Positions 1-64,000 of a DNA stretch of 64,000 nucleotides are shown here, piece after piece. The DNA is taken from positions 64,001-128,000 of IMG/VR virus record IMGVR_UViG_3300033068_001704; one strand, 5' to 3'. Below the pieces are notes generated by a model. It had not been told where the DNA came from. It was given only the letters and a program-made list of their open reading frames with translations, and did not search any database. The DNA comes from a virus (Duplodnaviria; Caudoviricetes). The translations under genes were made by a program, and so were the position numbers. How positions within the stretch are numbered: position 1 is the stretch's first letter; every line of letters begins with the position of its first letter.

Positions 1-453
1 GAGGACGAGGAGGCGAAGAAGGAAGCCGCCAAGAAGTCCGAGGACGAGGGCCAGGACGAGGCAGCGGACGCGGACGACGACGTCGAGGCCTCGAAGAAGG
101 CGTGCGGCGAAGAGGACGGTCTGATGGCCGAGTTCGGCGACGACCTCGACCCGATGGCGTCGATGGACGACGTCCCGGGCATGGGCGACGACGAGATGGA
201 GATGCTCTACGGCTCGCACTTCGCCTCGAAGAAGTCCGAGGACGAGGGTGACGAGGGTGACGAGCCCAAGGAGGAAGAGGAGGGGGTCAAGAAGGCCGCC
301 GCCGTCCGCCCGCAGCCCCGTCGCGCCTCGACCGGCGTCCGCACCCTCGGTGCGGTGAGCAAGACCGCTTCGGCGGCGAGCGGTGGAACCGAGATCTCGG
401 AGCTGTCGAAGCTCTGGGAGTCGGCCCCCGACGTCTCGAAGATCTTCGGCTGA
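1..453 (+). CDS. C-terminal part of probable capsid scaffolding protein (5' truncated by window)
   Basis: Open from base 1 in frame with the 124..453 ORF; very acidic low-complexity sequence with KxA/RxA motifs; conserved-looking C-terminus ELSKLWESAPDVSKIFG; lies upstream of the head genes. Confidence 0.65.
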   Translation, partial: EDEEAKKEAAKKSEDEGQDEAADADDDVEASKKACGEEDGLMAEFGDDLDPMASMDDVPGMGDDEMEMLYGSHFASKKSEDEGDEGDEPKEEEEGVKKAAAVRPQPRRASTGVRTLGAVSKTASAASGGTEISELSKLWESAPDVSKIFG

Positions 454-477
454 TCATCACCTGATCTGAACGAAGAG

Positions 478-518
478 GAAGGCCTGAGTCGGACAACCGA
501 CTCAGGCCTTCTGCGTTT
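478..518 (+). terminator. Intrinsic terminator
   Basis: GAAGGCCTGAGTCGG-ACAA-CCGACTCAGGCCTTC perfect 15-bp stem followed by T-rich bases, after the stop at 453. Confidence 0.8.
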
Positions 519-708
519 CAGTCACTGCACAACGCGACTCGTATCTATCCCCCCCTAAAAAAACTTTCACTGGATTTCGTTTTCTGACTAATAGGGGCCG
601 CTTAGGGTTGACGGGTCAACTGACCCACCCCGTTTCCATGGTGGGAATGGGTCCCCCCTCGAAGTAACCCCACTCCCCTGACAGGGAGCAGAGATAGGAG
701 CCTAGGCT

Positions 709-1389
709 ATGCCTTTGCTTGGACAGGCGAGCGGTGGGTGGACTGAGAGCAGCTCGGCCCTGAGACTTCTCCACGTCGGTGTGCGCAACACCGTCGGAGT
801 TCTCACGGACGACAGCTTCACGCAGTCCAACCCCCCGATCGTGACGACCGCAGGAACGATCTCCACCGCACCCGGCCTCCTCACCGAGGTTCACGGCGTG
901 CTCTCGGGCTCCGTCGCGTTCGCCCGCCCCGATGGCGGATCGAACTTCATCGGAGGCCCCGTCACCGTCGCTGCGAGCGGCGTGACGGCAGCCCAGGCGC
1001 TTCGCACGCGTCCGGTCGGCTGCTTCATCAACAACGCGATGGGCAACGCGTACGAGAACCTTCCGGGGGTCGCCTCGAACAAGGGTCCGTACGTTTCGGC
1101 GCAGGGCACCTACGGCAACCGTCTCTACGAGACGGAGCTGCTCGCGGCTGCCGCACCGTTCGCTCAGGGTGCGTCGATGACGTTCATGGCGGGCATGGAG
1201 CTGGTCGCTTCGGTGAACGGCTACCTCATGCCTCGTGAACTCGACAACGCGGGTGCCTCGGTGTCGATCGACATCACGGGTGCGTCCCTCGAAGTCACGA
1301 ACGGGCGCGCGTCGAGCACGCTCATGGGCATCCTCAAGATGGTTCCGGACTCGGTCCAGACCGAGCTGGTCTACGACCAGCGCGTCTGA
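709..1389 (+). CDS. Probable head decoration/cement-type virion protein
   Basis: AGGAG SD; directly upstream of the MCP; strong codon bias; Gly/Ala/Thr-rich beta-type sequence. Confidence 0.5.
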   Translation: MPLLGQASGGWTESSSALRLLHVGVRNTVGVLTDDSFTQSNPPIVTTAGTISTAPGLLTEVHGVLSGSVAFARPDGGSNFIGGPVTVAASGVTAAQALRTRPVGCFINNAMGNAYENLPGVASNKGPYVSAQGTYGNRLYETELLAAAAPFAQGASMTFMAGMELVASVNGYLMPRELDNAGASVSIDITGASLEVTNGRASSTLMGILKMVPDSVQTELVYDQRV

Positions 1390-1417
1390 GCGCGTCGCTG
1401 AAGGAAAGAGGAAAGCC

Positions 1418-2293
1418 ATGTCGAACGTCAGCAACGCGATCAAGCAGAAGATCATCAGCGACTACCTCAAGACCGCTTCGGGCCGTAACAAGCTCGCAGC
1501 GTCGATGACGCAGCCGCTCCGCACGCGCCGGGACTACATGTCCGTGGGCCGCAAGACCTTCCTGGTCGAGCAGCTCCCCGACGGCGCACTCCCGATCTAC
1601 GACAAGGACCCGGACGTCACGGCGTACGTGGTCGGCGAGGAGGGCGAGAACATCCTCGCCATCACCAAGCCGCGTCGTGTGATCTTCCCGCTGTTCGAGA
1701 TCGCCTCGAACCCGGAGATCCCCCTCACGCAGATCAAGGAGCGCCGCTTCGACCTCATCGAGCGCGCCCAGGATCTCGCGCGAGCCATGATCCAGGCCGC
1801 CGAGGACGAGCGCGTCTTCGCAGTCCTCGACGCCATCGCCGTGAACGGGTTCGACTCGATCCCCGGTGGCACCAACGCAGACATCCCGGTGATCGCGCCC
1901 ATCAACGGCGCAGTCCTCGCGGATGCCTTCGCGATGATCGAGCGTCATGACCTGCGCGTCGCGCGCGTGTACATGAACGCGCGGGACTACGCGGACATCC
2001 GCAAGTTCGGTCGCGACATCCTCGACATCGAGTCGCAGGCGACGCTGCTCAAGACCGGCCTCCAGGCAACCCTCTGGGGCGCCCAGGTCATCACGAGCCG
2101 TCTCGTCCCGGTCGGCACGGTGTACATCTGCTGCGAGCCCGAGATGTTCGGTCGGATCCCGGTCCGCACCGAGCTGACGGTCCTCTCGGCCGACGACCCG
2201 AAGGCCCGGACCATCGGCTTCAGCGTGTTCGAAAATCTCGGCATCGGCGCGTACAACCCGCGAGGCCTCACCCGCCTCACGGTCACCCGCTGA
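1418..2293 (+). CDS. Major capsid protein (HK97 fold, Bxz1-like family)
   Basis: ATG 1418 with GAGGAAAG SD; motifs LAASMTQPLR..RDY, LPDGALPIYD, FEIASNPEI, IQAAEDER, GFSVFE recall mycobacteriophage Bxz1-type MCPs; strong codon bias; followed by a terminator. Confidence 0.85.
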   Translation: MSNVSNAIKQKIISDYLKTASGRNKLAASMTQPLRTRRDYMSVGRKTFLVEQLPDGALPIYDKDPDVTAYVVGEEGENILAITKPRRVIFPLFEIASNPEIPLTQIKERRFDLIERAQDLARAMIQAAEDERVFAVLDAIAVNGFDSIPGGTNADIPVIAPINGAVLADAFAMIERHDLRVARVYMNARDYADIRKFGRDILDIESQATLLKTGLQATLWGAQVITSRLVPVGTVYICCEPEMFGRIPVRTELTVLSADDPKARTIGFSVFENLGIGAYNPRGLTRLTVTR

Positions 2294-2328
2294 ACTAGCT
2301 GAGATCGCTGAGTAATCAGCGCCCAACA

Positions 2329-2372
2329 ACATCGAGCCCGGAGCCTGAAAAGGCCTCGGGCTCGATGCTTTT
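2329..2372 (+). terminator. Intrinsic terminator after MCP
   Basis: CATCGAGCCCG...CGGGCTCGATG stem followed by CTTTTT. Confidence 0.8.
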
Positions 2373-2412
2373 TGCGGTGGCTTTCGGTGATATTTCGGGT
2401 ACTGTACCCTGA

Positions 2413-3357
2413 ATGAAAGCCATCCCTTGCCCTGTCTCCCAGGAAGAGCTTCGGGTCCTCGTGTGGGACGAGAAGCTCACAGACGAACAGATCGCGACTC
2501 GACTCCCAGATGGGACAGCGAAGCGTGTTCGGTCATGGCGCGAGCGGTATGGGATCGAGACGCACCCGAGATGGGCTCGGAACGAAGTCCCCCCGATCGA
2601 GGGGAAGCTCCATTCTCTCCTCGTCGGGTCGATGCTTGGAGATGGACGCATCGTCCACCGCACGAATGCAGCCCACTACAGCGAGAGCCACAGCGGCGCG
2701 CAGCGGTCCTACCTGGAGTGGAAGGCGGACCTCTGGGGGTCGTGGGCACGCCCGATTTTCAACGTTCCGGACAATCGTGGCTACGAGCAGGTCCGGATGA
2801 ACACGGTTGCCCATGGTGCCCTGGTTCCGTGGAGGGACATGTTCTACCCGAGTCGGGAGAAGGGCTGGAAGAGACTCGTCCCGAGCATCGTGGACCTCGT
2901 GGACGAGTTCGCGCTCGCGATCTGGTACCTGGATGATGGGTGCTCTTCGTGGTGGCCCACCATCACCTTCGGGATGGATGAGGGGAGCTGGAAGATCGCC
3001 GGGGCCATCTTCGAGAAGTTCGGCCTTCAAGTGAGGTGGGGGCCGAAGCGAGGTGCCACGGGGGAGTTCTACATGGAGAGGGAGGACACGGCTCACCGGT
3101 TCCTCGACCTCATCACCCCCCACGTCCCCGAGTGCATGAGCTACAAGCTCTCTGGGTTCGGGTTCCAGGGGCCCCACTACCACGTCCGAGGGAGCCTGAC
3201 GGAGGCTTCGCTCCGGGACTACGCGGCGCGTCAGGTCCCGATCCAGAAGATCGCCAGAGAGCTGGGCGTTGGGGCCACAACCGTGGACACCTACCTGAAG
3301 AAATTCGGGATCGAGCACGCAAGGAAGCGGGGTCGCCCCAGCGTCATGGGGGAGTAG
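2413..3357 (+). mobile_element. Free-standing LAGLIDADG homing endonuclease with N- and C-terminal HTH-like segments
   Basis: Two LAGLIDADG-like helices (LLVGSMLGDG, LAIWYLDDG), CMSYKL end motif; HTH-like TDEQIA..RVRSWRERYGI and IQKIARELGVGATTVDTYLKKFGI. Confidence 0.85.
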
Positions 3358-3364
3358 ATACAAG

Positions 3365-3757
3365 ATGTACCTGTCTCTCGTAGAGGAGATCCTCAACCCC
3401 ACCATCGATCGCTTGCATGTGGAGTGGTTGACGCTGAAGCGAACCGGACGCCGCCAGACACTTTCTTGGGTCGATTACCACAAGAAGCAGGGGGTACTGG
3501 CAGCTCTAAAGGCCAAATTCATCTACCTGTCAGATGTGCGGGATGGGTTCTGGGTGACCACAAACCCCACGGTTTACTCGATGAGGGGCATGCTCGGGGA
3601 TGCCAACTCAGACCTTCTCCGAGAGATGGTGAGGAAGGCTCTAGCCCCTCTTCTGGGGGAGGCTGAAGCAGAAATCGTGCGCCTCCAGAAGCTCGTGAAG
3701 GAGTTGGAGCGGGACCGGGAGCGGGCGATGTACCCGCGCGACTCGATCGACTCCTAG
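3365..3757 (+). CDS. Hypothetical protein
   Basis: ORF packed between neighbours; C-terminal coiled coil. Confidence 0.55.
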   Translation: MYLSLVEEILNPTIDRLHVEWLTLKRTGRRQTLSWVDYHKKQGVLAALKAKFIYLSDVRDGFWVTTNPTVYSMRGMLGDANSDLLREMVRKALAPLLGEAEAEIVRLQKLVKELERDRERAMYPRDSIDS

Positions 3758-3815
3758 GTCATCTGGGGGTTCTTGGTGAGTAACGTCCTGGGCAACCCCC
3801 CAGGAGACGTTGACC

Positions 3816-4895
3816 ATGAGCAAGAACCACTACGAGAAGATCCGCAAGATCGTGGACGGATCGTTCTACTCCCCGAGTGTCGAGAAGGATGTCAGCAACT
3901 TCACGGACGTGAAGACCAGCCACATCCTTGATGCGATCCACCAGCTCGCTCGGGGTGCCCTGTACGAGATTTCGGAGAAGCTGAACGAGGGCCGTCTCCG
4001 GTGGCTCAAGTCTGGGATGACCGAGCACGCGGGCGTGCTTGCAGGTGCGATCAAGATCGTGGAGGCGAAGGCCAAGAACCTGGAGGTGGATGTCGATCTG
4101 ATCCAGTCCACCCTCGACGGCTCTCGTTACAGCCCGGGTGTCTGCGATGCGTCCCCGGATTCTGATGGTTTGAAGGCCCGTCACCTGTGCGCGTATGCGA
4201 GGGACGTAGTCTTCAAGACCCTGTATGACGTGTCGGGGGAGTTGAACGTCCGTCGTCTTGGTTGGCTCAAGGCAGGGATGTCAGAACAGGCTGGGGTTCT
4301 GGCATGGACCATCAAGCTCGTGGAGGGGGATGGTCGCCGCAGATCTGGGGAAGGTGATTCCGACGAGGATCTCGTTGACGAGGACTCCGAGGGCAATGAG
4401 AGGTTGGCGGACGTCGAACAGAACGTCGTCCAGAAGATCTCCAAGTACCTTCACCTGAAGGATGACGCTGAGGCGGAGGAGGAGGAGGAGGAGGCCCCCG
4501 CCGCCCCTGCCCCTGACCGAACGTGCCACGTCGTGCAGCTCTGCGAACTCTCAGCGGGGGTGCTGGCAAGCGTGGAGGCAGAGGAAGCGCAGGACCTCGT
4601 CTCGCAGATCGAGACGATGGTTCGTCTGACGAAGCAGCTTCCCGATGTGGTGAGAAACCACTTCAACACGTGGATGGATGCGGCGAAGGCAGATCAAGGC
4701 TCGCTCTTTCGACGGGAGTACAGGGGGTTCCTTCGGGTCGATGTCCCGAACCCGAACATCAAACACGAAATGGTTCAGCAGCTTTCCGACAAGGCGCGAG
4801 GCTTGATGAAGGACCTTCTGGAGCATGAGGGGTTCACCATCCAGAGCAGCTTCCACGTCAACACCAACCTTTCCCAGATCACGTTCTCATGGTGA
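3816..4895 (+). CDS. Hypothetical protein with internal ~36-aa duplication and acidic linkers
   Basis: AGGAG SD 9 nt before ATG 3816; repeats LYEISEKLNEGRLRWLKSGMTEHAGVLA and LYDVSGELNVRRLGWLKAGMSEQAGVLA. Confidence 0.7.
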   Translation: MSKNHYEKIRKIVDGSFYSPSVEKDVSNFTDVKTSHILDAIHQLARGALYEISEKLNEGRLRWLKSGMTEHAGVLAGAIKIVEAKAKNLEVDVDLIQSTLDGSRYSPGVCDASPDSDGLKARHLCAYARDVVFKTLYDVSGELNVRRLGWLKAGMSEQAGVLAWTIKLVEGDGRRRSGEGDSDEDLVDEDSEGNERLADVEQNVVQKISKYLHLKDDAEAEEEEEEAPAAPAPDRTCHVVQLCELSAGVLASVEAEEAQDLVSQIETMVRLTKQLPDVVRNHFNTWMDAAKADQGSLFRREYRGFLRVDVPNPNIKHEMVQQLSDKARGLMKDLLEHEGFTIQSSFHVNTNLSQITFSW

Positions 4896-5188
4896 CCCCG
4901 CCGCGCCAGCTACGCCCCGTGGTCGTGTGCCCAGAGGTGTCCGAGCCCACGCTCTTCCTCTCGTTCTCGGACGCCGTGACGGCCCTCGGTGAGGGGTGGG
5001 GGGAGCATTTCCGCTCGGTCTTCATGTCTGGCGTCGGGGTCGCGGGCGTGTGGGCAGTCCCTCATCCGGATGCCGGCGCTCATCCTGACGCCGTCGCCTT
5101 CAGCGCCAAGAGCATTTGCGAGAAGATCGACGGAGAAATTCTCAACATGCTCACTGAAGCCGCGAAGCCGTACAAGGGGAAGTGGTGA
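4889..5188 (+). CDS. Hypothetical protein
   Basis: Overlaps the stop/start of both neighbours. Confidence 0.55.
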   Translation: MVTPPRQLRPVVVCPEVSEPTLFLSFSDAVTALGEGWGEHFRSVFMSGVGVAGVWAVPHPDAGAHPDAVAFSAKSICEKIDGEILNMLTEAAKPYKGKW

Positions 5189-5442
5189 CCGATCTGGAGC
5201 ATGACGCGGAGTTCCCGTTCTCCGAAGCGCTAATTCGCATGCGCGAAGGAGGGAATGTGCGTCGAAAGGGGTGGGCCTCGACAGTCCGTCTCGACAGTGA
5301 TGGGGAGATCGTGTGGGCCGACCTGTCGGCCATAGAACGCCCGCTCGCCGAGGTGGGGTTGGGGTTCATCCTCACCCACAAGAAGGCCAACCTTCGCGAC
5401 ACTGATCTGCTCGCCACTGACTGGAGCGAGGTGAAGCCGTGA
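5182..5442 (+). CDS. DUF2829 / Tad2-like protein
   Basis: Family signature FSEAL..MREGGNVRRKGW and C-terminal DLLATDW. Confidence 0.7.
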   Translation: MVTDLEHDAEFPFSEALIRMREGGNVRRKGWASTVRLDSDGEIVWADLSAIERPLAEVGLGFILTHKKANLRDTDLLATDWSEVKP

Positions 5443-5612
5443 CCAACAGCGAGATCTTCCGGCGTGTCGCAGAGCACCAGCTCACCCCGAGTGAAGGGGT
5501 GGCTCTGATGCTTCAGCAGGACCGGGAAGATCTCGCTCGTCTGCGCCCCACATGGGTTCCGACATGGATCTGGGGCCGATGCGTCTCCCTGGTGGTCGGC
5601 CCACAGGCGTAA
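5439..5612 (+). CDS. Small hypothetical protein (57 aa, below the ORF-track cutoff)
   Basis: GTGA overlap with the upstream stop; ends in GCG-TAA inside the promoter motif. Confidence 0.5.
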   Translation: MTNSEIFRRVAEHQLTPSEGVALMLQQDREDLARLRPTWVPTWIWGRCVSLVVGPQA

Positions 5613-5621
5613 GATCTCAGA
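5607..5621 (+). promoter_or_regulatory. GCGTAA promoter-like motif, leaderless start
   Basis: GCGTAAG at 5607; ATG 5621 is 11 nt from the T; no SD. Confidence 0.6.
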
Positions 5622-5839
5622 TGGACGACGAGGAGCGGGTCCCTCCCGCAACGAACGAGCTTTGCCCGGCGTGCCTCGGCTCGTTGGGTCGTTCCACCGT
5701 GACCATCTACGTCGCTGGCACGGATGACAAGGAGACGATCTCCTTGGACATCGGGTGCTGGGCGAAAGCCGGCATGCCGAAGTGGTGGACTGGCAGACCG
5801 TCGCAGATGAACCTTCCTCCCGGGCGTAAGAGTCGGTAG
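5621..5839 (+). CDS. Small Cys-containing hypothetical protein
   Basis: CPAC motif; start chosen from promoter spacing; abuts the next ATG. Confidence 0.5.
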   Translation: MDDEERVPPATNELCPACLGSLGRSTVTIYVAGTDDKETISLDIGCWAKAGMPKWWTGRPSQMNLPPGRKSR

Positions 5840-6367
5840 ATGGATCAAGACAACGACGACGATCCGAGGATGCTCTCCCCCGAGCAGATGGAGGCCTTGA
5901 AGAGGGGCGAGCTGAGGTTCGAGGCGGTGGTCATCGCCAACCCCAGGAAGCTCGCATCCCAGGTGAAGCAAGTCCTCGTGGTCCGCAAGGACCTGAACAT
6001 GAGGAAGGGGAAGATCGCGGCGCAGTGCGGACATGCGGTCATGAAGGTGATCCTCGACCGGATGATCGTCCGGCCGGACACCGACAACGACGCAGCCACG
6101 GTGCGTGAGTTCCTCTTCAGCTACGCCCGTCCGAGCGCCTGGGCATCTTGGCTGGAGGGGAAGTACACGAAGATCTGCGTGTCCGTGAACTCCGAGGCCG
6201 AGCTGCTGGAGGTCTACGAGAAGGCGAAGCTGGTCGCCCCCGCATCCCTGATCCAAGACTCCGGACTCACTGAGTTCGGCGGCGTCCCCACCTACACGGT
6301 GGTCGCGGTCGGCCCCGCTTGGGCTGACGAGATCGACCCCATCACCGGTCATCTCCCTCTTCTCTGA
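5840..6367 (+). CDS. pth2: Peptidyl-tRNA hydrolase, Pth2 family
   Basis: KQVLVVRKDLNMRKGKIAAQCGHA, TKICVSV, IQDSGLTEF, TVVAVGP, IDPITGHLPLL are hallmark Pth2 motifs. Confidence 0.92.
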   Translation: MDQDNDDDPRMLSPEQMEALKRGELRFEAVVIANPRKLASQVKQVLVVRKDLNMRKGKIAAQCGHAVMKVILDRMIVRPDTDNDAATVREFLFSYARPSAWASWLEGKYTKICVSVNSEAELLEVYEKAKLVAPASLIQDSGLTEFGGVPTYTVVAVGPAWADEIDPITGHLPLL

Positions 6368-6435
6368 GGCCTGGTATGACGCTCGATTCGACGAAGCAGG
6401 AGGCCGCCATGATTTGAACCAAGGAGGTTCTCATC

Positions 6436-6642
6436 ATGTCGCGGTCGTTCAAGTCCTATCAGAAGCGCGATCCCAAGCGTACGGGAATCTTCTTGGGTGC
6501 CTACTTCAACACGTGGTGCGGGTTCACGTGCTGCGGGTTCAGAGGCCAGTCGAACCGCCCCTCAGCGAAGAGGGAGATCCGCGCCTGGAGACGGGCCCAA
6601 GACCGCGAGGCGGTCCGAGATGGGCTCGCGGATCGAGACTGA
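6436..6642 (+). CDS. Small basic hypothetical protein
   Basis: AAGGAGG SD upstream; MSRS start. Confidence 0.6.
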   Translation: MSRSFKSYQKRDPKRTGIFLGAYFNTWCGFTCCGFRGQSNRPSAKREIRAWRRAQDREAVRDGLADRD

Positions 6643-6654
6643 GGGTCATCAAGG

Positions 6655-6965
6655 TGAGAGTACACCCCCGAATCTGTGACGCGGCCGAGGCCATTCTCCG
6701 GGAGACCGACAACCCTGCGGTGATGTGGGGGGACTGCGGTCTCCTCGACATGATCGCCGTTCGGGCTGGTCTTGAGCGAGACGGGACGAAGTGGATGGGG
6801 GGCATCCCTCATCTTCACAGCCGGGTTCTCGACGCGTTGTCGAAGCAACCTGGGGGTCTGGTGGCCGGGACGACGCGCTGCGGGTCGAACCGTCGCGTGA
6901 GGATTTTCTGGCTTCCGGAGAAAGCTCCGAAGTGGGCGCGGCCCGAAGGCGTAAGAACCTCGTGA
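6655..6965 (+). CDS. Hypothetical protein (start uncertain)
   Basis: 3' part of the 6414..6965 ORF fills the gap; GTGA overlap with the next gene. Confidence 0.45.
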
Positions 6966-7825
6966 AGCAAGCTGTCTGTGTTCTCATCCAGAACGAAGTG
7001 GGAGAGGTCCTCTCGGTTTCCCGACGGGGCAAGCCGGATGACCTAGGCCTTCCGGGTGGGAAGGTCGATCCGGGGGAGACGCTGGAGGAAGCGTGCATCC
7101 GGGAGACGTTCGAGGAGACCGGGATCAAGATCTCGAATCTTCGGCTCGTCTTCCAGAAGGTCTGCCCTGGGGAGGTGGACTACGACTCGTTCACCTTCAC
7201 GGCAGACTACGAAGGAGAGCCTCTCGGCCAGGAGCCCGGGATCGATGTGAAGTGGGCCCCGTGGAGGACCCTCCTCGATGAGGCGAACACGTTTTCGGAC
7301 TACAACCGGGACCTGTTCGATGCTTGGGTTGACTACCAGGTTCCGGAGGAGGCCCAGGATCCTCCGGCAGACTCCGACCCTCTGATCACGGCGATGCGGG
7401 CTCTTCAAGAGGAGATCGACGACATCTGCGACAAGGCGAAGGCATCCCTCGATGAGGGTCGCTTCAAGGAAGCCGAGGCGATTCTCGATGCCATCGACCC
7501 GAACGTGATCGGGTGGATCGACTCAGACCGGATCCGCTCGCTCTACAGCAAGATCTCCCGGCTCAGCCCGAAGGTGGATCCGAACACGGTGCGGTGGTTC
7601 GGTCCGGAGTGGGAAGCGGCGATCTGCACGCTCTCGCCCCGCGAAGAGACGCCGGTCGGGCAGACCTGTCTCCTCTCGGGTCGGCCCGTGATGCGACTCG
7701 ACCGAGGAATCCTCGTTCGACACCACGATCAGCACGGGAACTCGGTGCTCCGCCCGATCCTGCGTGAGACCATCTCCGGGGAGGTCATTCGTGAGACCTT
7801 CTCCGGGGAGAAGAACCCCAAGTAG
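6962..7825 (+). CDS. Nudix hydrolase fused to uncharacterised C-terminal domains
   Basis: Nudix box GGKVDPGETLEEACIRETFEETG; GTG 6962 lies 10 nt after the T of GCGTAAG. Confidence 0.85.
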   Translation: MKQAVCVLIQNEVGEVLSVSRRGKPDDLGLPGGKVDPGETLEEACIRETFEETGIKISNLRLVFQKVCPGEVDYDSFTFTADYEGEPLGQEPGIDVKWAPWRTLLDEANTFSDYNRDLFDAWVDYQVPEEAQDPPADSDPLITAMRALQEEIDDICDKAKASLDEGRFKEAEAILDAIDPNVIGWIDSDRIRSLYSKISRLSPKVDPNTVRWFGPEWEAAICTLSPREETPVGQTCLLSGRPVMRLDRGILVRHHDQHGNSVLRPILRETISGEVIRETFSGEKNPK

Positions 7826-7847
7826 GGGGATTCGAACCTTCACCCGC

Positions 7848-7875
7848 TAGACTTCCTCGGCTCAGGTACTATCCT
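7848..7875 (+). promoter_or_regulatory. Sigma70-like promoter
   Basis: TAGACT-N16-TATCCT in the intergenic region before the leader peptide. Confidence 0.45.
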
Positions 7876-7885
7876 GTCTCCCACC

Positions 7886-7933
7886 ATGAATCTCCTGGCA
7901 CCCATGACCTTCTTGTAGATGCGCCGGCCTTAG
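7886..7933 (+). promoter_or_regulatory. Tandem leader uORFs MNLLAPMTFL* and MRRP*
   Basis: Two abutting in-frame mini-ORFs, both ending TAG, followed by hairpins; in frame with the 8006 gene. Confidence 0.45.
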
Positions 7934-8005
7934 CTCTCGTCCGCGTGGTCCCCCATCGCGGGTCGTTCCCTTTTGGACCGAACCCGAATCGATGAGGAGA
8001 GAACC

Positions 8006-8506
8006 ATGCTCAAGAACGAGATCAAGAACGAGCTGAAGAACCGCGTCGCCGAGAAGACCTTGAAGCGGAAGGTCCGTCTGCTCTACAAGAGCAAGACGCA
8101 TCCGATCGTGGAGGCTTGGGAAGCCGCTGGGCGTCCCTTCATGGAAGAGCCCGAGGCAGTGGCCTACCGCTCTCGGTACCGGGTCATCCTCCAGTTCTGG
8201 TGGGAGGGTGCCGACCTGAAGAAGGAGATCCGGTCCCACCAGCTCGCGCTCGGGTACCTGCGCGGACGTCGGTACTGGGAGTGCGAGCGTTCCAGGGCCG
8301 AGGACAACTTCCCGAACACGGATGAGATCGTCCGGCTGACGGGGGCGACGGAGGCGGAGATCTCCGACTGGCTCACCGAGAAGCCCTCGGAGGAAGAGGC
8401 CGCGGCGTACCAGGTACACCTCGATGCCGCGAAGGCGAAGGCTCGTGCGGCGAAGGCTTCGTACGGTCTCGCGAAGCGCGCAGCGCAGTGTGGGAGAGCA
8501 GCATGA
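8006..8506 (+). CDS. Hypothetical phage protein (R.HQLALGYLRGR.Y motif)
   Basis: GAGGAG SD; motif resembles a phage family I associate with Pth2 loci; first gene of a coupled operon. Confidence 0.65.
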   Translation: MLKNEIKNELKNRVAEKTLKRKVRLLYKSKTHPIVEAWEAAGRPFMEEPEAVAYRSRYRVILQFWWEGADLKKEIRSHQLALGYLRGRRYWECERSRAEDNFPNTDEIVRLTGATEAEISDWLTEKPSEEEAAAYQVHLDAAKAKARAAKASYGLAKRAAQCGRAA

Positions 8507-9543
8507 ACCCGAAGATTCACACCCGCACCAGCCCCAGCGGCAAGTACACGCTCACGGTGACGTCGATCGAGACGAAGCCTGGGTGCTGGAACTACACGAC
8601 TGGGGTCGTGACCCGCGGCGAAGAGACGATCGTCGAGGTCAAGCGCAACTACGCCTCTTTCCCGTTCCTCTTCGTCGAGGGTCATGCGAACGGGCACGAC
8701 TACCTCGTCTGTGGTGAGAACTACCAGGGCCAGACCGTCATCGAGCTGGACACGGGGCGTCGGAGCGACTTCCTTCCGGAGGCTGCAACGCAGGGTCATG
8801 GGTTCTGTTGGGTGGCCTACACCTACGAGGCAGACGCCCAGGTCCTCGTGGTAGATGGGTGCATCTGGGCCTGCCCCTACGAGTATCGGTTGTACGACTT
8901 CTCCGATCCGATGGGCCAGGGGTGGCCGGAGATCGTGCTCGATGGGGACTGCATCGAGTCGGACGACAAGCCCCCGACGTTCAACCCCGATGGGACGATC
9001 ACCTGCTACGAGATGCGGGAGCAGGAAGACGGCGAGGAGAACGAGGACGGTGAGCTGCCGAAGACTGTGGTGGCAACCAAGACGTTCCGCCGCAACGAGC
9101 TGAAGCTCGAACTCGTCTCTGCCTGGGTCGATGAGGCAGAGCGAAAGCGTCGCGCCGAGTCGGAGGCAGCTCGGAAGCGATGGGAGGACGCATGGGAGGT
9201 CTACAAGCAGACCGACCCCCTCTACCTCCACGTCCTCGCACGCGTCACGTCCGAGAAGTTCGACGACGCGTCGTACTTCTCGACGGGGCAGTGTTACGAG
9301 GGGTGGTGCCCGGAGTTCAAGGGGGTGGACTCCAGGATCTGCCGCCGACTCGTGTCCAGTCGCATGACCCCGGAAGGGTCCAAGGTCACGCTCGACCTGG
9401 AGTGGGGCCGAAACATCGCACCGGTGAAGCTGGTGGTCTACCGGGATGGGAAGGCCGCAGGGACGCTGTGGTTCGAGCGTTCGATCGCAGGGATCGACGA
9501 GGCCTTCAACCATTCGATCTCCCTCCTGGGGGCGAGATCATGA
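8503..9543 (+). CDS. Hypothetical protein
   Basis: ATGA overlaps at both ends; good codon bias; DGCIWACPYEY motif. Confidence 0.75.
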   Translation: MNPKIHTRTSPSGKYTLTVTSIETKPGCWNYTTGVVTRGEETIVEVKRNYASFPFLFVEGHANGHDYLVCGENYQGQTVIELDTGRRSDFLPEAATQGHGFCWVAYTYEADAQVLVVDGCIWACPYEYRLYDFSDPMGQGWPEIVLDGDCIESDDKPPTFNPDGTITCYEMREQEDGEENEDGELPKTVVATKTFRRNELKLELVSAWVDEAERKRRAESEAARKRWEDAWEVYKQTDPLYLHVLARVTSEKFDDASYFSTGQCYEGWCPEFKGVDSRICRRLVSSRMTPEGSKVTLDLEWGRNIAPVKLVVYRDGKAAGTLWFERSIAGIDEAFNHSISLLGARS

Positions 9544-9806
9544 GGGACTGCCGAGCCAGGCTGTTCGCCCGAGAGGGTGGGCATGTCCTCTATCTCTTCC
9601 CCGAGAATCAGAAGGGGTACGTCAGTCTCAATTCGGACCTCTCTTCGGATGGTCCGGAAGACTATCCGGCTGTGTGCGGGATGATCTCCGATCGCGGGAA
9701 CGGGGACTGCTCTGCGCGAGAGCTGAAGACGCCGGAGGACTTCAACGAGTTCTTCGCGGAGGCTCTCGCGTTCCTCGCGCGGAATTCGCTGAAGGGGGAG
9801 CCGTGA
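9540..9806 (+). CDS. Hypothetical protein
   Basis: ATGA/GTGA coupling with neighbours. Confidence 0.55.
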   Translation: MRDCRARLFAREGGHVLYLFPENQKGYVSLNSDLSSDGPEDYPAVCGMISDRGNGDCSARELKTPEDFNEFFAEALAFLARNSLKGEP

Positions 9807-10117
9807 AGCTCTACCTGGTCACGCGTCAGGATCTCCCCCCTGGCGCTCGGGCCGCTCAGCTCTGTCACGCGCTCCGCCAGTTCGGAGAAGATCACCCGGA
9901 GGTCGATCGGGACTGGTTCCGGCGCAGCAACACCCTGGTGTTGTTGGAAGGGAAGGACGAGCATGCTCTCTCCGATCTCGCGGACAAGGCGAGGTTGAGC
10001 GGGGTGCCCGTCGCGGTCTTCCGAGAACCCGACCTCGCCGATGCTCTGACTGCAATCGCCGTGGGGCCGAAGGGGAAGCGGCTCGTCCGTGGTCTCCCTC
10101 TGGCCCTGAGGGCGTAA
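9803..10117 (+). CDS. Second, short Pth2-like peptidyl-tRNA hydrolase
   Basis: KLYLVTRQDLPPGARAAQLCHA, TLVLL, FREPDL..LTAIAVGP, LPLAL. Confidence 0.85.
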   Translation: MKLYLVTRQDLPPGARAAQLCHALRQFGEDHPEVDRDWFRRSNTLVLLEGKDEHALSDLADKARLSGVPVAVFREPDLADALTAIAVGPKGKRLVRGLPLALRA

Positions 10118-10148
10118 CATACAGGGAGGCCTTCTGGGGCCTTCCTCT

Positions 10149-10223
10149 GATCCTATAGCTCCAATGGCAGAGCGGCTGGGCGCCTAACCCGGTGCGTTGC
10201 GGGTTCGAATCCTGCTGGGATCA
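10149..10223 (+). tRNA. Atypical tRNA, anticodon CCT (Arg), 6-bp anticodon stem, G33, no encoded CCA
   Basis: Acceptor GATCCTA/TGGGATC+A; D arm GCTC-CAATGGCA-GAGC; anticodon arm GCTGGG-CGCCTAA-CCCGGT; T arm GCGGG-TTCGAAT-CCTGC. Confidence 0.75.
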
Positions 10224-10276
10224 CTCCGGTTCACTTCGTTCTCTATGGGTTATCTGGTTCGAGGCCAGCTCAACCC

Positions 10277-10867
10277 ATGAACAACCAGCTCCGCTCCAAG
10301 CTCATCCGGCTCGCTCACTCCAAGCCGGAGCTTCGAGCCCACCTCATCCCCCTGCTCAAGCAGGCGGCGGGGCAGACGCCTCTGTACGGGCACACGAGCC
10401 CCGAGACGGCGTACGTCGTCGAGGACTACCCGTACGGGTTCAAGGCGCGGACCCAGGCTCGCTTCTGGCTGGAGCACAACCCCTCGAAGGGGTTCCGCTT
10501 CCTGTCTCAGACGATGGACCCGAAGCGTCCCGGGGTTTGGAACAAGCCCAAGGCGAGCACGTTCTCCCGCCTGGCCGGCGCGATGTTCCTCGACTCCAAG
10601 GGCCACGTCTCGTGGATGGGCGTCAACGAGTACACGGATGCCCCCGAGGTCCTGAGCTTCCTCAAGATGTTCCCCCGCGCTGACACCGGGTTCCTCCGGA
10701 AGTGGGCCCCCGCGAAGGTGAAGTTCTACATGAAGCTCCTCCAGGTGAACGAGGAGGGGTTCACGGGGTTCTCGATGAACGGGGAGCGGATCCCGGCCGA
10801 TTCCAAGGATATGGAGCGAAATCAGAAGTCGCTCGAAGCCTGGACCGAGGTTCAGAAGGCGCTGTGA
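10277..10867 (+). CDS. Hypothetical protein with N-terminal shared peptide tag (putative virion cargo)
   Basis: LRSKLIRLAHSKPELRAHLIPLLK followed by KQAA; VEDYPYGF motif. Confidence 0.75.
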   Translation: MNNQLRSKLIRLAHSKPELRAHLIPLLKQAAGQTPLYGHTSPETAYVVEDYPYGFKARTQARFWLEHNPSKGFRFLSQTMDPKRPGVWNKPKASTFSRLAGAMFLDSKGHVSWMGVNEYTDAPEVLSFLKMFPRADTGFLRKWAPAKVKFYMKLLQVNEEGFTGFSMNGERIPADSKDMERNQKSLEAWTEVQKAL

Positions 10868-10946
10868 TCTTTTTCCGGGTCTGAATCCGATCCGCGGCGT
10901 AAGATACCTGTCACCTCGGAGCTGCACTGGTTCCGGGGCGACATAC

Positions 10947-11329
10947 GGGGATGTAAAGGTATCGACAGGGGATACGATCTACTGTGTTGCGTGCAGGGGT
11001 TGGTCGGTGGGCCCCTACAACAAGCCGACCACACATAGCTGCGAACGATAACAGCTACGCCCAGGCCATCGCGGCCTGAGCCGTTGGGGTAGATGGTCCG
11101 ATTCATCTACTCTGACGTCATTCAAGTCGGTGTAACTCACGCTGGTGCGCTCAGCGGTGTGGGCCAAACAAAACTGAGAGCTGGTGGAGGGTACTCCGGT
11201 GCCCCTAACGGCAGCCCGCTTCAGGCATGAAGGGCCGTAAACCGCGCAAGCGGACTTCGAGATGGAGCTACGCACGTAGACGCACAGTAGAAGGTCTTCT
11301 GGACCCGGGTTCGATTCCCGGCATCTCCA
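10947..11329 (+). ncRNA. ssrA: tmRNA, tag peptide (A)ANDNSYAQAIAA*
   Basis: GGGGATG/CATCTCC-A acceptor with G3:U70; TCGAC after the D-like loop; 3' GGACCCGGGTTCGATTCCCGG T arm; tag ORF 11041..11079 preceded by TAGCT. Confidence 0.95.
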
Positions 11330-11334
11330 TGGAT

Positions 11335-11377
11335 GAGGCGGGGAGGGGCTGCAACCCTTCCCCGCCTTCTCTATTTC
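11335..11377 (+). terminator. Terminator after tmRNA
   Basis: GAGGCGGGGAGGG...CCCTTCCCCGCCTT stem with T-rich tail. Confidence 0.7.
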
Positions 11378-11418
11378 CGGGGTCTCGGTACGAGATCTAT
11401 CTCACCCGCAAGGGTACG

Positions 11419-11931
11419 ATGACCTCAAAGCAAGCCGACCTCGACCACGACTCTCTTCCCATGAAGAAGACCGACTTCATCTCGTGGGACAGTGATGTCC
11501 GCGATTCGGAGGGTCTCATCCGCGTGCCTCCGGCACAGGAGCTGGCGGCCGAGATGGCGGCGATGCTTCGTCGGAACCGATGGACCTCGAACTTCGGGGC
11601 GAAGGCACAGAACGGGGCCGTAGTCATCTTCGACAGCTCGGAGAGCTTCGACGTCGTTGCAGTCGTTGCGAGACGCGGGAAGCAGGTCATCTTCGACTCG
11701 TTCCCGCAGGAGCCTGAGGGGCGGGTCAACGAGGGGATTCGAAACGCCCTCGACCAGGCCATGAAGTCGTTCCGACCCTGGAGTCAGTCGAACTCCCGCC
11801 CGATCTTCGCTTCGTCCAAGGTCAGCCCCGCGACCAAGCTCCGTACCGAACTCGTTCGCCTCGCCCATCAGAAGCCCGAGCTTCGTGCACATCTCCTCCC
11901 TCTCCTGAAAGAGGACAAGTCTTCCCGATGA
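11419..11931 (+). CDS. Hypothetical protein with C-terminal shared peptide tag
   Basis: Start moved downstream of the tmRNA; MTSKQA N-terminus; LRTELVRLAHQKPELRAHLLPLLK at the C-terminus. Confidence 0.7.
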   Translation: MTSKQADLDHDSLPMKKTDFISWDSDVRDSEGLIRVPPAQELAAEMAAMLRRNRWTSNFGAKAQNGAVVIFDSSESFDVVAVVARRGKQVIFDSFPQEPEGRVNEGIRNALDQAMKSFRPWSQSNSRPIFASSKVSPATKLRTELVRLAHQKPELRAHLLPLLKEDKSSR

Positions 11932-12161
11932 AGCGCCAGACCCATCCTGTCGTACGACGCGCCCCCGATCCCTATGAGGGTCTCGTGGAGTACCTGGATG
12001 GGTGCTGCGGGATGGGGCCGCATTTGTGCGACTGCTGGGAAGAGTCTTGGGGGGACTCATGGGGATCCGAGCCTGGGGTGGACTACGAGCTGTACGATCG
12101 GATCCTCTCTTCACGGCATCCGTTGAAGACGCCCCTCCGGGAGATCTTCCGAGCTGCCTGA
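11928..12161 (+). CDS. Small hypothetical protein
   Basis: ATGA overlap. Confidence 0.4.
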   Translation: MKRQTHPVVRRAPDPYEGLVEYLDGCCGMGPHLCDCWEESWGDSWGSEPGVDYELYDRILSSRHPLKTPLREIFRAA

Positions 12162-12203
12162 TCCACCTCGGTAGAGTCCCCACCACCTCAGGGTGAGTGG
12201 AGG

Positions 12204-13325
12204 ATGTCAATGGACGAGTTGATCCCGGGGCAGTTCCGACAGTTCAAGGCAGCGACGAAGTTCCATCTCGGGAAGCTGTCGATCGATGTGCCCGAGGGGG
12301 AGACCGTCGAGTTCGATGGTCAGACCCTGCGGATGAAGGGCACGGAATACACGATCCCCGAGCTGCGCGCAGGCGTCAAGGTCGGATGGATCGTTCCCGT
12401 CGAGGTCATGCCGGCGGCGTACAAGGCGAAGCCCGCAGACGTCCGGGTGCGGTCCGCCCAGGACAAGAAGGGCGCGAAGACGAGCCTGGCGACGGTGCAG
12501 GACGACGAGCGTGATGTCGGTCCGGCCGTTCGGAAGAACGCCAAGGACACGGCGGAGAAGAAGGAGACCTTCTCGCGGGAGATCCGCGTTCAGGACGACG
12601 TCGAACGCGATGTCGGGTCGGCCGTGGGCCGCATCACAGGCGTGGAGAAGACCGCGGCGACCCCCGTCTCCTCGGGGGGTGTGGAATCCCAGAACCCCCG
12701 CACGATCGGGAAGATCGGTTCTTCCATGCGTGTGGTCTCCGACACGACCGAGGCGCAGGATGCGAAGCCGATCGGCCGCATCGCGACTCCCGCGGTCCAG
12801 AAGACCGTCATCTCTGATGCAGCCGCGGCTGCGCGCGCAGCGAAGAACCTCGACGACGGTCCGCCGCGTCGGGCCGCTGCTGCGGTCATCCCGGCCAAGG
12901 GCGCGCGTGATCTTCATGCCGCGGAGGCGGAGAAGGTCGAAGACATCATCGACGCCCTCGAACCCGAGGGTCGTGCGAAGATGATGGCGGAGCAGCGCAA
13001 GCAGAAGCTGGCGGGATCGAAGGCGTCGGCCCCGGTGGCCAAGGCAGTCGCGACCCCGGCTCCGGCAGCCAAGCCGAAGGTGGCGGCGAAGCCGCGTGCT
13101 CGGTCCGCGCCGACGACGGTCGAAGAGGTCATCGTTCGAGGTGACGAGATCGATCTCCCCGTGGGCATCAAGTGGGACCTCACGATCCACTGGCGCTCGC
13201 GCGCGAAGATCGCGTCCGAGAAGTACGGGTCGAACGCAGAGGTGCTCGCCGCCATCCGTGCGGTGGAGAGCCCGGCGGTCAACGCGCTCATCAACGAGCG
13301 CCTCGTGGCTCTCGCGAAGGCGTGA
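12204..13325 (+). CDS. Hypothetical Ala/Lys-rich protein
   Basis: GGAGG SD; strong codon bias; short internal repeats VQDD(V)ERDVG.AV. Confidence 0.8.
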   Translation: MSMDELIPGQFRQFKAATKFHLGKLSIDVPEGETVEFDGQTLRMKGTEYTIPELRAGVKVGWIVPVEVMPAAYKAKPADVRVRSAQDKKGAKTSLATVQDDERDVGPAVRKNAKDTAEKKETFSREIRVQDDVERDVGSAVGRITGVEKTAATPVSSGGVESQNPRTIGKIGSSMRVVSDTTEAQDAKPIGRIATPAVQKTVISDAAAAARAAKNLDDGPPRRAAAAVIPAKGARDLHAAEAEKVEDIIDALEPEGRAKMMAEQRKQKLAGSKASAPVAKAVATPAPAAKPKVAAKPRARSAPTTVEEVIVRGDEIDLPVGIKWDLTIHWRSRAKIASEKYGSNAEVLAAIRAVESPAVNALINERLVALAKA

Positions 13326-13386
13326 TTCGCCGCTCGGTTTCTCGCGGATATTGATCCCCGGTTGAGGCGCAAGCCCCCGTAGGGAC

Positions 13387-14121
13387 ATGAACGGTCGAGA
13401 CAAGAAGGCATCCAGCCAAGTCGCCTGGTCCCTCCTCACTGAGGGGGTGACCCAGGCTCGGGTCGATACCCATCGCCTCCGACTCATGGTCGATCGCGCT
13501 CTGGCGATCGTGGACCAGTCGGAGGCGAAGGATCACATCTACCAGGTGGCTGGGGACCTGATCGAGGCGGTTCCCTCACGTCTCTCTGACATCGAACGAT
13601 CGCTGGACCGAACGTCGTACGCCCTGGTTGTCATGGGGGACGACTTCCTCCGAGGCCGGATCCCGTTCGATGATCGGCACGAGGTAGATGAAGCCGTGAA
13701 GTCCGCCCCCTTCTCCACACAGCGCGCGAAGGAGTCCCGGCCGAACGCGGCACGTGTGGCATCCCGAGCCCTCGCCGTTCGCGTCGCCCTTCGGTACGCA
13801 GCCAACACCAGCGAGCATCACTTCTTCGACAACCCGGAGAAGCGTGAGGTCCTGGAGTTCGCGGACTCAGGCGCTCTCTCGAATCTCCCCTCGGTCGCCA
13901 TCAAGTCCGTGAAGGATTCAGACGGTCCGGACCGGACGGTGGCTGAGGCTCGTGCCGAGGCGAAGAGCGCTCCTCCGGACCCGGAGAAGATCGAGAAGAA
14001 GCCGGGAGGGAAGCAGTTCTCTACCCTCAACCGCTACGTCGTCGAGACGGAGCAGCCCCGGGCTGGCCGCGTACCTCAGGGTCGTAGCGAGCTTCCGAAG
14101 GCGAAGCCCCAGGCGAGGTAA
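13387..14121 (+). CDS. Putative virion protein with KKAS/RVAS motifs
   Basis: KKASS at the N-terminus; ARVASRALAVRVALRYAA internally. Confidence 0.7.
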   Translation: MNGRDKKASSQVAWSLLTEGVTQARVDTHRLRLMVDRALAIVDQSEAKDHIYQVAGDLIEAVPSRLSDIERSLDRTSYALVVMGDDFLRGRIPFDDRHEVDEAVKSAPFSTQRAKESRPNAARVASRALAVRVALRYAANTSEHHFFDNPEKREVLEFADSGALSNLPSVAIKSVKDSDGPDRTVAEARAEAKSAPPDPEKIEKKPGGKQFSTLNRYVVETEQPRAGRVPQGRSELPKAKPQAR

Positions 14122-14123
14122 TC

Positions 14124-14696
14124 GTGTCCAATCTTCTGAATCTCACGAACGACGACCTCGACGTCCATCGTCAGGGCGACAAGTTCAACGTCACCCCCGG
14201 ACCCGAACTTCGTGCCTCCGGATGGCGGGCCGGGCAGTGGGTCATGTACGCAACGACGCAGGTCCCGTCGGTTGCAGAGTTCACGGTCGAGAAGTCGAAC
14301 GGCATCTACGCCACGGGCTTCCTCCTCTTCGGGTCAGAGGACTACTCGAACCCGCGTCAGTCCACGTACCGGAACTACACTTCGTACCAGATGCTCGGGG
14401 GACCTGGGGCCACGGCCTCAGGTGCAGGTGTCTCCACGATCGTCGCGGGTGGTGGTCGGTTCCTCTTCCGCCTGTACGAGACGATCGCGCTCGATGGTGC
14501 GGGGGCTCGCACCGGCGGCCCGGCCACCTACAACGTCAACCTTCCGCTGAAGGTCAGCGAGAACGGGATCCTCTGTCAGGATTCCGATGCGGACCTCCTT
14601 CTGGCGACTGGTGGCACGGAGGTGCTCGTGGTTGGGGTCTGCTCGAAGGCACCGACCACCGAGGATCCCAGGCTCGGTCTCGACCTGAAATACTGA
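14124..14696 (+). CDS. Putative virion structural protein
   Basis: GAGG SD; beta-rich; lies in the structural block. Confidence 0.6.
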   Translation: MSNLLNLTNDDLDVHRQGDKFNVTPGPELRASGWRAGQWVMYATTQVPSVAEFTVEKSNGIYATGFLLFGSEDYSNPRQSTYRNYTSYQMLGGPGATASGAGVSTIVAGGGRFLFRLYETIALDGAGARTGGPATYNVNLPLKVSENGILCQDSDADLLLATGGTEVLVVGVCSKAPTTEDPRLGLDLKY

Positions 14697-14697
14697 G

Positions 14698-16788
14698 ATG
14701 GGCGATCCCGTCTACGTGCTCTGCGACAGCACCTTCACATCACGAACTGCGATCGTGATGAAGCGCGCTGATGCCTCTCCTCCGCTTGGAAGCGGGGGCG
14801 GGGCCTGCCGTGTGGTGGAGCGCATCCTCCGCGAACGTCTCCCCCCGTCTCAGACGGAAGAGATGGTTCAGATCGTGGAGAGCGACGGGGACCTCTCGAA
14901 CGCTCAGGCGTCGAAGGTCTACGACTCGATCACCGAGTTCGGTCCCTCTCCCTTCGACCGCTTCGTTCTCACCCCTCACGCCCAGTACCGGATGGATCTC
15001 CGGAACATCCGGGTGAACGACCTCCGAGACGCCCTTCAGAGGTTCGTCAAGGAGATCGGGGAATGGAAGAAGCGTCGAGATCCGCGATACGAGCGCCTAC
15101 TCTCGAACACGCAGAAGGTGGAGTGGCTCGATCAGAAGTCGGGTCTGTTCTTCGTGTTCGGCCTCGGTCGGAATGGCGGGGCTCCCGCGATCATCACAAC
15201 CTACTGGAAGAACCGGGTCAACCCGCCGGCCCCGTCTGGGGGTTGCACCAAGAGGGTTGCGAACGACGCGGACCTGTTCGGGATCAGTACCTTCAGAGGC
15301 GAGAAGCCCTCGAAGGGGATTCTGAACGACACGAACCAGCCCGACAAGCTGTCGCCCGGCGAGTCTCCTCGATCGGATCGTGACCGCGCGCTCCCGCAGC
15401 GCCCGAGCACGAAGGAGAACCTCGAAGAGCACCGACCAGGGCCCCCGGTGTTCAACACCCCGGGACCTTCCTCGGGTCCGGGTGCAGAGGGGAAGCCGAT
15501 GAAGGTCCGTACCCCGGGGAAGCCGGGAGAGGAGTACGGCCACCCGTTCAAGAACGACATCGCCCCCCGTCGAACCACGGCATCGGATGACGATGAAGGG
15601 GACGAGGAGCGCGAGGTCGAGGCAGGCCTCGTCCCGACGTACTCCCAGCGTCAGCGCAAGCAGCGGGGCAAGGCGAAGCGGTACTACCAGAAGTATTACC
15701 GGCGTCACCGCAACAAGATCAAGATGCGGGCGAAGCGTCGCTACAAGCGCATCCGCCGCAACCCGACGTACAAGCGACGGCAGAAGATCCGCCGCGACCC
15801 GCGGTACATGAGCCGGTTCCGCCGGATCCCGAACGGTGGTCGGAGTGACCTGAGCGACCGGACGGCATCCATGTCGATCGGCTTCTTCCACATGACGTAC
15901 GGGTGGGGCGACGTCGTGGACTTCGCGGACGATGGTGTCGTCCTTCACCTCGACGGAGAGAGTGAAGAGTGCGCAGTCGTCCCGCTCCCGACCTTCATGC
16001 TCGGGGTCGTGTTCGATGGCGACGAGGACACCGAGGCGTTCTTCAACGCGATCGAGGAAGCGTACGGAGTCCCCGATCCTCGTTGGGTCGCAGCGGCGTA
16101 TCGCGAGGTCGAGGCAGGGACGTTCTACCGAGAGACGTTCACCCCCGGCCACAACATGGATGCGGGCCCTGGTGCGCAGGACCTTGGGGCCCCGGGACCC
16201 AACAACGTCAACGACTCTCTCCGGCTTCCCGATGACGAGCATGAGGATCGTCCGACCTCGCACAAGCTCGACATCAGCCCGACCACGAACAACCCCGGGT
16301 CTGCGAAGGTGATCCCTTCGGGCCATGGATTCGTGAACAAGGAGGCTTCAGGGCCTTCGGCGATCCGAGTCGCCAAGCGTCTCGCGGAGCTGCTCGACGA
16401 GACCTCTGGAGAGGTCAAGAAGCGGTCTAAGGGGCTCAAGCCGAAGGGGCGGAGGTTCAACCCGAAGACGTCGATGTTCACGTTCTCGGTGCCAGGGCAG
16501 ACCTCGGCCCAGACCTACGTGGTGCAGGCGAAGATTCTTCGGAAGGGGAACGCGACGAAGGTCTCGAAGATGGACCTTCTCGTCTCCTGCTCGTGCCCGT
16601 TCTGGCAGTGGCAGGGGCCTGAGCACTGGGCGAAGGTCGGGAATTACCTCTACGGGAAGGCCCGGGGGACGGCATCTCAGCCGGTCGTCAAGGACCCGAA
16701 GAACCATCACCGTGTCTGCAAGCATGTCGCGGCCTGTCTCGAATCCATTCGGAACTGGGAACTCGCCGCCGCTACCCCCACGAAGTAG
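14698..16788 (+). CDS. Multidomain protein: DUF4258-like RNase fold, Arg/Lys/Tyr-rich segment, C-terminal SWIM zinc finger
   Basis: LTPHAQYRMDLRNI...IITTYW; protamine-like KRYYQKYYRRHRNKIKMRAKRRYKR; VSCSCPFW...VCKHV. Confidence 0.7.
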   Translation: MGDPVYVLCDSTFTSRTAIVMKRADASPPLGSGGGACRVVERILRERLPPSQTEEMVQIVESDGDLSNAQASKVYDSITEFGPSPFDRFVLTPHAQYRMDLRNIRVNDLRDALQRFVKEIGEWKKRRDPRYERLLSNTQKVEWLDQKSGLFFVFGLGRNGGAPAIITTYWKNRVNPPAPSGGCTKRVANDADLFGISTFRGEKPSKGILNDTNQPDKLSPGESPRSDRDRALPQRPSTKENLEEHRPGPPVFNTPGPSSGPGAEGKPMKVRTPGKPGEEYGHPFKNDIAPRRTTASDDDEGDEEREVEAGLVPTYSQRQRKQRGKAKRYYQKYYRRHRNKIKMRAKRRYKRIRRNPTYKRRQKIRRDPRYMSRFRRIPNGGRSDLSDRTASMSIGFFHMTYGWGDVVDFADDGVVLHLDGESEECAVVPLPTFMLGVVFDGDEDTEAFFNAIEEAYGVPDPRWVAAAYREVEAGTFYRETFTPGHNMDAGPGAQDLGAPGPNNVNDSLRLPDDEHEDRPTSHKLDISPTTNNPGSAKVIPSGHGFVNKEASGPSAIRVAKRLAELLDETSGEVKKRSKGLKPKGRRFNPKTSMFTFSVPGQTSAQTYVVQAKILRKGNATKVSKMDLLVSCSCPFWQWQGPEHWAKVGNYLYGKARGTASQPVVKDPKNHHRVCKHVAACLESIRNWELAAATPTK

Positions 16789-16821
16789 GCCTGAGGGTCG
16801 GTAGGGTTCCCCCAAGAACCG

Positions 16822-17205
16822 ATGCCGACCTACGACTACGAGTGCGAAGCTTGTGAAACGGCGTTCGAGAGGTACCTGCCCATGGCGGAGTACAACGCCC
16901 CGCAAACCTGCGAGAAGTGCGGGGCCACTGCGAAGAAGGTGATCTCGACGGTCTCCTTCGTTCTTGCGGGGGACGCCTGGCCTGGGAAGGCCAACAAGAT
17001 CAAGAACCAGATGGCCGCGAAGAACAAGCGGCTCGACAAGAAGCAGGCGGAGCAGAAGCGGGATCGACCCGGCATGACGCTCGCCCCGAACGTCAACGGG
17101 GAACGCGTGGACTCCTGGTCCGATGCGAAGAAGCTCGCCGAGTCGAAGGGCTTGAACACGGCTTCCTACGATCCGAAGGTCCGCCAAGAGGCGAAGAAGG
17201 ACTAG
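16822..17205 (+). CDS. FmdB-family zinc ribbon protein
   Basis: MPTYDYECEAC...CEKCG. Confidence 0.85.
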   Translation: MPTYDYECEACETAFERYLPMAEYNAPQTCEKCGATAKKVISTVSFVLAGDAWPGKANKIKNQMAAKNKRLDKKQAEQKRDRPGMTLAPNVNGERVDSWSDAKKLAESKGLNTASYDPKVRQEAKKD

Positions 17206-17249
17206 CGGGATCGGTGAACACACGATAACGCTAGAGAGGGGGAGAGCCT

Positions 17250-18008
17250 ATGACCCGTCAGCGTGACATCCCCTCCATTCAGTACCGCACCCCGAATCAG
17301 ATCAACATGACCCTCCCGGTTCGACCCGGGATCGACAGGTTCGAGATTCGAGGGGCAGCCAGACTCGTCGATGCGTATGGGACCGTCGCCGGCCTCACTG
17401 GAGGTGGGGCCCTCCCGATGTTCCAGATCACGAACGGTGGGGACTTCCGATCGAAGGGGATCCGCATGCGTCGGCTCCCTGCCATCGAGGAGTCGAGCCG
17501 CGGGCTGACCCGCATGGTGTTCGATCCGGACGACTTCGCGACCCCCGTCCAGGTGTCTGGGACGACCTATCTTCCGGGAGACGACCAGGTCTTGTTCCTG
17601 CGTGTCGCAGCGCACGACCAGGCCTCGAACACCTTCCTCCCGGAAGGCCCGATCATGATCGTGCCCTCGTACGACTTCTTCACGACGAAGGAGCCGACGC
17701 TCACGGTGACGGGGCAGGCTCCGAACCTCGCTGTGGGGGCGTTCCCCCCGAACATCCCGGACGCAATGCCTGCGGAGTCCTTGAACTTCCTCCTGCCGGC
17801 GTACTCAACGACCGTCTCGATCAAGAACCTCGAAGCGGCAGCCGGGCAGCCTCTGTTCGTCTCGTTCCATCCTGGGACGCCCCCGACCGTGCTCATGCCC
17901 GGAGATGACATCAGTCTGACGGGTGCAGGCATTCCCGAATTCTTCATCGGGAGCCCGAATGGGAACGCCTGGTTCTCCATTCGTATGGCTGTAGTCAACA
18001 GCGCGTGA
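17250..18008 (+). CDS. Putative virion protein
   Basis: SD, codon bias, structural context. Confidence 0.65.
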   Translation: MTRQRDIPSIQYRTPNQINMTLPVRPGIDRFEIRGAARLVDAYGTVAGLTGGGALPMFQITNGGDFRSKGIRMRRLPAIEESSRGLTRMVFDPDDFATPVQVSGTTYLPGDDQVLFLRVAAHDQASNTFLPEGPIMIVPSYDFFTTKEPTLTVTGQAPNLAVGAFPPNIPDAMPAESLNFLLPAYSTTVSIKNLEAAAGQPLFVSFHPGTPPTVLMPGDDISLTGAGIPEFFIGSPNGNAWFSIRMAVVNSA

Positions 18009-18118
18009 ACATGAAGGCGTTAGGGCTTCTATGCCCGAACGCTAACGGAAGGGAACATCCCGTTCCACAGAACTCAGCTCCCGTCAGTGCGGCGGGCCCC
18101 TCTTAGGGAGAAAACGAC

Positions 18119-18805
18119 ATGCCGTTCATCTGCCTCCGTCGCTCGGACATCCCCAACTCGACCCTTCAGGTCACCGACTTCTGGCCGAACAAGAGCCAGG
18201 CGAACCCCTCGATCGACCCGCAGCCTCAGGGCCCGCGGTACGTCAGCGCGCCCTCGACCTCGACGGTCACGCTCGCCAGCACCGGTGGCACTCAGCGCTA
18301 CTTCGCAGCCGCTCAGAGCGGTCTCGCGGCGTACCTGATCGCCAACGTGCAGGTCGGCGCAGCCGGCCCCGCGCTCACTCCGACGGAGGCCAACACGGCC
18401 GCCGCCGCGCTGATCGCGGCGATGCGCGCCGGGACTGCATCGGGCGCCACTCAGATCAACGCGATCCTCACCGCTGCGGCGACGGGCGCGAACCTGACGG
18501 CGAACACCTCGACCGGAACCGTCGCGGACGTGCTTCGCATCCTCGCGGGTGCGGTCTACACCGTGCCGGCAGCGACGATCGTGCAGGACGGCTCGGGTGA
18601 CTTCGTCGCCCAGGCAGGTCCGGCGGCGTGGAACGCGGCGAACTTCGACTACACGAAGTACAAGGACATCCTCGTCGCCGACGGATCGTTCTACATCTCG
18701 CTCGCAGAGGGCCAGCTCAACGGATTCACGTCCTCGACGTTCTCGTACGTCGGGACGACTGGCGCGGCTCTGGTCGTCTACGACGACGCTGGCGCCGTTC
18801 TCTGA
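18119..18805 (+). CDS. Putative virion structural protein (paralogue 1)
   Basis: Ala/Thr-rich; collinear with the next gene (MPFICL.RSDIPN...). Confidence 0.75.
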   Translation: MPFICLRRSDIPNSTLQVTDFWPNKSQANPSIDPQPQGPRYVSAPSTSTVTLASTGGTQRYFAAAQSGLAAYLIANVQVGAAGPALTPTEANTAAAALIAAMRAGTASGATQINAILTAAATGANLTANTSTGTVADVLRILAGAVYTVPAATIVQDGSGDFVAQAGPAAWNAANFDYTKYKDILVADGSFYISLAEGQLNGFTSSTFSYVGTTGAALVVYDDAGAVL

Positions 18806-18901
18806 ACCCTGACCGCTTCTAGGTGAAGGCGTCAAAACCCCTGATAACCCGGGGGGTTTGGCGCCTTCTTCGTATTTCCCATGTTCCTGTAGGAGAGTGA
18901 G

Positions 18902-19942
18902 ATGCCGTTCATCTGTTTGAGTCGTTCTGACATCCCGAACGGGTCGCTTCAGGTGGGCGACCTGTGGCCGAACCGTTCCAAGTACAATCCGACGCTCGGG
19001 CCTCGCGCCCAGGGGCCTCGGTACCTGAGCGCGCCTTCGACCTCGACGGTCACCCTGTCCAGCACGGGGGCCACGCAGCGCTACTTCGCGACGGCCCAGT
19101 CGGGTCTCGCGGCGTACCTGATCGCCAACGTCGAGGGCGTCTCCGGGGCAGCTCTCACGCCGGCTCAGGCGGACACGATCGCGGCTTCCATCATCGAGGC
19201 GATGCGGGCGGGTGAAGACCTGGACACCGACGCCTTGAACGCCATCGTCGCGGCTGATGCAAGCGTGGCGGCAACGGGCGTCCTGACGCTCTCTGGGAAC
19301 GCGGCGAACACCAACACGGTGACGATCGGATCGAAGGTCTACACCTTCCAGACGGCCCTCACGAACGTGGATGGCAACGTGCTGATCGGTGGGAGCGCGA
19401 GCGCTTCGATCGACAACCTGGTCGCGGCGATCACCCTCGGGGCAGGTGCGGGCACCACTTACGCAGCGGCGATGACGCTTCATCCGACCGTCACGGCAGC
19501 AGCGGGTGCTGGCGACACGATGGATGCCACGGCGAAGACCGCCGGGACGGCGGGCAACGCCATCGCCACGACCGAGACGCTCGGGTCCGGGGTCTGGGGC
19601 GCGGTGACCTTGACCGGCGGCGTGGACGTGAGCCTGACGGGTGGGGATTCGACGGCCACGGTCCTCGACGTCCTGAGGATCCTCTCGGGGGTCACCTACA
19701 CCGTGCCGGCCGGCACGATCGTTCAGGTCGTCGTCTCGACCTTCAACCCCCAGGCAGATCCCGAGGCGTTCAACACGGCTGGGTTCGGCGACGGGGTGAA
19801 GGACATCCTCGACTCGGACGGGGCGTTCTACATCTCTCTCGCAGAGGGTCAGCTCGCCGGGTTCACGTCTTCGGCGTTCACGTACCTCGGGGTGACCGGT
19901 TCGGCCCTCGTCGTGTACGACAACGAGGGGCTCGTTCTCTGA
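18902..19942 (+). CDS. Putative virion structural protein (paralogue 2) with inserted ~115-aa domain shared with the tail sheath
   Basis: Same N- and C-terminal parts as 18119; insert KVYTFQT...LHPTVTAAAGAGDTM.ATAK.AGTAGNAI. Confidence 0.75.
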   Translation: MPFICLSRSDIPNGSLQVGDLWPNRSKYNPTLGPRAQGPRYLSAPSTSTVTLSSTGATQRYFATAQSGLAAYLIANVEGVSGAALTPAQADTIAASIIEAMRAGEDLDTDALNAIVAADASVAATGVLTLSGNAANTNTVTIGSKVYTFQTALTNVDGNVLIGGSASASIDNLVAAITLGAGAGTTYAAAMTLHPTVTAAAGAGDTMDATAKTAGTAGNAIATTETLGSGVWGAVTLTGGVDVSLTGGDSTATVLDVLRILSGVTYTVPAGTIVQVVVSTFNPQADPEAFNTAGFGDGVKDILDSDGAFYISLAEGQLAGFTSSAFTYLGVTGSALVVYDNEGLVL

Positions 19943-20002
19943 TCGCTGTCTGATCGGGACAACCCCTTCGCGCGGTAGAGTTCAAGGCTACGCGAGAAGG
20001 GG

Positions 20003-20251
20003 TTGATTTCCGTGTCAGAAGAGAAGACCTACCGCACGTCAGATCTCTACTACGCGGCATACCTTCGGGTAGCCGGGGTGGTGTTCATCGATTCTGACCG
20101 AAGCGGGGGGCGGGTCTCGTTCATCTTCGAGAACACAGAGGCGATCCGGGAACTGAAGCGCGAATACTTCAACCGAACATCCAAGATCTGCGCCCTCAAC
20201 TACGCAGACGAGATTCGGAACATGAAGGCGCTGATCCACGGAACCTCGTAG
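20003..20251 (+). CDS. Small DUF5659-like protein
   Basis: TSDLYYAAYL..G...GRVSFIF...IRNMKALI pattern. Confidence 0.55.
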   Translation: MISVSEEKTYRTSDLYYAAYLRVAGVVFIDSDRSGGRVSFIFENTEAIRELKREYFNRTSKICALNYADEIRNMKALIHGTS

Positions 20252-20305
20252 GTCGTCCCGCGGTAGGGATCGAATACGTCTTTCTCCCATAGGGAGAGGA
20301 AGACT

Positions 20306-20713
20306 ATGGCAAACGCACTCTACGACACCGGTCGCGCCGCGTTCTTGAACGGTGACGTCGATTGGACGGCGGACAACATCAAGGCGTGTCTCGTCGATAC
20401 GGCGAGCTACACGGTGAACCTCGCGACGGACGATTTCCTCGCGGACATCGCCGGAGGCGCGATCATCGCCACCTCGGGCAACTTCGCGTCCAAGACCAGC
20501 GCGGCTGGGGTGGCGGATGCGGCGGACATCACCTTCACGGCGGTGACCGGGGCAAGCTGTGAAGCTCTGGTGATCTACAAGGACACCGGCTCCGGCGCGA
20601 CGAGCCAGTTGATCGCCTACATCGACACGGCGACCGGTCTCCCGGTGACCCCGAGCGGAGGCGACATCACGGTCGTTTGGGACAACGGGGCGAACAAGAT
20701 CTTCAAGCTCTGA
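20306..20713 (+). CDS. Minor virion/fibre-associated protein
   Basis: MANALYD.GR..FL.GDVDW..D.IK..LVD and TPSGGDITVVWD are typical of small phage fibre-associated proteins; SD present. Confidence 0.7.
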   Translation: MANALYDTGRAAFLNGDVDWTADNIKACLVDTASYTVNLATDDFLADIAGGAIIATSGNFASKTSAAGVADAADITFTAVTGASCEALVIYKDTGSGATSQLIAYIDTATGLPVTPSGGDITVVWDNGANKIFKL

Positions 20714-20725
20714 TCGGGGAACCCC

Positions 20726-21763
20726 ATGGCACAGGAGCTGTGGACGAACAACGCCAAGAGCCTCCTTGCCTCGGGGATCACGAACAGCGCGACGTCGCTC
20801 ACGTGTACCACTGGTGAGGGGGCCCTCTTCCCTATCATCGGTTCGGGGACAGGGAATTTCTTCTTCGCAACACTGAGTGAGGGGTCCTCACTGGAGATCG
20901 TGCTGGTCGTCGCTCGAAGCAGCGACACGTTCACGATTCGCCGAGGTCAACAGGGGACCACCGGAACCACCTTCACTTCCGCTGCTCGCCTGGAGTTGCG
21001 TCCGACTGCGGGTTCGTTCGAGAATCTACAGCGGGAATCGAAGCTGGTGATGGTTTCCGGGTTCACCGGCTCGGATTACCTCAATGCGGCAGGGTTGAAT
21101 GGGAGTGCGACGACGACGATCAGCGCACTGGTCCGTCTCCCTACAGTTGCGGGGATCGTTACGAACAAGGCGATCGTTTCGAGCGGGTCCCTGTTCACCC
21201 AGGGGTACTTGATGACGGTCTCCGGAAACCGCCCTTTCGTGGAGTACGCAGACGGTTCGTTTTCCAAATTCTCCAGCGGTGGCGCTGATCCGAACTGGCC
21301 CGGCGTGGGTACGACTCCTTCGACGTCGGGGTTCGTGGATTGGAAGACGGCCGTTATGTCCCTTCGGTGGGATGGGACCTTGTTGTCCCTTTTCATCAAC
21401 GGGCTTCTGTTCCGTCAGACGAGTCCTGGATCAGGCGGCGCGGCGCCTGGGTCCAACGGCATGTTCATGGGGGTCAACGTAGACCTCAGCACTCCGTTCA
21501 CGGGTGGTGGTCTTGCGGGGGTCGCATACTGCGACAGCGTTGACTTCACCGACGATGAGGTCATCACCTGGCAGCGGGAGGTGATGGAGGCGAACGACGT
21601 GGTGGAGGGGGCCCTTGCGTGGGATGCCGTCTTCTCCTTCAAACAGTTGGGGTACAAGCACGGGGACTCGGTCCCTTCGTCCATGCCAGACATCCTTGGC
21701 AACGTGGACGTGGACCTCACTGGATCGCTCGTGTTTCGAGAAGAGCGGGCGCGTTGGCTATGA
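20726..21763 (+). CDS. Fibre/receptor-binding-like protein with LamG/ConA-like domain
   Basis: N-terminal NNAKSLLASGI...EIV.V.ARS.DT.TI.RGQQGT module; WDGTLLSLFING beta-sandwich motif. Confidence 0.6.
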   Translation: MAQELWTNNAKSLLASGITNSATSLTCTTGEGALFPIIGSGTGNFFFATLSEGSSLEIVLVVARSSDTFTIRRGQQGTTGTTFTSAARLELRPTAGSFENLQRESKLVMVSGFTGSDYLNAAGLNGSATTTISALVRLPTVAGIVTNKAIVSSGSLFTQGYLMTVSGNRPFVEYADGSFSKFSSGGADPNWPGVGTTPSTSGFVDWKTAVMSLRWDGTLLSLFINGLLFRQTSPGSGGAAPGSNGMFMGVNVDLSTPFTGGGLAGVAYCDSVDFTDDEVITWQREVMEANDVVEGALAWDAVFSFKQLGYKHGDSVPSSMPDILGNVDVDLTGSLVFREERARWL

Positions 21764-22047
21764 TCATGGCCCCGCCCAAGAACCTGCGACTGCACTGGGA
21801 TGCCGACCACGGTTGGATCGTCGATGTGCCGTGGGCGATGCCTGAGGAGATGCTGCGGCAGGTGGCCCGTGTGGCCCTGCCTCGACAGCTCGACCGGTGG
21901 CGTTCTCTCCCGCCCGGAGAGAAGAAGACCGAGCTGAAAGAGGCCCTCGTCAGCCTCCAGAGGCTTGAGGTCAGACAGAATGTCGTTGGCGTTCGTGGCG
22001 ACGGCAAGGGCGACATCATCCTGCACAGTGCTTCGAAGGGACGGTAA
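21760..22047 (+). CDS. Hypothetical protein
   Basis: ATGA overlap with the upstream gene. Confidence 0.5.
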   Translation: MIMAPPKNLRLHWDADHGWIVDVPWAMPEEMLRQVARVALPRQLDRWRSLPPGEKKTELKEALVSLQRLEVRQNVVGVRGDGKGDIILHSASKGR

Positions 22048-22050
22048 GAA

Positions 22051-22566
22051 GTGGCAGCTACATGGAGGGCAACGTCCCAAGCAGTCGCGTTCGCGAGCGG
22101 CAAGTCGATGATCGACGTGTTCAACGCGACGGCATCGACGCGCGTCATCCGGGTGTATCGGATGTACCAGTTCAACAACGGTGTGTCGGCTGTGACCGGC
22201 GTGCTGACGACCATGCGTGTGAACCGAACTACCGCGGCCTCCGCGGGTACCACGGTTACACCCGTCAAGCATGACACCAACAGCTCTGCGCTCGCTGCGC
22301 AGACGACCTGTGGGACGGGTCGCACAATCACGCGTACGGACGTCTTCCGCCAGTATCTCTGGTCGAACGATGAGCCGGCTGTGTCGGGTGCCACACTCGA
22401 CGAGTGGGAGCTTCTGGTTCCGTTCGCTGAGGTGTGGAACGCGGGCTATGGCGACTCGGCTGTCGAGCCGCTGACGTGTCGTGCGGTCAACGGAGTGGAG
22501 ATTCAGCAGTCAGGTACCTCGGCGGTCGGAACGAACGACTTCGAGATCGAGTTCACCGACTCCTGA
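22051..22566 (+). CDS. Putative virion protein
   Basis: Beta-rich; resembles the repeated halves of the next gene (FN....IRV..., VKHDT/VKFDT). Confidence 0.6.
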   Translation: MAATWRATSQAVAFASGKSMIDVFNATASTRVIRVYRMYQFNNGVSAVTGVLTTMRVNRTTAASAGTTVTPVKHDTNSSALAAQTTCGTGRTITRTDVFRQYLWSNDEPAVSGATLDEWELLVPFAEVWNAGYGDSAVEPLTCRAVNGVEIQQSGTSAVGTNDFEIEFTDS

Positions 22567-22575
22567 GGAACCTCT

Positions 22576-23793
22576 GTGGCGAACACGTACACGTGGAGGG
22601 TGCCTCGCGTTGACAGCAGTCCGCTGATCGACGGCATCGCCATGGTGTTCAACGAATCGGCTGGCGGGGAGATCGAGGTCATCGAGGTTCGGATCACTGA
22701 ACCTTCGGAGACCGCGCTGACCGGTGGCCTTTTCGGTGCAGGTGCTCACGAGCTGGAGACGATCAGCGCTTCTTCGGGGGGCGCTCTTGCCTCGGCGGTG
22801 AAATTCGACACGGATTCGGCCGACCTGCCTGCGGAGATCGAATTCGCAACTTCCCCCCTCAACATCACGGAGACAATCACGTTGCGTCGGCTGTCGGACT
22901 GCCCCCAGTTCAACAGCATCCCGGCCAACGCGATGAGAGCCACACGTTCCTACCTGAGGATGGGGGTCCCTACGGCACCTAGGGCAGACAGCATCTGGGA
23001 TAGCAACGTCACGTTCACCAGCAACGAGCACCTCGTGCTGCGCGAGGGGCAGGGCCTGGCGTTCATTCAGCGCAACGGAGTCCTGCCGCACTCGATGTAC
23101 GTGAATCTCACCGTGTGCGTTCAGAGCACGGGGGCCACGTACATGTTCCGGTCGCGGGACATCGGGACCATGGTCACCGATCGGGCGCTGTGGACGCTGA
23201 TGAATGGTGTGGGTTCGGGGGAAATCCTTGAGGTTTGCGGGATCCAGATGGGGGAAGACGGGGACATTGGCCTCGCTTCCACCATCCCCCAGCCGCCCAC
23301 CCTTCGGCTGATCCGCACGGAGGGGTACATCCCGACGGAGGGCTTGATCCCACACGAGGAGGAGTCGATCTCGCACGACCCTCTCCAGGCTGCGATGCCC
23401 CCGGGGGTAAAGCTGCTCACTGGAGCGTTCCGTACGGCTCTGCCTGGGTTCTGGAGCGGTGCCGTGTACACAGGGGACACCTCTGATCACTCGGTGGCCA
23501 ACATCGCGAAGGAGCAGCGTGCGGGAGTGGTGAGGCAGATCGTGCGCACCCCGCGACCCAACCGGATCACCGACGCGGTAACAACTCCGGACAACGGGTT
23601 CGAGATGTTCAAGGCGAAGGTCGGCCGCGGCATCGTTCTCCGCAACGGTCAGGGCTTGGCACTGGTTGGTGGGAGAGCCGGGATCCTGGACAACTCGCAG
23701 TTCAACTACTTCGACATGCGAGTGGTGTTCGTCCATAGACCTGCGGCGACTTACCCCGTCATCGGGAACAACCGAATCGTGAGGGTGCTGTGA
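22576..23793 (+). CDS. Putative virion protein with two related domains
   Basis: LVLREGQGLA and IVLRNGQGLA repeated. Confidence 0.6.
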   Translation: MANTYTWRVPRVDSSPLIDGIAMVFNESAGGEIEVIEVRITEPSETALTGGLFGAGAHELETISASSGGALASAVKFDTDSADLPAEIEFATSPLNITETITLRRLSDCPQFNSIPANAMRATRSYLRMGVPTAPRADSIWDSNVTFTSNEHLVLREGQGLAFIQRNGVLPHSMYVNLTVCVQSTGATYMFRSRDIGTMVTDRALWTLMNGVGSGEILEVCGIQMGEDGDIGLASTIPQPPTLRLIRTEGYIPTEGLIPHEEESISHDPLQAAMPPGVKLLTGAFRTALPGFWSGAVYTGDTSDHSVANIAKEQRAGVVRQIVRTPRPNRITDAVTTPDNGFEMFKAKVGRGIVLRNGQGLALVGGRAGILDNSQFNYFDMRVVFVHRPAATYPVIGNNRIVRVL

Positions 23794-24332
23794 CCGTTGA
23801 GCTAGGCACCACGATCGTTCGGGACTTCATGGTCACGGACCCGACCACGGGGGCAATGACGAACGCCGACTCGCTCCCCACCTGCGAGGTCTACGACTCG
23901 TCTGATACGGTGTTCATCGCACCTACGGTAGCGCTGCGTGACGCTGGTGTCCCTGGTCACTATCGGGTGCCTCTTGCTGTGACTGTCGGTAACGGCTTCG
24001 AGGAAGGACAGACCTACACGGCTTTTGTCACCGTGATTGTTGGGGGTGTGACTAGCAAGGCGGTGCTCGCTTCGTTCGAGGTCGCCCTTAGCATCCCGCG
24101 TGGGGCAGTGGTGGCCGACGGGTCAAACTCGGCGACCACGTTCGAGACCAATCTGACGGAGTCCACCGACGATCATTGGAAGGACGCGCTGCTGGTCTTC
24201 GTAACGGGTGCTCTGGCGGGACAGGTGAAGAAAGTCACCGGGTACAACGGAACGACCAAGTTCGTTACGGTCACCCCTGGCTTCACGGCAGCACCTGCGA
24301 CCGGAGTCCGTTTCATCCTGATCAACGCATAA
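23790..24332 (+). CDS. Putative virion protein
   Basis: GTGA overlap; Ig-like N-terminal part and GQVKKVTGYNGTTK motif. Confidence 0.6.
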   Translation: MTVELGTTIVRDFMVTDPTTGAMTNADSLPTCEVYDSSDTVFIAPTVALRDAGVPGHYRVPLAVTVGNGFEEGQTYTAFVTVIVGGVTSKAVLASFEVALSIPRGAVVADGSNSATTFETNLTESTDDHWKDALLVFVTGALAGQVKKVTGYNGTTKFVTVTPGFTAAPATGVRFILINA

Positions 24333-24344
24333 GGGAGGGTCCTC

Positions 24345-27300
24345 GTGAGCAGGATCCTCTTCGAGTTCTTCGCCGAGGAAGGCGACGATCTTGTCATCAG
24401 CCTCGACGGGAGTGTCGATGCTGATGGCACACTCGCGGGTTCTGCCCTCAACACCCTCACTTTTGCGGGTGGGGAGGAGGTAAATCAGGGGGGAGGGATC
24501 GCGTCGGCTGAGGCCTTCGGCAGTCCCTCGTTGAGTCTCGGTCAAACGATCACGGTGTCCGCGATTGCCTCTGCTGAGGCGTTCGGGACAGCGGGGTTTG
24601 TTCAGGACCACTCTCTCACTGTGGCCTCGATCGCTTCTGCGGAAGCCTTTGGGTCCCCGGTCGTTTCCGCGGCTTCGCTGCCGACTCAGGTCATCGACCT
24701 CGGTGGGGTTTCTCAGGGGGCGCTCAACACGTTCGCCCTGAACGAACTCGCTCTTGATGATGGCGTTGTGGCGGTTGGGGGCGGGATCGCTTCCGCGGAG
24801 GCGTTCGGGACAGCGGCTGTCTCCCACACGTCCACGACTCAGACCGTGACCGTCACGGCAGGGGTCGCTTCTGCGGAGGCCTTCGGTTCCCCTGCGCTTC
24901 TAAGGACGGTCGCCCCGACCGGAATCGCGTCCGCAGAGGTCTTCGGTACGGCATCTCTCTCTCGGACGGTCGCCCCGACGGGGGTGTTGAGTGGGGAGGC
25001 GTTCGGTACCGCTGCGTTGTCTCGGACCGTTGCTCCGACTGGGATCGTCTCGGCGGAAGCCTTCGGTTCTGTTGCCCTGGCGATCTCCCCGACCGGAATC
25101 GCTTCGGCTGAGGCTTTTGGGGCTCCGGCACTTTCGAGGACCATCGCGCCGACGGGGGCCCTGAGTGCTGAGGCCTTCGGCACTGCGTCGTTTTCTCGGA
25201 CGGTCTCCCCGACCGGAATCGCTTCGGTTGAGGTCTTTGGGACCGCAGCTCTTCTGAGGACCGTTGCTCCGACGGGGGTTCTGAGCGCGGAAGCCTTCGG
25301 AACCCCGGCGCTTGCCGGGACGATCTTCCTGACGGGGATCGTCTCCACCGAGGCCTTCGGCACTGCGTCTCTGGGGAACTCCGTCCAGGCGACGGGGATC
25401 GCTTCCGCGGAGGTGTTCGGCACCGCGCAGTTGGCGCAGGTGGTTGCCCCGACTGGGGTCGTTTCGGGGGAATCGTTCGGCTCCCTCACGGTCCTTCTGG
25501 AGGCTCTCCTTCTCCCGACGGGGATTGCGTCTGGTGAAGCCTTCGGGACGGCGCAGCTCAATCGCACGCTGAGTGCGATCGGGATCGTGACTTCGGAGGC
25601 CTTCGGGTCGCCGTCTCTCCTCCAGCTCGTATCTACGACGGGGATCTCTTCGGCCGAAGCGTTCGGCACGTCCTCTCTTCGACAGACCCTCTCGGCTACC
25701 GGCATCGCGTCGGCTGAAGCGTTCGGGGGCGCGTCGTTGGCGCAGGGGGTCGAGCCTTCTGGGATCATCTCCCAGGAAGCGTTCGGGTCTCCTACTCTCC
25801 TACTGGTCCTCGAACCGACCGGGGTCGCGAGCGCGGAGGCTTTCGGGTCCGCTTCCCTTCGACAGTCCATCGAGACGACTGGCATTGCCTCGGGGGAGAC
25901 CTTCGGGACGGCGTCGTTCGACGTGGACTCCGTCATCGCCCCGGCGGGGGTGGTCTCGGCGGAGGCCTTTGGGGCACCTTCGATTGGGGGCGCTCTTCTC
26001 CCGACGGGGATCGTGTCGGCGGAAGCCTTCGGCGTCTTCACCACCATCCAGGAGGTGGTGACCGTAGGCATCCCGAGCGCGGAAGCGTTCGGCGCTCTGA
26101 CGTTGCCGATCCTGCCTCTTGGTGTTGCGAGCGCGGAAGCGTTCGGGTCCACCTCCCTCAGACAGAGTGTTGCAACAACGGGGATCGCTTCGAGCGAGGT
26201 GTTCGGGTCGGCCGACCTCCGACTGGATATCCTGCCGACCAGCATCCCCTCGTTGGAGGCGTTCGGGACCCCGGTCCTTGCCCTCCTTCTCCAGCCGGCC
26301 AGTGTTCCGAGCGGGGAGGTGTTCGGGGCCCCGAGCCTCAACCAGATCGTCTACGGGTCTGGGGTCCTCTCCCAGGAGGCGTTCGGTTCACCTTCGGTTG
26401 GCGGGGCGGTCGTACCTGCGGGGATCGCTTCGGCGGAGTCCTTCGGGTCCCCGACCCTCAACGCGACGGTGTACTTCACCGGGGTCGTCTCGGCTGAGGC
26501 TTTCGGGGCTCCGTCGATCGGAGGGGCGCTTCTCCCGACGGGGATCGCGTCCGGAGAGGCCTTCGGGGTCGCCCAGCTCGATGCCACGGTGTACTTCACC
26601 GGGCTGGCTTCTTCGGAAGCGTTCGGCACGCCCACGGTCGAGTTCCCGATCTACCCGGCGGGGGTCTCGTCTCAGGAGGCCTTCGGCTCCGCGACCCTCC
26701 TCCAGGAGTCGCTCCTACTCCCTGCGGGGATCTCGACCTCGGAAGCCTTCGGAGCCCCGTCGCTTCTTCGGACCCTCGCCCCCATCGGGGTGGTGAGCGC
26801 GGAGGCTTTCGGGTCCCCCCAGCTCAACGCGACGGTGTTCGGATCGGGGATCGCGTCGGGTGAGTTGGTCGGTATCCCGGTCGTCGGAGCCGGGGTGGTC
26901 ACGCCGGGGATCGCTTCCGCCGAAGCGTTCGGTGCCCTGACGCTCAACCAGACGGTGTACTTCACCGGTCTTTCCTCCGCAGAGGCCTTCGGGACCCCGT
27001 CGGTGGGGAGACCGATCTACGCAACGGGGATCTCTTCGGCCGAAGCGTTCGGTACGCCCTCGCTGCCTCGTTCGATCAGTCTCCCCTCGATCCCGAGCGC
27101 GGAGACCTTCGGCGTCACGTCGGTTCTTCAGTCGGTTCAGGTGACGGGGATCGCCTCGGCTGAGGCCCTCGGGGCACCCGCGGTTGTCCCCCTTGTTCGA
27201 CCGCTGGGGGTCGCTTCGGCTGAGGTCTTCGGGTCCACGACGGTGGCCACGAGGGTCAGTCTCCCCTCGATCCCGAGCGCGGAGATCTTCGGGACTCCGG

Positions 27301-28292
27301 GGATCGGGCGCCCTGTGTACCCGACGGGCATCCCGTCCACCGAGGCGTTCGGGACCCCTGCGCTGAGCGGGGCGGTTCAGGTGCCTTCGATCGCTTCTGC
27401 GGAAGCGTTCGGGTCCGTCGAGATCTCCAGGTCGATCGCGCTGACGGGAATCGCATCGGCCGAAGCTCTTGGTGCCCCGTCGGTCGGGCAGGCGGTGTAC
27501 CCGGCGGGGATCGTCTCCACGGAGGCCTTCGGGTCCACGACGTTCGACGTTGAACTCCTGGTCATCCCGGGGTCGATCAGTTCGGCGGAGGCCTTCGGTT
27601 CACCTGCTCTTGGGGGAGAGGTGGTCCCGACGGGGATCTCTTCCACCGAGGCCTTTGGAGCCCTCTCGGTCCAGAAGGTCGTCGGGCCGACGGGCATCGT
27701 CTCGGAAGAGGTCTTCGGTTCGTCCACGCTCGACCAGACGACCTACTCGATCGGCATCCCTTCCGACGAAGCCTTCGGAACGGTGTCGGTCGGACGTCCG
27801 TTCTACCCGACGGGCATCTCTTCGGCAGAGAGCTTCGGGGGACCTCAGGTTGACCTTTGGGTCGCGACCACAGGGATTGCATCTGGGGAAGCTTTCCCGG
27901 TCCCGGTCTTCGGAAGCGGCATCTTCCTCGACAGCATCCCTTCGGGGGAGGCGTTCGGGGCACCTCAGCTCGACAAGTACCCGATCGGGCCTTTCGTAGG
28001 CCAAGCAGGTCCTACTGCTCGGCCGAGGGTGTCTGGGGTTCGGATGGTCGAAGACCCGACCTTCTACCCTCACGCTCGAACCGTTCCGGACCTCGATCGC
28101 GATCGTACGGTGAGTGTACTGGGGATCGAGTCTGAGGAGACGTTCGGGATCCCCTACATGGAGAATGGGATCCAGAGCGCGGAGGCCTTCGGGGTCGCTA
28201 CGATCACGGTTTCCACCGGTCCGATGATCGTGAAGTTCATGCGGACCGGGGGGAACACGGGCGGGGGGATGGGCGCGAGCACGGTTCGGTAG
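24345..28292 (+). CDS. Long repeat protein (about 58 copies of ~20-aa GIASAEAFG unit), probable fibre
   Basis: 60-nt periodicity visible in the DNA; GGAGG SD. Confidence 0.8.
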   Translation: MSRILFEFFAEEGDDLVISLDGSVDADGTLAGSALNTLTFAGGEEVNQGGGIASAEAFGSPSLSLGQTITVSAIASAEAFGTAGFVQDHSLTVASIASAEAFGSPVVSAASLPTQVIDLGGVSQGALNTFALNELALDDGVVAVGGGIASAEAFGTAAVSHTSTTQTVTVTAGVASAEAFGSPALLRTVAPTGIASAEVFGTASLSRTVAPTGVLSGEAFGTAALSRTVAPTGIVSAEAFGSVALAISPTGIASAEAFGAPALSRTIAPTGALSAEAFGTASFSRTVSPTGIASVEVFGTAALLRTVAPTGVLSAEAFGTPALAGTIFLTGIVSTEAFGTASLGNSVQATGIASAEVFGTAQLAQVVAPTGVVSGESFGSLTVLLEALLLPTGIASGEAFGTAQLNRTLSAIGIVTSEAFGSPSLLQLVSTTGISSAEAFGTSSLRQTLSATGIASAEAFGGASLAQGVEPSGIISQEAFGSPTLLLVLEPTGVASAEAFGSASLRQSIETTGIASGETFGTASFDVDSVIAPAGVVSAEAFGAPSIGGALLPTGIVSAEAFGVFTTIQEVVTVGIPSAEAFGALTLPILPLGVASAEAFGSTSLRQSVATTGIASSEVFGSADLRLDILPTSIPSLEAFGTPVLALLLQPASVPSGEVFGAPSLNQIVYGSGVLSQEAFGSPSVGGAVVPAGIASAESFGSPTLNATVYFTGVVSAEAFGAPSIGGALLPTGIASGEAFGVAQLDATVYFTGLASSEAFGTPTVEFPIYPAGVSSQEAFGSATLLQESLLLPAGISTSEAFGAPSLLRTLAPIGVVSAEAFGSPQLNATVFGSGIASGELVGIPVVGAGVVTPGIASAEAFGALTLNQTVYFTGLSSAEAFGTPSVGRPIYATGISSAEAFGTPSLPRSISLPSIPSAETFGVTSVLQSVQVTGIASAEALGAPAVVPLVRPLGVASAEVFGSTTVATRVSLPSIPSAEIFGTPGIGRPVYPTGIPSTEAFGTPALSGAVQVPSIASAEAFGSVEISRSIALTGIASAEALGAPSVGQAVYPAGIVSTEAFGSTTFDVELLVIPGSISSAEAFGSPALGGEVVPTGISSTEAFGALSVQKVVGPTGIVSEEVFGSSTLDQTTYSIGIPSDEAFGTVSVGRPFYPTGISSAESFGGPQVDLWVATTGIASGEAFPVPVFGSGIFLDSIPSGEAFGAPQLDKYPIGPFVGQAGPTARPRVSGVRMVEDPTFYPHARTVPDLDRDRTVSVLGIESEETFGIPYMENGIQSAEAFGVATITVSTGPMIVKFMRTGGNTGGGMGASTVR

Positions 28293-28342
28293 CTCGTCCC
28301 TTTTCCGTTCGATAACCTCACGTATTTCGGGGAGTTGACACG

Positions 28343-29299
28343 ATGGCTGTAGCATTTCTACCGGGGACGACCCTCGGCCAGGGCGACCTGGACATCTTCC
28401 TGACGAATTCGGACGGGAACCCCTCGAACGCGTTCGAGATCACGTACGCGATCTACTACGTCGATCCGACCCCTCCGGAGACGGAGGTGCTCATCGGATC
28501 TCTGACCCGCATCCCGATCAATCCCAACGTCGGGGAATACTACGCATCGCTCCAGGTGCCGTCGAACGCGTCGCCGGGGACGTACCGAATCCGGTGGAGC
28601 TTCAAGCAGTTCGCCGGGTCCCCTGTCCAGCAGGTCGTACAGGAGTGGGCGGTGGTGGTTGCCGGGACGGTCACGGGTCCTGCGACCTACTCGACCGAAG
28701 CTCAGCAGATGATCGGCAAGCTGAGGATGCTTCTGCGCGATCAGAACCCGGACAAGTTCTACCACTTCCGACCGCCGGAGGCGGAGGGGAACATCGGGTC
28801 CTACAACCAGGTCTTCGGTCAGATCTGGGAAGATGCGGAGCTGTACGAGTACATCGAGCGCGGGCTCGACTGGTGGAACATGTTCCCCCCCGCGACCGAG
28901 TCCCTCAACACGATCGAGAGACTAGTGAGGGAGAAGCCGGCATGGAGGACGGCCATCCTCTGGTCGGCCATCACCCACGCGTGCTTCGCGCTCGCGATCA
29001 ACTGGGTCGCGGACGAGTTCGACTACAGCATCGGGGGGATCTCGCTCTCGATCGAGAAGTCGTCGAAGTACGAGTCCCTCAAGAGCAACGCGGAGTCTCA
29101 GTTCGACAAGGCGACCGAGGCGAAGGCCCGGACCGTGAAGTTCATCCGAGGCCTCCAGCAGCCGAAGTACGGCATCGGCATCCGCAGCGCCTTCGGTCCG
29201 AACGTGGGTCGGGGCGTCCTCTCGCCCCGGAATTTCTTGGCCTGGGGCTTTTTCTTCAGTGTTTTCGAGGTGTTGACCCAGGCATCGAGCATCGTCTGA
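28343..29299 (+). CDS. Probable head-tail connector/neck protein
   Basis: N-terminal Ig-like domain plus helical LRMLLRD...EFDYSIGGISLSIEKSSKY; GGAG SD. Confidence 0.6.
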   Translation: MAVAFLPGTTLGQGDLDIFLTNSDGNPSNAFEITYAIYYVDPTPPETEVLIGSLTRIPINPNVGEYYASLQVPSNASPGTYRIRWSFKQFAGSPVQQVVQEWAVVVAGTVTGPATYSTEAQQMIGKLRMLLRDQNPDKFYHFRPPEAEGNIGSYNQVFGQIWEDAELYEYIERGLDWWNMFPPATESLNTIERLVREKPAWRTAILWSAITHACFALAINWVADEFDYSIGGISLSIEKSSKYESLKSNAESQFDKATEAKARTVKFIRGLQQPKYGIGIRSAFGPNVGRGVLSPRNFLAWGFFFSVFEVLTQASSIV

Positions 29300-29407
29300 G
29301 AGATTCGGACCGGATATAGGAAGGGGTATCCTATCCCCAGGACCATGGTTCTCGGTTGGTCTTCGGGAAATCTAAGGTGCAGTGGGGGTGAGGGCGTAAT
29401 AGGCCTG

Positions 29408-29896
29408 GTGGAAGCACCTACCCCTGAAGATCTCCGCCGATTCGAACTCAACCTCATCGCCGTGAAGGACTGGGGTGAGGCCCCGGAAGAAGCCCGTCTC
29501 ATCGCCGAGCGGGAGTCCAAGCAGGGCGTGCCCACCGGCATCTCTCACGATGAGAAGTTCGGTTGGGTCGTCCTTCAATCCTCCGGGCAGGGCCCGTACC
29601 TGATCTGGTGGGCGGGGGATCCCACCCTGAGCGACCTTCCGACCAACCGCGCCACGAACATCGACATCTCACTCTTCGAGAGCCGAGACTATCCTGGGAT
29701 GTTCTGGGCCCGAGCGACGGGGCGGGGTGCCGATGGGGGGGTCGTCTCAGTGGATACCCGCCAGTTCCTGGACCGCCCCACGAGTGAGAGCAAGGCGGCT
29801 GGGGATGCCGTTTACCTCTTCTTGCTCGTGAGGGGAGGCGTCGATCCGCGTCAGAGGACGGCCCAGCTCAGGCAGGCACTGGGGCGCGAGGCGTAA
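29408..29896 (+). CDS. Hypothetical protein (leaderless GTG start)
   Basis: GCGTAAT at 29394 places GTG 29408 at 11 nt; in frame with the 29345 ORF. Confidence 0.55.
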   Translation: MEAPTPEDLRRFELNLIAVKDWGEAPEEARLIAERESKQGVPTGISHDEKFGWVVLQSSGQGPYLIWWAGDPTLSDLPTNRATNIDISLFESRDYPGMFWARATGRGADGGVVSVDTRQFLDRPTSESKAAGDAVYLFLLVRGGVDPRQRTAQLRQALGREA

Positions 29897-29903
29897 CACC
29901 CTG

Positions 29904-30929
29904 GTGTCCTCCGCAGCCAACTTCCAGAAGGCCTTCGACCAGTTCTCCGCGATCGTCGCCATGGAGAAGCAGGAGAGGTCCCGATCTCGGGAGAACCGGC
30001 TCTCCGCTCTGGAAGAGAAGAAGCTCCGGCGTGCCCTCTACGTCACCTTCACCTCGCTGATCGCGACGGGGAGGAAGTTGGCGACGTGGGGGGTCGATAC
30101 GCGTGACATCCCTCGCGGGGAAGAGAAGTTCTTCGAGATCGCGGCCAGGACGTTCCTCACGATCCGAAAGATGCCTACGGATCCACTCGTGTGGTTCGAG
30201 CGTCATCGTGGGTGGGCGGAGTACCTCCTCAAGGTGGCGGGTTGGCCGGAGAGAGTCATCGGGACCTCGCAGGTCGAGGCCGTGGGTCCGCTCCGGGTCC
30301 ACAACACGATCGGGGCTGACGCTCAGAGGTTCTCTGAGATCCTTGCTCTCGTTGGAGAGGCGAATCGCGTTCTCTCGGAGACCCTCGACTTCTCCAAGAC
30401 GTTGTACGGGGACGTCTACTTCGTGGGCCAGCTCCAGAAGGCTTCAGCGGTTGCCTGGTACTCCCTGAAGGAGGACAAGGTCTACGTCCGGCCCTTGGAG
30501 AGGAAGGGTCTCGATGACCTGGAGAGTCTTCTCCATGAGCTGGGGCACCGGTACTGGTACCGCGTCATGGACAAGACGCGACGTGAGGCGATCTCTCAGA
30601 TCTGGTTCGACCTAAGGAGCGGGTCGAAGGTCGTGGTCCCTCCGATCCGAGTCGGAGACCCGTTCCCGATCCCAGTACAAGGGCATCGGGTTCGACCTCA
30701 TGTCGTTGGAGTCGATGCGATGAACTACCGGCTGTCCACCGGTGGCCTGGTCTCACGTCGGTCTGCTGACGAGGTGGTGAAGCGGAACCTGGTGAGAGGA
30801 AGGTTCCCCTCCCTCTACTCGATGAAGGACATCACGGAGTTCTTCGCGGAGTGCTTCGCGTTCTTCGTCCTCAACCGGAAGCTGTCCCCCGAGCTGTCCG
30901 GGAGGTTTCGTTCTGCGTTGAAGGCGTAA
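29904..30929 (+). CDS. Zincin (lethal-factor-like) metallopeptidase, untagged paralogue
   Basis: LLHELGHRYW plus PSLYSMKDITEFFAECF. Confidence 0.75.
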   Translation: MSSAANFQKAFDQFSAIVAMEKQERSRSRENRLSALEEKKLRRALYVTFTSLIATGRKLATWGVDTRDIPRGEEKFFEIAARTFLTIRKMPTDPLVWFERHRGWAEYLLKVAGWPERVIGTSQVEAVGPLRVHNTIGADAQRFSEILALVGEANRVLSETLDFSKTLYGDVYFVGQLQKASAVAWYSLKEDKVYVRPLERKGLDDLESLLHELGHRYWYRVMDKTRREAISQIWFDLRSGSKVVVPPIRVGDPFPIPVQGHRVRPHVVGVDAMNYRLSTGGLVSRRSADEVVKRNLVRGRFPSLYSMKDITEFFAECFAFFVLNRKLSPELSGRFRSALKA

Positions 30930-30936
30930 GGGGCGA

Positions 30937-31302
30937 ATGAACATACGCAAGGACTGGTTCTTCGAGGAAGAGGATCAGGCCCCTCCCCCGGTAGCGACCC
31001 GCAGGAACCTTCACACGGAAGGTGTGAAGCGGGATGCGGCCCTCGACCTACTCAAGGCGGCCAGGGCCGAGCTTATCTCCGCTGCGACCAAGATCGCTCA
31101 CCTGATCTGCGCGACGACGGGACGCGTGACTTCGGTGGAGGTCCTGGCTGAGATGGAGAAGGACCCCCGTTACGCCCAGCGCCTCAAGGAGGTCGATCCT
31201 CGTTGGATCGGGGCGGTCTTCAGGTCTGGGTGGACTCAGGTCGGGCAGGAGGCGAAGGGGTCCCATAAGCGCAAGGTCGCGATCTGGACGGTAGAGAAGT
31301 GA
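30937..31302 (+). CDS. Hypothetical protein (possible winged HTH)
   Basis: DPRWIGAVF motif; leaderless motif upstream. Confidence 0.6.
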   Translation: MNIRKDWFFEEEDQAPPPVATRRNLHTEGVKRDAALDLLKAARAELISAATKIAHLICATTGRVTSVEVLAEMEKDPRYAQRLKEVDPRWIGAVFRSGWTQVGQEAKGSHKRKVAIWTVEK

Positions 31303-31961
31303 CCAAGAGGCAGAGTCATAGCGTAGGTGGTCTCACCTTCGCGACGAAGAAGGCTCTTCTGGCTCACATCCAGTCGATTCTGTACACGTACAATACGACG
31401 GATGCTGTCAGCCAAGAGCACCAGGAGTTCCTCGTCGATCTTCTTGGTAGACACCCCAATGTGGGCGAGAAGATCGGGGTGGGGGTCCGGTCGATGCACG
31501 TTCGATCTGATGGTCATGGCGGGCAGTGTTTCGAGCTGGTTAGACACGACGGTTCGAGCACTGACTGGTCTTTCATGGTCTGTCTTCGACCCCCGCCTCT
31601 TGGGGCCGATTTCTACGCTGCTTGCCGTTGTGCGGTCAGAGATCAGGTCGAGGCATACAAGGCATCCAGGTTTGGGCGTTTCGCTACGGCGATCTGCGAC
31701 ATCTCCGGTGAAGAAGTTCTGAGAGAGTCGAGTCACGTGGACCATGTCCCTCCTCTCACGTTTCGAAAACTCGCGGACGATTTCTCCGTAGTTCACGGGA
31801 TCGATCCCGCAACGGAGCCGGTTCTCGGAATGGGTGATGGGGATACCCAGAAGTACCTGGCCAACGAGCGCACACGTTCACTCTGGAGTGCGTACCACAG
31901 GACGAACGCTCGACTTCGATTGCTGGATGCACACGTCCATCGCACTCAACCTCGGGCGTAG
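31299..31961 (+). CDS. DUF3223 (DCL-like) domain with HNH-like C-terminus
   Basis: LLGRHP...KIGVGV...CFELVRHDGSSTDWSF..C; HVDHVPP.TF; YH...ARLRLL. Confidence 0.65.
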   Translation: MTKRQSHSVGGLTFATKKALLAHIQSILYTYNTTDAVSQEHQEFLVDLLGRHPNVGEKIGVGVRSMHVRSDGHGGQCFELVRHDGSSTDWSFMVCLRPPPLGADFYAACRCAVRDQVEAYKASRFGRFATAICDISGEEVLRESSHVDHVPPLTFRKLADDFSVVHGIDPATEPVLGMGDGDTQKYLANERTRSLWSAYHRTNARLRLLDAHVHRTQPRA

Positions 31962-31969
31962 TGTAACAA

Positions 31970-32329
31970 GTGAGTCTCCTGCCTGACCTTCTCGAAGCGC
32001 TGAGGTCCGTTCGGTTCCGGTACTCGTCGGAGGACGACCTTCAGCTCGGGATCGACGGACTCCTGAAAGAACGTGGGTTCGTGTTCCAGAGGGAAGTCCG
32101 CCTGAACCCCCGCTGCCGGATCGACTTCCTCGTTGATCCGGGGATCGGCATCGAGGTGAAGATCGACGGTAGCGTCGATGAACTCGGCCGGCAGGTCCTC
32201 CGGTACCTTGCCCACGAGCAGGTGAAGGAGATCGTCGTCGTCTCGACCCGAGCTTCTCACCGGGATCTCCCCTCCGAGATGGAGGGGAAGAGGATTTCCG
32301 TGGTGTACCTGTTCTCCAGCGCCTTCTGA
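31970..32329 (+). CDS. PD-(D/E)XK nuclease-like protein
   Basis: REV.L....RIDFLV...IGIEVK...RQV.RY. Confidence 0.7.
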   Translation: MSLLPDLLEALRSVRFRYSSEDDLQLGIDGLLKERGFVFQREVRLNPRCRIDFLVDPGIGIEVKIDGSVDELGRQVLRYLAHEQVKEIVVVSTRASHRDLPSEMEGKRISVVYLFSSAF

Positions 32330-32331
32330 CC

Positions 32332-32565
32332 ATGTATCGAGTGAATGCCAAGGGAGGCTCTGTGCGAGTCGAGAAGATCCTCAGCCGCGAGGAAGTCTGC
32401 GAGATCGTGAAGGCTCACCTCACCAAGACCGGGCAAATCCCTGAGGACGCTGGGGTTGAGATCAACGAGGTCGGCAACGGAACCCGGAACGAGTGGGTGT
32501 CGCCGAAGTCCCGGAGCTTGTTCCCGACCGTCCGGATGTCGTGGGATGAGCCTGTAGGGAAGTGA
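32332..32565 (+). CDS. Hypothetical protein
   Basis: Fills the gap; overlaps the helicase start. Confidence 0.5.
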   Translation: MYRVNAKGGSVRVEKILSREEVCEIVKAHLTKTGQIPEDAGVEINEVGNGTRNEWVSPKSRSLFPTVRMSWDEPVGK

Positions 32566-34283
32566 TGCGTACCTACGGCTCCATCGAACTCAAGGACGGG
32601 CACTGGCAAATCGAGGCTGAGCCTCACGTCATGATCCGCCTGAAGAGGCTCTTCCCTCGCGTGAGCACGCAGATGGGGGTCCTCTCGATCCGAGACACAG
32701 ATGAGGTCTCGAAGGACCTCGCCTGGATCTTGGAGCGGTACCCGCTGGAGGTCGTCGGGGAACACCTGACCCACATGCGAGGGCGTGCGAGCACGTTCGA
32801 CGAGCGTTCGGAGGCCTTCGCTTCGGTTCTCTCAGGGAAGCTCGATGCCCGTCCCTTCGATCTCGCCGTTCCTGCCCGGGACTACCAGAGGGTCGCAGCA
32901 GATCTCGCCCTTCGGATGAAGGGGCTGCTCATCGCCGACGACCTCGGCATCGGGAAGACCTGCGCGGCGATCTGCGCTCTCACGGACCCGTCTACGCGTC
33001 CGACCGTCGTCGTGACCCTCACGCACCTCACGGATCAGTGGGCGCGGGAGATTCAGAAGTTCGCGCCAAACCTCACCACCCACATCATCAAGAAGGGGAC
33101 GCCCTACGACCTTTTGGCGGCGATGAAGAAGAGCACGGGAGAGGCCCGCTTCCCCGATGTCGTCATCATCAACTACCACAAGCTCGCAGGCTGGGCCGAG
33201 ACGTTCTCTGGCGTCATGAAGATGGTCGTCTTCGACGAGATCCAGGAGCTTCGTCACGATGGCAGCGCCAAGTACAACGCAGCCATGCACATCCGTGCAG
33301 GGGCTGTGTACTGCGTCGGCCTGAGCGCGACCCCCATCTACAACTACGGGAGCGAATTCTACCACGTTCTCAACGTCATCCGACCGGATGCGCTTGGGAC
33401 GAAGATGGAGTTCATTCGCGAATGGTGTAAGGGAAACCTGGATCAGTCAGGGCGGGGGAAGATCTCTGATCCGAAGGCCTTCGGGGCTTTCGTGAGGGAT
33501 TCCGGGATCATGATCCGACGTACCCGCTCGGACGTGGGCAGGGAGCTTCCGGCGCTGACGAAGGTCCCCCATCACGTCGATGCAGATCTCAGGGAGCTGG
33601 ACAAGGCCCGAGACTCCGTGACCGAGCTGGCGAAGCTCATCCTTGCGCGGCAGGGGACGACTCTCGACCGGATGAAGGCCGGGGGCGAGATCGACTACAA
33701 GATGCGCCAGGCGACGGGCATCGCCAAGGCGCCGTTCGTCGCAGAGTTCGTGCGGATGCTCGTGGATTCGGGCGAGAAGATCGTCCTCTACGGATGGCAC
33801 CATGCCGTCTACGACATCTGGAAGAAGCGCTTCAAGGGCCACGTGAAGTGCGTCCTCTACACCGGGGAGGAGACCCCGGCCCAGAAGGAGAAGGCTCGCC
33901 TCGATTTCATCGAGGGGGATGCCCAGGTCCTCATCATGAGCCTGCGTGCTGGTGCCGGCCTCGATGGGATCCAGCACGCCTGTCGGACCGTCGTGTTCGG
34001 TGAGCTGGACTGGTCTCCCGGCGTCCACGAGCAGTGCATCGGACGCGCCTACCGTGATGGGCAGCCCGACCCGGTCATCGCGTACTTCCTCGTGTCGGAT
34101 GAGGGGTCGGACCCGGTCATCGCGGATGTGCTCGGCCTCAAGAAGGCGCAGATCGAGGGCGTCAGAGATCCGAACGCGGCCCTGACGGAGATCGTGGAGG
34201 CGTCTCATGACGGGATCCGTCGGCTCGCTGAGTCGGTTCTGAGGTCGAAGGGGATCGACCCCAGGCAGTACGAGGCGGCGTAA
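32565..34283 (+). CDS. SNF2-family helicase/ATPase
   Basis: ADDLGIGKT (I), DEIQ (II), LSATP (III), GAGLDG (V), QCIGRAYRDGQ (VI). Confidence 0.9.
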   Translation: MRTYGSIELKDGHWQIEAEPHVMIRLKRLFPRVSTQMGVLSIRDTDEVSKDLAWILERYPLEVVGEHLTHMRGRASTFDERSEAFASVLSGKLDARPFDLAVPARDYQRVAADLALRMKGLLIADDLGIGKTCAAICALTDPSTRPTVVVTLTHLTDQWAREIQKFAPNLTTHIIKKGTPYDLLAAMKKSTGEARFPDVVIINYHKLAGWAETFSGVMKMVVFDEIQELRHDGSAKYNAAMHIRAGAVYCVGLSATPIYNYGSEFYHVLNVIRPDALGTKMEFIREWCKGNLDQSGRGKISDPKAFGAFVRDSGIMIRRTRSDVGRELPALTKVPHHVDADLRELDKARDSVTELAKLILARQGTTLDRMKAGGEIDYKMRQATGIAKAPFVAEFVRMLVDSGEKIVLYGWHHAVYDIWKKRFKGHVKCVLYTGEETPAQKEKARLDFIEGDAQVLIMSLRAGAGLDGIQHACRTVVFGELDWSPGVHEQCIGRAYRDGQPDPVIAYFLVSDEGSDPVIADVLGLKKAQIEGVRDPNAALTEIVEASHDGIRRLAESVLRSKGIDPRQYEAA

Positions 34284-34291
34284 GGGTTCCC

Positions 34292-34516
34292 ATGGAAACG
34301 TTGGAGACGCTGACCCCCAAGAAGATCTCCGAGCTGATCTCGGAGCACCTCAACCCGGTTGAGCGCGAGGAAGTCCAACGGGCTGCCCTCTCGAATCCCG
34401 ACCAGTTCTCCCTGATGCTCTCGGTGAGCACGCAGAGGCACTACGAGAACGGCAGGGCAGTCGCGATGGACATGCTTCGGGTGGCCCGCGACGTGATCCG
34501 CAGCGGCAAGGCGTAA
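34292..34516 (+). CDS. Small hypothetical protein
   Basis: Flanked by GCGTAA motifs. Confidence 0.6.
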   Translation: METLETLTPKKISELISEHLNPVEREEVQRAALSNPDQFSLMLSVSTQRHYENGRAVAMDMLRVARDVIRSGKA

Positions 34517-34521
34517 CACCC

Positions 34522-34674
34522 ATGTACACCCACTTCATGACGTACCTCTTCCGAATCTCCCCCAGGCTTCACGCTTGGGCAGTGCGGAGAGAGCACCGGC
34601 GCCTCAACCGTATCCTCTCGGAGCTTCTGGAGCTGCGGGGGATCACCAAGAACGACCAAGGACCGTCCGCATGA
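34522..34674 (+). CDS. Small hypothetical protein (50 aa, not in ORF track)
   Basis: ATG after GCGTAAC; TGA overlaps the next ATG. Confidence 0.45.
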   Translation: MYTHFMTYLFRISPRLHAWAVRREHRRLNRILSELLELRGITKNDQGPSA

Positions 34675-34970
34675 CCACCCAGAAGCCCAAGAGGATCCCG
34701 ATCAAGGCAGCGAAGGAAGTTGCCGAGAAGCTCGGACTACGGCAGGTCATCCTGGTCGCTTGGGACGGGGAGGCGACCCACGTCATCACGTACGGGGAGA
34801 CGGAAGAGGATTGCGCTCAGGCGGCGATCGGGGGGAACAAGATCAAGAGGGCGATCGGGTTCCCCGAAGAGATGACGCACGAGAAGCCCGCTCGGGTTCG
34901 TCGCCGGGAGCGGCGTCGGAAGAACCCTGACGCTGAGGTGGCCGTTGACCTCGGGGAGGTCGTCTCGTGA
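34671..34970 (+). CDS. Hypothetical protein
   Basis: MTTQKPKRIPIKAAK...; coupled starts and stops. Confidence 0.6.
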   Translation: MTTQKPKRIPIKAAKEVAEKLGLRQVILVAWDGEATHVITYGETEEDCAQAAIGGNKIKRAIGFPEEMTHEKPARVRRRERRRKNPDAEVAVDLGEVVS

Positions 34971-35209
34971 TGGCCCCCGTGGACGAGTACGACCCGGATA
35001 CGTGCGTCACAGCGGGGGAACTTCGTGCGCGGGGGATCCCCATCCCCGACACGATCCCCGACGTTGGCTGGATCCCTCGACATGGCCTCCATCTGGGCGA
35101 GTCGGAGGTGACGGTGGACGAGGGGGAGGTCGCGCACATCAACGTCTCGTTGACGTTCCCCTACCCGTTCCGCTGGATCAACATGACGTTCGACCTCGGC
35201 GGGGAGTAG
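34967..35209 (+). CDS. Hypothetical protein
   Basis: GTGA overlap. Confidence 0.55.
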   Translation: MMAPVDEYDPDTCVTAGELRARGIPIPDTIPDVGWIPRHGLHLGESEVTVDEGEVAHINVSLTFPYPFRWINMTFDLGGE

Positions 35210-35213
35210 GTAC

Positions 35214-35618
35214 GTGGCCTACCGCGAACCGGATCGAATCCCCGATCCCCCTCCCCCCGCCGAAGTGCGACCCCTGCATCTTCTGTGCGGGTGCCAGCTC
35301 CCGTACCCTCTGTGGTGGTTCTTCCGGGGGCGGTTCAAGTTGCGGACCGAGGCTTGGCGTTTCATCGGGAAGCCGACAGGGGCTGGGGAGACCTGGTTCG
35401 CTCACACGGTCTACTTGCGGTGCAAGAGGTGCCGACGTGTGTGGTGTCGGGAGAAGATCGGTCAGCTCAAGCTTCGACGTGTCTCTGAGGAAGAGGCCGC
35501 GAGGGTGAACCTTCTCGACAGCGAAGGTTGGCGCAAGCACAACGAAGCGAATCGCACCAATATCGAAGACGACTTCAAGCCCTTCGTGGGGGATGATGAA
35601 CCGCCTGCGTCCGATTGA
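35214..35618 (+). CDS. Cys-rich hypothetical protein
   Basis: CGC and CKRC motifs. Confidence 0.5.
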   Translation: MAYREPDRIPDPPPPAEVRPLHLLCGCQLPYPLWWFFRGRFKLRTEAWRFIGKPTGAGETWFAHTVYLRCKRCRRVWCREKIGQLKLRRVSEEEAARVNLLDSEGWRKHNEANRTNIEDDFKPFVGDDEPPASD

Positions 35619-35853
35619 GATGTCCGGTCTCGCCTTGCTGGCGTACAGCGAGGGTCTGCGAATCGACGTCCGGGAGGGCATCCTCTCCTCTCTGGAGGGG
35701 GACGCGAGGAAGATCGGGACCGCGATCGTTCATGGGGACGGTCCTGGCATCAGCCAGACTCATCTCGCCGCTGCGGCCCAGTTGAAGGACTGGGCGAAGC
35801 GCCTGAAGGATCGGCGTGAGGCCAGAATCCGAAGGTCCTCATTATCCGGGTGA
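35593..35853 (+). CDS. Hypothetical protein
   Basis: ORF filling the gap. Confidence 0.45.
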   Translation: MMNRLRPIEMSGLALLAYSEGLRIDVREGILSSLEGDARKIGTAIVHGDGPGISQTHLAAAAQLKDWAKRLKDRREARIRRSSLSG

Positions 35854-35868
35854 TTGGGGCAAGGGTTC

Positions 35869-37041
35869 ATGACCGACCGCGACCTACGATCCAAGCTGAT
35901 CCGCCTCGCACACAAGAAGCCCGAGTTCCGTGGGGTTCTCCTCCCCATCCTTGATTCTCGGGTGGCCTCGAAGGACCTGAAGTCTCTCGTGGTGAAGATG
36001 GTGGCGAGTGCTGGGAAGAAGCTGAAGGCGTTCGCGGCTACAGTGCCGGTCGAGGCGTACCGAGAGGTCGGTGTCGTCAAGGCCACGGTGGAGTCCCCCC
36101 CTCCCCGAGGGGGCTACGGACCCTTCGAGAAGGGTGAGATCACGATCGGCAAGTATCTGATCAGCGTGACCGGAGACCACTCCAACGGCACTGTTACCAT
36201 TGGGGTTCGGGCTGGGGGCAGCTACGTCATGGAGAGCCTGTACTCCAAGGGTCCGGCAGCCGATGCCCCTGCCCGCCTCAAGAAAGTCCTGAGCACCATC
36301 GAGGGCCTCGTGTCTGCGAATGTGGGGAGGGTGATGGAGAAGGTCCCTCAGGCGACCTCGAACCCCATCGATTCCGTCGAAGACAAGCTGAAGTCGATGC
36401 GCCTTGGACCGGGTGGCCGGGTCCGCTCGGTCGAGCGGGACTCCCCCACTGAGTGGACCGTGGAGCCTACGAACCGGTTGCGCCTCGACCACTACAGTGG
36501 GGACGATGAGGACGGGTGGAACGAAGACGGGTGGCGAGAGGACTACGCAGACCCCGTCGAGATCGCTGCGCAAGGATGGCTGGAACAGGAATTCGGAGCG
36601 GGCCTGTTCGAGGTGACCGAAGTGGGGGAAAAGGGCCACGTCCACATCTCCCTCACCCCCAAGGGCAAGCAGACGCTCAAGGGGGCATCCCCGAAGGCAG
36701 CAGGGTTCGACGCGTCGGACTTCGACTGGCTGGGGGACCCTGAGGGGGAAGGGCCTCCCCCTAACGCCCAAGAGCGGGTCTATGCGTCACTTCGGCGCGG
36801 GGACCTCGTTCGGATCGACGGCAAGGGTCCCACGTTCCGGGTGACGCAATCCCAGGATGACCACGTCAAGATCCTCGCGAAGCACGACACGACCGGTCGC
36901 AACTACTACATCTCGAAGATCGTCAGCCGAGATCCGCTCCAGGTCGCAATCTACCAGGGTCAGGGGGGTGGGATGGGCCACAAGCCGAACCCTGTCGCCC
37001 GGCCTGGTGTCCCGAAGCTCGTCGGTCACGTGGACGAGTAG
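35869..37041 (+). CDS. Multidomain protein with N-terminal shared peptide tag
   Basis: LRSKLIRLAHKKPEFRGVLLPILD followed by RVAS. Confidence 0.75.
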   Translation: MTDRDLRSKLIRLAHKKPEFRGVLLPILDSRVASKDLKSLVVKMVASAGKKLKAFAATVPVEAYREVGVVKATVESPPPRGGYGPFEKGEITIGKYLISVTGDHSNGTVTIGVRAGGSYVMESLYSKGPAADAPARLKKVLSTIEGLVSANVGRVMEKVPQATSNPIDSVEDKLKSMRLGPGGRVRSVERDSPTEWTVEPTNRLRLDHYSGDDEDGWNEDGWREDYADPVEIAAQGWLEQEFGAGLFEVTEVGEKGHVHISLTPKGKQTLKGASPKAAGFDASDFDWLGDPEGEGPPPNAQERVYASLRRGDLVRIDGKGPTFRVTQSQDDHVKILAKHDTTGRNYYISKIVSRDPLQVAIYQGQGGGMGHKPNPVARPGVPKLVGHVDE

Positions 37042-37084
37042 TTCGGTCTTCAGCCCCTTGGACCTCTATAAAACGTGAGGTGCT

Positions 37085-38770
37085 ATGGGACTCTGGGACG
37101 ACGCGGTCGTGGACATCGGGAAGTTCAACGCGCTCTATGCGCAGGTTGAACGGAAGCCCCACGACCAGGCGACCCTGAAGAAGGCCGTTTCGGGGTCCCT
37201 CAAGCTTCTGAGGGTGGCTGTTTGGGCGAGCAAGTGTCTCTCTCCGGAAGCCTATGCCCCTTACTCGGAGGCGAGACGGGGGGTTTCCCGTATCTCCAAG
37301 GATGCTGCCGCATCGGGGGAAGACCTCCGCTCCGCGCTGGACCGGCTCAAGGATGTCACGCAGCGTGTGATCGACAGCGCGGCCCCGGAGGACTTCACCT
37401 ACTCAGGGTTCCACATCTCGAACCCGGACCGGTTCTCTGACGAGCTGTGTCGGAAGACGCTGGAGGGGGTGGACTTCCTCGTCGGCCTCTTCAAGAAGCG
37501 GGGGATCTCGAATCTCCTCAAGCAGGCGGTCTCCAAGGTCAACCTCCTTCTCGACAGTGATGGGGCGTCGGCTTTCTTCCACTCCGGCAAGCGGGAGCTG
37601 ACGCTCAACGTCCCCGAGCTGTCGAAGGGGGCTCCTGGGAGGTTCATCGACACGTTCGTGGGGGAGACCGTCCTGCACGAGTTCGGTCACTACATCCACC
37701 GCAACTACATCAGGGGCGAGGCTGCGGATGTTTGGGACGACCCGTGGGAAGGCCTGTCCCAGGGCGACCCGAGGCTGGACGCCCTGGACATCGTCACAGA
37801 CTACGGCAAGAGCGACAAGTACGAGGACTTCGCCGAGACCTTCATGCTCTTCATGGCAGCTCCTGGGAAGCTGACCCCGACGGCGAAGTTCCGGATGCAG
37901 AGGGCTCTGTCGGTCTCCGGGCTCTACGGGAAGCCGGTCATCCGTCTCGCTGAACGAACGGCGGCTCGTCCGATCTACGTGGACAAGCAGGGGTTGAAGA
38001 CGTTCGTCCAGCAACAGTTGGTCCCTGACATTGAGAAATGGCTTCGGCGCCGTCCCAATCAGGCGGATCCGATTGGCTCGGTGAGGGGCATCGCCAAGGG
38101 TCGGGTTGAGGTCCTGGAAGCGGACGGCCGTCAGTCCCATTCTGTGGGGGTCATCGTCAACGCGAGACCGTCGAACGCGAAGGGCGTGGCTGTTCTTGGT
38201 GGAAGCGCTGGGAAAGAACAGATCGACATCTACATGAACGGGGCCCTCAGCCCCTCAGACTTCTTGGTTCCGACCCCTCAGACAGATCGCATGGCCCCAC
38301 TCTGGGAGTGCACCTACGAGACGTGCCTTCCGTACGGGCTGTACTCAATTCTCATCCACGAAGTCACCCATGCCGCCGATGTCTTCGTGAAGGGGCTCAA
38401 GTACAGCCCTTCTGATGTCCTCGAACGGGGAGAGGCAGCATGGGGCCCTTACGTCAACGATCCTAGCGAGGTCCGCGCTTTCATGCAGGAGATCGTGGAC
38501 CAGACGGAACGCATGGCGAGAAAGCTCCGTCCACATGCGAAGACGAATCGCCGTCTGGTGGACATGATCTTGAAGACCAGCACGACTTGGGGTCTGATCG
38601 AGAAGCACCTCAATCCCCGCAACAAGACCCGCATCCTCAAGGCTGTCTACGACAATCTCGATCGTGAGGGTCTTCTCCTTGAGGAACCCTCCCAGTCTCG
38701 TGTGGCAAGCGGGATCTTCGTGGCGTCTCGTTTTCTGGTGGGGGATGGGGGCAAGGTCGAAGTCGTCTGA
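37085..38770 (+). CDS. Double zincin-domain protein with RTAA/RVAS motifs
   Basis: HEFGH...YGKSDKYEDFAETF; linker RLAERTAA; HEVTH...YVNDPSEVRAF; C-terminal SRVAS..VASRFL. Confidence 0.75.
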   Translation: MGLWDDAVVDIGKFNALYAQVERKPHDQATLKKAVSGSLKLLRVAVWASKCLSPEAYAPYSEARRGVSRISKDAAASGEDLRSALDRLKDVTQRVIDSAAPEDFTYSGFHISNPDRFSDELCRKTLEGVDFLVGLFKKRGISNLLKQAVSKVNLLLDSDGASAFFHSGKRELTLNVPELSKGAPGRFIDTFVGETVLHEFGHYIHRNYIRGEAADVWDDPWEGLSQGDPRLDALDIVTDYGKSDKYEDFAETFMLFMAAPGKLTPTAKFRMQRALSVSGLYGKPVIRLAERTAARPIYVDKQGLKTFVQQQLVPDIEKWLRRRPNQADPIGSVRGIAKGRVEVLEADGRQSHSVGVIVNARPSNAKGVAVLGGSAGKEQIDIYMNGALSPSDFLVPTPQTDRMAPLWECTYETCLPYGLYSILIHEVTHAADVFVKGLKYSPSDVLERGEAAWGPYVNDPSEVRAFMQEIVDQTERMARKLRPHAKTNRRLVDMILKTSTTWGLIEKHLNPRNKTRILKAVYDNLDREGLLLEEPSQSRVASGIFVASRFLVGDGGKVEVV

Positions 38771-38794
38771 CCGCCTGGGTGCGTAACATCTCGG

Positions 38795-39082
38795 ATGAAC
38801 GAGAACGCCACCGAGACGCCGGTTCAGGTAGGTCACCAAGATCTCCGCACGCTCCTGATCTGCTCGGTCAGGTACTCGATGGGGCGCATGACCTACATGC
38901 CGTCCTACGTTCAGGACCTTGTGAAGGTTCACGTGGGGGTTCTCAGCGCCCAGGACCTCAACCAGTTCGCCTCTGATGTCGAGGAGTGCTCGGACGCGCG
39001 GCTGGGGATGGACTTCGACGCGGCGGGGTGGCGTCGGTTTGCGGAATGGTGCCGGAAGAAGGCGACCGAAGCCGTCCGCTAG
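38795..39082 (+). CDS. Hypothetical phage protein
   Basis: CSVRYSMGRMTYMPS motif; leaderless motif upstream. Confidence 0.65.
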   Translation: MNENATETPVQVGHQDLRTLLICSVRYSMGRMTYMPSYVQDLVKVHVGVLSAQDLNQFASDVEECSDARLGMDFDAAGWRRFAEWCRKKATEAVR

Positions 39083-39223
39083 CAACTCTATCCGCGTCGG
39101 CTGATAGCAGGGGGGTAGAAACCCTTCTGTCACCCGTTCCTTGTCCCGAAGGGCCCGGTTCATCGGGTCAGAAGAAGCGTAATGAACCGGGTTCAGCGTT
39201 CACGTGAGAGGAGCTGGAGAACA

Positions 39224-40729
39224 ATGAGAGCAAGTGTTTGGGGTTTCTTGTGTTTCGTGATGATCGGTTGTGTGGCCTCCGGCCCAGAGGCCGAGGTGAG
39301 TCTGGCGGAGCAGGATCTGCTCGGTGGGGCCAGCCTCGCATCTGTGGCGCGGGGGCGTGAGCTGTTTCGTCACGAGGCGATGGGCGGCAACGGTCGCACG
39401 TGTGAGTCCTGCCACACCACCGTCGAGCGCGCGATCGACGTCGGCTACCGGCGTGGTCGGCAGCTTGGGCTCAGCAAGCCGCAGGCTGCTCTCATGGGTC
39501 TCGACTTCGCGCAGCGCTTCGCCACGTTCGACCTCGCACCCGAGTTCGCTCGCGAGCTGTTCGCCCTCGACCCGAACGATGGGTTGTTCCGCACGATCGA
39601 TTCCGATGGGGGCAACAGCAACTCCTACGAGCTGGTTCAGCAGGGTCTCATCCGCATCCCGATGACGCTGCACCCGCGTGTGCAGGTGATCGGCTGTGGC
39701 GCACCGGGCTCGGACTGCGAAGTGCTGCCGAACGGTCAGCATCGAATCGTGGTTCTGCGGAGCCCGCCCACGACGCTGAACACCATCCTTCAGGAGGTCG
39801 ATGCGAACGCTCCGGGCCGCCCCGGCATGCTGATGTGGGACGCACGTGAGGTCGATGCGGTGACGCAGACCGGGAGCGCGTTCAACGATCACTTCGAGCG
39901 CACCGAGACGCCGACGCTCCAGCAGCTCGAAGACATCGCGGCCTTCGAACGCAACACTTTCACGGACCTGGCTTCTGCGTACTACGCGGTCACCGGGAAC
40001 GACCCCGGCCTTCCTCCGTGCACGACCCCGAGCGAGTGCCGCGGCCGGGAGTTCTTCATCGAACAGCCCATCCTCGCGAGTGACATGGCGCACCGTGGTC
40101 TCTGTGCGCAGTGTCACAGCGGACCTGCTCTCAACCGATCTGGCATCTTCCATCGCCTCCAGCCCCCGGTTCCCCCGGTCGGTTCGATCTGCCCCTGCCA
40201 GGACGGCAGCATGCCGGTCGCTGGGAACTGTGGGCTGTCGGTGCCGATGGAGGGCCCCATCGCAACGCCCATCGGGGCGATGTGCCTGCATCGCATCTCG
40301 GCGCCCAACGCGGACCCGCCGGGTCGCCCTGGGTTCATCGACCGCACCTTCGTCTGGGTGGATGTCCCCGGCTGGGGCACTCGCGTGATGCAGGGACACG
40401 ATCCTGGACGTGGTGGCATCACCGGCGACCCGTGCTCGGAGCTGTCGTCGCAGTGCCTCATCGCCAGTGCGAATCCCGCCGACCCCTCGCAGGGCGGTGG
40501 TGTCCTCGTTCCGATGTTCCGCATCGCCTCGCTTCGCGGAGCCGGCAGACGCACCCACTTCGATCACAGCAACATCGCGCTCACGCACCGTGAACAGGTG
40601 GACGACGTGGCGGATGGCTTCGCAGCGTTCGTCCCGCTGTTCCAGTCTCAAGGGGATCCGAACGCCACGGCGTTCCTGATGTCCGAGCAGGATCGCGAAG
40701 ACGTCGCGGCGTACCTGGGCCGCCTCTGA
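39224..40729 (+). CDS. Di-haem cytochrome c (peroxidase/MauG-like) lipoprotein
   Basis: Signal peptide with lipobox-like MIGC; CESCH and CAQCH; GRELF..GNGRTC, LMWD.R, DPGR, SLRG, C-terminal ED.AAYL. Confidence 0.75.
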   Translation: MRASVWGFLCFVMIGCVASGPEAEVSLAEQDLLGGASLASVARGRELFRHEAMGGNGRTCESCHTTVERAIDVGYRRGRQLGLSKPQAALMGLDFAQRFATFDLAPEFARELFALDPNDGLFRTIDSDGGNSNSYELVQQGLIRIPMTLHPRVQVIGCGAPGSDCEVLPNGQHRIVVLRSPPTTLNTILQEVDANAPGRPGMLMWDAREVDAVTQTGSAFNDHFERTETPTLQQLEDIAAFERNTFTDLASAYYAVTGNDPGLPPCTTPSECRGREFFIEQPILASDMAHRGLCAQCHSGPALNRSGIFHRLQPPVPPVGSICPCQDGSMPVAGNCGLSVPMEGPIATPIGAMCLHRISAPNADPPGRPGFIDRTFVWVDVPGWGTRVMQGHDPGRGGITGDPCSELSSQCLIASANPADPSQGGGVLVPMFRIASLRGAGRRTHFDHSNIALTHREQVDDVADGFAAFVPLFQSQGDPNATAFLMSEQDREDVAAYLGRL

Positions 40730-40747
40730 TCTCCCAACGGACCTAAC

Positions 40748-41839
40748 ATGGCATCCCCTTCCCGCGTCGCCTCTGAGTACCTGCATTCTCAGAGTGCGGC
40801 GCGGGTCGCGTCTAGGTTTCTGGTCTCGAAGACCTGGGGTTCAACCGAGAGGCTGATCGCGGACTACAGGTCGGCCCTGGGAATCTTCCGGGCCCATGTT
40901 GAAGAACAGCGCACCCGTACTGACGGAAGTCCGAACAACCTGCTTCTCGCCTACAAGCTCACCCCCGCGGTGAAGGCAGGGCGAGAGCTGGTGGAGTGGA
41001 TCGTTCAGACGCGTGCGATCCCGACCGCGAAGGCGAAGTCGATGGAGATGGCGGCACGGACGCTTGGTGCGATCCGGAAGTCGCCCCCCGACATCATCGC
41101 CTGGACCGACAAGAACGGCGCGAGGCTCGACTTCCTTCTGGAAGCAGCGACCTGGCCGGAGCGGTCTGCGGAGGGTGAGATCATCACTGTCGGTCCCCTC
41201 AAGGTCCACAACACGACCGGGGCGACCGAAAAGCAGTTCTCGGACATCCAGAAGCTCGTCGAGAGCACAGTCCGAATCATGACCTCGACGCTGGACTACA
41301 AGAAGGTCCTCTACGGGGACGTGTACGTCGTCGGGCAGCTCAAGCAGGCCACGACGGTCGCCTGGTACAACGTCAATGACGACGATGTCTACCTTCGGTC
41401 GATGGCGAAGAAGGGTGAAGACGACGTCCAGAACCTCATCCATGAGTTCGGGCATCGGTACTGGCACAAGGTCATGACCCCGACGGCCAAGAAGGCGATC
41501 GGGACGATCTACACCACGTTGAAGTACGTGGGTGGGGCGGAGAAGGTGGTGTACCCGAAGGTCGGGGACCCGCTTCCTATCCCGGTCAAGGGCCAGAAAG
41601 AGCGCCCGATCATCACTGGGTACAACGGGCTGTACTACACCCTCTCGACGGGTGGGGCCGCGAAGGTCTCCCAGGTCCACAAGATCCTGCAAGAGATCTC
41701 GATGGAGTCCCGGTTCCCGTCGCGGTACGCAGCGACCAGCATCGACGAGTTCTTCTCCGAATGCTTCTCGTTCTACGCCCTCGACCAGAAGCTCACCCCC
41801 AGGCTTCGCGAGCAGTTCGAGGAAGCGCTCCGAGCGTAG
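40748..41839 (+). CDS. Zincin (lethal-factor-like) metallopeptidase, RVAS-tagged paralogue
   Basis: LIHEFGHRYW plus PSRYAATSIDEFFSECF; N-terminal SRVASEYL and ARVASRFL. Confidence 0.75.
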   Translation: MASPSRVASEYLHSQSAARVASRFLVSKTWGSTERLIADYRSALGIFRAHVEEQRTRTDGSPNNLLLAYKLTPAVKAGRELVEWIVQTRAIPTAKAKSMEMAARTLGAIRKSPPDIIAWTDKNGARLDFLLEAATWPERSAEGEIITVGPLKVHNTTGATEKQFSDIQKLVESTVRIMTSTLDYKKVLYGDVYVVGQLKQATTVAWYNVNDDDVYLRSMAKKGEDDVQNLIHEFGHRYWHKVMTPTAKKAIGTIYTTLKYVGGAEKVVYPKVGDPLPIPVKGQKERPIITGYNGLYYTLSTGGAAKVSQVHKILQEISMESRFPSRYAATSIDEFFSECFSFYALDQKLTPRLREQFEEALRA

Positions 41840-41860
41840 GGTCCTCTCGGAGGTCCCCCT

Positions 41861-42073
41861 ATGTACAAGGTCCCGTTCCGGCAGGTCTACTGCCACACGT
41901 TCATCGACTGCCTGCGAAGCACCTTCTGGTGCCACGTTGTCACCCGTATCTTCCCCGGAGCGGCAGACCTCGCGTCTGACTCCCTGCGTGACTGCTACGC
42001 GGAGCGCCCCGACATGATGTACGAGCAGTACAAGCATGTCTGGGTCGGCAACGAGCACGCCCCGAAGGCCTGA
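41861..42073 (+). CDS. Small hypothetical protein
   Basis: GGAGG SD; codon bias. Confidence 0.6.
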   Translation: MYKVPFRQVYCHTFIDCLRSTFWCHVVTRIFPGAADLASDSLRDCYAERPDMMYEQYKHVWVGNEHAPKA

Positions 42074-42076
42074 TCT

Positions 42077-42115
42077 GGAGAGGACGGGTGGCCTTCGATG
42101 CCACCCGTCCTTCTC
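42077..42115. terminator. Hairpin between convergent genes (probable bidirectional terminator)
   Basis: AGGACGGGTGGC-loop-GCCACCCGTCCT. Confidence 0.65.
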
Positions 42116-42122
42116 AAGGTGA

Positions 42123-42605
42123 TCAGCCAGGGGTCTGTACCGAAACCTGAGCTGAAGTCTCCCCATCAGGGATGGACCAGCGTTCCAGCACGGTGCTCAG
42201 ACCTGTCTCCCAGTCCCGTTCCAGGACGAGGGCAGGGATGCCCTCATTCGCCGACTGGGTCGCCGCTCTCTGCGCTTTCGGGAAGAGCGTGTTCTGTGTG
42301 AGCGACTCCTTGGTCGCTTCGATGGCGGCATAGAACAAGCGTGGCTTCACTGCCTTGCTCTTCTTCGCCTTGGGCTCCCGAATCGGCTGGATGTGGGTCA
42401 GGGCGATGCAGGAAGCTTCCCCCTCCACCCACACAACAGCGGAGTGACCCATCTCCTGCGCCCCACTCCGGGTCTTGCTGAGCTTGCCCTCCCCCTCGCG
42501 GAGGAAGGTCCAGTATCGCACCGGGGTGCCGATCGGGTTCTTGGTGTTGAACTTGTCGGCCAAGCGTTGAGCGCGGGCCCTTCGTTGTTCTTCTCTGGTC
42601 GCCAT
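42123..42605 (-). CDS. Hypothetical protein
   Basis: GGGGAG SD on the minus strand; FN...PIGTPVRYW motif. Confidence 0.65.
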   Translation of the reverse strand: MATREEQRRARAQRLADKFNTKNPIGTPVRYWTFLREGEGKLSKTRSGAQEMGHSAVVWVEGEASCIALTHIQPIREPKAKKSKAVKPRLFYAAIEATKESLTQNTLFPKAQRAATQSANEGIPALVLERDWETGLSTVLERWSIPDGETSAQVSVQTPG

Positions 42606-42623
42606 TGCACTCCCCCCTCACGA

Positions 42624-42905
42624 TCAGTGTCTGATCGTGCAGTCCTTTAGCCATCCGCAACAGATCACGCCTTCCACCTCGCGGATCGAGGTGGATCCAT
42701 CGGGGTTGACGATGGTGCGACTGGCCGTCCAGTTGGATCCGAACGTGTCGCCTTCGGAGCACCCGAAGAACGCGACGCCCGTGACCTGAACGTTGTGGAA
42801 CCCCTCGTCCTCCAGGGCTTCGCGCGCTGTGTCTTCAGACACCGGGAGCGTGCAGGCCGTGAGGAGGGTCAGGGTCGAGGCGATGAGGAAGAGCTTCTTG
42901 GTCAT
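42624..42905 (-). CDS. Small lipoprotein
   Basis: MTKKLFLIASTLTLLTAC lipobox; FFGCS..D and VICCGWLKDC motifs. Confidence 0.75.
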   Translation of the reverse strand: MTKKLFLIASTLTLLTACTLPVSEDTAREALEDEGFHNVQVTGVAFFGCSEGDTFGSNWTASRTIVNPDGSTSIREVEGVICCGWLKDCTIRH

Positions 42906-42913
42906 GCGCGACC

Positions 42914-43405
42914 TTACGCCTGCGACCCCGAGGGGGACATGTCGTCGATGAGCGAGTCGAAGTCGTGCCGGGAGTAGACGTAGGAGCCCCGCTTGCCACG
43001 ACGGGAGATCTTGCCGCTCTGCGTCATGCGGTACAGGGCGCTCTGGATGGACTTCGGCCGCGTGAAGGAGTCCTTCACGATGACACGCGCCATGATGTCG
43101 CCTTCCTCCACGGTGATGACGGAGGGGTTGCTGAAGATCTCTTCCACGACCTCGTGGGTGATGGCAGCCACGTTCATCTGACGGCCGCGGGTGAGGCTCT
43201 CCTGCGGGTCGAGGCCGACCGACTTGAGGATGGCAGCGAGACGGTCCGTATCCATCTCCACCTTCTTCAGCTCTGCTTCGATCCGTTCCCGCTCCTTGGT
43301 GAGATGCGTTCGCATCTCGGAAAGGGCTGCGTACCCGATCCTCGCATCGCGTAGGAACGCGTCGAAGTCGAACCGGCTCTCGATCTCTTCATTTTCGATG
43401 GGCAT
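42914..43405 (-). CDS. Coiled-coil plus winged-HTH-like protein
   Basis: SIQSALYRM...GKISRRG..G.Y; ATG 10 nt after the minus-strand GCGTAAG. Confidence 0.6.
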   Translation of the reverse strand: MPIENEEIESRFDFDAFLRDARIGYAALSEMRTHLTKERERIEAELKKVEMDTDRLAAILKSVGLDPQESLTRGRQMNVAAITHEVVEEIFSNPSVITVEEGDIMARVIVKDSFTRPKSIQSALYRMTQSGKISRRGKRGSYVYSRHDFDSLIDDMSPSGSQA

Positions 43406-43411
43406 GCTTCT

Positions 43412-43428
43412 CTTACGCCGCGTGTAAG
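43412..43428. promoter_or_regulatory. Back-to-back divergent GCGTAAG/GTGTAAG motifs
   Basis: CTTACGCCGCGTGTAAG between divergent starts at 43405(-) and 43436(+). Confidence 0.6.
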
Positions 43429-43435
43429 GTCCCCT

Positions 43436-43891
43436 GTGAGACACATTTCACTTTCCCAGGTGGATCTTTCGTCACCCAGCCCCTCGTTCGTTGTGCCTGA
43501 GGATCCGGACGATCTGTTCACGGCCATCCTCTCGCACATCGAGGGGAAGTACCTGAACCAGAGGAACGATGAGAGAACCCGCTACGTGATGCGGGGGGCC
43601 ATCCGTGGGATGATCCAGCATGCCTGCCAGGCGTACGGGATCGACCGAGGGGGGCTGCTTGCTATCGGGGTCTCGGAGAGTCGGCAAGCCCCTCAGGCGC
43701 TCACGCTCACGCCCACCGTCGCGGGCGTCGAGTGGAAGTACCTCACCTTCGAGGTTCGGGAGATGGTGGACCGAACCCCCCATGGGACCCTGATCATCGC
43801 GAAGTACGATCGAGACCAGGGCTGGGGGAAGTCTCAGTTGGAGGCGGCGGTCGATCTGTTCGAGAGAAGAGCCGACCGCACCGGGGGCTAG
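43436..43891 (+). CDS. Hypothetical protein
   Basis: GTG 11 nt after the motif T. Confidence 0.55.
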   Translation: MRHISLSQVDLSSPSPSFVVPEDPDDLFTAILSHIEGKYLNQRNDERTRYVMRGAIRGMIQHACQAYGIDRGGLLAIGVSESRQAPQALTLTPTVAGVEWKYLTFEVREMVDRTPHGTLIIAKYDRDQGWGKSQLEAAVDLFERRADRTGG

Positions 43892-43956
43892 AGAAAATCC
43901 CCCTGAGGGGGGTAAAAAGAACCTCTCCGCTCGTTCCTACTTCGGAGGGGTTCAAC

Positions 43957-44733
43957 ATGATCAGATCGTTTCTACTCGCGGCGCTCGTCGCCCTGGTTCC
44001 CGTTCAGGCCTTCGCTCAGGAGAGGCCGGTGGCCGAGGCCCAGCATCTCTACGAGCTGGGTGTGATCTCCTACGAGCGGCAGGAGTGGGCACGGTGTGCC
44101 GACTTCTTCGAGCGGAGCTTCACCCTGGTGTTCGCGCCTGAGCTGCTGTTCAACATCGGTCGCTGCCACGCGCGAGAGGGCGGGGCCACCGGTGAGATCG
44201 ATTCGCTTCAGCGGGCTATCTTGGCGTACGCCCGGTACCTCCGTGAGCCGGTGACGATGGAGCCGAGCGAGCGCGCTGAGGTCGAGGCGGAGGTTGCGCG
44301 GATCCGAGCCAGGGTGGCAGAGATCCGGGCCTCGGTGCTCCCCATCGAACGACAGACGGTTGTCCCGGTCGTGGTGGTGGAAGAGCCGCAGGTCGAAGCC
44401 CCGCTCGCCGAAGAGACTCGGGTCGAGACCTCCCCCGAGGTGTTCGCGGTGGAGGCCCCGACTTCGGCCGAGTTCGGGTTCTCAGGCACGGTGACTGGAG
44501 CTGCCCTCACAGGGGTCTCTCTCATCACGGCGATCATCCTGGGGGTCGTGGCTCAGGAACGCTACGAGACCCTCGCGGAGACGTGTGGTCGTTCCCCTGA
44601 GGGGTGCTCGGCTGGTCAGATCCAAGAGGTCGATTCTCTCGGGGTGGCTGCCAACGCGATGTTCGGGGTGAGCGGCGCGCTCGCGGCAGGGACCGGGGTC
44701 ATGTTCGGGTTGGAGGTCTCTGGATCGTTCTGA
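43957..44733 (+). CDS. Secreted/membrane TPR protein of myxobacterial type
   Basis: Signal peptide ending AFA-Q; TPR-like LYELG...F.RSF...PELLFNIGRC; C-terminal hydrophobic helices flanking a C..C loop. Confidence 0.7.
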   Translation: MIRSFLLAALVALVPVQAFAQERPVAEAQHLYELGVISYERQEWARCADFFERSFTLVFAPELLFNIGRCHAREGGATGEIDSLQRAILAYARYLREPVTMEPSERAEVEAEVARIRARVAEIRASVLPIERQTVVPVVVVEEPQVEAPLAEETRVETSPEVFAVEAPTSAEFGFSGTVTGAALTGVSLITAIILGVVAQERYETLAETCGRSPEGCSAGQIQEVDSLGVAANAMFGVSGALAAGTGVMFGLEVSGSF

Positions 44734-44787
44734 GCTGGGTCCTCTCTGCCTTGGGTGGGTGTAACGACCCACACCCTGAAGGTAGAG

Positions 44788-47256
44788 ATGACCCAAACCA
44801 CCAAATTCGCCCTCCGCAACTTCGCAGGTAAGCCGGTCCGATTCTTCCGTGTCGAGCGGGATGACCTCACGTCCCAGGCGCCGACTCCGGTCAAGAACCC
44901 CACCCACCACATCGTCGTCATCGACCGCTCCGGTTCGATGTACGGGGAGATGGAGGACATCAAGACCACGGCCGAGAAGATCTTCACGCTCGAAGAGTTC
45001 AACGACCCGACGATGCGCGTGTCGCTCGTCTCCTACTCGTCGAAGGGAGACGTCACGCTCCACTTCTCTCACGTCACGGTCGGCGACGTGATGAAGGGGG
45101 GAAGCCCCCACCTGAAGTCGATCCGAGCGATCCGAGCGACCGCCCTCACCTGCATCTCGCAGGGTCTCGCTCTCGCTGAGACGCTCGTGGACGACAAGGA
45201 GACGACCTGCATCACGCTCCACACGGACGGATTCGCGAACGACTCGTCCCCGACGGCCGAGGCGCGGGACATCCAGTCCGTCATCGCGAAGCTCAAGACG
45301 CACCCGGCTGTGTTCGTGAACACGGTCGCACATCGTGGCTGGTGTGACTTCGGGCTGATGTCGTCGATCTCGAACCAGCTCTCGGGCGTCTGCATCCAGG
45401 CAACGGACACACGCCAGGTCTACAACGCCTTCTACGACGGGATGAAGCTCCTGTCGGGAACGATGACACCCGCCCTGGAGGCGAGCCCCGGCGGCGCCTC
45501 GTACATGACCTTCGTGTCGAAGTCGGCGAAGAAGGTGCTCGGAACGGGTGACAACATCGTCATCCGCGGCCTCGCAGCAACGGACGATCGCGCCCTCTTC
45601 CGCTACTACGACGTCACCGAGGAGGAGTACGAGAAGATCCCCGGCGAGGAAGTCCTCAACAGCCGTGCGGTCTTCGCGTACTGTCGGACCCAGCTCGCCG
45701 AGGGACGGATCAACGCGGCGAAGTACGCCCTCGTTGCGACGCGCCATGAGGAACTCCTGAGCGTCCACGCGCGAGCGCTTGTCTCGTCGGATGTCGCCGC
45801 TTTCGCTCGGGCCGTCGAAGATCAGCTCTTCATCCCCTACGACAGCGAGATCGACGCAACCCCGCTGTACAAGACGACCCCGAGCTTCGGCCTGCCGGCA
45901 ACCGGCCCGTCCGTCCTGCGTGTCCTGTCGGTCCTCGACAAGCACGCGAAGAGCCTCGCGGTGAACCTCCCGTTCCTGCTCGCGGGCTACAAGCGCCGGG
46001 GGGTGAAGCGCGTCCCCGGGGCCCGCAAGGAGGATGGCACGATCGAGATCCCCGTGGCCGAGTCTCGCTACCGCAACCAGGACGAGTGGGTCTCGGTCAA
46101 CGGGTTCGAGATCAACCGGAACACGGCGACGATCAACATGCTCGTGAGCCAGCCGATCGATCTCTTCCTGATCGGTGGGACGGAGAAGATCGAGCAGGTG
46201 GCCGGGGTCAGTCTCGATGGCCTCCGGTCGTTCAACAACTACACGCTCGTGGGCGATGGTTCGCTGAACGTCCAGCAGCTCATGGTCCGGACCTCGGACA
46301 AGCGCTGCTGGAAGGAGCTGAAGGACCTCGGACTCGTCGAGGGGGAGTACAAGCCCAACGAGCCGTTCGCGCTCGGGTTCTCGAACCTCCCGCTCGTGGA
46401 CTACGACGTGACCTTCGATGCGATCTCCCCCGATGAGATCAAGGAAGTCGCACGTCTCACGGTGCTGTCGAAGATCCTCTCGGGGATGACGAAGGGGGAG
46501 AGCGCTTCTCTCACCGGGGAGCAGATCTCCGAGCTGAAGAAGATCTACCTCACCCCCGCGCTCAACTTCTCGCCCCCGACCACCACGGAGTACGCGAACC
46601 TCGACGAGGCCATCGCGCAGGGCAAGATCGACACCCGCCTGTCGTACAAGATCGACATCGGGTACCCGGCTCTGACCTCGGTCTCGAAGCTCAAGTCGGG
46701 CAACGAGTACCTTCAGCGTCGGTTCACGGTCAAGACGCTCGACAAGGAAGTCGAGAAGCCGACGCTTCGTGATGCCGCGTTCCCTGGTGCGAAGATCGGT
46801 CTGAAGACGCTCAGCGCCCGTACCACCCTCGACGAGGTGGATGCGCTCTCGATGCCTGTGTACGAGAGCTTCTTCGGGACCTCGGGCACGGAGGAAGTGA
46901 CCCGGCTCCTGACCCTCGCGGGGCACGACGATCCGGCGGACTTCTTCAAGACCATCCGGACCGGAGAGGCGGACGATGTCGTGGTGGCGGCTTCGGAGGC
47001 CCTCTCGTGCATCGAGAAGACCATCGAGTCGTTCTACGACCGCGTTCGCCCGCTCGCCTTCTACGTCGGTGCGACCGGTCTCGTGCCGGACTCCCTGAAC
47101 GCGGCGGCGATGACGGCGGACCAGTTCCTCGCAGCCCACCCGAGCGCCAAGCTCGCGAAGGCGGAGAAGGAGGAGGGCACGTTCTTCGTGCTCCCGAACG
47201 GTCTGGTCGTGACGGTCTACGTGAAGGGCGAGCACTTCACGGTCACCCAGGCGTGA
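44788..47256 (+). CDS. Large vWA (MIDAS) domain protein
   Basis: IVVIDRSGSM (DxSxS), TCISQGL, LHTDG; strong codon bias; own terminator. Confidence 0.8.
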   Translation: MTQTTKFALRNFAGKPVRFFRVERDDLTSQAPTPVKNPTHHIVVIDRSGSMYGEMEDIKTTAEKIFTLEEFNDPTMRVSLVSYSSKGDVTLHFSHVTVGDVMKGGSPHLKSIRAIRATALTCISQGLALAETLVDDKETTCITLHTDGFANDSSPTAEARDIQSVIAKLKTHPAVFVNTVAHRGWCDFGLMSSISNQLSGVCIQATDTRQVYNAFYDGMKLLSGTMTPALEASPGGASYMTFVSKSAKKVLGTGDNIVIRGLAATDDRALFRYYDVTEEEYEKIPGEEVLNSRAVFAYCRTQLAEGRINAAKYALVATRHEELLSVHARALVSSDVAAFARAVEDQLFIPYDSEIDATPLYKTTPSFGLPATGPSVLRVLSVLDKHAKSLAVNLPFLLAGYKRRGVKRVPGARKEDGTIEIPVAESRYRNQDEWVSVNGFEINRNTATINMLVSQPIDLFLIGGTEKIEQVAGVSLDGLRSFNNYTLVGDGSLNVQQLMVRTSDKRCWKELKDLGLVEGEYKPNEPFALGFSNLPLVDYDVTFDAISPDEIKEVARLTVLSKILSGMTKGESASLTGEQISELKKIYLTPALNFSPPTTTEYANLDEAIAQGKIDTRLSYKIDIGYPALTSVSKLKSGNEYLQRRFTVKTLDKEVEKPTLRDAAFPGAKIGLKTLSARTTLDEVDALSMPVYESFFGTSGTEEVTRLLTLAGHDDPADFFKTIRTGEADDVVVAASEALSCIEKTIESFYDRVRPLAFYVGATGLVPDSLNAAAMTADQFLAAHPSAKLAKAEKEEGTFFVLPNGLVVTVYVKGEHFTVTQA

Positions 47257-47278
47257 CCTGATCCTTAGATCTCAGGTG

Positions 47279-47315
47279 GAAGGCCGGCAGGGAAACCTGT
47301 CGGCCTTTCGTGTTT
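47279..47315 (+). terminator. Intrinsic terminator
   Basis: AAGGCCGGCAGG-GAAA-CCTGTCGGCCTT followed by TCGTGTTT. Confidence 0.75.
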
Positions 47316-47331
47316 GGGCGTAAGAGGCTGC

Positions 47332-47667
47332 ATGAAGCTTCCGACGACGTTCCACGCTCTTGGGGCCCCCATCACCGTGGAAGAGCAGGATCTTCAGGGA
47401 CAGGGGCTAGGGTTCTGGGACGAGTCCACTCGAACGATCGTCATCGAGAAGAACCAGCCCGCGATGGGGAAGCTCATCACCCTCGTCCATGAGGCGATGC
47501 ACGTGGTTGAGACGATGATGATCGAGAACGGGGCAATCAAGCGTCGCGTCTCCCACGACTTCATCACCGGGAGTGCGTTCGCACTCGCCACGATCCTCGT
47601 CCACACTGGGGCGATCGAGGGTGTCACCCCGGAAGACTGGGCGGCATTCGTCAAGGAACAGGGCTGA
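47332..47667 (+). CDS. Small HExxH metallopeptidase-like protein
   Basis: TLVHEAMH; leaderless motif upstream. Confidence 0.65.
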   Translation: MKLPTTFHALGAPITVEEQDLQGQGLGFWDESTRTIVIEKNQPAMGKLITLVHEAMHVVETMMIENGAIKRRVSHDFITGSAFALATILVHTGAIEGVTPEDWAAFVKEQG

Positions 47668-47668
47668 T

Positions 47669-48379
47669 ATGCCTCGCAAGCCTCGCAAGAAGCCCACCCC
47701 GGCAGGTCTGAGCCCCTTGAAGATCCTCGAAGAGACCTTCCAGCTCGACTACTTCTACGATGACGGTGGGGATCCCGTGGCCATCCCTCACCGGTGGCAC
47801 CGAGGGGCAGAAGATCAGCGCCTGTGTGTCATCGCTGGGGAGAACGCGTGCGGGAAGTCGTTCTTCCGTCGTGTCGTCCAGGCGGTCCACGGCCACCTGA
47901 AAACGGAGCTGATCCACCTCTCCATGGAGGGCCGGAAGAGCCCCATGGCTGCGATGGTCTACGGTGACGAGGGGTGCCGAAGCACGGGCGAGAACAGCAT
48001 CAACACGGTTCTTGGGGCGATGAGCACTGCCAATTCCCGCGACAAGGACACGGCGATCTTCTGGGACGAGCCTGACATCGGGTTGAGCGACTCCTGGTGC
48101 GCTGGGGTTGGGGTTCGCATCCGCGAGTACGCGGAGAGCGCCCCCAAGCACGTTCGAGGGATGTACGTCGTCACCCACAACCGAACTCTGCTGAGGGAGC
48201 TGGCCTCTGTAGATCCTCACTTCGTCTGGCTCGGTGAGGAGTCCCAGGGAGTAGATCGCTCCATCCCCCTCTCGGAATGGGTCGAACTCCCGATCAAGCC
48301 GCGTTACGATCTGGAGGCCCTCAGGGATCTCTCCAGAGCGAGGTACCGCGCCCTCCAGGCGATTCTGAAGCGGGTCTAG
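47669..48379 (+). CDS. Small ABC/AAA-type P-loop ATPase
   Basis: Walker A GENACGKS, signature-like STGE, Walker B IFWDEPDIGL, H-loop VVTHN. Confidence 0.8.
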   Translation: MPRKPRKKPTPAGLSPLKILEETFQLDYFYDDGGDPVAIPHRWHRGAEDQRLCVIAGENACGKSFFRRVVQAVHGHLKTELIHLSMEGRKSPMAAMVYGDEGCRSTGENSINTVLGAMSTANSRDKDTAIFWDEPDIGLSDSWCAGVGVRIREYAESAPKHVRGMYVVTHNRTLLRELASVDPHFVWLGEESQGVDRSIPLSEWVELPIKPRYDLEALRDLSRARYRALQAILKRV

Positions 48380-48385
48380 GCGCCA

Positions 48386-48613
48386 ATGGATGACGGCAAC
48401 TCCGGGAACCTCACCGCGATCACGGATCTGAACAGGATGTCCGCGACGACGCTGATGAGCGTCGGTCGGCGTTGGGGAAAGTCGCTGCTCGTTTCCGCTA
48501 TGGCCGAGTACGAGATTTCTAGGGCGTACCCCCGTCCGGTGGGGAAGAACCGGGCAACGCGCCGGAAAGAAGCTGCCCAGGCCCGGCGCAAACTCCGTCC
48601 TGTGCGTTCGTAG
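48386..48613 (+). CDS. Small basic hypothetical protein
   Basis: Packed ORF. Confidence 0.4.
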   Translation: MDDGNSGNLTAITDLNRMSATTLMSVGRRWGKSLLVSAMAEYEISRAYPRPVGKNRATRRKEAAQARRKLRPVRS

Positions 48614-48807
48614 GGCAAACTTTCGGTATGGATGTTCTATCCGAACCCCCCATTATGTACGACGACCTAAGCTGGATGGAGATCTTCTGCCTAGCAGTTC
48701 TCCTTGGTGTCATGTGGGCCATCTCGGAGATGGAACAGCGAGGAAAGCGGACGAAGTAGTGTTTCGTGGCCGGTAGAGTCGCTCACCCTCAGGGTGGAGA
48801 AGACTGA

Positions 48808-49107
48808 ATGACCGACCAGATGAACACGGGTACGACCGCCGCTGACACGACCGAGAACGCCCTCAAGCTTTCCCCGGAGGAGCTGGGGCAGATGCTCCGC
48901 ATCCATCAGGAGGCTCAGCAGGTCACGGTCCAGATCGGGCAGTCCGAGATCCGCAAGGCCCGACTGCTGTCGGGACTCGGTGAGATCGAGGAGCGCGGCA
49001 TGCGCATGATGGGTGAGATCGGGAAGCGCCTCGGGATTCCGGAAGGCACGCGCTGGCAGGCCGGACCGGATGGCTCGGTGATTATCGAGTCAAGCCCCCA
49101 GAGATAG
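48808..49107 (+). CDS. Hypothetical protein
   Basis: GGAG SD; codon bias. Confidence 0.65.
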   Translation: MTDQMNTGTTAADTTENALKLSPEELGQMLRIHQEAQQVTVQIGQSEIRKARLLSGLGEIEERGMRMMGEIGKRLGIPEGTRWQAGPDGSVIIESSPQR

Positions 49108-49141
49108 ACCCGAGGATCCTCCTCGGGTCTCGTGAGGTGCC

Positions 49142-50530
49142 ATGCCCCCGTGGGTCCCCCAGACGTACCCCCTGCCCCCGCAGAACGTGATGGTCGTGTC
49201 CCCTTTTTTGAGTGGGATGCTGGACATCCGGTGGGATGACCCTTCTCTGCTCGGGGGGAACTCGGCGTACAACGTCCTCGGGGTGAATGTCTACCGGTCC
49301 GATGCTTCGGATCGGGGCCCGTTTCGGAGGCTCAACTCATTCCCGGTGAGTGGGACGTTCTTCCGGGACTTCACGGACGTCTCCCTCGTTTCCCAGGAGG
49401 TCATCCCCTGGGAAACGGGGTGGCAGTCCCGTGGTGATGCCCCGAATGTGCGTCGGTGGACGCTCCGAACCAGGTACGCGATCCACAAGCCGAGGACTCA
49501 GGGGGTCTTCGCGAACTCTCCGGAGGACGTGATCGTCACGATCAACGGGGTCCCGGCGCGGATCGACATGGTTTTCGGGTCCTCGAACGAGATCACTCTC
49601 GGCGATGCTCCGGAGATCGATCCGAGGGACGACAGGTTCGCATTCGCCCCGCTTCCTACAGGTCCGAGTGATGTGGTCGTCGTTACGTACTACACGCTCC
49701 GGAACCTCGTCCATCCGGGCGTGGACAAGAAGTCGTTCTACCGGGTCACGACGGTGGCAGAGGCCGTTTCAGACAACGGTCCCACGCCCCCCGACCTGGT
49801 CGAGACGCCCATGAATGTGACGATTCCTGCGTCCGACATGGCCATCGAGCAGCTCGACTACATCTGGCGCGAGGCGGTCCGTCGAAACCTGTGGATCCTG
49901 GAGCAGGGCGGTGAGCGTGTGAAGCTCTTCGTCCAGAAGGTCTCTGGGATCCGATGTGCGTGCCCCACGGAAATCGACCCGCGGTCCAGGGAGTTCAACA
50001 AGCAGCCCTCGAACCGCTGTCACACCTGTTACGGGACAGGTTTCGTGGGTGGGTACGAGGGCCCTTACGACGTCATCATGGCCCCGGACGACGGGGACAA
50101 GAGGGTCACGCAGACGGCAACCGGGCGGCGGAAGGAACACACCTACGACGTGTGGATGAGCTTCACCCCGATCGTCTCTCAGCGGGACTTCGTCATCAAG
50201 CAGAACAACGATCGCTACTCGATCGGACCTGTTCGGCGCCCGACGAACCGAGGGAACGTGCTCCAGCAGCACTTCCAGATCGGGTACCTCGACTACGGGG
50301 ACATCCGCTACTCGGTTCCGATTGACGGGACGATCGCGTCTCCGAACCTGCCGTGGCCTCAGACCCGGTACACCTACCGCCCTCTCCGGGAGACCTACGA
50401 TGCTCGGACGGACGCTCCCTGGCCTACCGATCCCGATGCGGCTCTGCCGATGGCGACCGACAAGGACAACGTCCCGGGTCCGGTCCAGATTCGCTCGCGC
50501 ACAGGTGCTGGCGAGAACTCGAACTACTGA
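49142..50530 (+). CDS. Probable neck/head-closure protein with Zn-binding insert
   Basis: GERVKLF..K..G.RC.C...CHTCYGTGFVGGY motif; position before the tail genes. Confidence 0.6.
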   Translation: MPPWVPQTYPLPPQNVMVVSPFLSGMLDIRWDDPSLLGGNSAYNVLGVNVYRSDASDRGPFRRLNSFPVSGTFFRDFTDVSLVSQEVIPWETGWQSRGDAPNVRRWTLRTRYAIHKPRTQGVFANSPEDVIVTINGVPARIDMVFGSSNEITLGDAPEIDPRDDRFAFAPLPTGPSDVVVVTYYTLRNLVHPGVDKKSFYRVTTVAEAVSDNGPTPPDLVETPMNVTIPASDMAIEQLDYIWREAVRRNLWILEQGGERVKLFVQKVSGIRCACPTEIDPRSREFNKQPSNRCHTCYGTGFVGGYEGPYDVIMAPDDGDKRVTQTATGRRKEHTYDVWMSFTPIVSQRDFVIKQNNDRYSIGPVRRPTNRGNVLQQHFQIGYLDYGDIRYSVPIDGTIASPNLPWPQTRYTYRPLRETYDARTDAPWPTDPDAALPMATDKDNVPGPVQIRSRTGAGENSNY

Positions 50531-50537
50531 GGTCTAG

Positions 50538-51038
50538 GTGAAGCAGACCCTGAAGCGTCGGTACGTATCCCCGCTGGTGAAGCGAACTCAGGTTCAGCTT
50601 GACCGGAGGGATCTCCAATTCTTCGGCCGGTGCCTCATCAAGTTCGTACGGGAGGAAGCCGAGAAGGACGCCGCGAAGATGGGCCAGCTCCCGACGGCCC
50701 CTGAGTTCTACAAGTCGTTCTCCTTTCGAGTGAAGGGGAATGGGATCGAAGTCATGTCGAGCTGGCCGTGGATCCGCGTATACACGGAGGGCACGAACGG
50801 TCCGTTCCGCATGAAGTGGCTGACCCGCCAAGAGGGGGTCAACGTCGTTCCTCTACGTGGGAAGTTCGGGGAGGTCGTCTTCCGGACGGCCCCGCTCACC
50901 ACAGACAAGGCGTGGATCCATCCCGGGATCGCTCGGCACACCTTCATTCAGCGTGCGTTCAAGCGCGCTCAGAAGTCCTGTGTGGAGCGGTTCCTCCTCA
51001 AGAACCTCGGACAGATCTTGGATGGTGCGCTCGGATGA
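50538..51038 (+). CDS. Probable neck/tail-completion protein (HK97 gp10-like)
   Basis: Y.EGT...W.HPG...F.QRA pattern. Confidence 0.5.
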   Translation: MKQTLKRRYVSPLVKRTQVQLDRRDLQFFGRCLIKFVREEAEKDAAKMGQLPTAPEFYKSFSFRVKGNGIEVMSSWPWIRVYTEGTNGPFRMKWLTRQEGVNVVPLRGKFGEVVFRTAPLTTDKAWIHPGIARHTFIQRAFKRAQKSCVERFLLKNLGQILDGALG

Positions 51039-51673
51039 AAGAGGTAGAGATCGTTTGCCTGGGAGATTCGGCCCACATTCCGGACCTCGGGCTGAAGTTG
51101 AGGCGAGGGGCGAAGGTCGCGGCCACGCTCACGATGGTGAGTGGGTCTCGTGATCTTGCCGAGCTGAAGCGTCTCGGGGTGGTGGCGGTGACAGAGTTGA
51201 AGGCTCAGGCGATCCGTCGGGACGCCCCGGTCGCTCAAATCCCTTCCCCCAAGAACCCCCCGCCCCCCCTCCCTGCTACGCGGCCGATGGCTCCGACCGT
51301 CCCGGATGAAACGGCCCATCTTCTGAGGGGGATCTTGGAGGAGATCAAGGGTCTGCGAGCAGACCTCAAGGCGCGACCTGTTCAGGAGGCACGTCCGGAG
51401 ATCGACCTCGGGCCCATGGTCTCGGCAATCCAGAGTGCCCTCAACCGTCCCGGGGTGGACTCGGGGCGACGGGTGGAGACCCGCCACGAAGTTGAGGCAG
51501 GTGACCTGAGCCGGGAGGAGCGGTTCATCCCGAGCGGTATCGTCTCAGGAAACCTCAAATCTGAGATCGCAACTCAAGATTCTTCTTCGGAGAACTCGGG
51601 CCTCGATGAGGCTGAGGCGCTTCTGAAGCAGGTTCGACGAGGTGCGAAAGATGCGAAGAAGAAGGCCGGGTAA
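51035..51673 (+). CDS. Hypothetical protein, Pro-rich linker
   Basis: ATGA overlap; directly upstream of the actin gene. Confidence 0.65.
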   Translation: MKEVEIVCLGDSAHIPDLGLKLRRGAKVAATLTMVSGSRDLAELKRLGVVAVTELKAQAIRRDAPVAQIPSPKNPPPPLPATRPMAPTVPDETAHLLRGILEEIKGLRADLKARPVQEARPEIDLGPMVSAIQSALNRPGVDSGRRVETRHEVEAGDLSREERFIPSGIVSGNLKSEIATQDSSSENSGLDEAEALLKQVRRGAKDAKKKAG

Positions 51674-51680
51674 CCTCGAC

Positions 51681-52715
51681 ATGGCGAAGAGCGACAGCAC
51701 CGACGAGAAGCGCACCGACGAGAAGATGGGTGTGGGACTCGACGTTGGGACGATGAATCTGGTGTCGGCACGCCGCACCCCGAAGGGTGTCGAGACGCGT
51801 CGGATGCGGGATGCGTTCCTTGATCTTCCCCCCGAGTCGAAGAAGATGCTGAAGCTCTCGGGCGTCAGCTACATCGATCGGGGGGATGAGATCCTCATCC
51901 TCGGAGACGCGGCTCTCGACACCGCGAACATCTTCGGTCGCGAGGCACGCCGACCGCTCTCGGGTGGTCTCGTCTCCTCGTCCGAGGTGGATTCGTTGGA
52001 GGTGCTGGGCCTCCTCATCCGCAACGTGCTCGGGGAGCCCAAGGAGAAGGGGGAGCACTGCTACTTCTCGGTGCCGGCAGCCCCGATCGATCTCGTGGGT
52101 CGGGACGTGGTCTACCACCGAGGTATCTTCGAGCGCATCGTGTCGGAGTGCGGGTACACCCCGACTTCCAGCAACGAGGCGATGGCGATCATCTACTCGG
52201 AGGCGGCGAAGGACAACTTCTCCGGCATCGCGATCTCGTTCGGTTCGGGCATGAGCAACGTCGCGCTCGCCGTGAACACGATCGAGGGCCTGACGTTCTC
52301 GGTCGGCCGTGGGGGTGACTGGATCGACTCAGGGGCGGCGAAGTCCCTCGGGTCCACTCAGGCACGCATCTGCTCGATCAAGGAGAAGGGCATCGACCTG
52401 AACGCCCCGGTGGGTCGTGACCAGGAGGCGCTCGCCTTCTACTACAAGAACCTCATCGAGTACGTGCTCGACCAGATCGCGGCGCAGTTCAAGTCCATCG
52501 AGGGCAAGTTCGCTCTGCCCAAGGCCATCCCGATCATCATCTCGGGTGGCACCTCGAAGGCGGGTGGGTTCACCGAGTTCTTCACCTCGGTCTTCGAGAA
52601 GAAGCGGAAGAAGTTCCCGATCGACGTGAGTGAGATCCGCGCAGCCAGCGACCCGCTCAACGCAGTGGCGAACGGACTGCTCGTTCAGGCGCTTCAGGAG
52701 TACACCGACGACTGA
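51681..52715 (+). CDS. Actin-like ATPase (MreB/MamK-like superfamily)
   Basis: Phosphate-1 VGLDVGT, connect NEAMA, phosphate-2 ISFGSGM, adenosine IISGGTS, terminal AVANG. Confidence 0.85.
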   Translation: MAKSDSTDEKRTDEKMGVGLDVGTMNLVSARRTPKGVETRRMRDAFLDLPPESKKMLKLSGVSYIDRGDEILILGDAALDTANIFGREARRPLSGGLVSSSEVDSLEVLGLLIRNVLGEPKEKGEHCYFSVPAAPIDLVGRDVVYHRGIFERIVSECGYTPTSSNEAMAIIYSEAAKDNFSGIAISFGSGMSNVALAVNTIEGLTFSVGRGGDWIDSGAAKSLGSTQARICSIKEKGIDLNAPVGRDQEALAFYYKNLIEYVLDQIAAQFKSIEGKFALPKAIPIIISGGTSKAGGFTEFFTSVFEKKRKKFPIDVSEIRAASDPLNAVANGLLVQALQEYTDD

Positions 52716-52765
52716 TGGGTGGGAGGTCTAGGCCTCCTGATCCACCTATCGATTCTCAGGTTGAG

Positions 52766-53887
52766 ATGTACTTCTTTCTGACGAGCGCGGTAAAAAACCG
52801 CTTCATCCTGGAGCTTCGCAAGTTCTGGTCGCTGAATCCTCGGTACCAGGACTTGATTGACAACATCCAGGGGAAGTACGGCTTCTCAGAGAGACCTCAG
52901 TACGGGATCATCGTCAAGGCGGGGTCGGCGTCCCGGGTCCAGTTCTCGGCCGACAATTTCCTGGGGACTGGCTTCAGCTACGCAGCTTTGGCCAAGATCC
53001 CGGGATCCCCTGGTTTGTCGGTCGAATGGGTCCGAGAGGACTCTATCGCCATCCGGAACAACGGTGGGTTCCCGTCCCCTGCGGGCGTGTACTACTGCGA
53101 GATGACGGCGGAAGACGAATTCCACGTTGACCCGCTGCTCGACGTCCACGACGAGAGGCTCACGCTCACCACCAGCACCGAGGGCACGCTCCAGCAGGTT
53201 CCTGTTGGTGGGAGCCTCCGACTGTTCGAGATCCCGAGCGGCCGTCTCCTGAGGCCTGAGACCGACTACACCGTGGGGTCTGACGGGGTGACGATCCACC
53301 TCGCCGCAGACGTGCTGCCTGGAACGTCGATTTCGGCGGACTATCGGTACGCCGGGGAGACAACGGGACCTTGGAAGGTCCTCCCGCAGTCTGGACTCAA
53401 CAAGCCCATCCCTGGTGTGGTGATGGTGTTCGGTCGTAGGTACCGCCTGGGGGACAAATGGGCGGTCATCATCAACCCGACGCGTGAGCCGGCCTACCTC
53501 CTCTACGGAGGAAAGTGGGAGCTTGGTCTCGATCTCGACATCATTTCGAGAGACCCTGAGGCACAGATGGAGATTGCCGATCAGACGGCGATGTACCTGT
53601 GGGCGAGCCTCCGTTCGAGTCTCGTGGACGAGGGGATCGACATCCAGGACGTGTCGATGACCGGTGAGTCGGAAGAGATCTACGACGAGACCGGAGACGA
53701 TTACTACTACAACGCCTCCCTCTCCATGACGGTCCAGACCGACTGGTTCCTCGCGACCCCGATTCTTCCGCGTCTCCTGGCGTACCAGGAGACGATCAAG
53801 AACCTGAGCGACGCGTCGTCCTTGGCCCCCTTCCAGGACCCTTACTTCAGCGCCGGCAAACTCACCTCTTTCGAGATGGTGAAGTGA
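52766..53887 (+). CDS. Probable tail terminator/sheath-associated protein
   Basis: Position before the sheath; LDLDIISRD..AQMEIAD...SLSMTVQTDW pattern. Confidence 0.5.
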   Translation: MYFFLTSAVKNRFILELRKFWSLNPRYQDLIDNIQGKYGFSERPQYGIIVKAGSASRVQFSADNFLGTGFSYAALAKIPGSPGLSVEWVREDSIAIRNNGGFPSPAGVYYCEMTAEDEFHVDPLLDVHDERLTLTTSTEGTLQQVPVGGSLRLFEIPSGRLLRPETDYTVGSDGVTIHLAADVLPGTSISADYRYAGETTGPWKVLPQSGLNKPIPGVVMVFGRRYRLGDKWAVIINPTREPAYLLYGGKWELGLDLDIISRDPEAQMEIADQTAMYLWASLRSSLVDEGIDIQDVSMTGESEEIYDETGDDYYYNASLSMTVQTDWFLATPILPRLLAYQETIKNLSDASSLAPFQDPYFSAGKLTSFEMVK

Positions 53888-53966
53888 CCGAGCCCTACGA
53901 AGCCGAATAGCGAACAGGGTTGATCGCTAGACCCTCTATATGACCGGGCTAGGGGCAGAGGCTCCT

Positions 53967-54437
53967 ATTCCGGTCTTTCGCTACCAGTGCTCGTCATGCG
54001 GGCTGAACTTCTCGGCTCGGGTCGCTTCGGCCACGAGTTCGGTGAAGTGCGGCTGTGGTGAAACGGTGGAGAGAGATCTCCCCCGTTCATTCTCCGTGAG
54101 CACCAAGGTGGCTGGAGACGGGATCTCGGCTCCCGCCACGGGGCTGTCGGGGCACGACTACGAGATTGACCGGATTGTTGGATCTGATGCCCAGACGAAG
54201 TGGGATCAGATCGCCGCCCGCCAGAAGGACAAGGTTCGGATGATCGAAGAGAGCGGAGCCACTGGCTTCGATCTCTCTCGGAATCCGGATGGTTCCTACC
54301 GAGTGATGAAGCCTGAGGAACGGGCTGCATCCGAACGGTCCCGCAACTTCCACTTCAAGATGCAAGACCGTCTTGAACAGGTAGTTCCGGCAGAGGTCCT
54401 CTACGGGCCCCGCAAAACTCCGCAGAAACAGGCCTAA
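53967..54437 (+). CDS. FmdB-like zinc ribbon protein (possible ATT start)
   Basis: (I)PVFRYQCSSC...CGC aligns with MPTYDYEC of 16822. Confidence 0.65.
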   Translation: MPVFRYQCSSCGLNFSARVASATSSVKCGCGETVERDLPRSFSVSTKVAGDGISAPATGLSGHDYEIDRIVGSDAQTKWDQIAARQKDKVRMIEESGATGFDLSRNPDGSYRVMKPEERAASERSRNFHFKMQDRLEQVVPAEVLYGPRKTPQKQA

Positions 54438-54579
54438 CAACCTGTTTCTCTCCCGGCTCGCCTAGGGCGAACCGTGGTCAAGACCGACAGACATACGCAC
54501 GCATCTCCCGCGCTTTTCGTTTCCTCTCCGATAGCTCGGAGAGGTTTGGAATTACCCCGTTCTCAGGAGCGCGCGAAAC

Positions 54580-57500
54580 ATGCCGAGTCTTCTCCGTGGA
54601 GGGTACGCCCCGCCGGGCGTCTACACCCAGACCTCTTTCGGCGTCCCGCCGTCCCCGACGCCGGTACCGCCCCGTATTCCCGTGTTCGTTGGCACGGGTG
54701 TCGAGATCCTCTCTCGATCGAACCTCCCGCTCGTTCGAGGTTCTTCCTCGACCATCGACCAGCAGGTCGTGGATGAAGACGAGGCGGGTCGCGCCGTCGT
54801 GAGTGTGTCCGGCAGTGGGCTGGTGACGCTCGGCGAGTTCGAGGGCACCCTCACTCGCTTCCAGGTCCGCAACTTCCCGATCGTCTCGGGGGCGGGCACT
54901 GGCACGGTCGCAACCGACGCCAGCGCGGTCTCGGTTCGCATCAACGGCCTCCCGGTCGTCGTGCTCGGTCTCGATGCCACCAAGGGCATCGTCGAGATCG
55001 CTCAGGCACCGTCGGCGAGCGACGTCGTGCGATGCACGTACTTCTTCGACCGCACCGACACCATCGCCACCGACGACCTGTCTGATCAGGTCACGGCAGA
55101 GGCAGCGGTCCTCAACGGCCTCGCGGGTCAGAGCTTCTCGTTCACCGCGGGTGTGAACGACGTGTTCCGCATCGCGGTGGACGGCCTCGCAGAGGTCGCG
55201 ATCGTTCTCCCCTCGTCCTCCCCTACGGTCTCGGCTGCGATCGTCGCGGCGACGCTGAGTGGAGCGGCGGGCATCGGGTCGCTCGTCGCCTCGACGTACG
55301 TGAACAACCTCGGGCTGGTGTGCCTTCGCCTGACTGCCGACAAGTCGATCCGCATCGGCACCGGCACGGCGAACACGACCCTCGGGTTCGTGCCGAACGC
55401 GCAGACCTCGCGCAACCGCGTGTTCTACACGTTCAACGGTCCGATCGTGGACGGATCGGGGGGTGGTGTCACGACCACCAACCCGTCGGATGTCGTCGTC
55501 CTCGTGGACAACGTCCAGGTCATCCCGACCTCGGTCAACGGGTCGAACCGGTCGGTGACGCTCCCCTACGCCCCGGCGATGGGCTCGAAGGTCACGGTCC
55601 GCTACTCCCACAACTCGTGGCAGGACACGTTCGACTACCTCGCGAACATCGGCGTGACGCGCATCACGCGCACCGCGCTCACTCCCGAGGGCTCGACGGC
55701 CGGCACGTTCATCCAGGGCGTCTCGTACGTCCTGAAGGACGACGCGATCGTCTGGGGAACGTCGGCGCTCGTCTCGGCCGGCACCCACACCGAGGGCGGG
55801 GAGATCTTCGGGACTTCCCAGATCTCGGCGATGCTGGTGGACAACCAGGCCTTCCTCGCGCCGTGCTCCAGCACGACTGACACCAGTGGCTCGGTCTCGA
55901 TCGAGAGCCGGACGGTCTTCCAGCTCCCGTTCCAGCCGACGACCGGCAACGGCCGTGGCAACCCGCTCGGGTCGGACTACCTGACGATCTCGAACGGTCG
56001 GATGGACCTTCCGACCACCCGCCCGGACCTGATCACGGCGTACTGGGGCTTCGGCGTCCAGGATGCACTCACCCGCGGCCCGGTGACGGTCCTCAAGGTG
56101 GACAGCGACACGTCGCGGATCACGCTCGCATCGAGCGTTCCGGATGGCGCCGAGGTCTTCGCGACCTTCTACTACAACACGCTCGTCGATCAGGCGAACG
56201 TCGGGTCCAGCTCGGGCTACGAGATCTCCTCGCTGCTCGCTGGCCCCGGTGGCATGGGCACCTTCCAGATCGCGGACGGCGAGGGCAACTCGCTCTACGG
56301 GGTCTCGCTCACCGGCAAGGGCTCGGACCTCGCGACGGTGGACGTGGTCTTCCCGAGCGGTTCGGAGTTCTTCCCCGACGCGCGCATCGAGGGCGGTGAG
56401 GCGGTCGAGGAGACCGTCACGGTCGAGTTCGCAACGTCGGATGCGACCCCCGCGCGGTTCGTGAACCTCGGGCCGGCTCCGTACTACACGATCGACAACA
56501 CGTCGGACCGCCTCCGGGTGACGTTCGATGCGTCGGCTTCGCAGACCGGCGTCGCAGGTGGTGTCGATCTCTCGTCCCCGACGGGTGCGACGCGCGCAGG
56601 TGCCTTCGCTCACCTTCTCGGTGAAGAGATCGCGTACGAGGCGGACTCGGGCCAGACGACGTTCGACCTCACCTCGGGTGTGGACGACACCGTCAACTTC
56701 GTGGTGGACGGCGTGCCGCTCTCGGCTTCGACCGGCACCGTGTCCAGCGCAACGGCCGCGACCTTCGTCGCAGCGATCAACGCAGAGGCGATGGAAGCGG
56801 GCAACGAGCCCCGCTACGACGCGGCGGGTGTCTTCACCGGCATCACCATCGCGGTGAACGAGTACGACCAGCTCACGATGCACTACACCGGTTCGACCGG
56901 GGGTGCCTCGGGCAACCAGGCGATCACGATCGCTCCGGGAACCTACGCCTCGGTCGGTTCGCTCGTCACGCAGATCAACACGCAGCTCTCGACGATCAAC
57001 GGCCCGGTCGGTGGTCTCGGCGGTGAAGTGACCTGCTCGGCGCTCTCGTCGGGTCGGCTGCGCTTCTCGCTCATGACGGAGCGCGCAAGCAGCGTCCTGA
57101 CCTTCGTGTCGAACCCGCTCAACGCCACGACGGCCACGATCGGTGGGAAGGTCTACACCTTCCAGACCGTGCTGACCGACGTGGACGGCAACGTCCTGAT
57201 CGGGGCGGCGGCAACCAACACGCTCGACAACCTGATCGCGGCGATCACGCTCGGCGCCGGTGCTGGCACCACCTACGCGACATCGACGACCCTTCACCCC
57301 ACCGTCACGGCGGCAGCGGGTGCGGGCGACACGATGCGGGCAACCGCGAAGTCCGCCGGGACGGCAGGCAACGCCATCACCACCACGACGACCGTGGCGG
57401 GTGCAACCTGGACGGGCGCGACGCTCGCCGGGGCGGACGAGGCCGGCTACCTGGAGTTCATCACGAACGCCAGCGCGGCCCGTGACTTCGCCATCCTCGC

Positions 57501-59886
57501 AGGCATCGACACCGACTCGGCCGCGGGCGGAAACCAGTCGAAGCTCTACCAGGGCCCGATCGCTCGCCGCTTCACGGTGGCAACGACCGGTGGGCGCCTC
57601 GCCTACGACCGCATCCTCCTCCGCAACCGCCTCTTCCCGGGTGGAAGCTCGGTCGCACACGAGAACGTGCTCTCGCAGGCTGGGATCACCCTCCAGGGTG
57701 GTACCGGCGCCGCGAAGGCAGGTCTCCTCGGTGGTGTGACCGGAGAGGCTGTGTTCGGGGCGAACGTGAAGGCTCCCTCGATCTTCGCGCAGACCGGATG
57801 GTCGAGCGGACAGGTGGCGGCGCTGACCTTCGGGGATGCACGCGACAGCCAGCCGCTGGTCACGTTCTACGACGGGTCCGACCCGTCGAACCCGGCGAAC
57901 GATCTCCTGACCTTCACGGCAGGCGGGTCCCTCGTCACAACGGTCTTCACGGCTTCGAGCAGCGGGACGGACACCGCGCTCGGCCCGGTCACCGAGGCTG
58001 ACTCGGTCCTCGGGCAGATCAACGCGGCGATCGTCGCGGCGGGTCTCTCGGCGGTCGTGAGTGTGCGCCAGGAGGGTGCGGGCTTCCGCATCGTCGGTGG
58101 TGGCGTCGGCCCGACCGGCAACCTGACCATCGGGGCGGGTTCGGCGAACGACACCCTCGGTCTGTCCGAGGATGACACGGCGGCACCGGTGCCGGTCTCG
58201 GCGAAGCAGATGGCGAGCGCCCTCATGGGTCACGCTCAGGCGCCTGGTTCGTTCTCGACGGCGATGCTCGACTACGACACGCCCGACGCGAGCTACTTCG
58301 CGGGGCGAGCGCTCGCATGGGTCGCGACTGATTCGACTGGCAACGAGTTCCTCTACCTCCAGAGCCAGACGCTCGGGACCTCGTCCAGCATCGACTTCCA
58401 GGATGCGACCTCGAACAACGCCTTCGTGACCGGGACCCAGCTCCTGATCACGGCGGATGACGGGGCATCGGGAGAGGCCACCACGGACGGCTTCTTCGTC
58501 GTCAGCTCGAACCCGAGCGCGGGCTCCGGCTCGGCGAACACCTCGGTGTTCAACGCCGGTGTGGGTCAGGACGGCGTCGTCGGCCAGACCTACATGGACG
58601 ACGTCTCGGGCCTGACGTTCACCATCCTGCCCCGTGATGGCGGGATCCCGTACCCGACGGGTGCGAACGCGACCCTGTCGTTCCGCGTCTCGAAGACCTT
58701 CCTGACCGATGGCAACATCCCGACCCTCGCGGTCCCGGGCATCGAGCTGACGGTGACGAACACCTCGGGCGTCGCGACGGGTGACACCGCCTTCGTCGAG
58801 ACCTTCAAGAAGTCCGGCGCGGAGCCGAGCATCGGGCAGGTCTACTACGTCTCGTACGACTACGAGAAGCAGAACTTCTCCCCGAAGCTCTTCTCGAAGC
58901 TGTCGGACGTCGTCGCCGAGTACGGGCCGGTGAGCACGGACAACCCGCTCTCGCTCGCGGCCTACATCGCCTTCCTGAACGGGTCGAGCGTCATCGGTAC
59001 CTACCAGGTGCGGAAGGCGACCAACTCGTCCCAGGCGAGCGCGCAGGCGTACCTCGACGCGCTGGTCGAGCTGGAGGGCGCCTCGCTCCCCGGCAACATC
59101 AACCCGACGGTGCTCGCCCTGCTGACCCCGGCGACTGCGGACCTCGCGAAGCAGACCGCGATCCACTGCGACATCCAGTCGTCCATCCGGTACCGCGCAG
59201 AGCGGACGGCGGTCTTCGGATACGCATCGGGCACGCAGCCGGCGCAGGCGGGTCTCATCTCGCAGGCGGCAGGTTCGACGCGCGTCCGGTTCGTCTACCC
59301 GGACATCGCGACCCTCACCCTCACCGACGTCCTCGGGAACTCCCGTGAGTCCCTCGTGGACGGTCGGTACATCGCGGCGGCGGTCGCTGCGAACACGACG
59401 GCTCCGAGCATCGACTCGGCAACCCCCTGGACGGGTCGCCTCCTGTCGGGCTTCACGTCCCTCGGACGTCGGCTCGATGCGGTGGCAGCCAACCAGGTCG
59501 CGGCTCGCGGCGTGACCGTGGTCGAGGATCGCCTGCCCTTCCTTCGGATCCGGCACGGCCTCACCTCGGACATGACCAACGTCCTGACCAAGACGCCGAC
59601 GGTCATCCAGATCGCCGACGACATGCAGCGTCGGGCGCGTGCGGTTCTCGACCCCTTCATCGGTGTCAAGTTCCTCCCGCAGATCCTCGGTCAGATCGAG
59701 GGTCAGCTCAGCGAGATGTTCAAGCGCGCTGTGCAGGAGCAGATCATCACCTCCTTCACGGGCATCAGCGTCGCTGTCGATCCCGAGGATCCGACCGCGG
59801 TTCTGGTCGAGGCGTACTACGTCCCGGTCTTCCCGCTGCTCTACATCCAGCTCTCGTTCCGAGTCTCGGCCCAGTCGAGCTTCTGA
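54580..59886 (+). CDS. Tail sheath protein, very large (1768 aa)
   Basis: N-terminal YAPPGVYT; C-terminal sheath domain (RVRFVYPD, RHGLT, VEAYYVPVFPLLYI); AGGAG SD. Confidence 0.9.
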   Translation: MPSLLRGGYAPPGVYTQTSFGVPPSPTPVPPRIPVFVGTGVEILSRSNLPLVRGSSSTIDQQVVDEDEAGRAVVSVSGSGLVTLGEFEGTLTRFQVRNFPIVSGAGTGTVATDASAVSVRINGLPVVVLGLDATKGIVEIAQAPSASDVVRCTYFFDRTDTIATDDLSDQVTAEAAVLNGLAGQSFSFTAGVNDVFRIAVDGLAEVAIVLPSSSPTVSAAIVAATLSGAAGIGSLVASTYVNNLGLVCLRLTADKSIRIGTGTANTTLGFVPNAQTSRNRVFYTFNGPIVDGSGGGVTTTNPSDVVVLVDNVQVIPTSVNGSNRSVTLPYAPAMGSKVTVRYSHNSWQDTFDYLANIGVTRITRTALTPEGSTAGTFIQGVSYVLKDDAIVWGTSALVSAGTHTEGGEIFGTSQISAMLVDNQAFLAPCSSTTDTSGSVSIESRTVFQLPFQPTTGNGRGNPLGSDYLTISNGRMDLPTTRPDLITAYWGFGVQDALTRGPVTVLKVDSDTSRITLASSVPDGAEVFATFYYNTLVDQANVGSSSGYEISSLLAGPGGMGTFQIADGEGNSLYGVSLTGKGSDLATVDVVFPSGSEFFPDARIEGGEAVEETVTVEFATSDATPARFVNLGPAPYYTIDNTSDRLRVTFDASASQTGVAGGVDLSSPTGATRAGAFAHLLGEEIAYEADSGQTTFDLTSGVDDTVNFVVDGVPLSASTGTVSSATAATFVAAINAEAMEAGNEPRYDAAGVFTGITIAVNEYDQLTMHYTGSTGGASGNQAITIAPGTYASVGSLVTQINTQLSTINGPVGGLGGEVTCSALSSGRLRFSLMTERASSVLTFVSNPLNATTATIGGKVYTFQTVLTDVDGNVLIGAAATNTLDNLIAAITLGAGAGTTYATSTTLHPTVTAAAGAGDTMRATAKSAGTAGNAITTTTTVAGATWTGATLAGADEAGYLEFITNASAARDFAILAGIDTDSAAGGNQSKLYQGPIARRFTVATTGGRLAYDRILLRNRLFPGGSSVAHENVLSQAGITLQGGTGAAKAGLLGGVTGEAVFGANVKAPSIFAQTGWSSGQVAALTFGDARDSQPLVTFYDGSDPSNPANDLLTFTAGGSLVTTVFTASSSGTDTALGPVTEADSVLGQINAAIVAAGLSAVVSVRQEGAGFRIVGGGVGPTGNLTIGAGSANDTLGLSEDDTAAPVPVSAKQMASALMGHAQAPGSFSTAMLDYDTPDASYFAGRALAWVATDSTGNEFLYLQSQTLGTSSSIDFQDATSNNAFVTGTQLLITADDGASGEATTDGFFVVSSNPSAGSGSANTSVFNAGVGQDGVVGQTYMDDVSGLTFTILPRDGGIPYPTGANATLSFRVSKTFLTDGNIPTLAVPGIELTVTNTSGVATGDTAFVETFKKSGAEPSIGQVYYVSYDYEKQNFSPKLFSKLSDVVAEYGPVSTDNPLSLAAYIAFLNGSSVIGTYQVRKATNSSQASAQAYLDALVELEGASLPGNINPTVLALLTPATADLAKQTAIHCDIQSSIRYRAERTAVFGYASGTQPAQAGLISQAAGSTRVRFVYPDIATLTLTDVLGNSRESLVDGRYIAAAVAANTTAPSIDSATPWTGRLLSGFTSLGRRLDAVAANQVAARGVTVVEDRLPFLRIRHGLTSDMTNVLTKTPTVIQIADDMQRRARAVLDPFIGVKFLPQILGQIEGQLSEMFKRAVQEQIITSFTGISVAVDPEDPTAVLVEAYYVPVFPLLYIQLSFRVSAQSSF

Positions 59887-59926
59887 TCTGAGCTGATAGC
59901 TCACCCGCGAGCGCGGGAGGAGTTCG

Positions 59927-59961
59927 GAGCCGCTCACGGAAACGTGGGCGGCTCTTTTCTT
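59927..59961 (+). terminator. Intrinsic terminator after sheath
   Basis: GAGCCGCTCACG-GAAA-CGTGGGCGGCTC followed by TTTTCTT. Confidence 0.8.
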
Positions 59962-59983
59962 CTATATGGATGTGATTCGTGAG

Positions 59984-60322
59984 ATGGCGTCACTCAGAGC
60001 CCAAACAATCCGACTCGCACACGCGAAGCCGGAACTCCGTCCACATCTTCTCCCGCTCCTCAAGAGCGCGAAGATGCCTTGGGGTGGAGGCTCTGACGTC
60101 AACTGGGCGGAGATCGCAATGGTGGAACGCCACCGCCTCACGAGACGAGTCCGAGACCTGAAGAAGGCCGTCAGCACACTGCAAGAAGTGACGACGATCA
60201 TTCGGTCAGCGCCGGACGCTTCAGGGGATGAACTCCTGTTTGCGATGTCGCTCTTGAAGGCGGTCAACGAATCCATCCGAGCGATTCACCGCGACATCAA
60301 GGATGTACTTGGAATTCCCTGA
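59984..60322 (+). CDS. Small protein with N-terminal shared peptide tag
   Basis: LRAQTIRLAHAKPELRPHLLPLLK followed by SAK; alternative start 59966. Confidence 0.7.
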   Translation: MASLRAQTIRLAHAKPELRPHLLPLLKSAKMPWGGGSDVNWAEIAMVERHRLTRRVRDLKKAVSTLQEVTTIIRSAPDASGDELLFAMSLLKAVNESIRAIHRDIKDVLGIP

Positions 60323-60365
60323 GAAAATCGGGCCCTCACTCGATTCCCTATGAAAGGCGGTAGCC

Positions 60366-61145
60366 ATGGCGAACCAGGACGTGAACCCCTCTAACGGGAC
60401 TCAGGGAAGCTCGTATCTCTACGACTTCGGTACGAGCCCGAACACCCGCGTCGCGGTGAGCCAGAAGGTCCGCCTTCTTGCTCCGGCGTACGGGTCCGGA
60501 ACGAAGGCCCTCTTCCAGATGGGCGTCGTTTCGAGCTTCTCCCCGAGTCAGAGCCGGAACGTCGATACCGTTCGTGGTATCGGCTTCGGCGACACGATCG
60601 CCGAGCTGGTCCCGTCGGTGACCGAGCCGGTCACGGGTTCGCTCGAACGCGCGCTGCTGTACCTGTCCAACCTCTGGCAGGCAACCGGGTACGCAGGCGG
60701 CGTGGACGGCCCGGTGCGCTCTCTGGCGCACCACCGGTGGCCGTTCGACATCGAGCACCAGCTCGTGTTCAGCTCGCTCGCAGACCAGGACCTCGGTGTG
60801 GCGAACACGGGTCGGTCGGGCGCTGAGCGCTCGTTCGGGTCGGGCGTCCAGCGGATCACGTATCCGACGACGACCCTCCCCGATCCCCCGCTCTACGCTG
60901 GCGGCCCCCAGGGTCACTCGGCCATCGTCACGATGTACGAGGCGTGCTGGTTCACGAGCTGGTCGGCGACCTACTCGCAGGACGCGGGCCAGATCATGGA
61001 GCAGGGGGACGTGACCGTTTCGGACGTTCACGACTTCAGCTCGCTCTACGGGGAGTTCCTTCCCACGGGGAACGATCCCACGGTCGATCAGCTCGGCTCG
61101 ATCCGGTACGGCGGACCCTCGGGAGCGGCGACGCTCACGCCGTAA
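60366..61145 (+). CDS. Tail tube protein
   Basis: After the sheath; MGVVSSF...VRGIG.GD.IAELVP, PFDIE, YEACWFTSWS.TY. Confidence 0.8.
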   Translation: MANQDVNPSNGTQGSSYLYDFGTSPNTRVAVSQKVRLLAPAYGSGTKALFQMGVVSSFSPSQSRNVDTVRGIGFGDTIAELVPSVTEPVTGSLERALLYLSNLWQATGYAGGVDGPVRSLAHHRWPFDIEHQLVFSSLADQDLGVANTGRSGAERSFGSGVQRITYPTTTLPDPPLYAGGPQGHSAIVTMYEACWFTSWSATYSQDAGQIMEQGDVTVSDVHDFSSLYGEFLPTGNDPTVDQLGSIRYGGPSGAATLTP

Positions 61146-61231
61146 GGCGCTGAGACCTTTCGGGTTCGGTAGAGTGCGGGGAGTCTCCAGGTCGGAGGCT
61201 CCCCGTCTCACTTTCAGGACCAGGAGACCCC

Positions 61232-62428
61232 GTGGGCTTCACCCTTCAGGACATCAAGGCCGCGATGGCTCCCATCGCCAACGTTGGCAAGGGGGAACTC
61301 GACTTCGAGGTCAACGGTCTCCGCCTCGTGCTCAGAGCCCTCACTCCGGATGAGGAGATCCAGGTTCAGAAGTACGCCAGGGAGGTGCTCGCGGATGGCG
61401 GGGATGTCTCCGACCAAACCAGCATGCTGGAGTACCTCGACCGGTTCCGATGGGCTTCCCTCGGGTTCAGCCTCATCCAGATCGGGGAGAACGACTTCCG
61501 AGAGGTCGCCACGGTGGAGACTGGGGCCAAGCTGCCGAATGGCACTCCGGTCAAGGTGCATCGTCACGAGGCCTTCCGACAGCTCGTGTCTACATGGGCT
61601 CGGCCGATGCAGACGGCTGTGTTCCGGAAGTTCGGGGAGCTGAACGAGCGGATCGAGCGAGAGGTCGAGGGGGTCATCGAGTTCGACCCGGTGGACTTCG
61701 ATGCTGAGATCGCCCGTGTAGAGGACCGGCTGCGCGAGCTTCGTGAGGAGAAGGCGCGGTACGACGCCCTCGACAACGATCCGCGTACGAGAGATCGGGA
61801 ACAGGCCGCTGGCCGCGCCAAGAAGGCGAAGGCCGCGAAGCAGGATTCGGTCGAAGAGCAGACCAGCACGAACCAGGAGTCGTTCACGGTAGCGACCCCG
61901 GCAGACGTCGAACGGGAGGTCGTCTTCGAGGAAGAGGAGCCCGAGGAGCCGGAAGCCCCGCCGGTAGCGGTGGGCCCGAGAACCCCGGTCTTCGCCCGTC
62001 CTGACATGAAGATGCCGCCTCCGGCCCCGCGTATGTCCAGCCAGGCAGAACCCGAGCCCCAGGCAGCCGTGGAGGCTGAGGACCAGCCGGAGCTTCCCGC
62101 GGAGGACCATCTCCCCGACGTGATGTCGTCTATGGTGGACACGAGCGACCCGGACCAGATGGAACAGGCTGTGGCGGCCGAGACGGCTCGCATCGCGGCC
62201 ATGCGGGCTCGCGCAGCAGGGGCTCGAAAGCCGGCTCCCCACCTCGCTGCAAGGGATGTCGCTCAGGAGGTCGTCGGTCCTACCACGCCCACGCTGGTGG
62301 GGAAGATGGCAGGCACGGACGTCTACAAGATGCCGACGCAGACCCTCACGGATCGGCGCCCTCCCGACAACACGCCTTCCCCCGCCCCGAAGAGCAACGT
62401 CAACCCGCGATTCAAGCCCGCACGTTGA
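61232..62428 (+). CDS. Probable tail assembly chaperone
   Basis: Between tube and tape measure; LVLRALTPDEE motif; acidic/Pro-rich tail. Confidence 0.55.
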   Translation: MGFTLQDIKAAMAPIANVGKGELDFEVNGLRLVLRALTPDEEIQVQKYAREVLADGGDVSDQTSMLEYLDRFRWASLGFSLIQIGENDFREVATVETGAKLPNGTPVKVHRHEAFRQLVSTWARPMQTAVFRKFGELNERIEREVEGVIEFDPVDFDAEIARVEDRLRELREEKARYDALDNDPRTRDREQAAGRAKKAKAAKQDSVEEQTSTNQESFTVATPADVEREVVFEEEEPEEPEAPPVAVGPRTPVFARPDMKMPPPAPRMSSQAEPEPQAAVEAEDQPELPAEDHLPDVMSSMVDTSDPDQMEQAVAAETARIAAMRARAAGARKPAPHLAARDVAQEVVGPTTPTLVGKMAGTDVYKMPTQTLTDRRPPDNTPSPAPKSNVNPRFKPAR

Positions 62429-62451
62429 ACTCGGACATCTGAGGGCCTGAC

Positions 62452-63648
62452 GTGCTCCCCTCCACGACCAAGGAACAACGGGAGCCGATGTATGACGACC
62501 TGGTCCCTCTGGTCGTCCCTGGGTTCCTCACCACGACGCTTCGGATCGGGGATCTGACGCTCGGGCTGCGCTCACTTTCGACCAACGACACAGGCCTCCT
62601 GAGGCAGTTCGCGAAGGAGAACGGTCCTGACTGGCCGTTCTACCTGGCGGCGGCAAGCATCTGGATGATCGATGGTGTCCCTCTGTTGGAGGGGTACCCG
62701 TACACGTTCAAGACCGCCTTCGACCTCCTCAAGAGGTCGCATCTCTCGGTGGTTCGAGCCATCTTCGCTCAGGCACTTGCGTTCTTCCAGCGGATGCGGA
62801 AGGCGAACCTCGTGTTCGAGTCGTTCCTCTACGAGGAAGATTCGAGGCGCATGTGGGACTCCACGAACGATGGAGTGCACCCGATCCAGCAGCAGGCGGG
62901 TATCCCCGGGGTCGAACGCCTTGGGATGAACTCGTTTCAGTCCTCCTGGATCCAGTGGAATCGGAAGGAGGACACGAAGATCAGCGACGATTACTCGTGG
63001 AGCCTGACGAAGGTTCTCGTGTCGGTCCAGTCTGGGAAGTCGGGGAAGAAGCTCGACGAGAAGGACAAGACACGGATCGCGGGTGAGAAGAGCCGGCGTT
63101 CTGCGGTTCAAGATCGTGCGTACTACATGTGGCGCGGACTCGTCAGCCCTGACGGGGAGATGAAGGACAGCGATGTCCCCACGGTCCATCAGCCTCGGTC
63201 GGCCGCTGAGCTGGCAGAGGAGATGCGCCGCTGGGTCTCCGGCGAGAAGGATTTCCACGACAAGGTCGTCGAGGAGTACAAGGACCGCGTACGCCTGGAG
63301 ATGGAGCGGAGCGAGCGGGACAAGGAAGAGCGCGCTGCACGAGCACGCGAGCGCGCCACGGTGAACGAACAGGCCGGGAGACCGGCCCTCGTCGCCTACA
63401 CGGCGGAGCAGCTTTCAGAGCTTCGTCCGAAGAACGCGAAGGCTGGGGCGAAGTTCATCGTCGAGGCCGACCCGGTCGCCCGGACGTTCAACCGCTACCT
63501 CAGGGACGAGCCGGACGCAGGGGCGCTTGCGGTCGAGGGGGGTCGGGTAGTCAATAGCCGCCCTCTTACAGGCCAGGAAGAGGGGGCCCCTCGACCCTCT
63601 CTGAACGAGATGATCGCAAGCCGCAAGCCGGTCCTACCTAATGGCTAA
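62452..63648 (+). CDS. Probable second tail assembly chaperone
   Basis: Directly upstream of the tape measure; GFLT....LRSL pattern. Confidence 0.5.
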   Translation: MLPSTTKEQREPMYDDLVPLVVPGFLTTTLRIGDLTLGLRSLSTNDTGLLRQFAKENGPDWPFYLAAASIWMIDGVPLLEGYPYTFKTAFDLLKRSHLSVVRAIFAQALAFFQRMRKANLVFESFLYEEDSRRMWDSTNDGVHPIQQQAGIPGVERLGMNSFQSSWIQWNRKEDTKISDDYSWSLTKVLVSVQSGKSGKKLDEKDKTRIAGEKSRRSAVQDRAYYMWRGLVSPDGEMKDSDVPTVHQPRSAAELAEEMRRWVSGEKDFHDKVVEEYKDRVRLEMERSERDKEERAARARERATVNEQAGRPALVAYTAEQLSELRPKNAKAGAKFIVEADPVARTFNRYLRDEPDAGALAVEGGRVVNSRPLTGQEEGAPRPSLNEMIASRKPVLPNG

Positions 63649-64000
63649 GCCGAACGTCAGTGACCACGTAGTCCGGCTACAAACGGACTTCAAGGACTTC
63701 GTCCGGGACGCGAAGCGTGCCGGTGAGAAGTCTGGTGACTTGATCGCGAAGTCGATCGAGCAGGGTGTCAAGCATCGTTTCGTCAACGGCTTCATGAAGG
63801 AAGTCCGCACGGCGGACAAGAAGCGTCGCGAAATCGAGAAGCGGTTCCACGTCTACTCGGAGACGCTGGATGCGAAGCGCACGGGCAAGGTCACCCAGCA
63901 GCTCTCGGAGAACGCGAAGGAACTCGCGAAGCTCAACGCGGAACTCTCGAAGCGCAACATCGACCGGGAGACGAAGGAGCGGAAGGAAGCAGAGCGGGAC
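63641..64000 (+). CDS. Probable tape measure protein, N-terminus (runs off window)
   Basis: Open frame MAKPNVSDHVVRLQTDF...; coiled-coil character; canonical gene order. Confidence 0.6.
   Translation, partial: MAKPNVSDHVVRLQTDFKDFVRDAKRAGEKSGDLIAKSIEQGVKHRFVNGFMKEVRTADKKRREIEKRFHVYSETLDAKRTGKVTQQLSENAKELAKLNAELSKRNIDRETKERKEAERD

Follow-up and report, generated by a model that had tools for sequence, protein, structure and literature searches.

Late promoters of phage T4 consist of the A+T-rich word TATAAATA, which is read by gp55 together with gp33 and the sliding clamp, and the late mRNAs have leaders bearing ribosome-binding sites. Lambdoid morons and the promoter-early stem-loop (PeSL) cassettes of T4-type phages are, in turn, single genes that carry their own promoter and lie between conserved genes. 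The -10 element of sigma-28 (FliA/WhiG) promoters is (-15)GCCGATAA(-8) (PMC12784957). In the Thermus phages phiYS40 and Lalka27a, phage-specific -10 words drive the synthesis of leaderless mRNAs from middle and late genes; the word TAGGGT, with a C at -25, fits the TANNNT of the host, and the transcription starts were mapped 6 nt downstream by RNA sequencing (bioRxiv 10.64898/2026.04.20.719267).

In this work, we analysed the word GGCGTAA, which recurs ahead of genes in an uncultured huge phage (G000), represented by a 222-kb contig that may cover only about half of the genome, and in three relatives (G008, G009, and G010). In our reading, to which we assign a probability of about 0.65, GGCGTAA would be a phage promoter lacking a -35 element and giving rise to leaderless mRNAs.

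It resembles the words of the Thermus phages, in which leaderless expression on this scale is documented, in that a conserved, phage-specific -10 word would be used in many copies per genome with no normal -35 element, and in that the phages encode no sigma factor or polymerase that can be recognised, so that some other factor acting on the host RNA polymerase is invoked. It differs in the word itself and in having nothing conserved upstream; furthermore, the first T and A of TANNNT are invariant, but the T at position 6 is present in only 36 of 97 sites. With the sigma-28 element it shares a G+C-rich -10 word of 7–8 bp, a CG core, and a terminal TAA. If the start codon were the transcription start, GGCGTAA would end at -8 or -9, and a start 10 nt after the T would place TAA at -10 to -8, as in sigma-28 promoters. 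On the other hand, GGCGTAA is one base shorter than GCCGATAA and has one substitution with respect to it; sigma-28 also needs TAAA(G) as a -35 box some 15 bp upstream, which is not conserved here, and no FliA-like sigma factor was found in G000 or G009. Like the T4 late promoter, the word would be a one-piece, nearly invariant -10 word (8 bp in T4) with no -35 element and many uses in a large phage genome, but a region-2-like sigma protein was not detected here. Lastly, gene-sized indels bounded by the word recall morons and PeSL cassettes, from which the present case differs in having no terminator or stem-loop partner; moreover, in both of the inserts read, the word is not repeated at the far end.

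Distribution of GCGTAA in the 64-kb Window

All 14 GCGTAA copies listed in a first-pass annotation were recovered at their positions in the window (the whole 64-kb stretch of DNA analysed), 12 on the plus strand and two on the minus strand. The bare hexamer is mildly enriched (17 copies vs. 7.8 ± 2.9 in shuffles of the window), and the pattern GCGTAA-N7-8-RTG is far above chance, with 10 matches against 0.50 ± 0.72 expected and a maximum of 3 in 100 shuffles. Ten ORF sites have a spacing of 10 or 11 nt, measured between the motif T and the first letter of the start codon. Of the other listed copies, two (10112 and 10897) precede RNA genes and two (5824 and 34511) are outliers.

Starting from the left of the window and on the plus strand, AGGCGTAA at 5607–5612 lies 11 nt before the ATG at 5621 of a 72-aa ORF ending at 5839, which has an in-frame alternative ATG upstream at 5552. 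The copy at 5824–5829 (GGGCGTAA) is the first outlier: the ATG at 5840, opening a 175-aa ORF to 6367, is 13 nt away, and the upstream ORF crosses the word and ends with a TAG directly before this ATG. At 6949–6954, AGGCGTAA precedes by 10 nt the GTG (6962) of a 287-aa NUDIX-like ORF extending to 7825.

Four consecutive genes of the tail module each have the word. The first copy, GGGCGTAA at 29394–29399, is located in an intergenic gap, 11 nt before the GTG (29408) of a 162-aa ORF without homologue in the relatives. At 29891–29896, the TAA of AGGCGTAA is the stop of the ORF 29408–29896, and a 341-aa tail-module ORF begins with the GTG at 29904 (10 nt); likewise, at 30924–30929, the TAA of AGGCGTAA is the stop of 29904–30929 and is followed by the ATG at 30937 (10 nt) of a 121-aa ORF. 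The fourth is the variant GGGCGTAG at 31956–31961, whose TAG is the stop of 31299–31961 and which lies 11 nt before the GTG (31970) of a 119-aa ORF. This GGCGTAG is the sole variant with the right geometry: two others that had been proposed, GAGTAG at 3352 and GGGTAA at 51668, have a different core, and a third, at 43422, is the same site as that at 43418.

At 34278–34283 (CGGCGTAA), the TAA is the stop of an SNF2 helicase gene (32562–34283), and a 74-aa ORF begins with the ATG at 34292 (11 nt); a contig of a relative about 92% identical lacks base 34284, which would give a spacing of 10 nt at this site. The stop of this ORF (34292–34516) is the TAA of AGGCGTAA at 34511–34516, the second outlier, with the ATG (34522) of a 50-aa ORF only 8 nt away. 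The copy at 38781–38786 has a T in place of the first G (TGCGTAA) and precedes by 11 nt the ATG (38795) of a 95-aa ORF (phrog_11947), of which G008 and G010 have homologues, while GGGCGTAA at 47318–47323 falls in an intergenic gap, 11 nt before the ATG (47332) of a 111-aa ORF. On the minus strand, CGGCGTAA at 43413–43418 occupies a divergent intergenic gap ahead of the first gene of an island, a 163-aa ORF starting with the ATG at 43405 (10 nt), and AGGCGTAA at 42914–42919 provides with its TAA the stop of this gene (43405–42914), followed by the ATG (42905, 11 nt) of a 93-aa ORF.

Three further copies in the window have no correctly spaced start codon and look like chance copies: one at 19459–19464 (minus strand), preceded by CT, antisense within a gene and without a downstream start; one at 31170–31175 (minus strand), also without a downstream start; and AAGCGTAA at 39177–39182 (plus strand), whose final A is the first base of an ATG.

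Genome-Wide Spacing and Form of the Motif

On the 222-kb contig, a coding ATG or GTG lies 10–11 nt after the T in 18 of the 47 GCGTAA copies, against a background of 1.4% (p ~2e-21), and GGCGTAA has a correctly spaced start in 18 out of 31 copies. Among 3,728 hexamers, GCGTAA ranks first for start-codon spacing, above every Shine-Dalgarno word; moreover, the strongest positional 4-mer and 6-mer ahead of starts is the motif word, which outranks GGAG. The logo of 97 sites from the four genomes gives the full motif as r-GGCGTAA-s, with only GGCGTAA and the flanking r and s visible, and 85% of the starts behind it are ATG. The same logo revealed neither a conserved -35 element (all columns upstream of -5 stay within 0.2 bits) nor a stem-loop accompanying the word. 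One-mismatch variants are not enriched genome-wide, and neither is GGCGTAG as a class. No sigma-70-type promoters were found in the 40 kb scanned or by a pattern search of the whole 222 kb, and a literature search for the word retrieved primer sequences only. Inside genes, the word is depleted with respect to codon shuffles (6 and 6 copies vs. 21 and 25); since other GTAA words are depleted too, this is not specific to the motif and was set aside.

The word extends from -14 to -8 with respect to the start, that is, in the Shine-Dalgarno location; GGCGTAA is not GGAGG-like and falls outside the Shine-Dalgarno class. Of the motif genes, 2 of 19 have a word of that class (GGAG, GAGG, or AGGA) vs. 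97 of 222 other genes, which bears out the description of these starts as devoid of a Shine-Dalgarno sequence. Its location is also what would be expected of a translation signal, in which GGCGUAA would stand in for the Shine-Dalgarno sequence within a polycistronic mRNA, either by stop-and-restart (termination at UAA and re-initiation 7–8 nt on) or as the site of a phage ribosome-loading factor. We consider this explanation unlikely; to our knowledge, the word is not complementary to the anti-Shine-Dalgarno tail that 16S 3' ends usually have.

Stop Codons, RNA Genes, and Opposite-Strand Islands

The TAA of the motif doubles as the stop of the upstream gene at 9 of 22 sites in this phage and at 24 of 97 across the four genomes (about 25–40%). 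In the window, the genes reported to end with Ala-stop were found to do so at 10117, 29896, 30929, 31961, 34283, 34516, and 42914, while that at 5612 is doubtful, its upstream frame having almost no coding signal. These real upstream stops, together with the runs of consecutive tail-module genes, where operon transcription is expected, speak for a signal acting in translation. At half of the sites, however, the word is intergenic and no upstream ORF ends on it, and 23 of 97 fall in other frames. Since the word contains TAA and the next start is only 7–8 nt away, genes packed tightly upstream of it often end Ala-stop, so that the sharing looks like a by-product of tight packing and not a design. 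Terminator-like sites are at chance level (11 vs. 10.4 expected); their lack of enrichment between units fits a polycistronic transcript and implies that the motif genes are not insulated, contrary to the idea of minimal self-expressing units put forward in the first-pass annotation.

The copies ahead of untranslated genes are harder to reconcile with a role in translation. GGGCGTAA at 10112–10117 (plus strand), whose TAA is the stop of an ORF ending at 10117, has its T 34 nt before tRNA-Arg(CCT) (10149–10224); the tmRNA gene of the phage (10947–11332) begins 47 nt after the T of CGGCGTAA at 10897–10902 (plus strand); and in G000 a further copy has its T 42 nt before tRNA-Lys. In G010, the T is 13 nt before the only tRNA of the genome. 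The presence of the word ahead of tRNA and tmRNA genes argues for a signal acting on transcription and not on translation. Furthermore, in minus-strand islands the word stands ahead of the first gene, which would need a promoter anyway. In a wider version of the translational reading, GGCGUAA would be read on the RNA, and a subclade of huge phages with its own translation kit (about 38 tRNA genes and the tmRNA in this phage) would have re-wired gene expression at translation initiation; we regard it as quite improbable.

Phylogenetic Distribution of the Motif

The motif-bearing set comprises G000 and the three structural relatives G008, G009, and G010 (167, 266, and 485 kb). In unbiased scans, the identical word with the same spacing was top-ranked in G008 (16 of 42, p = 3e-15) and G009 (p = 9e-8), and the pattern exceeded its reversed control in all three relatives (21 vs. 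3 in G010, 14 vs. 3 in G008, and 20 vs. 5 in G009). The start codon follows TAAnnn by 4–5 nt in G000 and G009 and by 5–6 nt in G008 and G010. No motif excess was detected in 160 helicase-related loci, in G011–G016, or in 18 further records, and the same scan in G011 and G013 returned Shine-Dalgarno words. Judging from the genomes compared, r-GGCGTAA-s belongs exclusively to one small subclade of huge phages, all uncultured. In G008 and G009, most of the orthologous genes do not have the word ahead of them.

Two phages found through the helicase, G001 and G002, were rejected as true relatives, having only 11–17 of 241 genes in common; they use classic TTGACA-N17-TAnnAT promoters and serve here as a contrast only. 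Likewise, GTGTATG in G008 was discarded as a second motif, being a tandem repeat within a coding sequence. A metagenome scan did not retrieve any helicase match above 67% identity; contigs from three runs included close relatives.

Indels and Linkage to the Downstream Gene

G008 has two extra genes whose insertion point lies precisely between the stop codon upstream and GGGCGTAA, and the gene-sized indels between G008 and G010 end 3–4 nt before the word. Homology breakpoints occur at 6 of 20 motif sites vs. 18 of 383 control starts (p = 5e-4). As whole-gene insertions end at the 5' edge of the word, the latter travels with the downstream gene. In both indels read, the insert lacks a second motif copy at its left end, so that the motif is better described as the edge of a functional unit than as a demonstrated recombination site; the supposed gene-shuffling junctions are upheld to the extent that gene-sized indels abut the motif in two relatives.

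These indels speak for a site acting on the DNA itself, a cassette junction at a recombination hotspot or a regulator's operator, as opposed to the promoter proper. Genes behind the word also tend to lack homologues in the relatives (homologues for 6 of 21 vs. 113 of 220 other genes), but this excess of accessory genes is a trend that is not significant (p = 0.07; size-matched, 0.15). Recombination, moreover, would not require a fixed 10–11 nt to the start codon, the inserts are not flanked by a second copy, and the word is 7 bp long, not palindromic, and without inverted repeat, whereas integron-like cassettes have an imperfect inverted-repeat recombination site and an integrase. Close to the word, no integrase was seen. 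Such a site therefore appears quite unlikely.

Candidate Readers of the Word

The first-pass annotation had proposed to search the genome for a sigma factor. In the G000 contig (perhaps about half of the genome), we detected neither a full sigma factor nor a T7-like polymerase, a two-barrel polymerase motif, or any match to sigma region 2 (PF04542, TIGR02937, and phrog_351), and no sigma factor or RNA polymerase common to all four motif-bearing phages was found. An RpoH/RpoS/FliA-like sigma factor is present only in G008 and G010, with no homologue in G000 or in G009, which is 92% complete. A sigma-region-4 match at 44060–44671 of the G000 genome was rejected as a reader: it belongs to a tandem helix-turn-helix protein kept in both motif-bearing and motif-free relatives, whose gene is located 2.4 kb upstream of the portal gene in G009 and about 10 kb upstream of it in G000 and G010. 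This protein is probably a small terminase. None of the genes exclusive to motif-bearing genomes (494, 67, 206, 212, 113, 95, and 219 aa) had an informative match in Pfam or PHROG; the 206-aa product looks like a virion protein.

A Putative Leaderless Promoter

We infer a promoter role for the word and a transcription start on the start codon. The sequences themselves show a motif at a set distance from starts, restricted to one clade, associated with RNA genes, and linked to the downstream gene across indels. According to this model, GGCGTAA would be a one-piece element of the -10 region without a -35 partner, at which an RNA polymerase holoenzyme would melt the DNA at TAA and start at a purine 10–11 nt after the T (11–12 nt in G008 and G010). 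The enzyme could be the host core with a further sigma factor or a sigma-modifying factor. In about half of the copies, the start purine would be the A or G of the ATG or GTG itself; the resulting mRNA would have no leader and hence no need of a Shine-Dalgarno sequence. Ahead of the tRNA and tmRNA genes, the same start would leave a leader of 3–37 nt. The dedicated promoter class of the original proposal is retained as a dedicated gene-start signal with fixed spacing, in place of a Shine-Dalgarno sequence; its presence also ahead of RNA genes and the first genes of opposite-strand islands would suit a promoter with transcripts beginning on the start codon or beside it. No sigma factor or polymerase common to all motif-bearing phages was found.

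Further aspects stand against a promoter: the T at position 6 of TANNNT is not kept, as reported above; for a sigma-70-type start selection, 10 nt between the T and the start is a short distance; and the word on four consecutive tail-module genes is unusual and would also fit a signal on a polycistronic RNA. As for processing of long primary transcripts, a phage or host endoribonuclease recognising GGCGUAA and cutting about 10 nt downstream, so as to free leaderless mRNAs and the precursors of tRNAs and tmRNA, would explain why the spacing is fixed, why the word is strand-specific, and why it stands ahead of ORFs and RNA genes alike, but it is very unlikely, as no nuclease candidate was found, the first gene of a minus-strand island would still need a promoter where no other conserved word was seen, and the nucleases we know of cut within or beside their recognition word, not 10 nt off.

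In practice, the word gives a simple rule to correct start-codon calls and to find small genes in these genomes and, since it stays with the downstream gene across indels, it marks a unit of gene gain and loss. If GGCGTAA is a promoter, a 7-bp signal without a recognisable sigma factor common to the four phages would point to an undiscovered factor that redirects RNA polymerase, and this subclade of huge phages would mark many of its gene starts mainly by the transcription start and not by a ribosome-binding site.

Enrichment and spacing of the GGCGTAA word

The contig (G000), a single IMG/VR virus record of which the window covers bases 64001-128000, is linear, 222,154 bp long and 63% G+C, with a completeness estimated by CheckV at about 50%; its gene content includes tail, portal, and replication functions along with one tmRNA and about 38 tRNA genes. 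Every GCGTAA copy listed in the first-pass annotation was found in the window, together with three unlisted ones, and the comparison with shuffled sequence gave 10 occurrences of GCGTAA-N7-8-RTG in the window versus 0.50 ± 0.72 in the shuffles. Over the whole contig, 18 of the 47 GCGTAA copies have an ATG or GTG 10-11 nt after the T (binomial p = 2e-21), counting only starts whose ORF is 40 codons or longer and has a positive coding score, against a background rate of 1.4% for any hexamer; the next unrelated hexamer is outranked by 14 orders of magnitude. In a 4-mer scan upstream of plausible starts, GTAA and CGTA at the position of the word scored above GGAG.

The full word, GGCGTAA, is start-associated in 18 of 31 copies, its one-mismatch variants showing no enrichment. 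It is flanked by a purine at the 5' side and by G or C at the 3' side, with no conserved -35-like sequence upstream. Furthermore, the RecD-like helicase gene at genome positions 26616-28961 embeds a GGCGTAA with an in-frame GTG 10 nt on (28391-28404). This copy may have arisen by chance, or an internal leaderless start there could produce a nested C-terminal protein of 185 aa.

Distribution among relatives

The true relatives of G000, located via a tail-module protein and the portal, are G008 (167 kb), G010 (266 kb), and G009 (485 kb), sharing 84-109 of its 241 gene calls, which are crude and were made for this analysis; the DNA identity between G008 and G010 is about 80%. Pattern counts were compared with those of a reversed-pattern control in each record: they were 21 versus 3 in G010, 14 versus 3 in G008, and 20 versus 5 in G009, and, in relatives without an excess, 2 versus 2 (G011), 2 versus 4 (G012), 12 versus 12 (G013), and 0 versus 0-3 (G014-G016). 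No excess was retrieved from 18 further portal relatives or from 2.2 Mb of helicase-related loci. In an unbiased scan of all hexamers at all offsets from 8 to 22, GCGTAA is the top hexamer of G008 (16/42, p = 3e-15) and of the 220 kb of G009 scanned (p = 9e-8); the same scan on G011 and G013 yields Shine-Dalgarno words. The start-associated sites of the four positive genomes number 97, with ATG in 85%; G000 and G009 share a T-to-start distance of 10-11 nt, versus 11-12 nt for G008 and G010. The word is a real, clade-specific signal.

Two sequencing runs contain relatives at 92-99% identity. Moreover, in a contig of a relative about 92% identical (run X3), window positions 39262-40700, which encode the bulk of a 515-aa protein that weakly matches haem-binding (CCP_MauG-like) profiles, are swapped for 1,293 unrelated bases.

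Transcription or translation

With numbering from the start codon (+1), the TAA of the word occupies positions -10 to -8 or -11 to -9. The arrangement resembles that of the sigma-28 -10 element, (-15)GCCGATAA(-8) (PMC12784957), and is close to the 6-nt rule reported for Thermus phage promoters with leaderless transcripts (bioRxiv 10.64898/2026.04.20.719267). Sigma-70-type promoters were absent from the whole contig by pattern search, and two 20-kb scans gave 0 versus about 2 expected per scan. From the sequence, the word would most likely be a -35-less promoter yielding leaderless mRNAs (probability roughly 0.65); a promoter class for leaderless mRNAs had been proposed in the first-pass annotation.

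Shine-Dalgarno words accompany 2 of 19 word genes versus 97 of the 222 others; that the word itself acts at the RNA level as a translation signal is unlikely, and it also stands before RNA genes, its T lying 34 nt upstream of tRNA-Arg, 42 nt upstream of tRNA-Lys, and 47 nt upstream of the tmRNA in G000, and 13 nt upstream of the sole tRNA of G010. It likewise precedes the first genes of minus-strand islands, e.g., at 43418 within a divergent gap. The phage-encoded tmRNA (window 10947-11332; Rfam, 143 bits) is of the one-piece type and has the tag peptide ANDNSYAQAIAA; both it and the separate tRNA-Arg(CCT) (window 10149-10224) are distant from the main tRNA array, and each has GGCGTAA upstream.

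Candidate readers of the word

In G000, the PF04542, PF08281, PF00940, TIGR02937, and phrog_351 profiles, Pfam scans of 15 of its largest proteins, and a DxDxD search revealed neither a full sigma factor nor a T7-like polymerase; the sole DxDxD match, DFDAD, belongs to a Baseplate_J-like protein. A weak sigma-region-4 match came from a LAGLIDADG homing endonuclease that ends in a helix-turn-helix (window 2413-3357; Pfam, 1.3e-18). In a 203-aa protein (genome 44060-44671; L001:1366-1977), two sigma-region-4-like helix-turn-helix domains stand in tandem and region 2 is missing. The protein is kept in eight of nine relatives at 33-65% identity, its gene precedes the portal gene at distances ranging from 2.4 kb in G009 to about 10 kb in G000 and G010, and it is probably a small terminase.

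An RpoH/RpoS/FliA-like sigma factor gene is present in G008 and in G010, but G000 and the 92%-complete G009 lack a homologue. In G008 the sigma factor gene (12797-13675) itself terminates in GCGTAA and sits in a 24-kb region nearly without G000 homologues. The seven genes confined to word-bearing genomes gave no informative match. The reader may be a host sigma factor, a product of the genome portion that the contig lacks, or a factor that escaped recognition.

A second signal and missing hexamers

Outside the window, G000 harbors ten copies of a second conserved signal, GGGGGTAAnnnC-N12-CGTTAC, with a gap of 16 nt between TAA and CGTTAC: nine on the plus strand (genome 24, 1314, 194796, 209796, 211104, 212579, 214132, 215661, and 218322) and one on the minus strand (145388). 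They are concentrated at both contig ends, 4-30 nt upstream of their genes, several of which have Shine-Dalgarno sequences, and are absent from G008, G009, and G010. Since the spacing is similar to that of ECF-sigma promoters, this may be a separate, possibly early, promoter class.

In gene interiors across the whole G000 genome, CTCGAG, GTCGAC, GAGCTC, and CTGCAG are entirely absent versus 57-164 expected from codon shuffles, CAGCTG (1) and GATATC (3) are almost missing, and the non-palindromic GATAAG occurs 0 times versus 46 expected; this looks like restriction-site avoidance.

Stop-codon sharing and indel breakpoints

The word had also been described as fused to upstream stop codons. In the crude gene calls, 12 of 30 TAA stops lie within GCGTAA; among the 97 start-associated sites, 24 supply the upstream stop, 50 are intergenic, and 23 fall inside the upstream frame in another phase, so that sharing is common without being a rule. 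As the upstream gene must end at an in-frame TAA, we read it as a result of compaction.

G008 has two extra genes compared to G010, of about 700 and 500 nt (62875-63570 and 64299-64798; loci L202 and L285 carry the two versions), both sitting precisely in the interval from the stop codon of the preceding gene to the GGGCGTAA of the next one. Both begin M..LRSKVIRLAH.NP.LRPHLLPLLK, and their upstream regions have GGCTAT in common, not GGCGTAA. The word had been suggested as a possible mark of gene-shuffling junctions. Homology breakpoints occur at 6 of 20 word sites versus 18 of 383 control gene starts, themselves crude (p = 5e-4), but the inserts have no second copy at their left end, and that the word is a junction or an operator is unlikely. 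Terminators were not enriched. An RNA processing site is the least probable reading of the word.

The homologue deficit among word genes overall is only a trend. Since the inserts lack a second left-end copy, the putative promoter would act as the 5' boundary of the functional unit of the downstream gene; in the tail module, different phages carry differing, unique, small word-bearing genes between the same conserved neighbours.

Follow-up and report, generated by a model that had tools for sequence, protein, structure and literature searches.

A portable helical hairpin shared by unrelated proteins of a huge phage is a candidate capsid-loading tag

Four proteins encoded in a 64,000-nucleotide stretch of phage DNA (the window, bases 64001-128000 of a 222,154-bp IMG/VR phage contig of 63% G+C) carry nearly the same short peptide, which raises the question of what this peptide does for its carriers. 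The source of the contig is a huge phage, since at 222,154 bp it is still only about 50% complete by the CheckV estimate. In the first-pass annotation of the window, the peptide was regarded as a portable, position-independent tag that recruits proteins into the prohead and is then removed by the prohead protease. The copies of the tag, their cargo, their flanks and their genomic surroundings are considered here in turn, together with the alternatives on which each of them bears.

Copies, fold and distribution of the tag

The tagged genes and the RNA genes beside two of them are located as follows (window coordinates unless genome coordinates are indicated).

10149..10224, + strand: tRNA gene, directly 5' of tagged gene E
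10277..10867, + strand: tagged gene E, 196 aa; N-terminal tag at 10289-10360, then K-Q-A-A at 10358-10369
10947..11329, + strand: tmRNA gene, directly 5' of tagged gene F
11419..11931, + strand: tagged gene F, about 170 aa, directly 3' of the tmRNA gene; C-terminal tag at 11839-11910
35869..37041, + strand: tagged gene G, 390 aa; N-terminal tag at 35884-35955, then R-V-A-S at 35959-35970
59966..60322, + strand: tagged gene H, 118 aa; N-terminal tag at 59993-60064, then K-S-A
genome 3206 (N-terminal), 4237 (C-terminal), 11685 (N-terminal) and 18991 (C-terminal), + strand: four further tag copies, found by profile search

The four peptides originally reported in the window, at 10289, 11839, 35884 and 59993, are all in frame on the + strand. 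The N-terminal copies start 4, 5 and 9 residues past the start codon, and the C-terminal copy stops 9 residues short of the stop codon; the start of gene F is better set at 11419 because the longer open reading frame overlaps the tmRNA gene. A profile built from these four copies was searched against all six frames of the whole contig and returns exactly eight copies with scores of 36-55 bits, the next match scoring 8 bits. All eight are terminal and on the + strand: five are N-terminal, beginning 2-9 residues past the start codon, and three are C-terminal, ending 0-9 residues before the stop. The proteins are otherwise unrelated, as had been claimed, given that tag-masked BLASTP among the eight detects no similarity at E<1e-4. 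The eight tag coding segments share 67% nucleotide identity, and conserved residues differ in codon at 57%, which therefore indicates selection on the peptide and not a DNA repeat.

The tag core comprises 24 residues, L-R-x-x-x-I-R-L-A-H-x-x-P-E-L-R-x-x-L-L-P-L-L-K, and the consensus of 451 non-identical copies is L-R-[SA]-x-[LVT]-I-R-L-A-[HY]-x-x-P-E-L-R-x-x-L-L-P-L-[LI]-K, with R7, R16, A9 and P13 practically invariant. The tag is basic, with a net charge of +3 to +5. In the AlphaFold2 model of the 196-residue gene E protein (10277-10864; 120 homologues used; mean pLDDT 94), helices 3-15 and 17-30 form an amphipathic hairpin that precedes an alpha/beta domain, which agrees with the two-helix structure first suggested for the tag. 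Comparison of the tag with Pfam, NCBIfam, PHROGs and PDB sequences yields no significant match; the PDB sequence search with the tag profile returns nothing at E<=10, and the ESM Atlas search returns generic helical-hairpin neighbours only. Identity with a known DNA-binding or dimerisation domain, which would have spoken against the original proposal, is likewise not seen in Pfam, NCBIfam or PDB sequences, and a literature search found no description of the tag.

Among individual tagged proteins of this genome, gene G has no match in Pfam, PHROG or NCBIfam, and a PHROG scan of six of the eight tagged proteins reveals no significant family. Gene H shows a weak codon bias (GC3 0.65), yet orthologues exist in two other phages (L042 and L069), in which the tag is 67-79% identical and the cargo 30-38% identical. 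A C-terminally tagged protein of 438 residues (L005 17752-19068) contains an H-E-x-x-H motif (H-V-M-A-H-E-M-G-H-H), and its likeness to zinc metallopeptidases is only faint.

Beyond this contig, a search of 1.84 billion proteins in metagenomic protein clusters with the tag profile gives 3,663 representative matches (E<=0.001), almost all on huge-phage contigs, where the tag is N-terminal, C-terminal, internal or repeated. In IMG/VR, a pattern scan gives 68 loci, for the most part on contigs 50-485 kb long and often with several in one genome; related genomes contain 2-15 copies apiece. In the phage collection, the sole match to the tag is an unannotated 485-kb metagenomic record, and no cultured phage there bears it. 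A degenerate DNA pattern scan of prokaryotic genomes gives one true tag among the 120 matches listed, which are mostly chance matches, and blastn of the region against deposited phages finds no match. The tag is a very widespread phage-specific interaction module even if the capsid is not its address.

Portability, cargo and placement of the tagged genes

The proposal that the tag is portable and independent of position is well supported by sequence comparison. Two homologous cargo proteins carry it at residues 5-28 (L007) and at residues 248-271 (L023), respectively; the cargo of this pair is 26% identical (E 3e-23) and the tag 88% identical. In all 11 orthologous pairs compared, the tag is more conserved than the cargo. 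The 105 tagged proteins on phage contigs fall into 84 cargo clusters with a median length of 182 residues, and the tag is single and N-terminal in 91 of them, C-terminal in 7, present at both ends in 3 and internal in 4.

The exchange of leaders is best seen in the gene E cargo, a family of more than 1000 homologues of about 185 residues with the core P-L-Y-G-H-T...D-Y-P-Y-G-F. Among the best 120 of these homologues, 6 carry this tag, 80 an AQLDREI-type leader (M-T-K-T-P-A-Q-L-D-R-E-I-A-E-A-L), 27 other leaders and 7 none, and leaders of all kinds meet the cargo at the same P-L-Y-G-H boundary. The AQLDREI-type leader also starts another open reading frame 2 kb away in the 502-kb phage that carries it. 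Structural comparison of the cargo E model (Foldseek, VIA-align) gives no informative fold, only generic hairpin matches confined to residues 136-196. The cargo has no tblastn match among deposited phages and is absent from five related genomes.

Recognisable cargo domains are few and include ART-PolyVal (three proteins), DUF2958 (two), pentapeptide repeats, WGR, RelA/SpoT, GNAT and a ParB-like nuclease; no tagged protein matched a replication, transcription or tail family. Polyvalent proteins are predicted to be packaged and injected, and ARTs, GNATs and ParB-like domains are discussed among their domains (PMC5512222). The ART-PolyVal, GNAT or ParB-like domains of some tagged proteins resemble that repertoire (PMC5512222), as does an enzyme-bearing protein of 1394 residues encoded between the portal and protease genes of this genome. 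Most tagged proteins differ from polyvalent proteins in being small and single-domain, without a recognisable domain, and in the four tagged proteins of the window such domains are absent altogether, against the at least two effector domains of a polyvalent protein.

The highest-scoring database proteins contain two to six tags in one protein, some of them internal. In these multi-tag proteins, the low-complexity linkers between the tags are charged, strongly acidic and contain further short motifs, and the double-tag and multi-tag disordered proteins of another clade adjoin metabolic genes rather than head genes. The tagged genes themselves are dispersed over the genome, rarely lie in the head module and are not enriched near head genes, and the same is true of complete relatives. 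Such features would be expected if the tag served docking or self-association in general, with no relation to the capsid, and bound a phage hub or itself so as to gather proteins in an intracellular assembly such as a virus factory or condensate, where the disordered proteins with several tags would act as cross-linkers; the amphipathic character of the hairpin would fit as well. This explanation is nevertheless unlikely. It accounts neither for the K-x-A-[SA] motif that the cargo side of the tag shares with a scaffold-like protein (see below) nor for the overlap of the cargo with the polyvalent-protein repertoire, and 91 of the 105 tagged proteins on phage contigs have just one tag, at the N-terminus.

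Flanking motifs, the head module and upstream signals

The head module lies at genome 52-66 kb and, by PHROG assignment, is arranged in the order large terminase, portal, 1394-residue protein (with HAD and topoisomerase IB domains), the two small genes h209 and h207, head maturation protease (phrog_18299, E 8.6e-12), 432-residue protein, 226-residue protein and major capsid protein. Relatives keep the same gene order. The terminase, portal, protease and capsid protein were identified with PHROGs, unlike Pfam, where direct searches of the genome with families of head proteases and the T4 capsid protein found no match. The AlphaFold2 model of the N-terminal domain of the protease is unusable (pLDDT 32). 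Three genes of the module are located as follows.

L006 8412-9038, genome 60411-61040: h209, a conserved head-module gene
window 1..453, + strand: 3' end of the gene for the acidic scaffold-like protein (432 aa; genome 63155-64453), located between the genes for the head protease and the capsid protein
window 1418..2293, + strand: major capsid protein gene (PHROG phrog_2522, E 9.5e-49), whose product is 87-92% identical in relatives

Two further observations concern head genes. A LAGLIDADG homing endonuclease with a helix-turn-helix domain is encoded at window 2413-3357, directly 3' of the major capsid protein gene. In the relatives L097-L106, L075 and L101, the portal gene (in several) and the protease gene (in two) match as two pieces 0.25-1.6 kb apart, which suggests introns, inteins or homing-endonuclease insertions in head genes.

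The N-terminal copies of the window are followed by [KR]xA sequences, as had been noticed (KQAA, RVAS and KSA). Across the tagged proteins, K-x-A-[SAG] occurs within 3 residues upstream of 31% of the tags that are not N-terminal and just downstream of 29% of those that are not C-terminal, about 30-fold above its frequency at random sites of the same proteins (about 1%). The motif therefore faces the cargo at terminal tags and occurs on either side of internal ones. A K-x-A flank is missing from about 70% of the tags, and the exact K-x-A-[SA] form flanks only three of the eight tags of this genome. The serine immediately before the tag could, at least in part, be a helix N-cap.

The same motif is a hallmark of the 432-residue scaffold-like protein, which has a net charge of -58, complementary to that of the tag, and contains 11 K-x-A-[SA] motifs. 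Its density of 2.55 per 100 aa is the highest of any gene and 24-fold above the proteome-wide value of 0.107; orthologues of the protein have 0.4-1.3 per 100 aa. Additionally, the first 30 residues of the capsid protein contain K-T-A-S and K-L-A-A, and a K-x-A-[SA] motif precedes the conserved C-terminal peptide of h209. The scaffold in which the motif is densest is this protein, encoded at the left edge of the window, and not the product of the gene at 12204. The latter gene (window 12204-13325) encodes a 373-residue protein with two V-Q-D-D-x-E-R-D-V-G-x-A-V repeats, an Ala/Lys-rich region and three K-x-A-[SA] motifs, and is probably the scaffold that was meant. From its enrichment at tag flanks and in the scaffold-like protein, we infer that the K-x-A-[SAG] flank may be a site of the head maturation protease, at which the tag would be removed as first proposed; the support for such removal is indirect.

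The short, fixed spacing between the motif and either side of internal tags, and the occurrence of such tags between domains of large proteins (P0002, for example, has a GNAT domain at residues 33-93 and then a tag at 117-142), would also suit a tag that is mainly a processing cassette, an exosite on which the head protease, or a different protease of the phage, would dock to find where to cut, and not a packaging address. A role of this kind is quite unlikely. The scaffold-like protein has many such sites and no tag, so the protease would not need one; most tags are single and terminal on small proteins, in which there is nothing to separate; and the flank is missing from about 70% of tags.

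Besides the scaffold-like protein, h209 was considered as a partner of the tag. It consists of a helical N-domain, a module F-D-P-x-x-I-G...M-x-G-E-F-T-Q-x-E, an acidic tail and a conserved C-terminal K-K-A-S-x-G-F-x-L, and a homologue is found in 13 of the 13 large tag-bearing contigs examined, two of the matches being only partial. Two relatives without h209, a complete 316-kb genome and a 196-kb contig, have no tag; because these two are close kin, the co-occurrence reflects no more than one or two independent events. Many multi-tag proteins contain the middle module of h209, which is the only part of h209 that they share. BLAST alignments had hinted that h209 itself carries degenerate tags, an idea that profile-profile comparison does not support (probability 0.1%) and that was dropped. 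Double-tag proteins are not the positional equivalents of h209 in other clades either, and no head genes are nearby.

Upstream of the tagged genes, the promoter-like hexamer YTCTAT is found at the following sites.

10241..10246, + strand: YTCTAT, 36 nt before gene E
11369: YTCTAT, before gene F
59960: YTCTAT, before gene H

The hexamer thus precedes three of the four tagged genes of the window by 6-50 nt, in accordance with the first observation. Genome-wide it lies upstream of four of the eight tagged genes (tagged gene D among them) and of the portal gene, which lends weak support to a shared timing of their expression. A stricter promoter-like pattern, TTCGTT...TATGG, was of no use, as its matches were limited to the portal gene and two tagged genes. 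The absence of the GCGTAA motif before all four tagged genes of the window, also reported earlier, holds. Elsewhere, in most of about 15 genes, GCGTAA is located 11-18 nt before the start codon (in the window at 5824, 29891, 30924, 34278 and 38781, for example) and includes the TAA with which the gene before it ends; this suggests a signal for stop-restart coupling rather than a promoter.

Four of the eight tagged genes adjoin tRNA or tmRNA genes. Two of these (L005 11676-11930 and 17752-19068) are inside a 36-gene tRNA array, a third follows an odd tRNA and the fourth the tmRNA (window 10149-11931), and the succession of a tmRNA and a tagged gene is also present in L007, L023 and L031. In a related phage, a pair of neighbouring tRNAs (L013 1237-1396), both with a CTA anticodon of the amber suppressor type, is found 1.6 kb upstream of a tagged gene.

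This adjacency, the net charge of the tag and its invariant arginines at positions 2, 7 and 16 could be taken to mean that the tag is a basic nucleic-acid-binding hairpin that tethers proteins to phage or host DNA or RNA, so that any packaging would occur by piggy-backing on the DNA. Such a function is improbable, since searches of Pfam, NCBIfam and the PDB match the tag to no DNA- or RNA-binding family, multi-tag proteins have strongly acidic linkers between their tags, an interface between proteins is suggested by the invariant Leu, Ile and Pro positions, and the proximity to tRNA genes is not general, none being nearby in 48 of 56 related loci. Finally, the suggestion that the shared peptide is an artefact (a chance resemblance, a repeat in the DNA or what is left of a single paralogous family after divergence), for which the shortness of the motif alone speaks, is scarcely credible and was rejected on account of the gap between the eight copies and the next match in bit score, the different codons at conserved residues, the placement at either terminus and the thousands of instances on unrelated cargo.

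Capsid loading and comparison with known systems

Loading of the tagged proteins into the capsid followed by proteolytic removal of the tag is the best explanation of these findings, and its probability is judged to be about one half. In such a pathway, the portable hairpin would dock its protein late in infection onto a component of the assembling prohead and so enclose the cargo inside the head; the most likely component is the scaffold core, which is very acidic, with h209 or the inside of the capsid as the other candidates. The head maturation protease would then cut at K-x-A|[S/A] sites on the cargo side of the tag, or at both sides of internal tags, and the freed mature cargo would leave with the DNA and be injected.

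The evidence for capsid loading includes the terminal copies and their modularity, the stronger constraint on the tag than on the cargo, the hairpin, the scaffold-type K-x-A flanks and the complementary charges. The polyvalent-type cargo domains, the co-occurrence with h209, the upstream YTCTAT and the precedents of T4 and P1 point in the same direction. Capsid loading is at odds with the scattering of the tagged genes, the multi-tag proteins in non-head contexts and the roughly 70% of tags that lack a flank. It is further weakened by the multiple copies per protein, which are unlike the T4 sequence described below, by the possible N-cap role of the serine, by the small number of independent losses of h209 and by profile comparison, which gives no homology between the tag and h209.

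The closest precedent is the capsid targeting sequence (CTS) of T4. The CTS of IPI-III and Alt has 10 residues, is N-terminal only and directs its proteins into the scaffold core (PMC9026906, PMC3012670); the prohead protease removes it, and in Alt both ends carry propeptides (PMC9026906). As in T4, a single phage here puts one short peptide, in eight copies, on otherwise unrelated, fast-evolving accessory proteins. Cleavage in T4 takes place at a consensus site adjoining the peptide, and the K-x-A motifs that flank about 30% of the tags are candidates for such a site; T4 Alt is trimmed at both ends, and the tag is found at either end. The strictly N-terminal, single-copy arrangement of the T4 sequence is not preserved, since C-terminal, internal and repeated copies occur. 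The tag also differs from the CTS in being a structured hairpin of 24 residues and far more widespread, and its putative cut motif, K-x-A|S/A, is unlike that of T4. By analogy, the tag may represent the T4-type targeting logic in a structured, position-independent and repeatable form common to thousands of proteins, a proposal that is evenly balanced between acceptance and doubt.

Other phages offer partial parallels. In P1, a reporter enters the capsid when it bears the 30 N-terminal residues of DarB (PMC9024508); a stretch of about this length suffices there, which parallels the role proposed for the tag, and the cargo in P1 is an anti-restriction enzyme. The P1 Dar proteins have no common consensus, in contrast to the one conserved sequence found here over thousands of proteins. 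SPN3US and phiKZ-like jumbo phages have head and ejection proteins with N-terminal propeptides of 20-24 residues that the prohead protease removes, and these resemble the tag in their shortness and in the presence of several cleavage motifs in scaffold-like propeptides (PMC10052503). The propeptides are not a shared portable sequence, and Glu is the last residue of their cut motif.

The C-terminus of the P22 scaffolding protein is a small basic coat-binding helix-turn-helix that docks electrostatically inside the procapsid and can carry fused cargo. The tag is likewise a small, basic helical hairpin, as judged from its AlphaFold2 model and charge; the P22 hairpin is confined to one scaffold protein, whereas the tag is spread over many genes and has no sequence match to a PDB chain. 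The encapsulation peptides of bacterial microcompartments and the cargo-loading peptides of encapsulins are short, terminal sequences at either end that load diverse cargo into a shell. They resemble the tag in being short terminal peptides on diverse cargo and differ in shell and in sequence.

A more far-reaching proposal, which is possible but tentative, is that the tag and its flank constitute an exchangeable address-plus-cut cassette in a large huge-phage clade, placed at either end or between domains, with multi-tag cross-linkers and lineage dialects such as the AQLDREI-type leader on the same families of cargo. Through it any protein could be brought into the prohead, the cassette then being excised. 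If true, such a cassette would amount to a general and reprogrammable code by which phage capsids deliver proteins.

Should the capsid be its address, the tag would single out a large set of otherwise invisible proteins injected by huge phages together with their DNA, comprising thousands of families that are mostly unannotated and likely rich in anti-defence and host-takeover functions, and such candidates could be found in metagenomes by profile search. Capsid targeting would then grow from a T4 curiosity into a structured, position-independent and repeatable module with a defined protease motif, one that could be used to load proteins into phage capsids.
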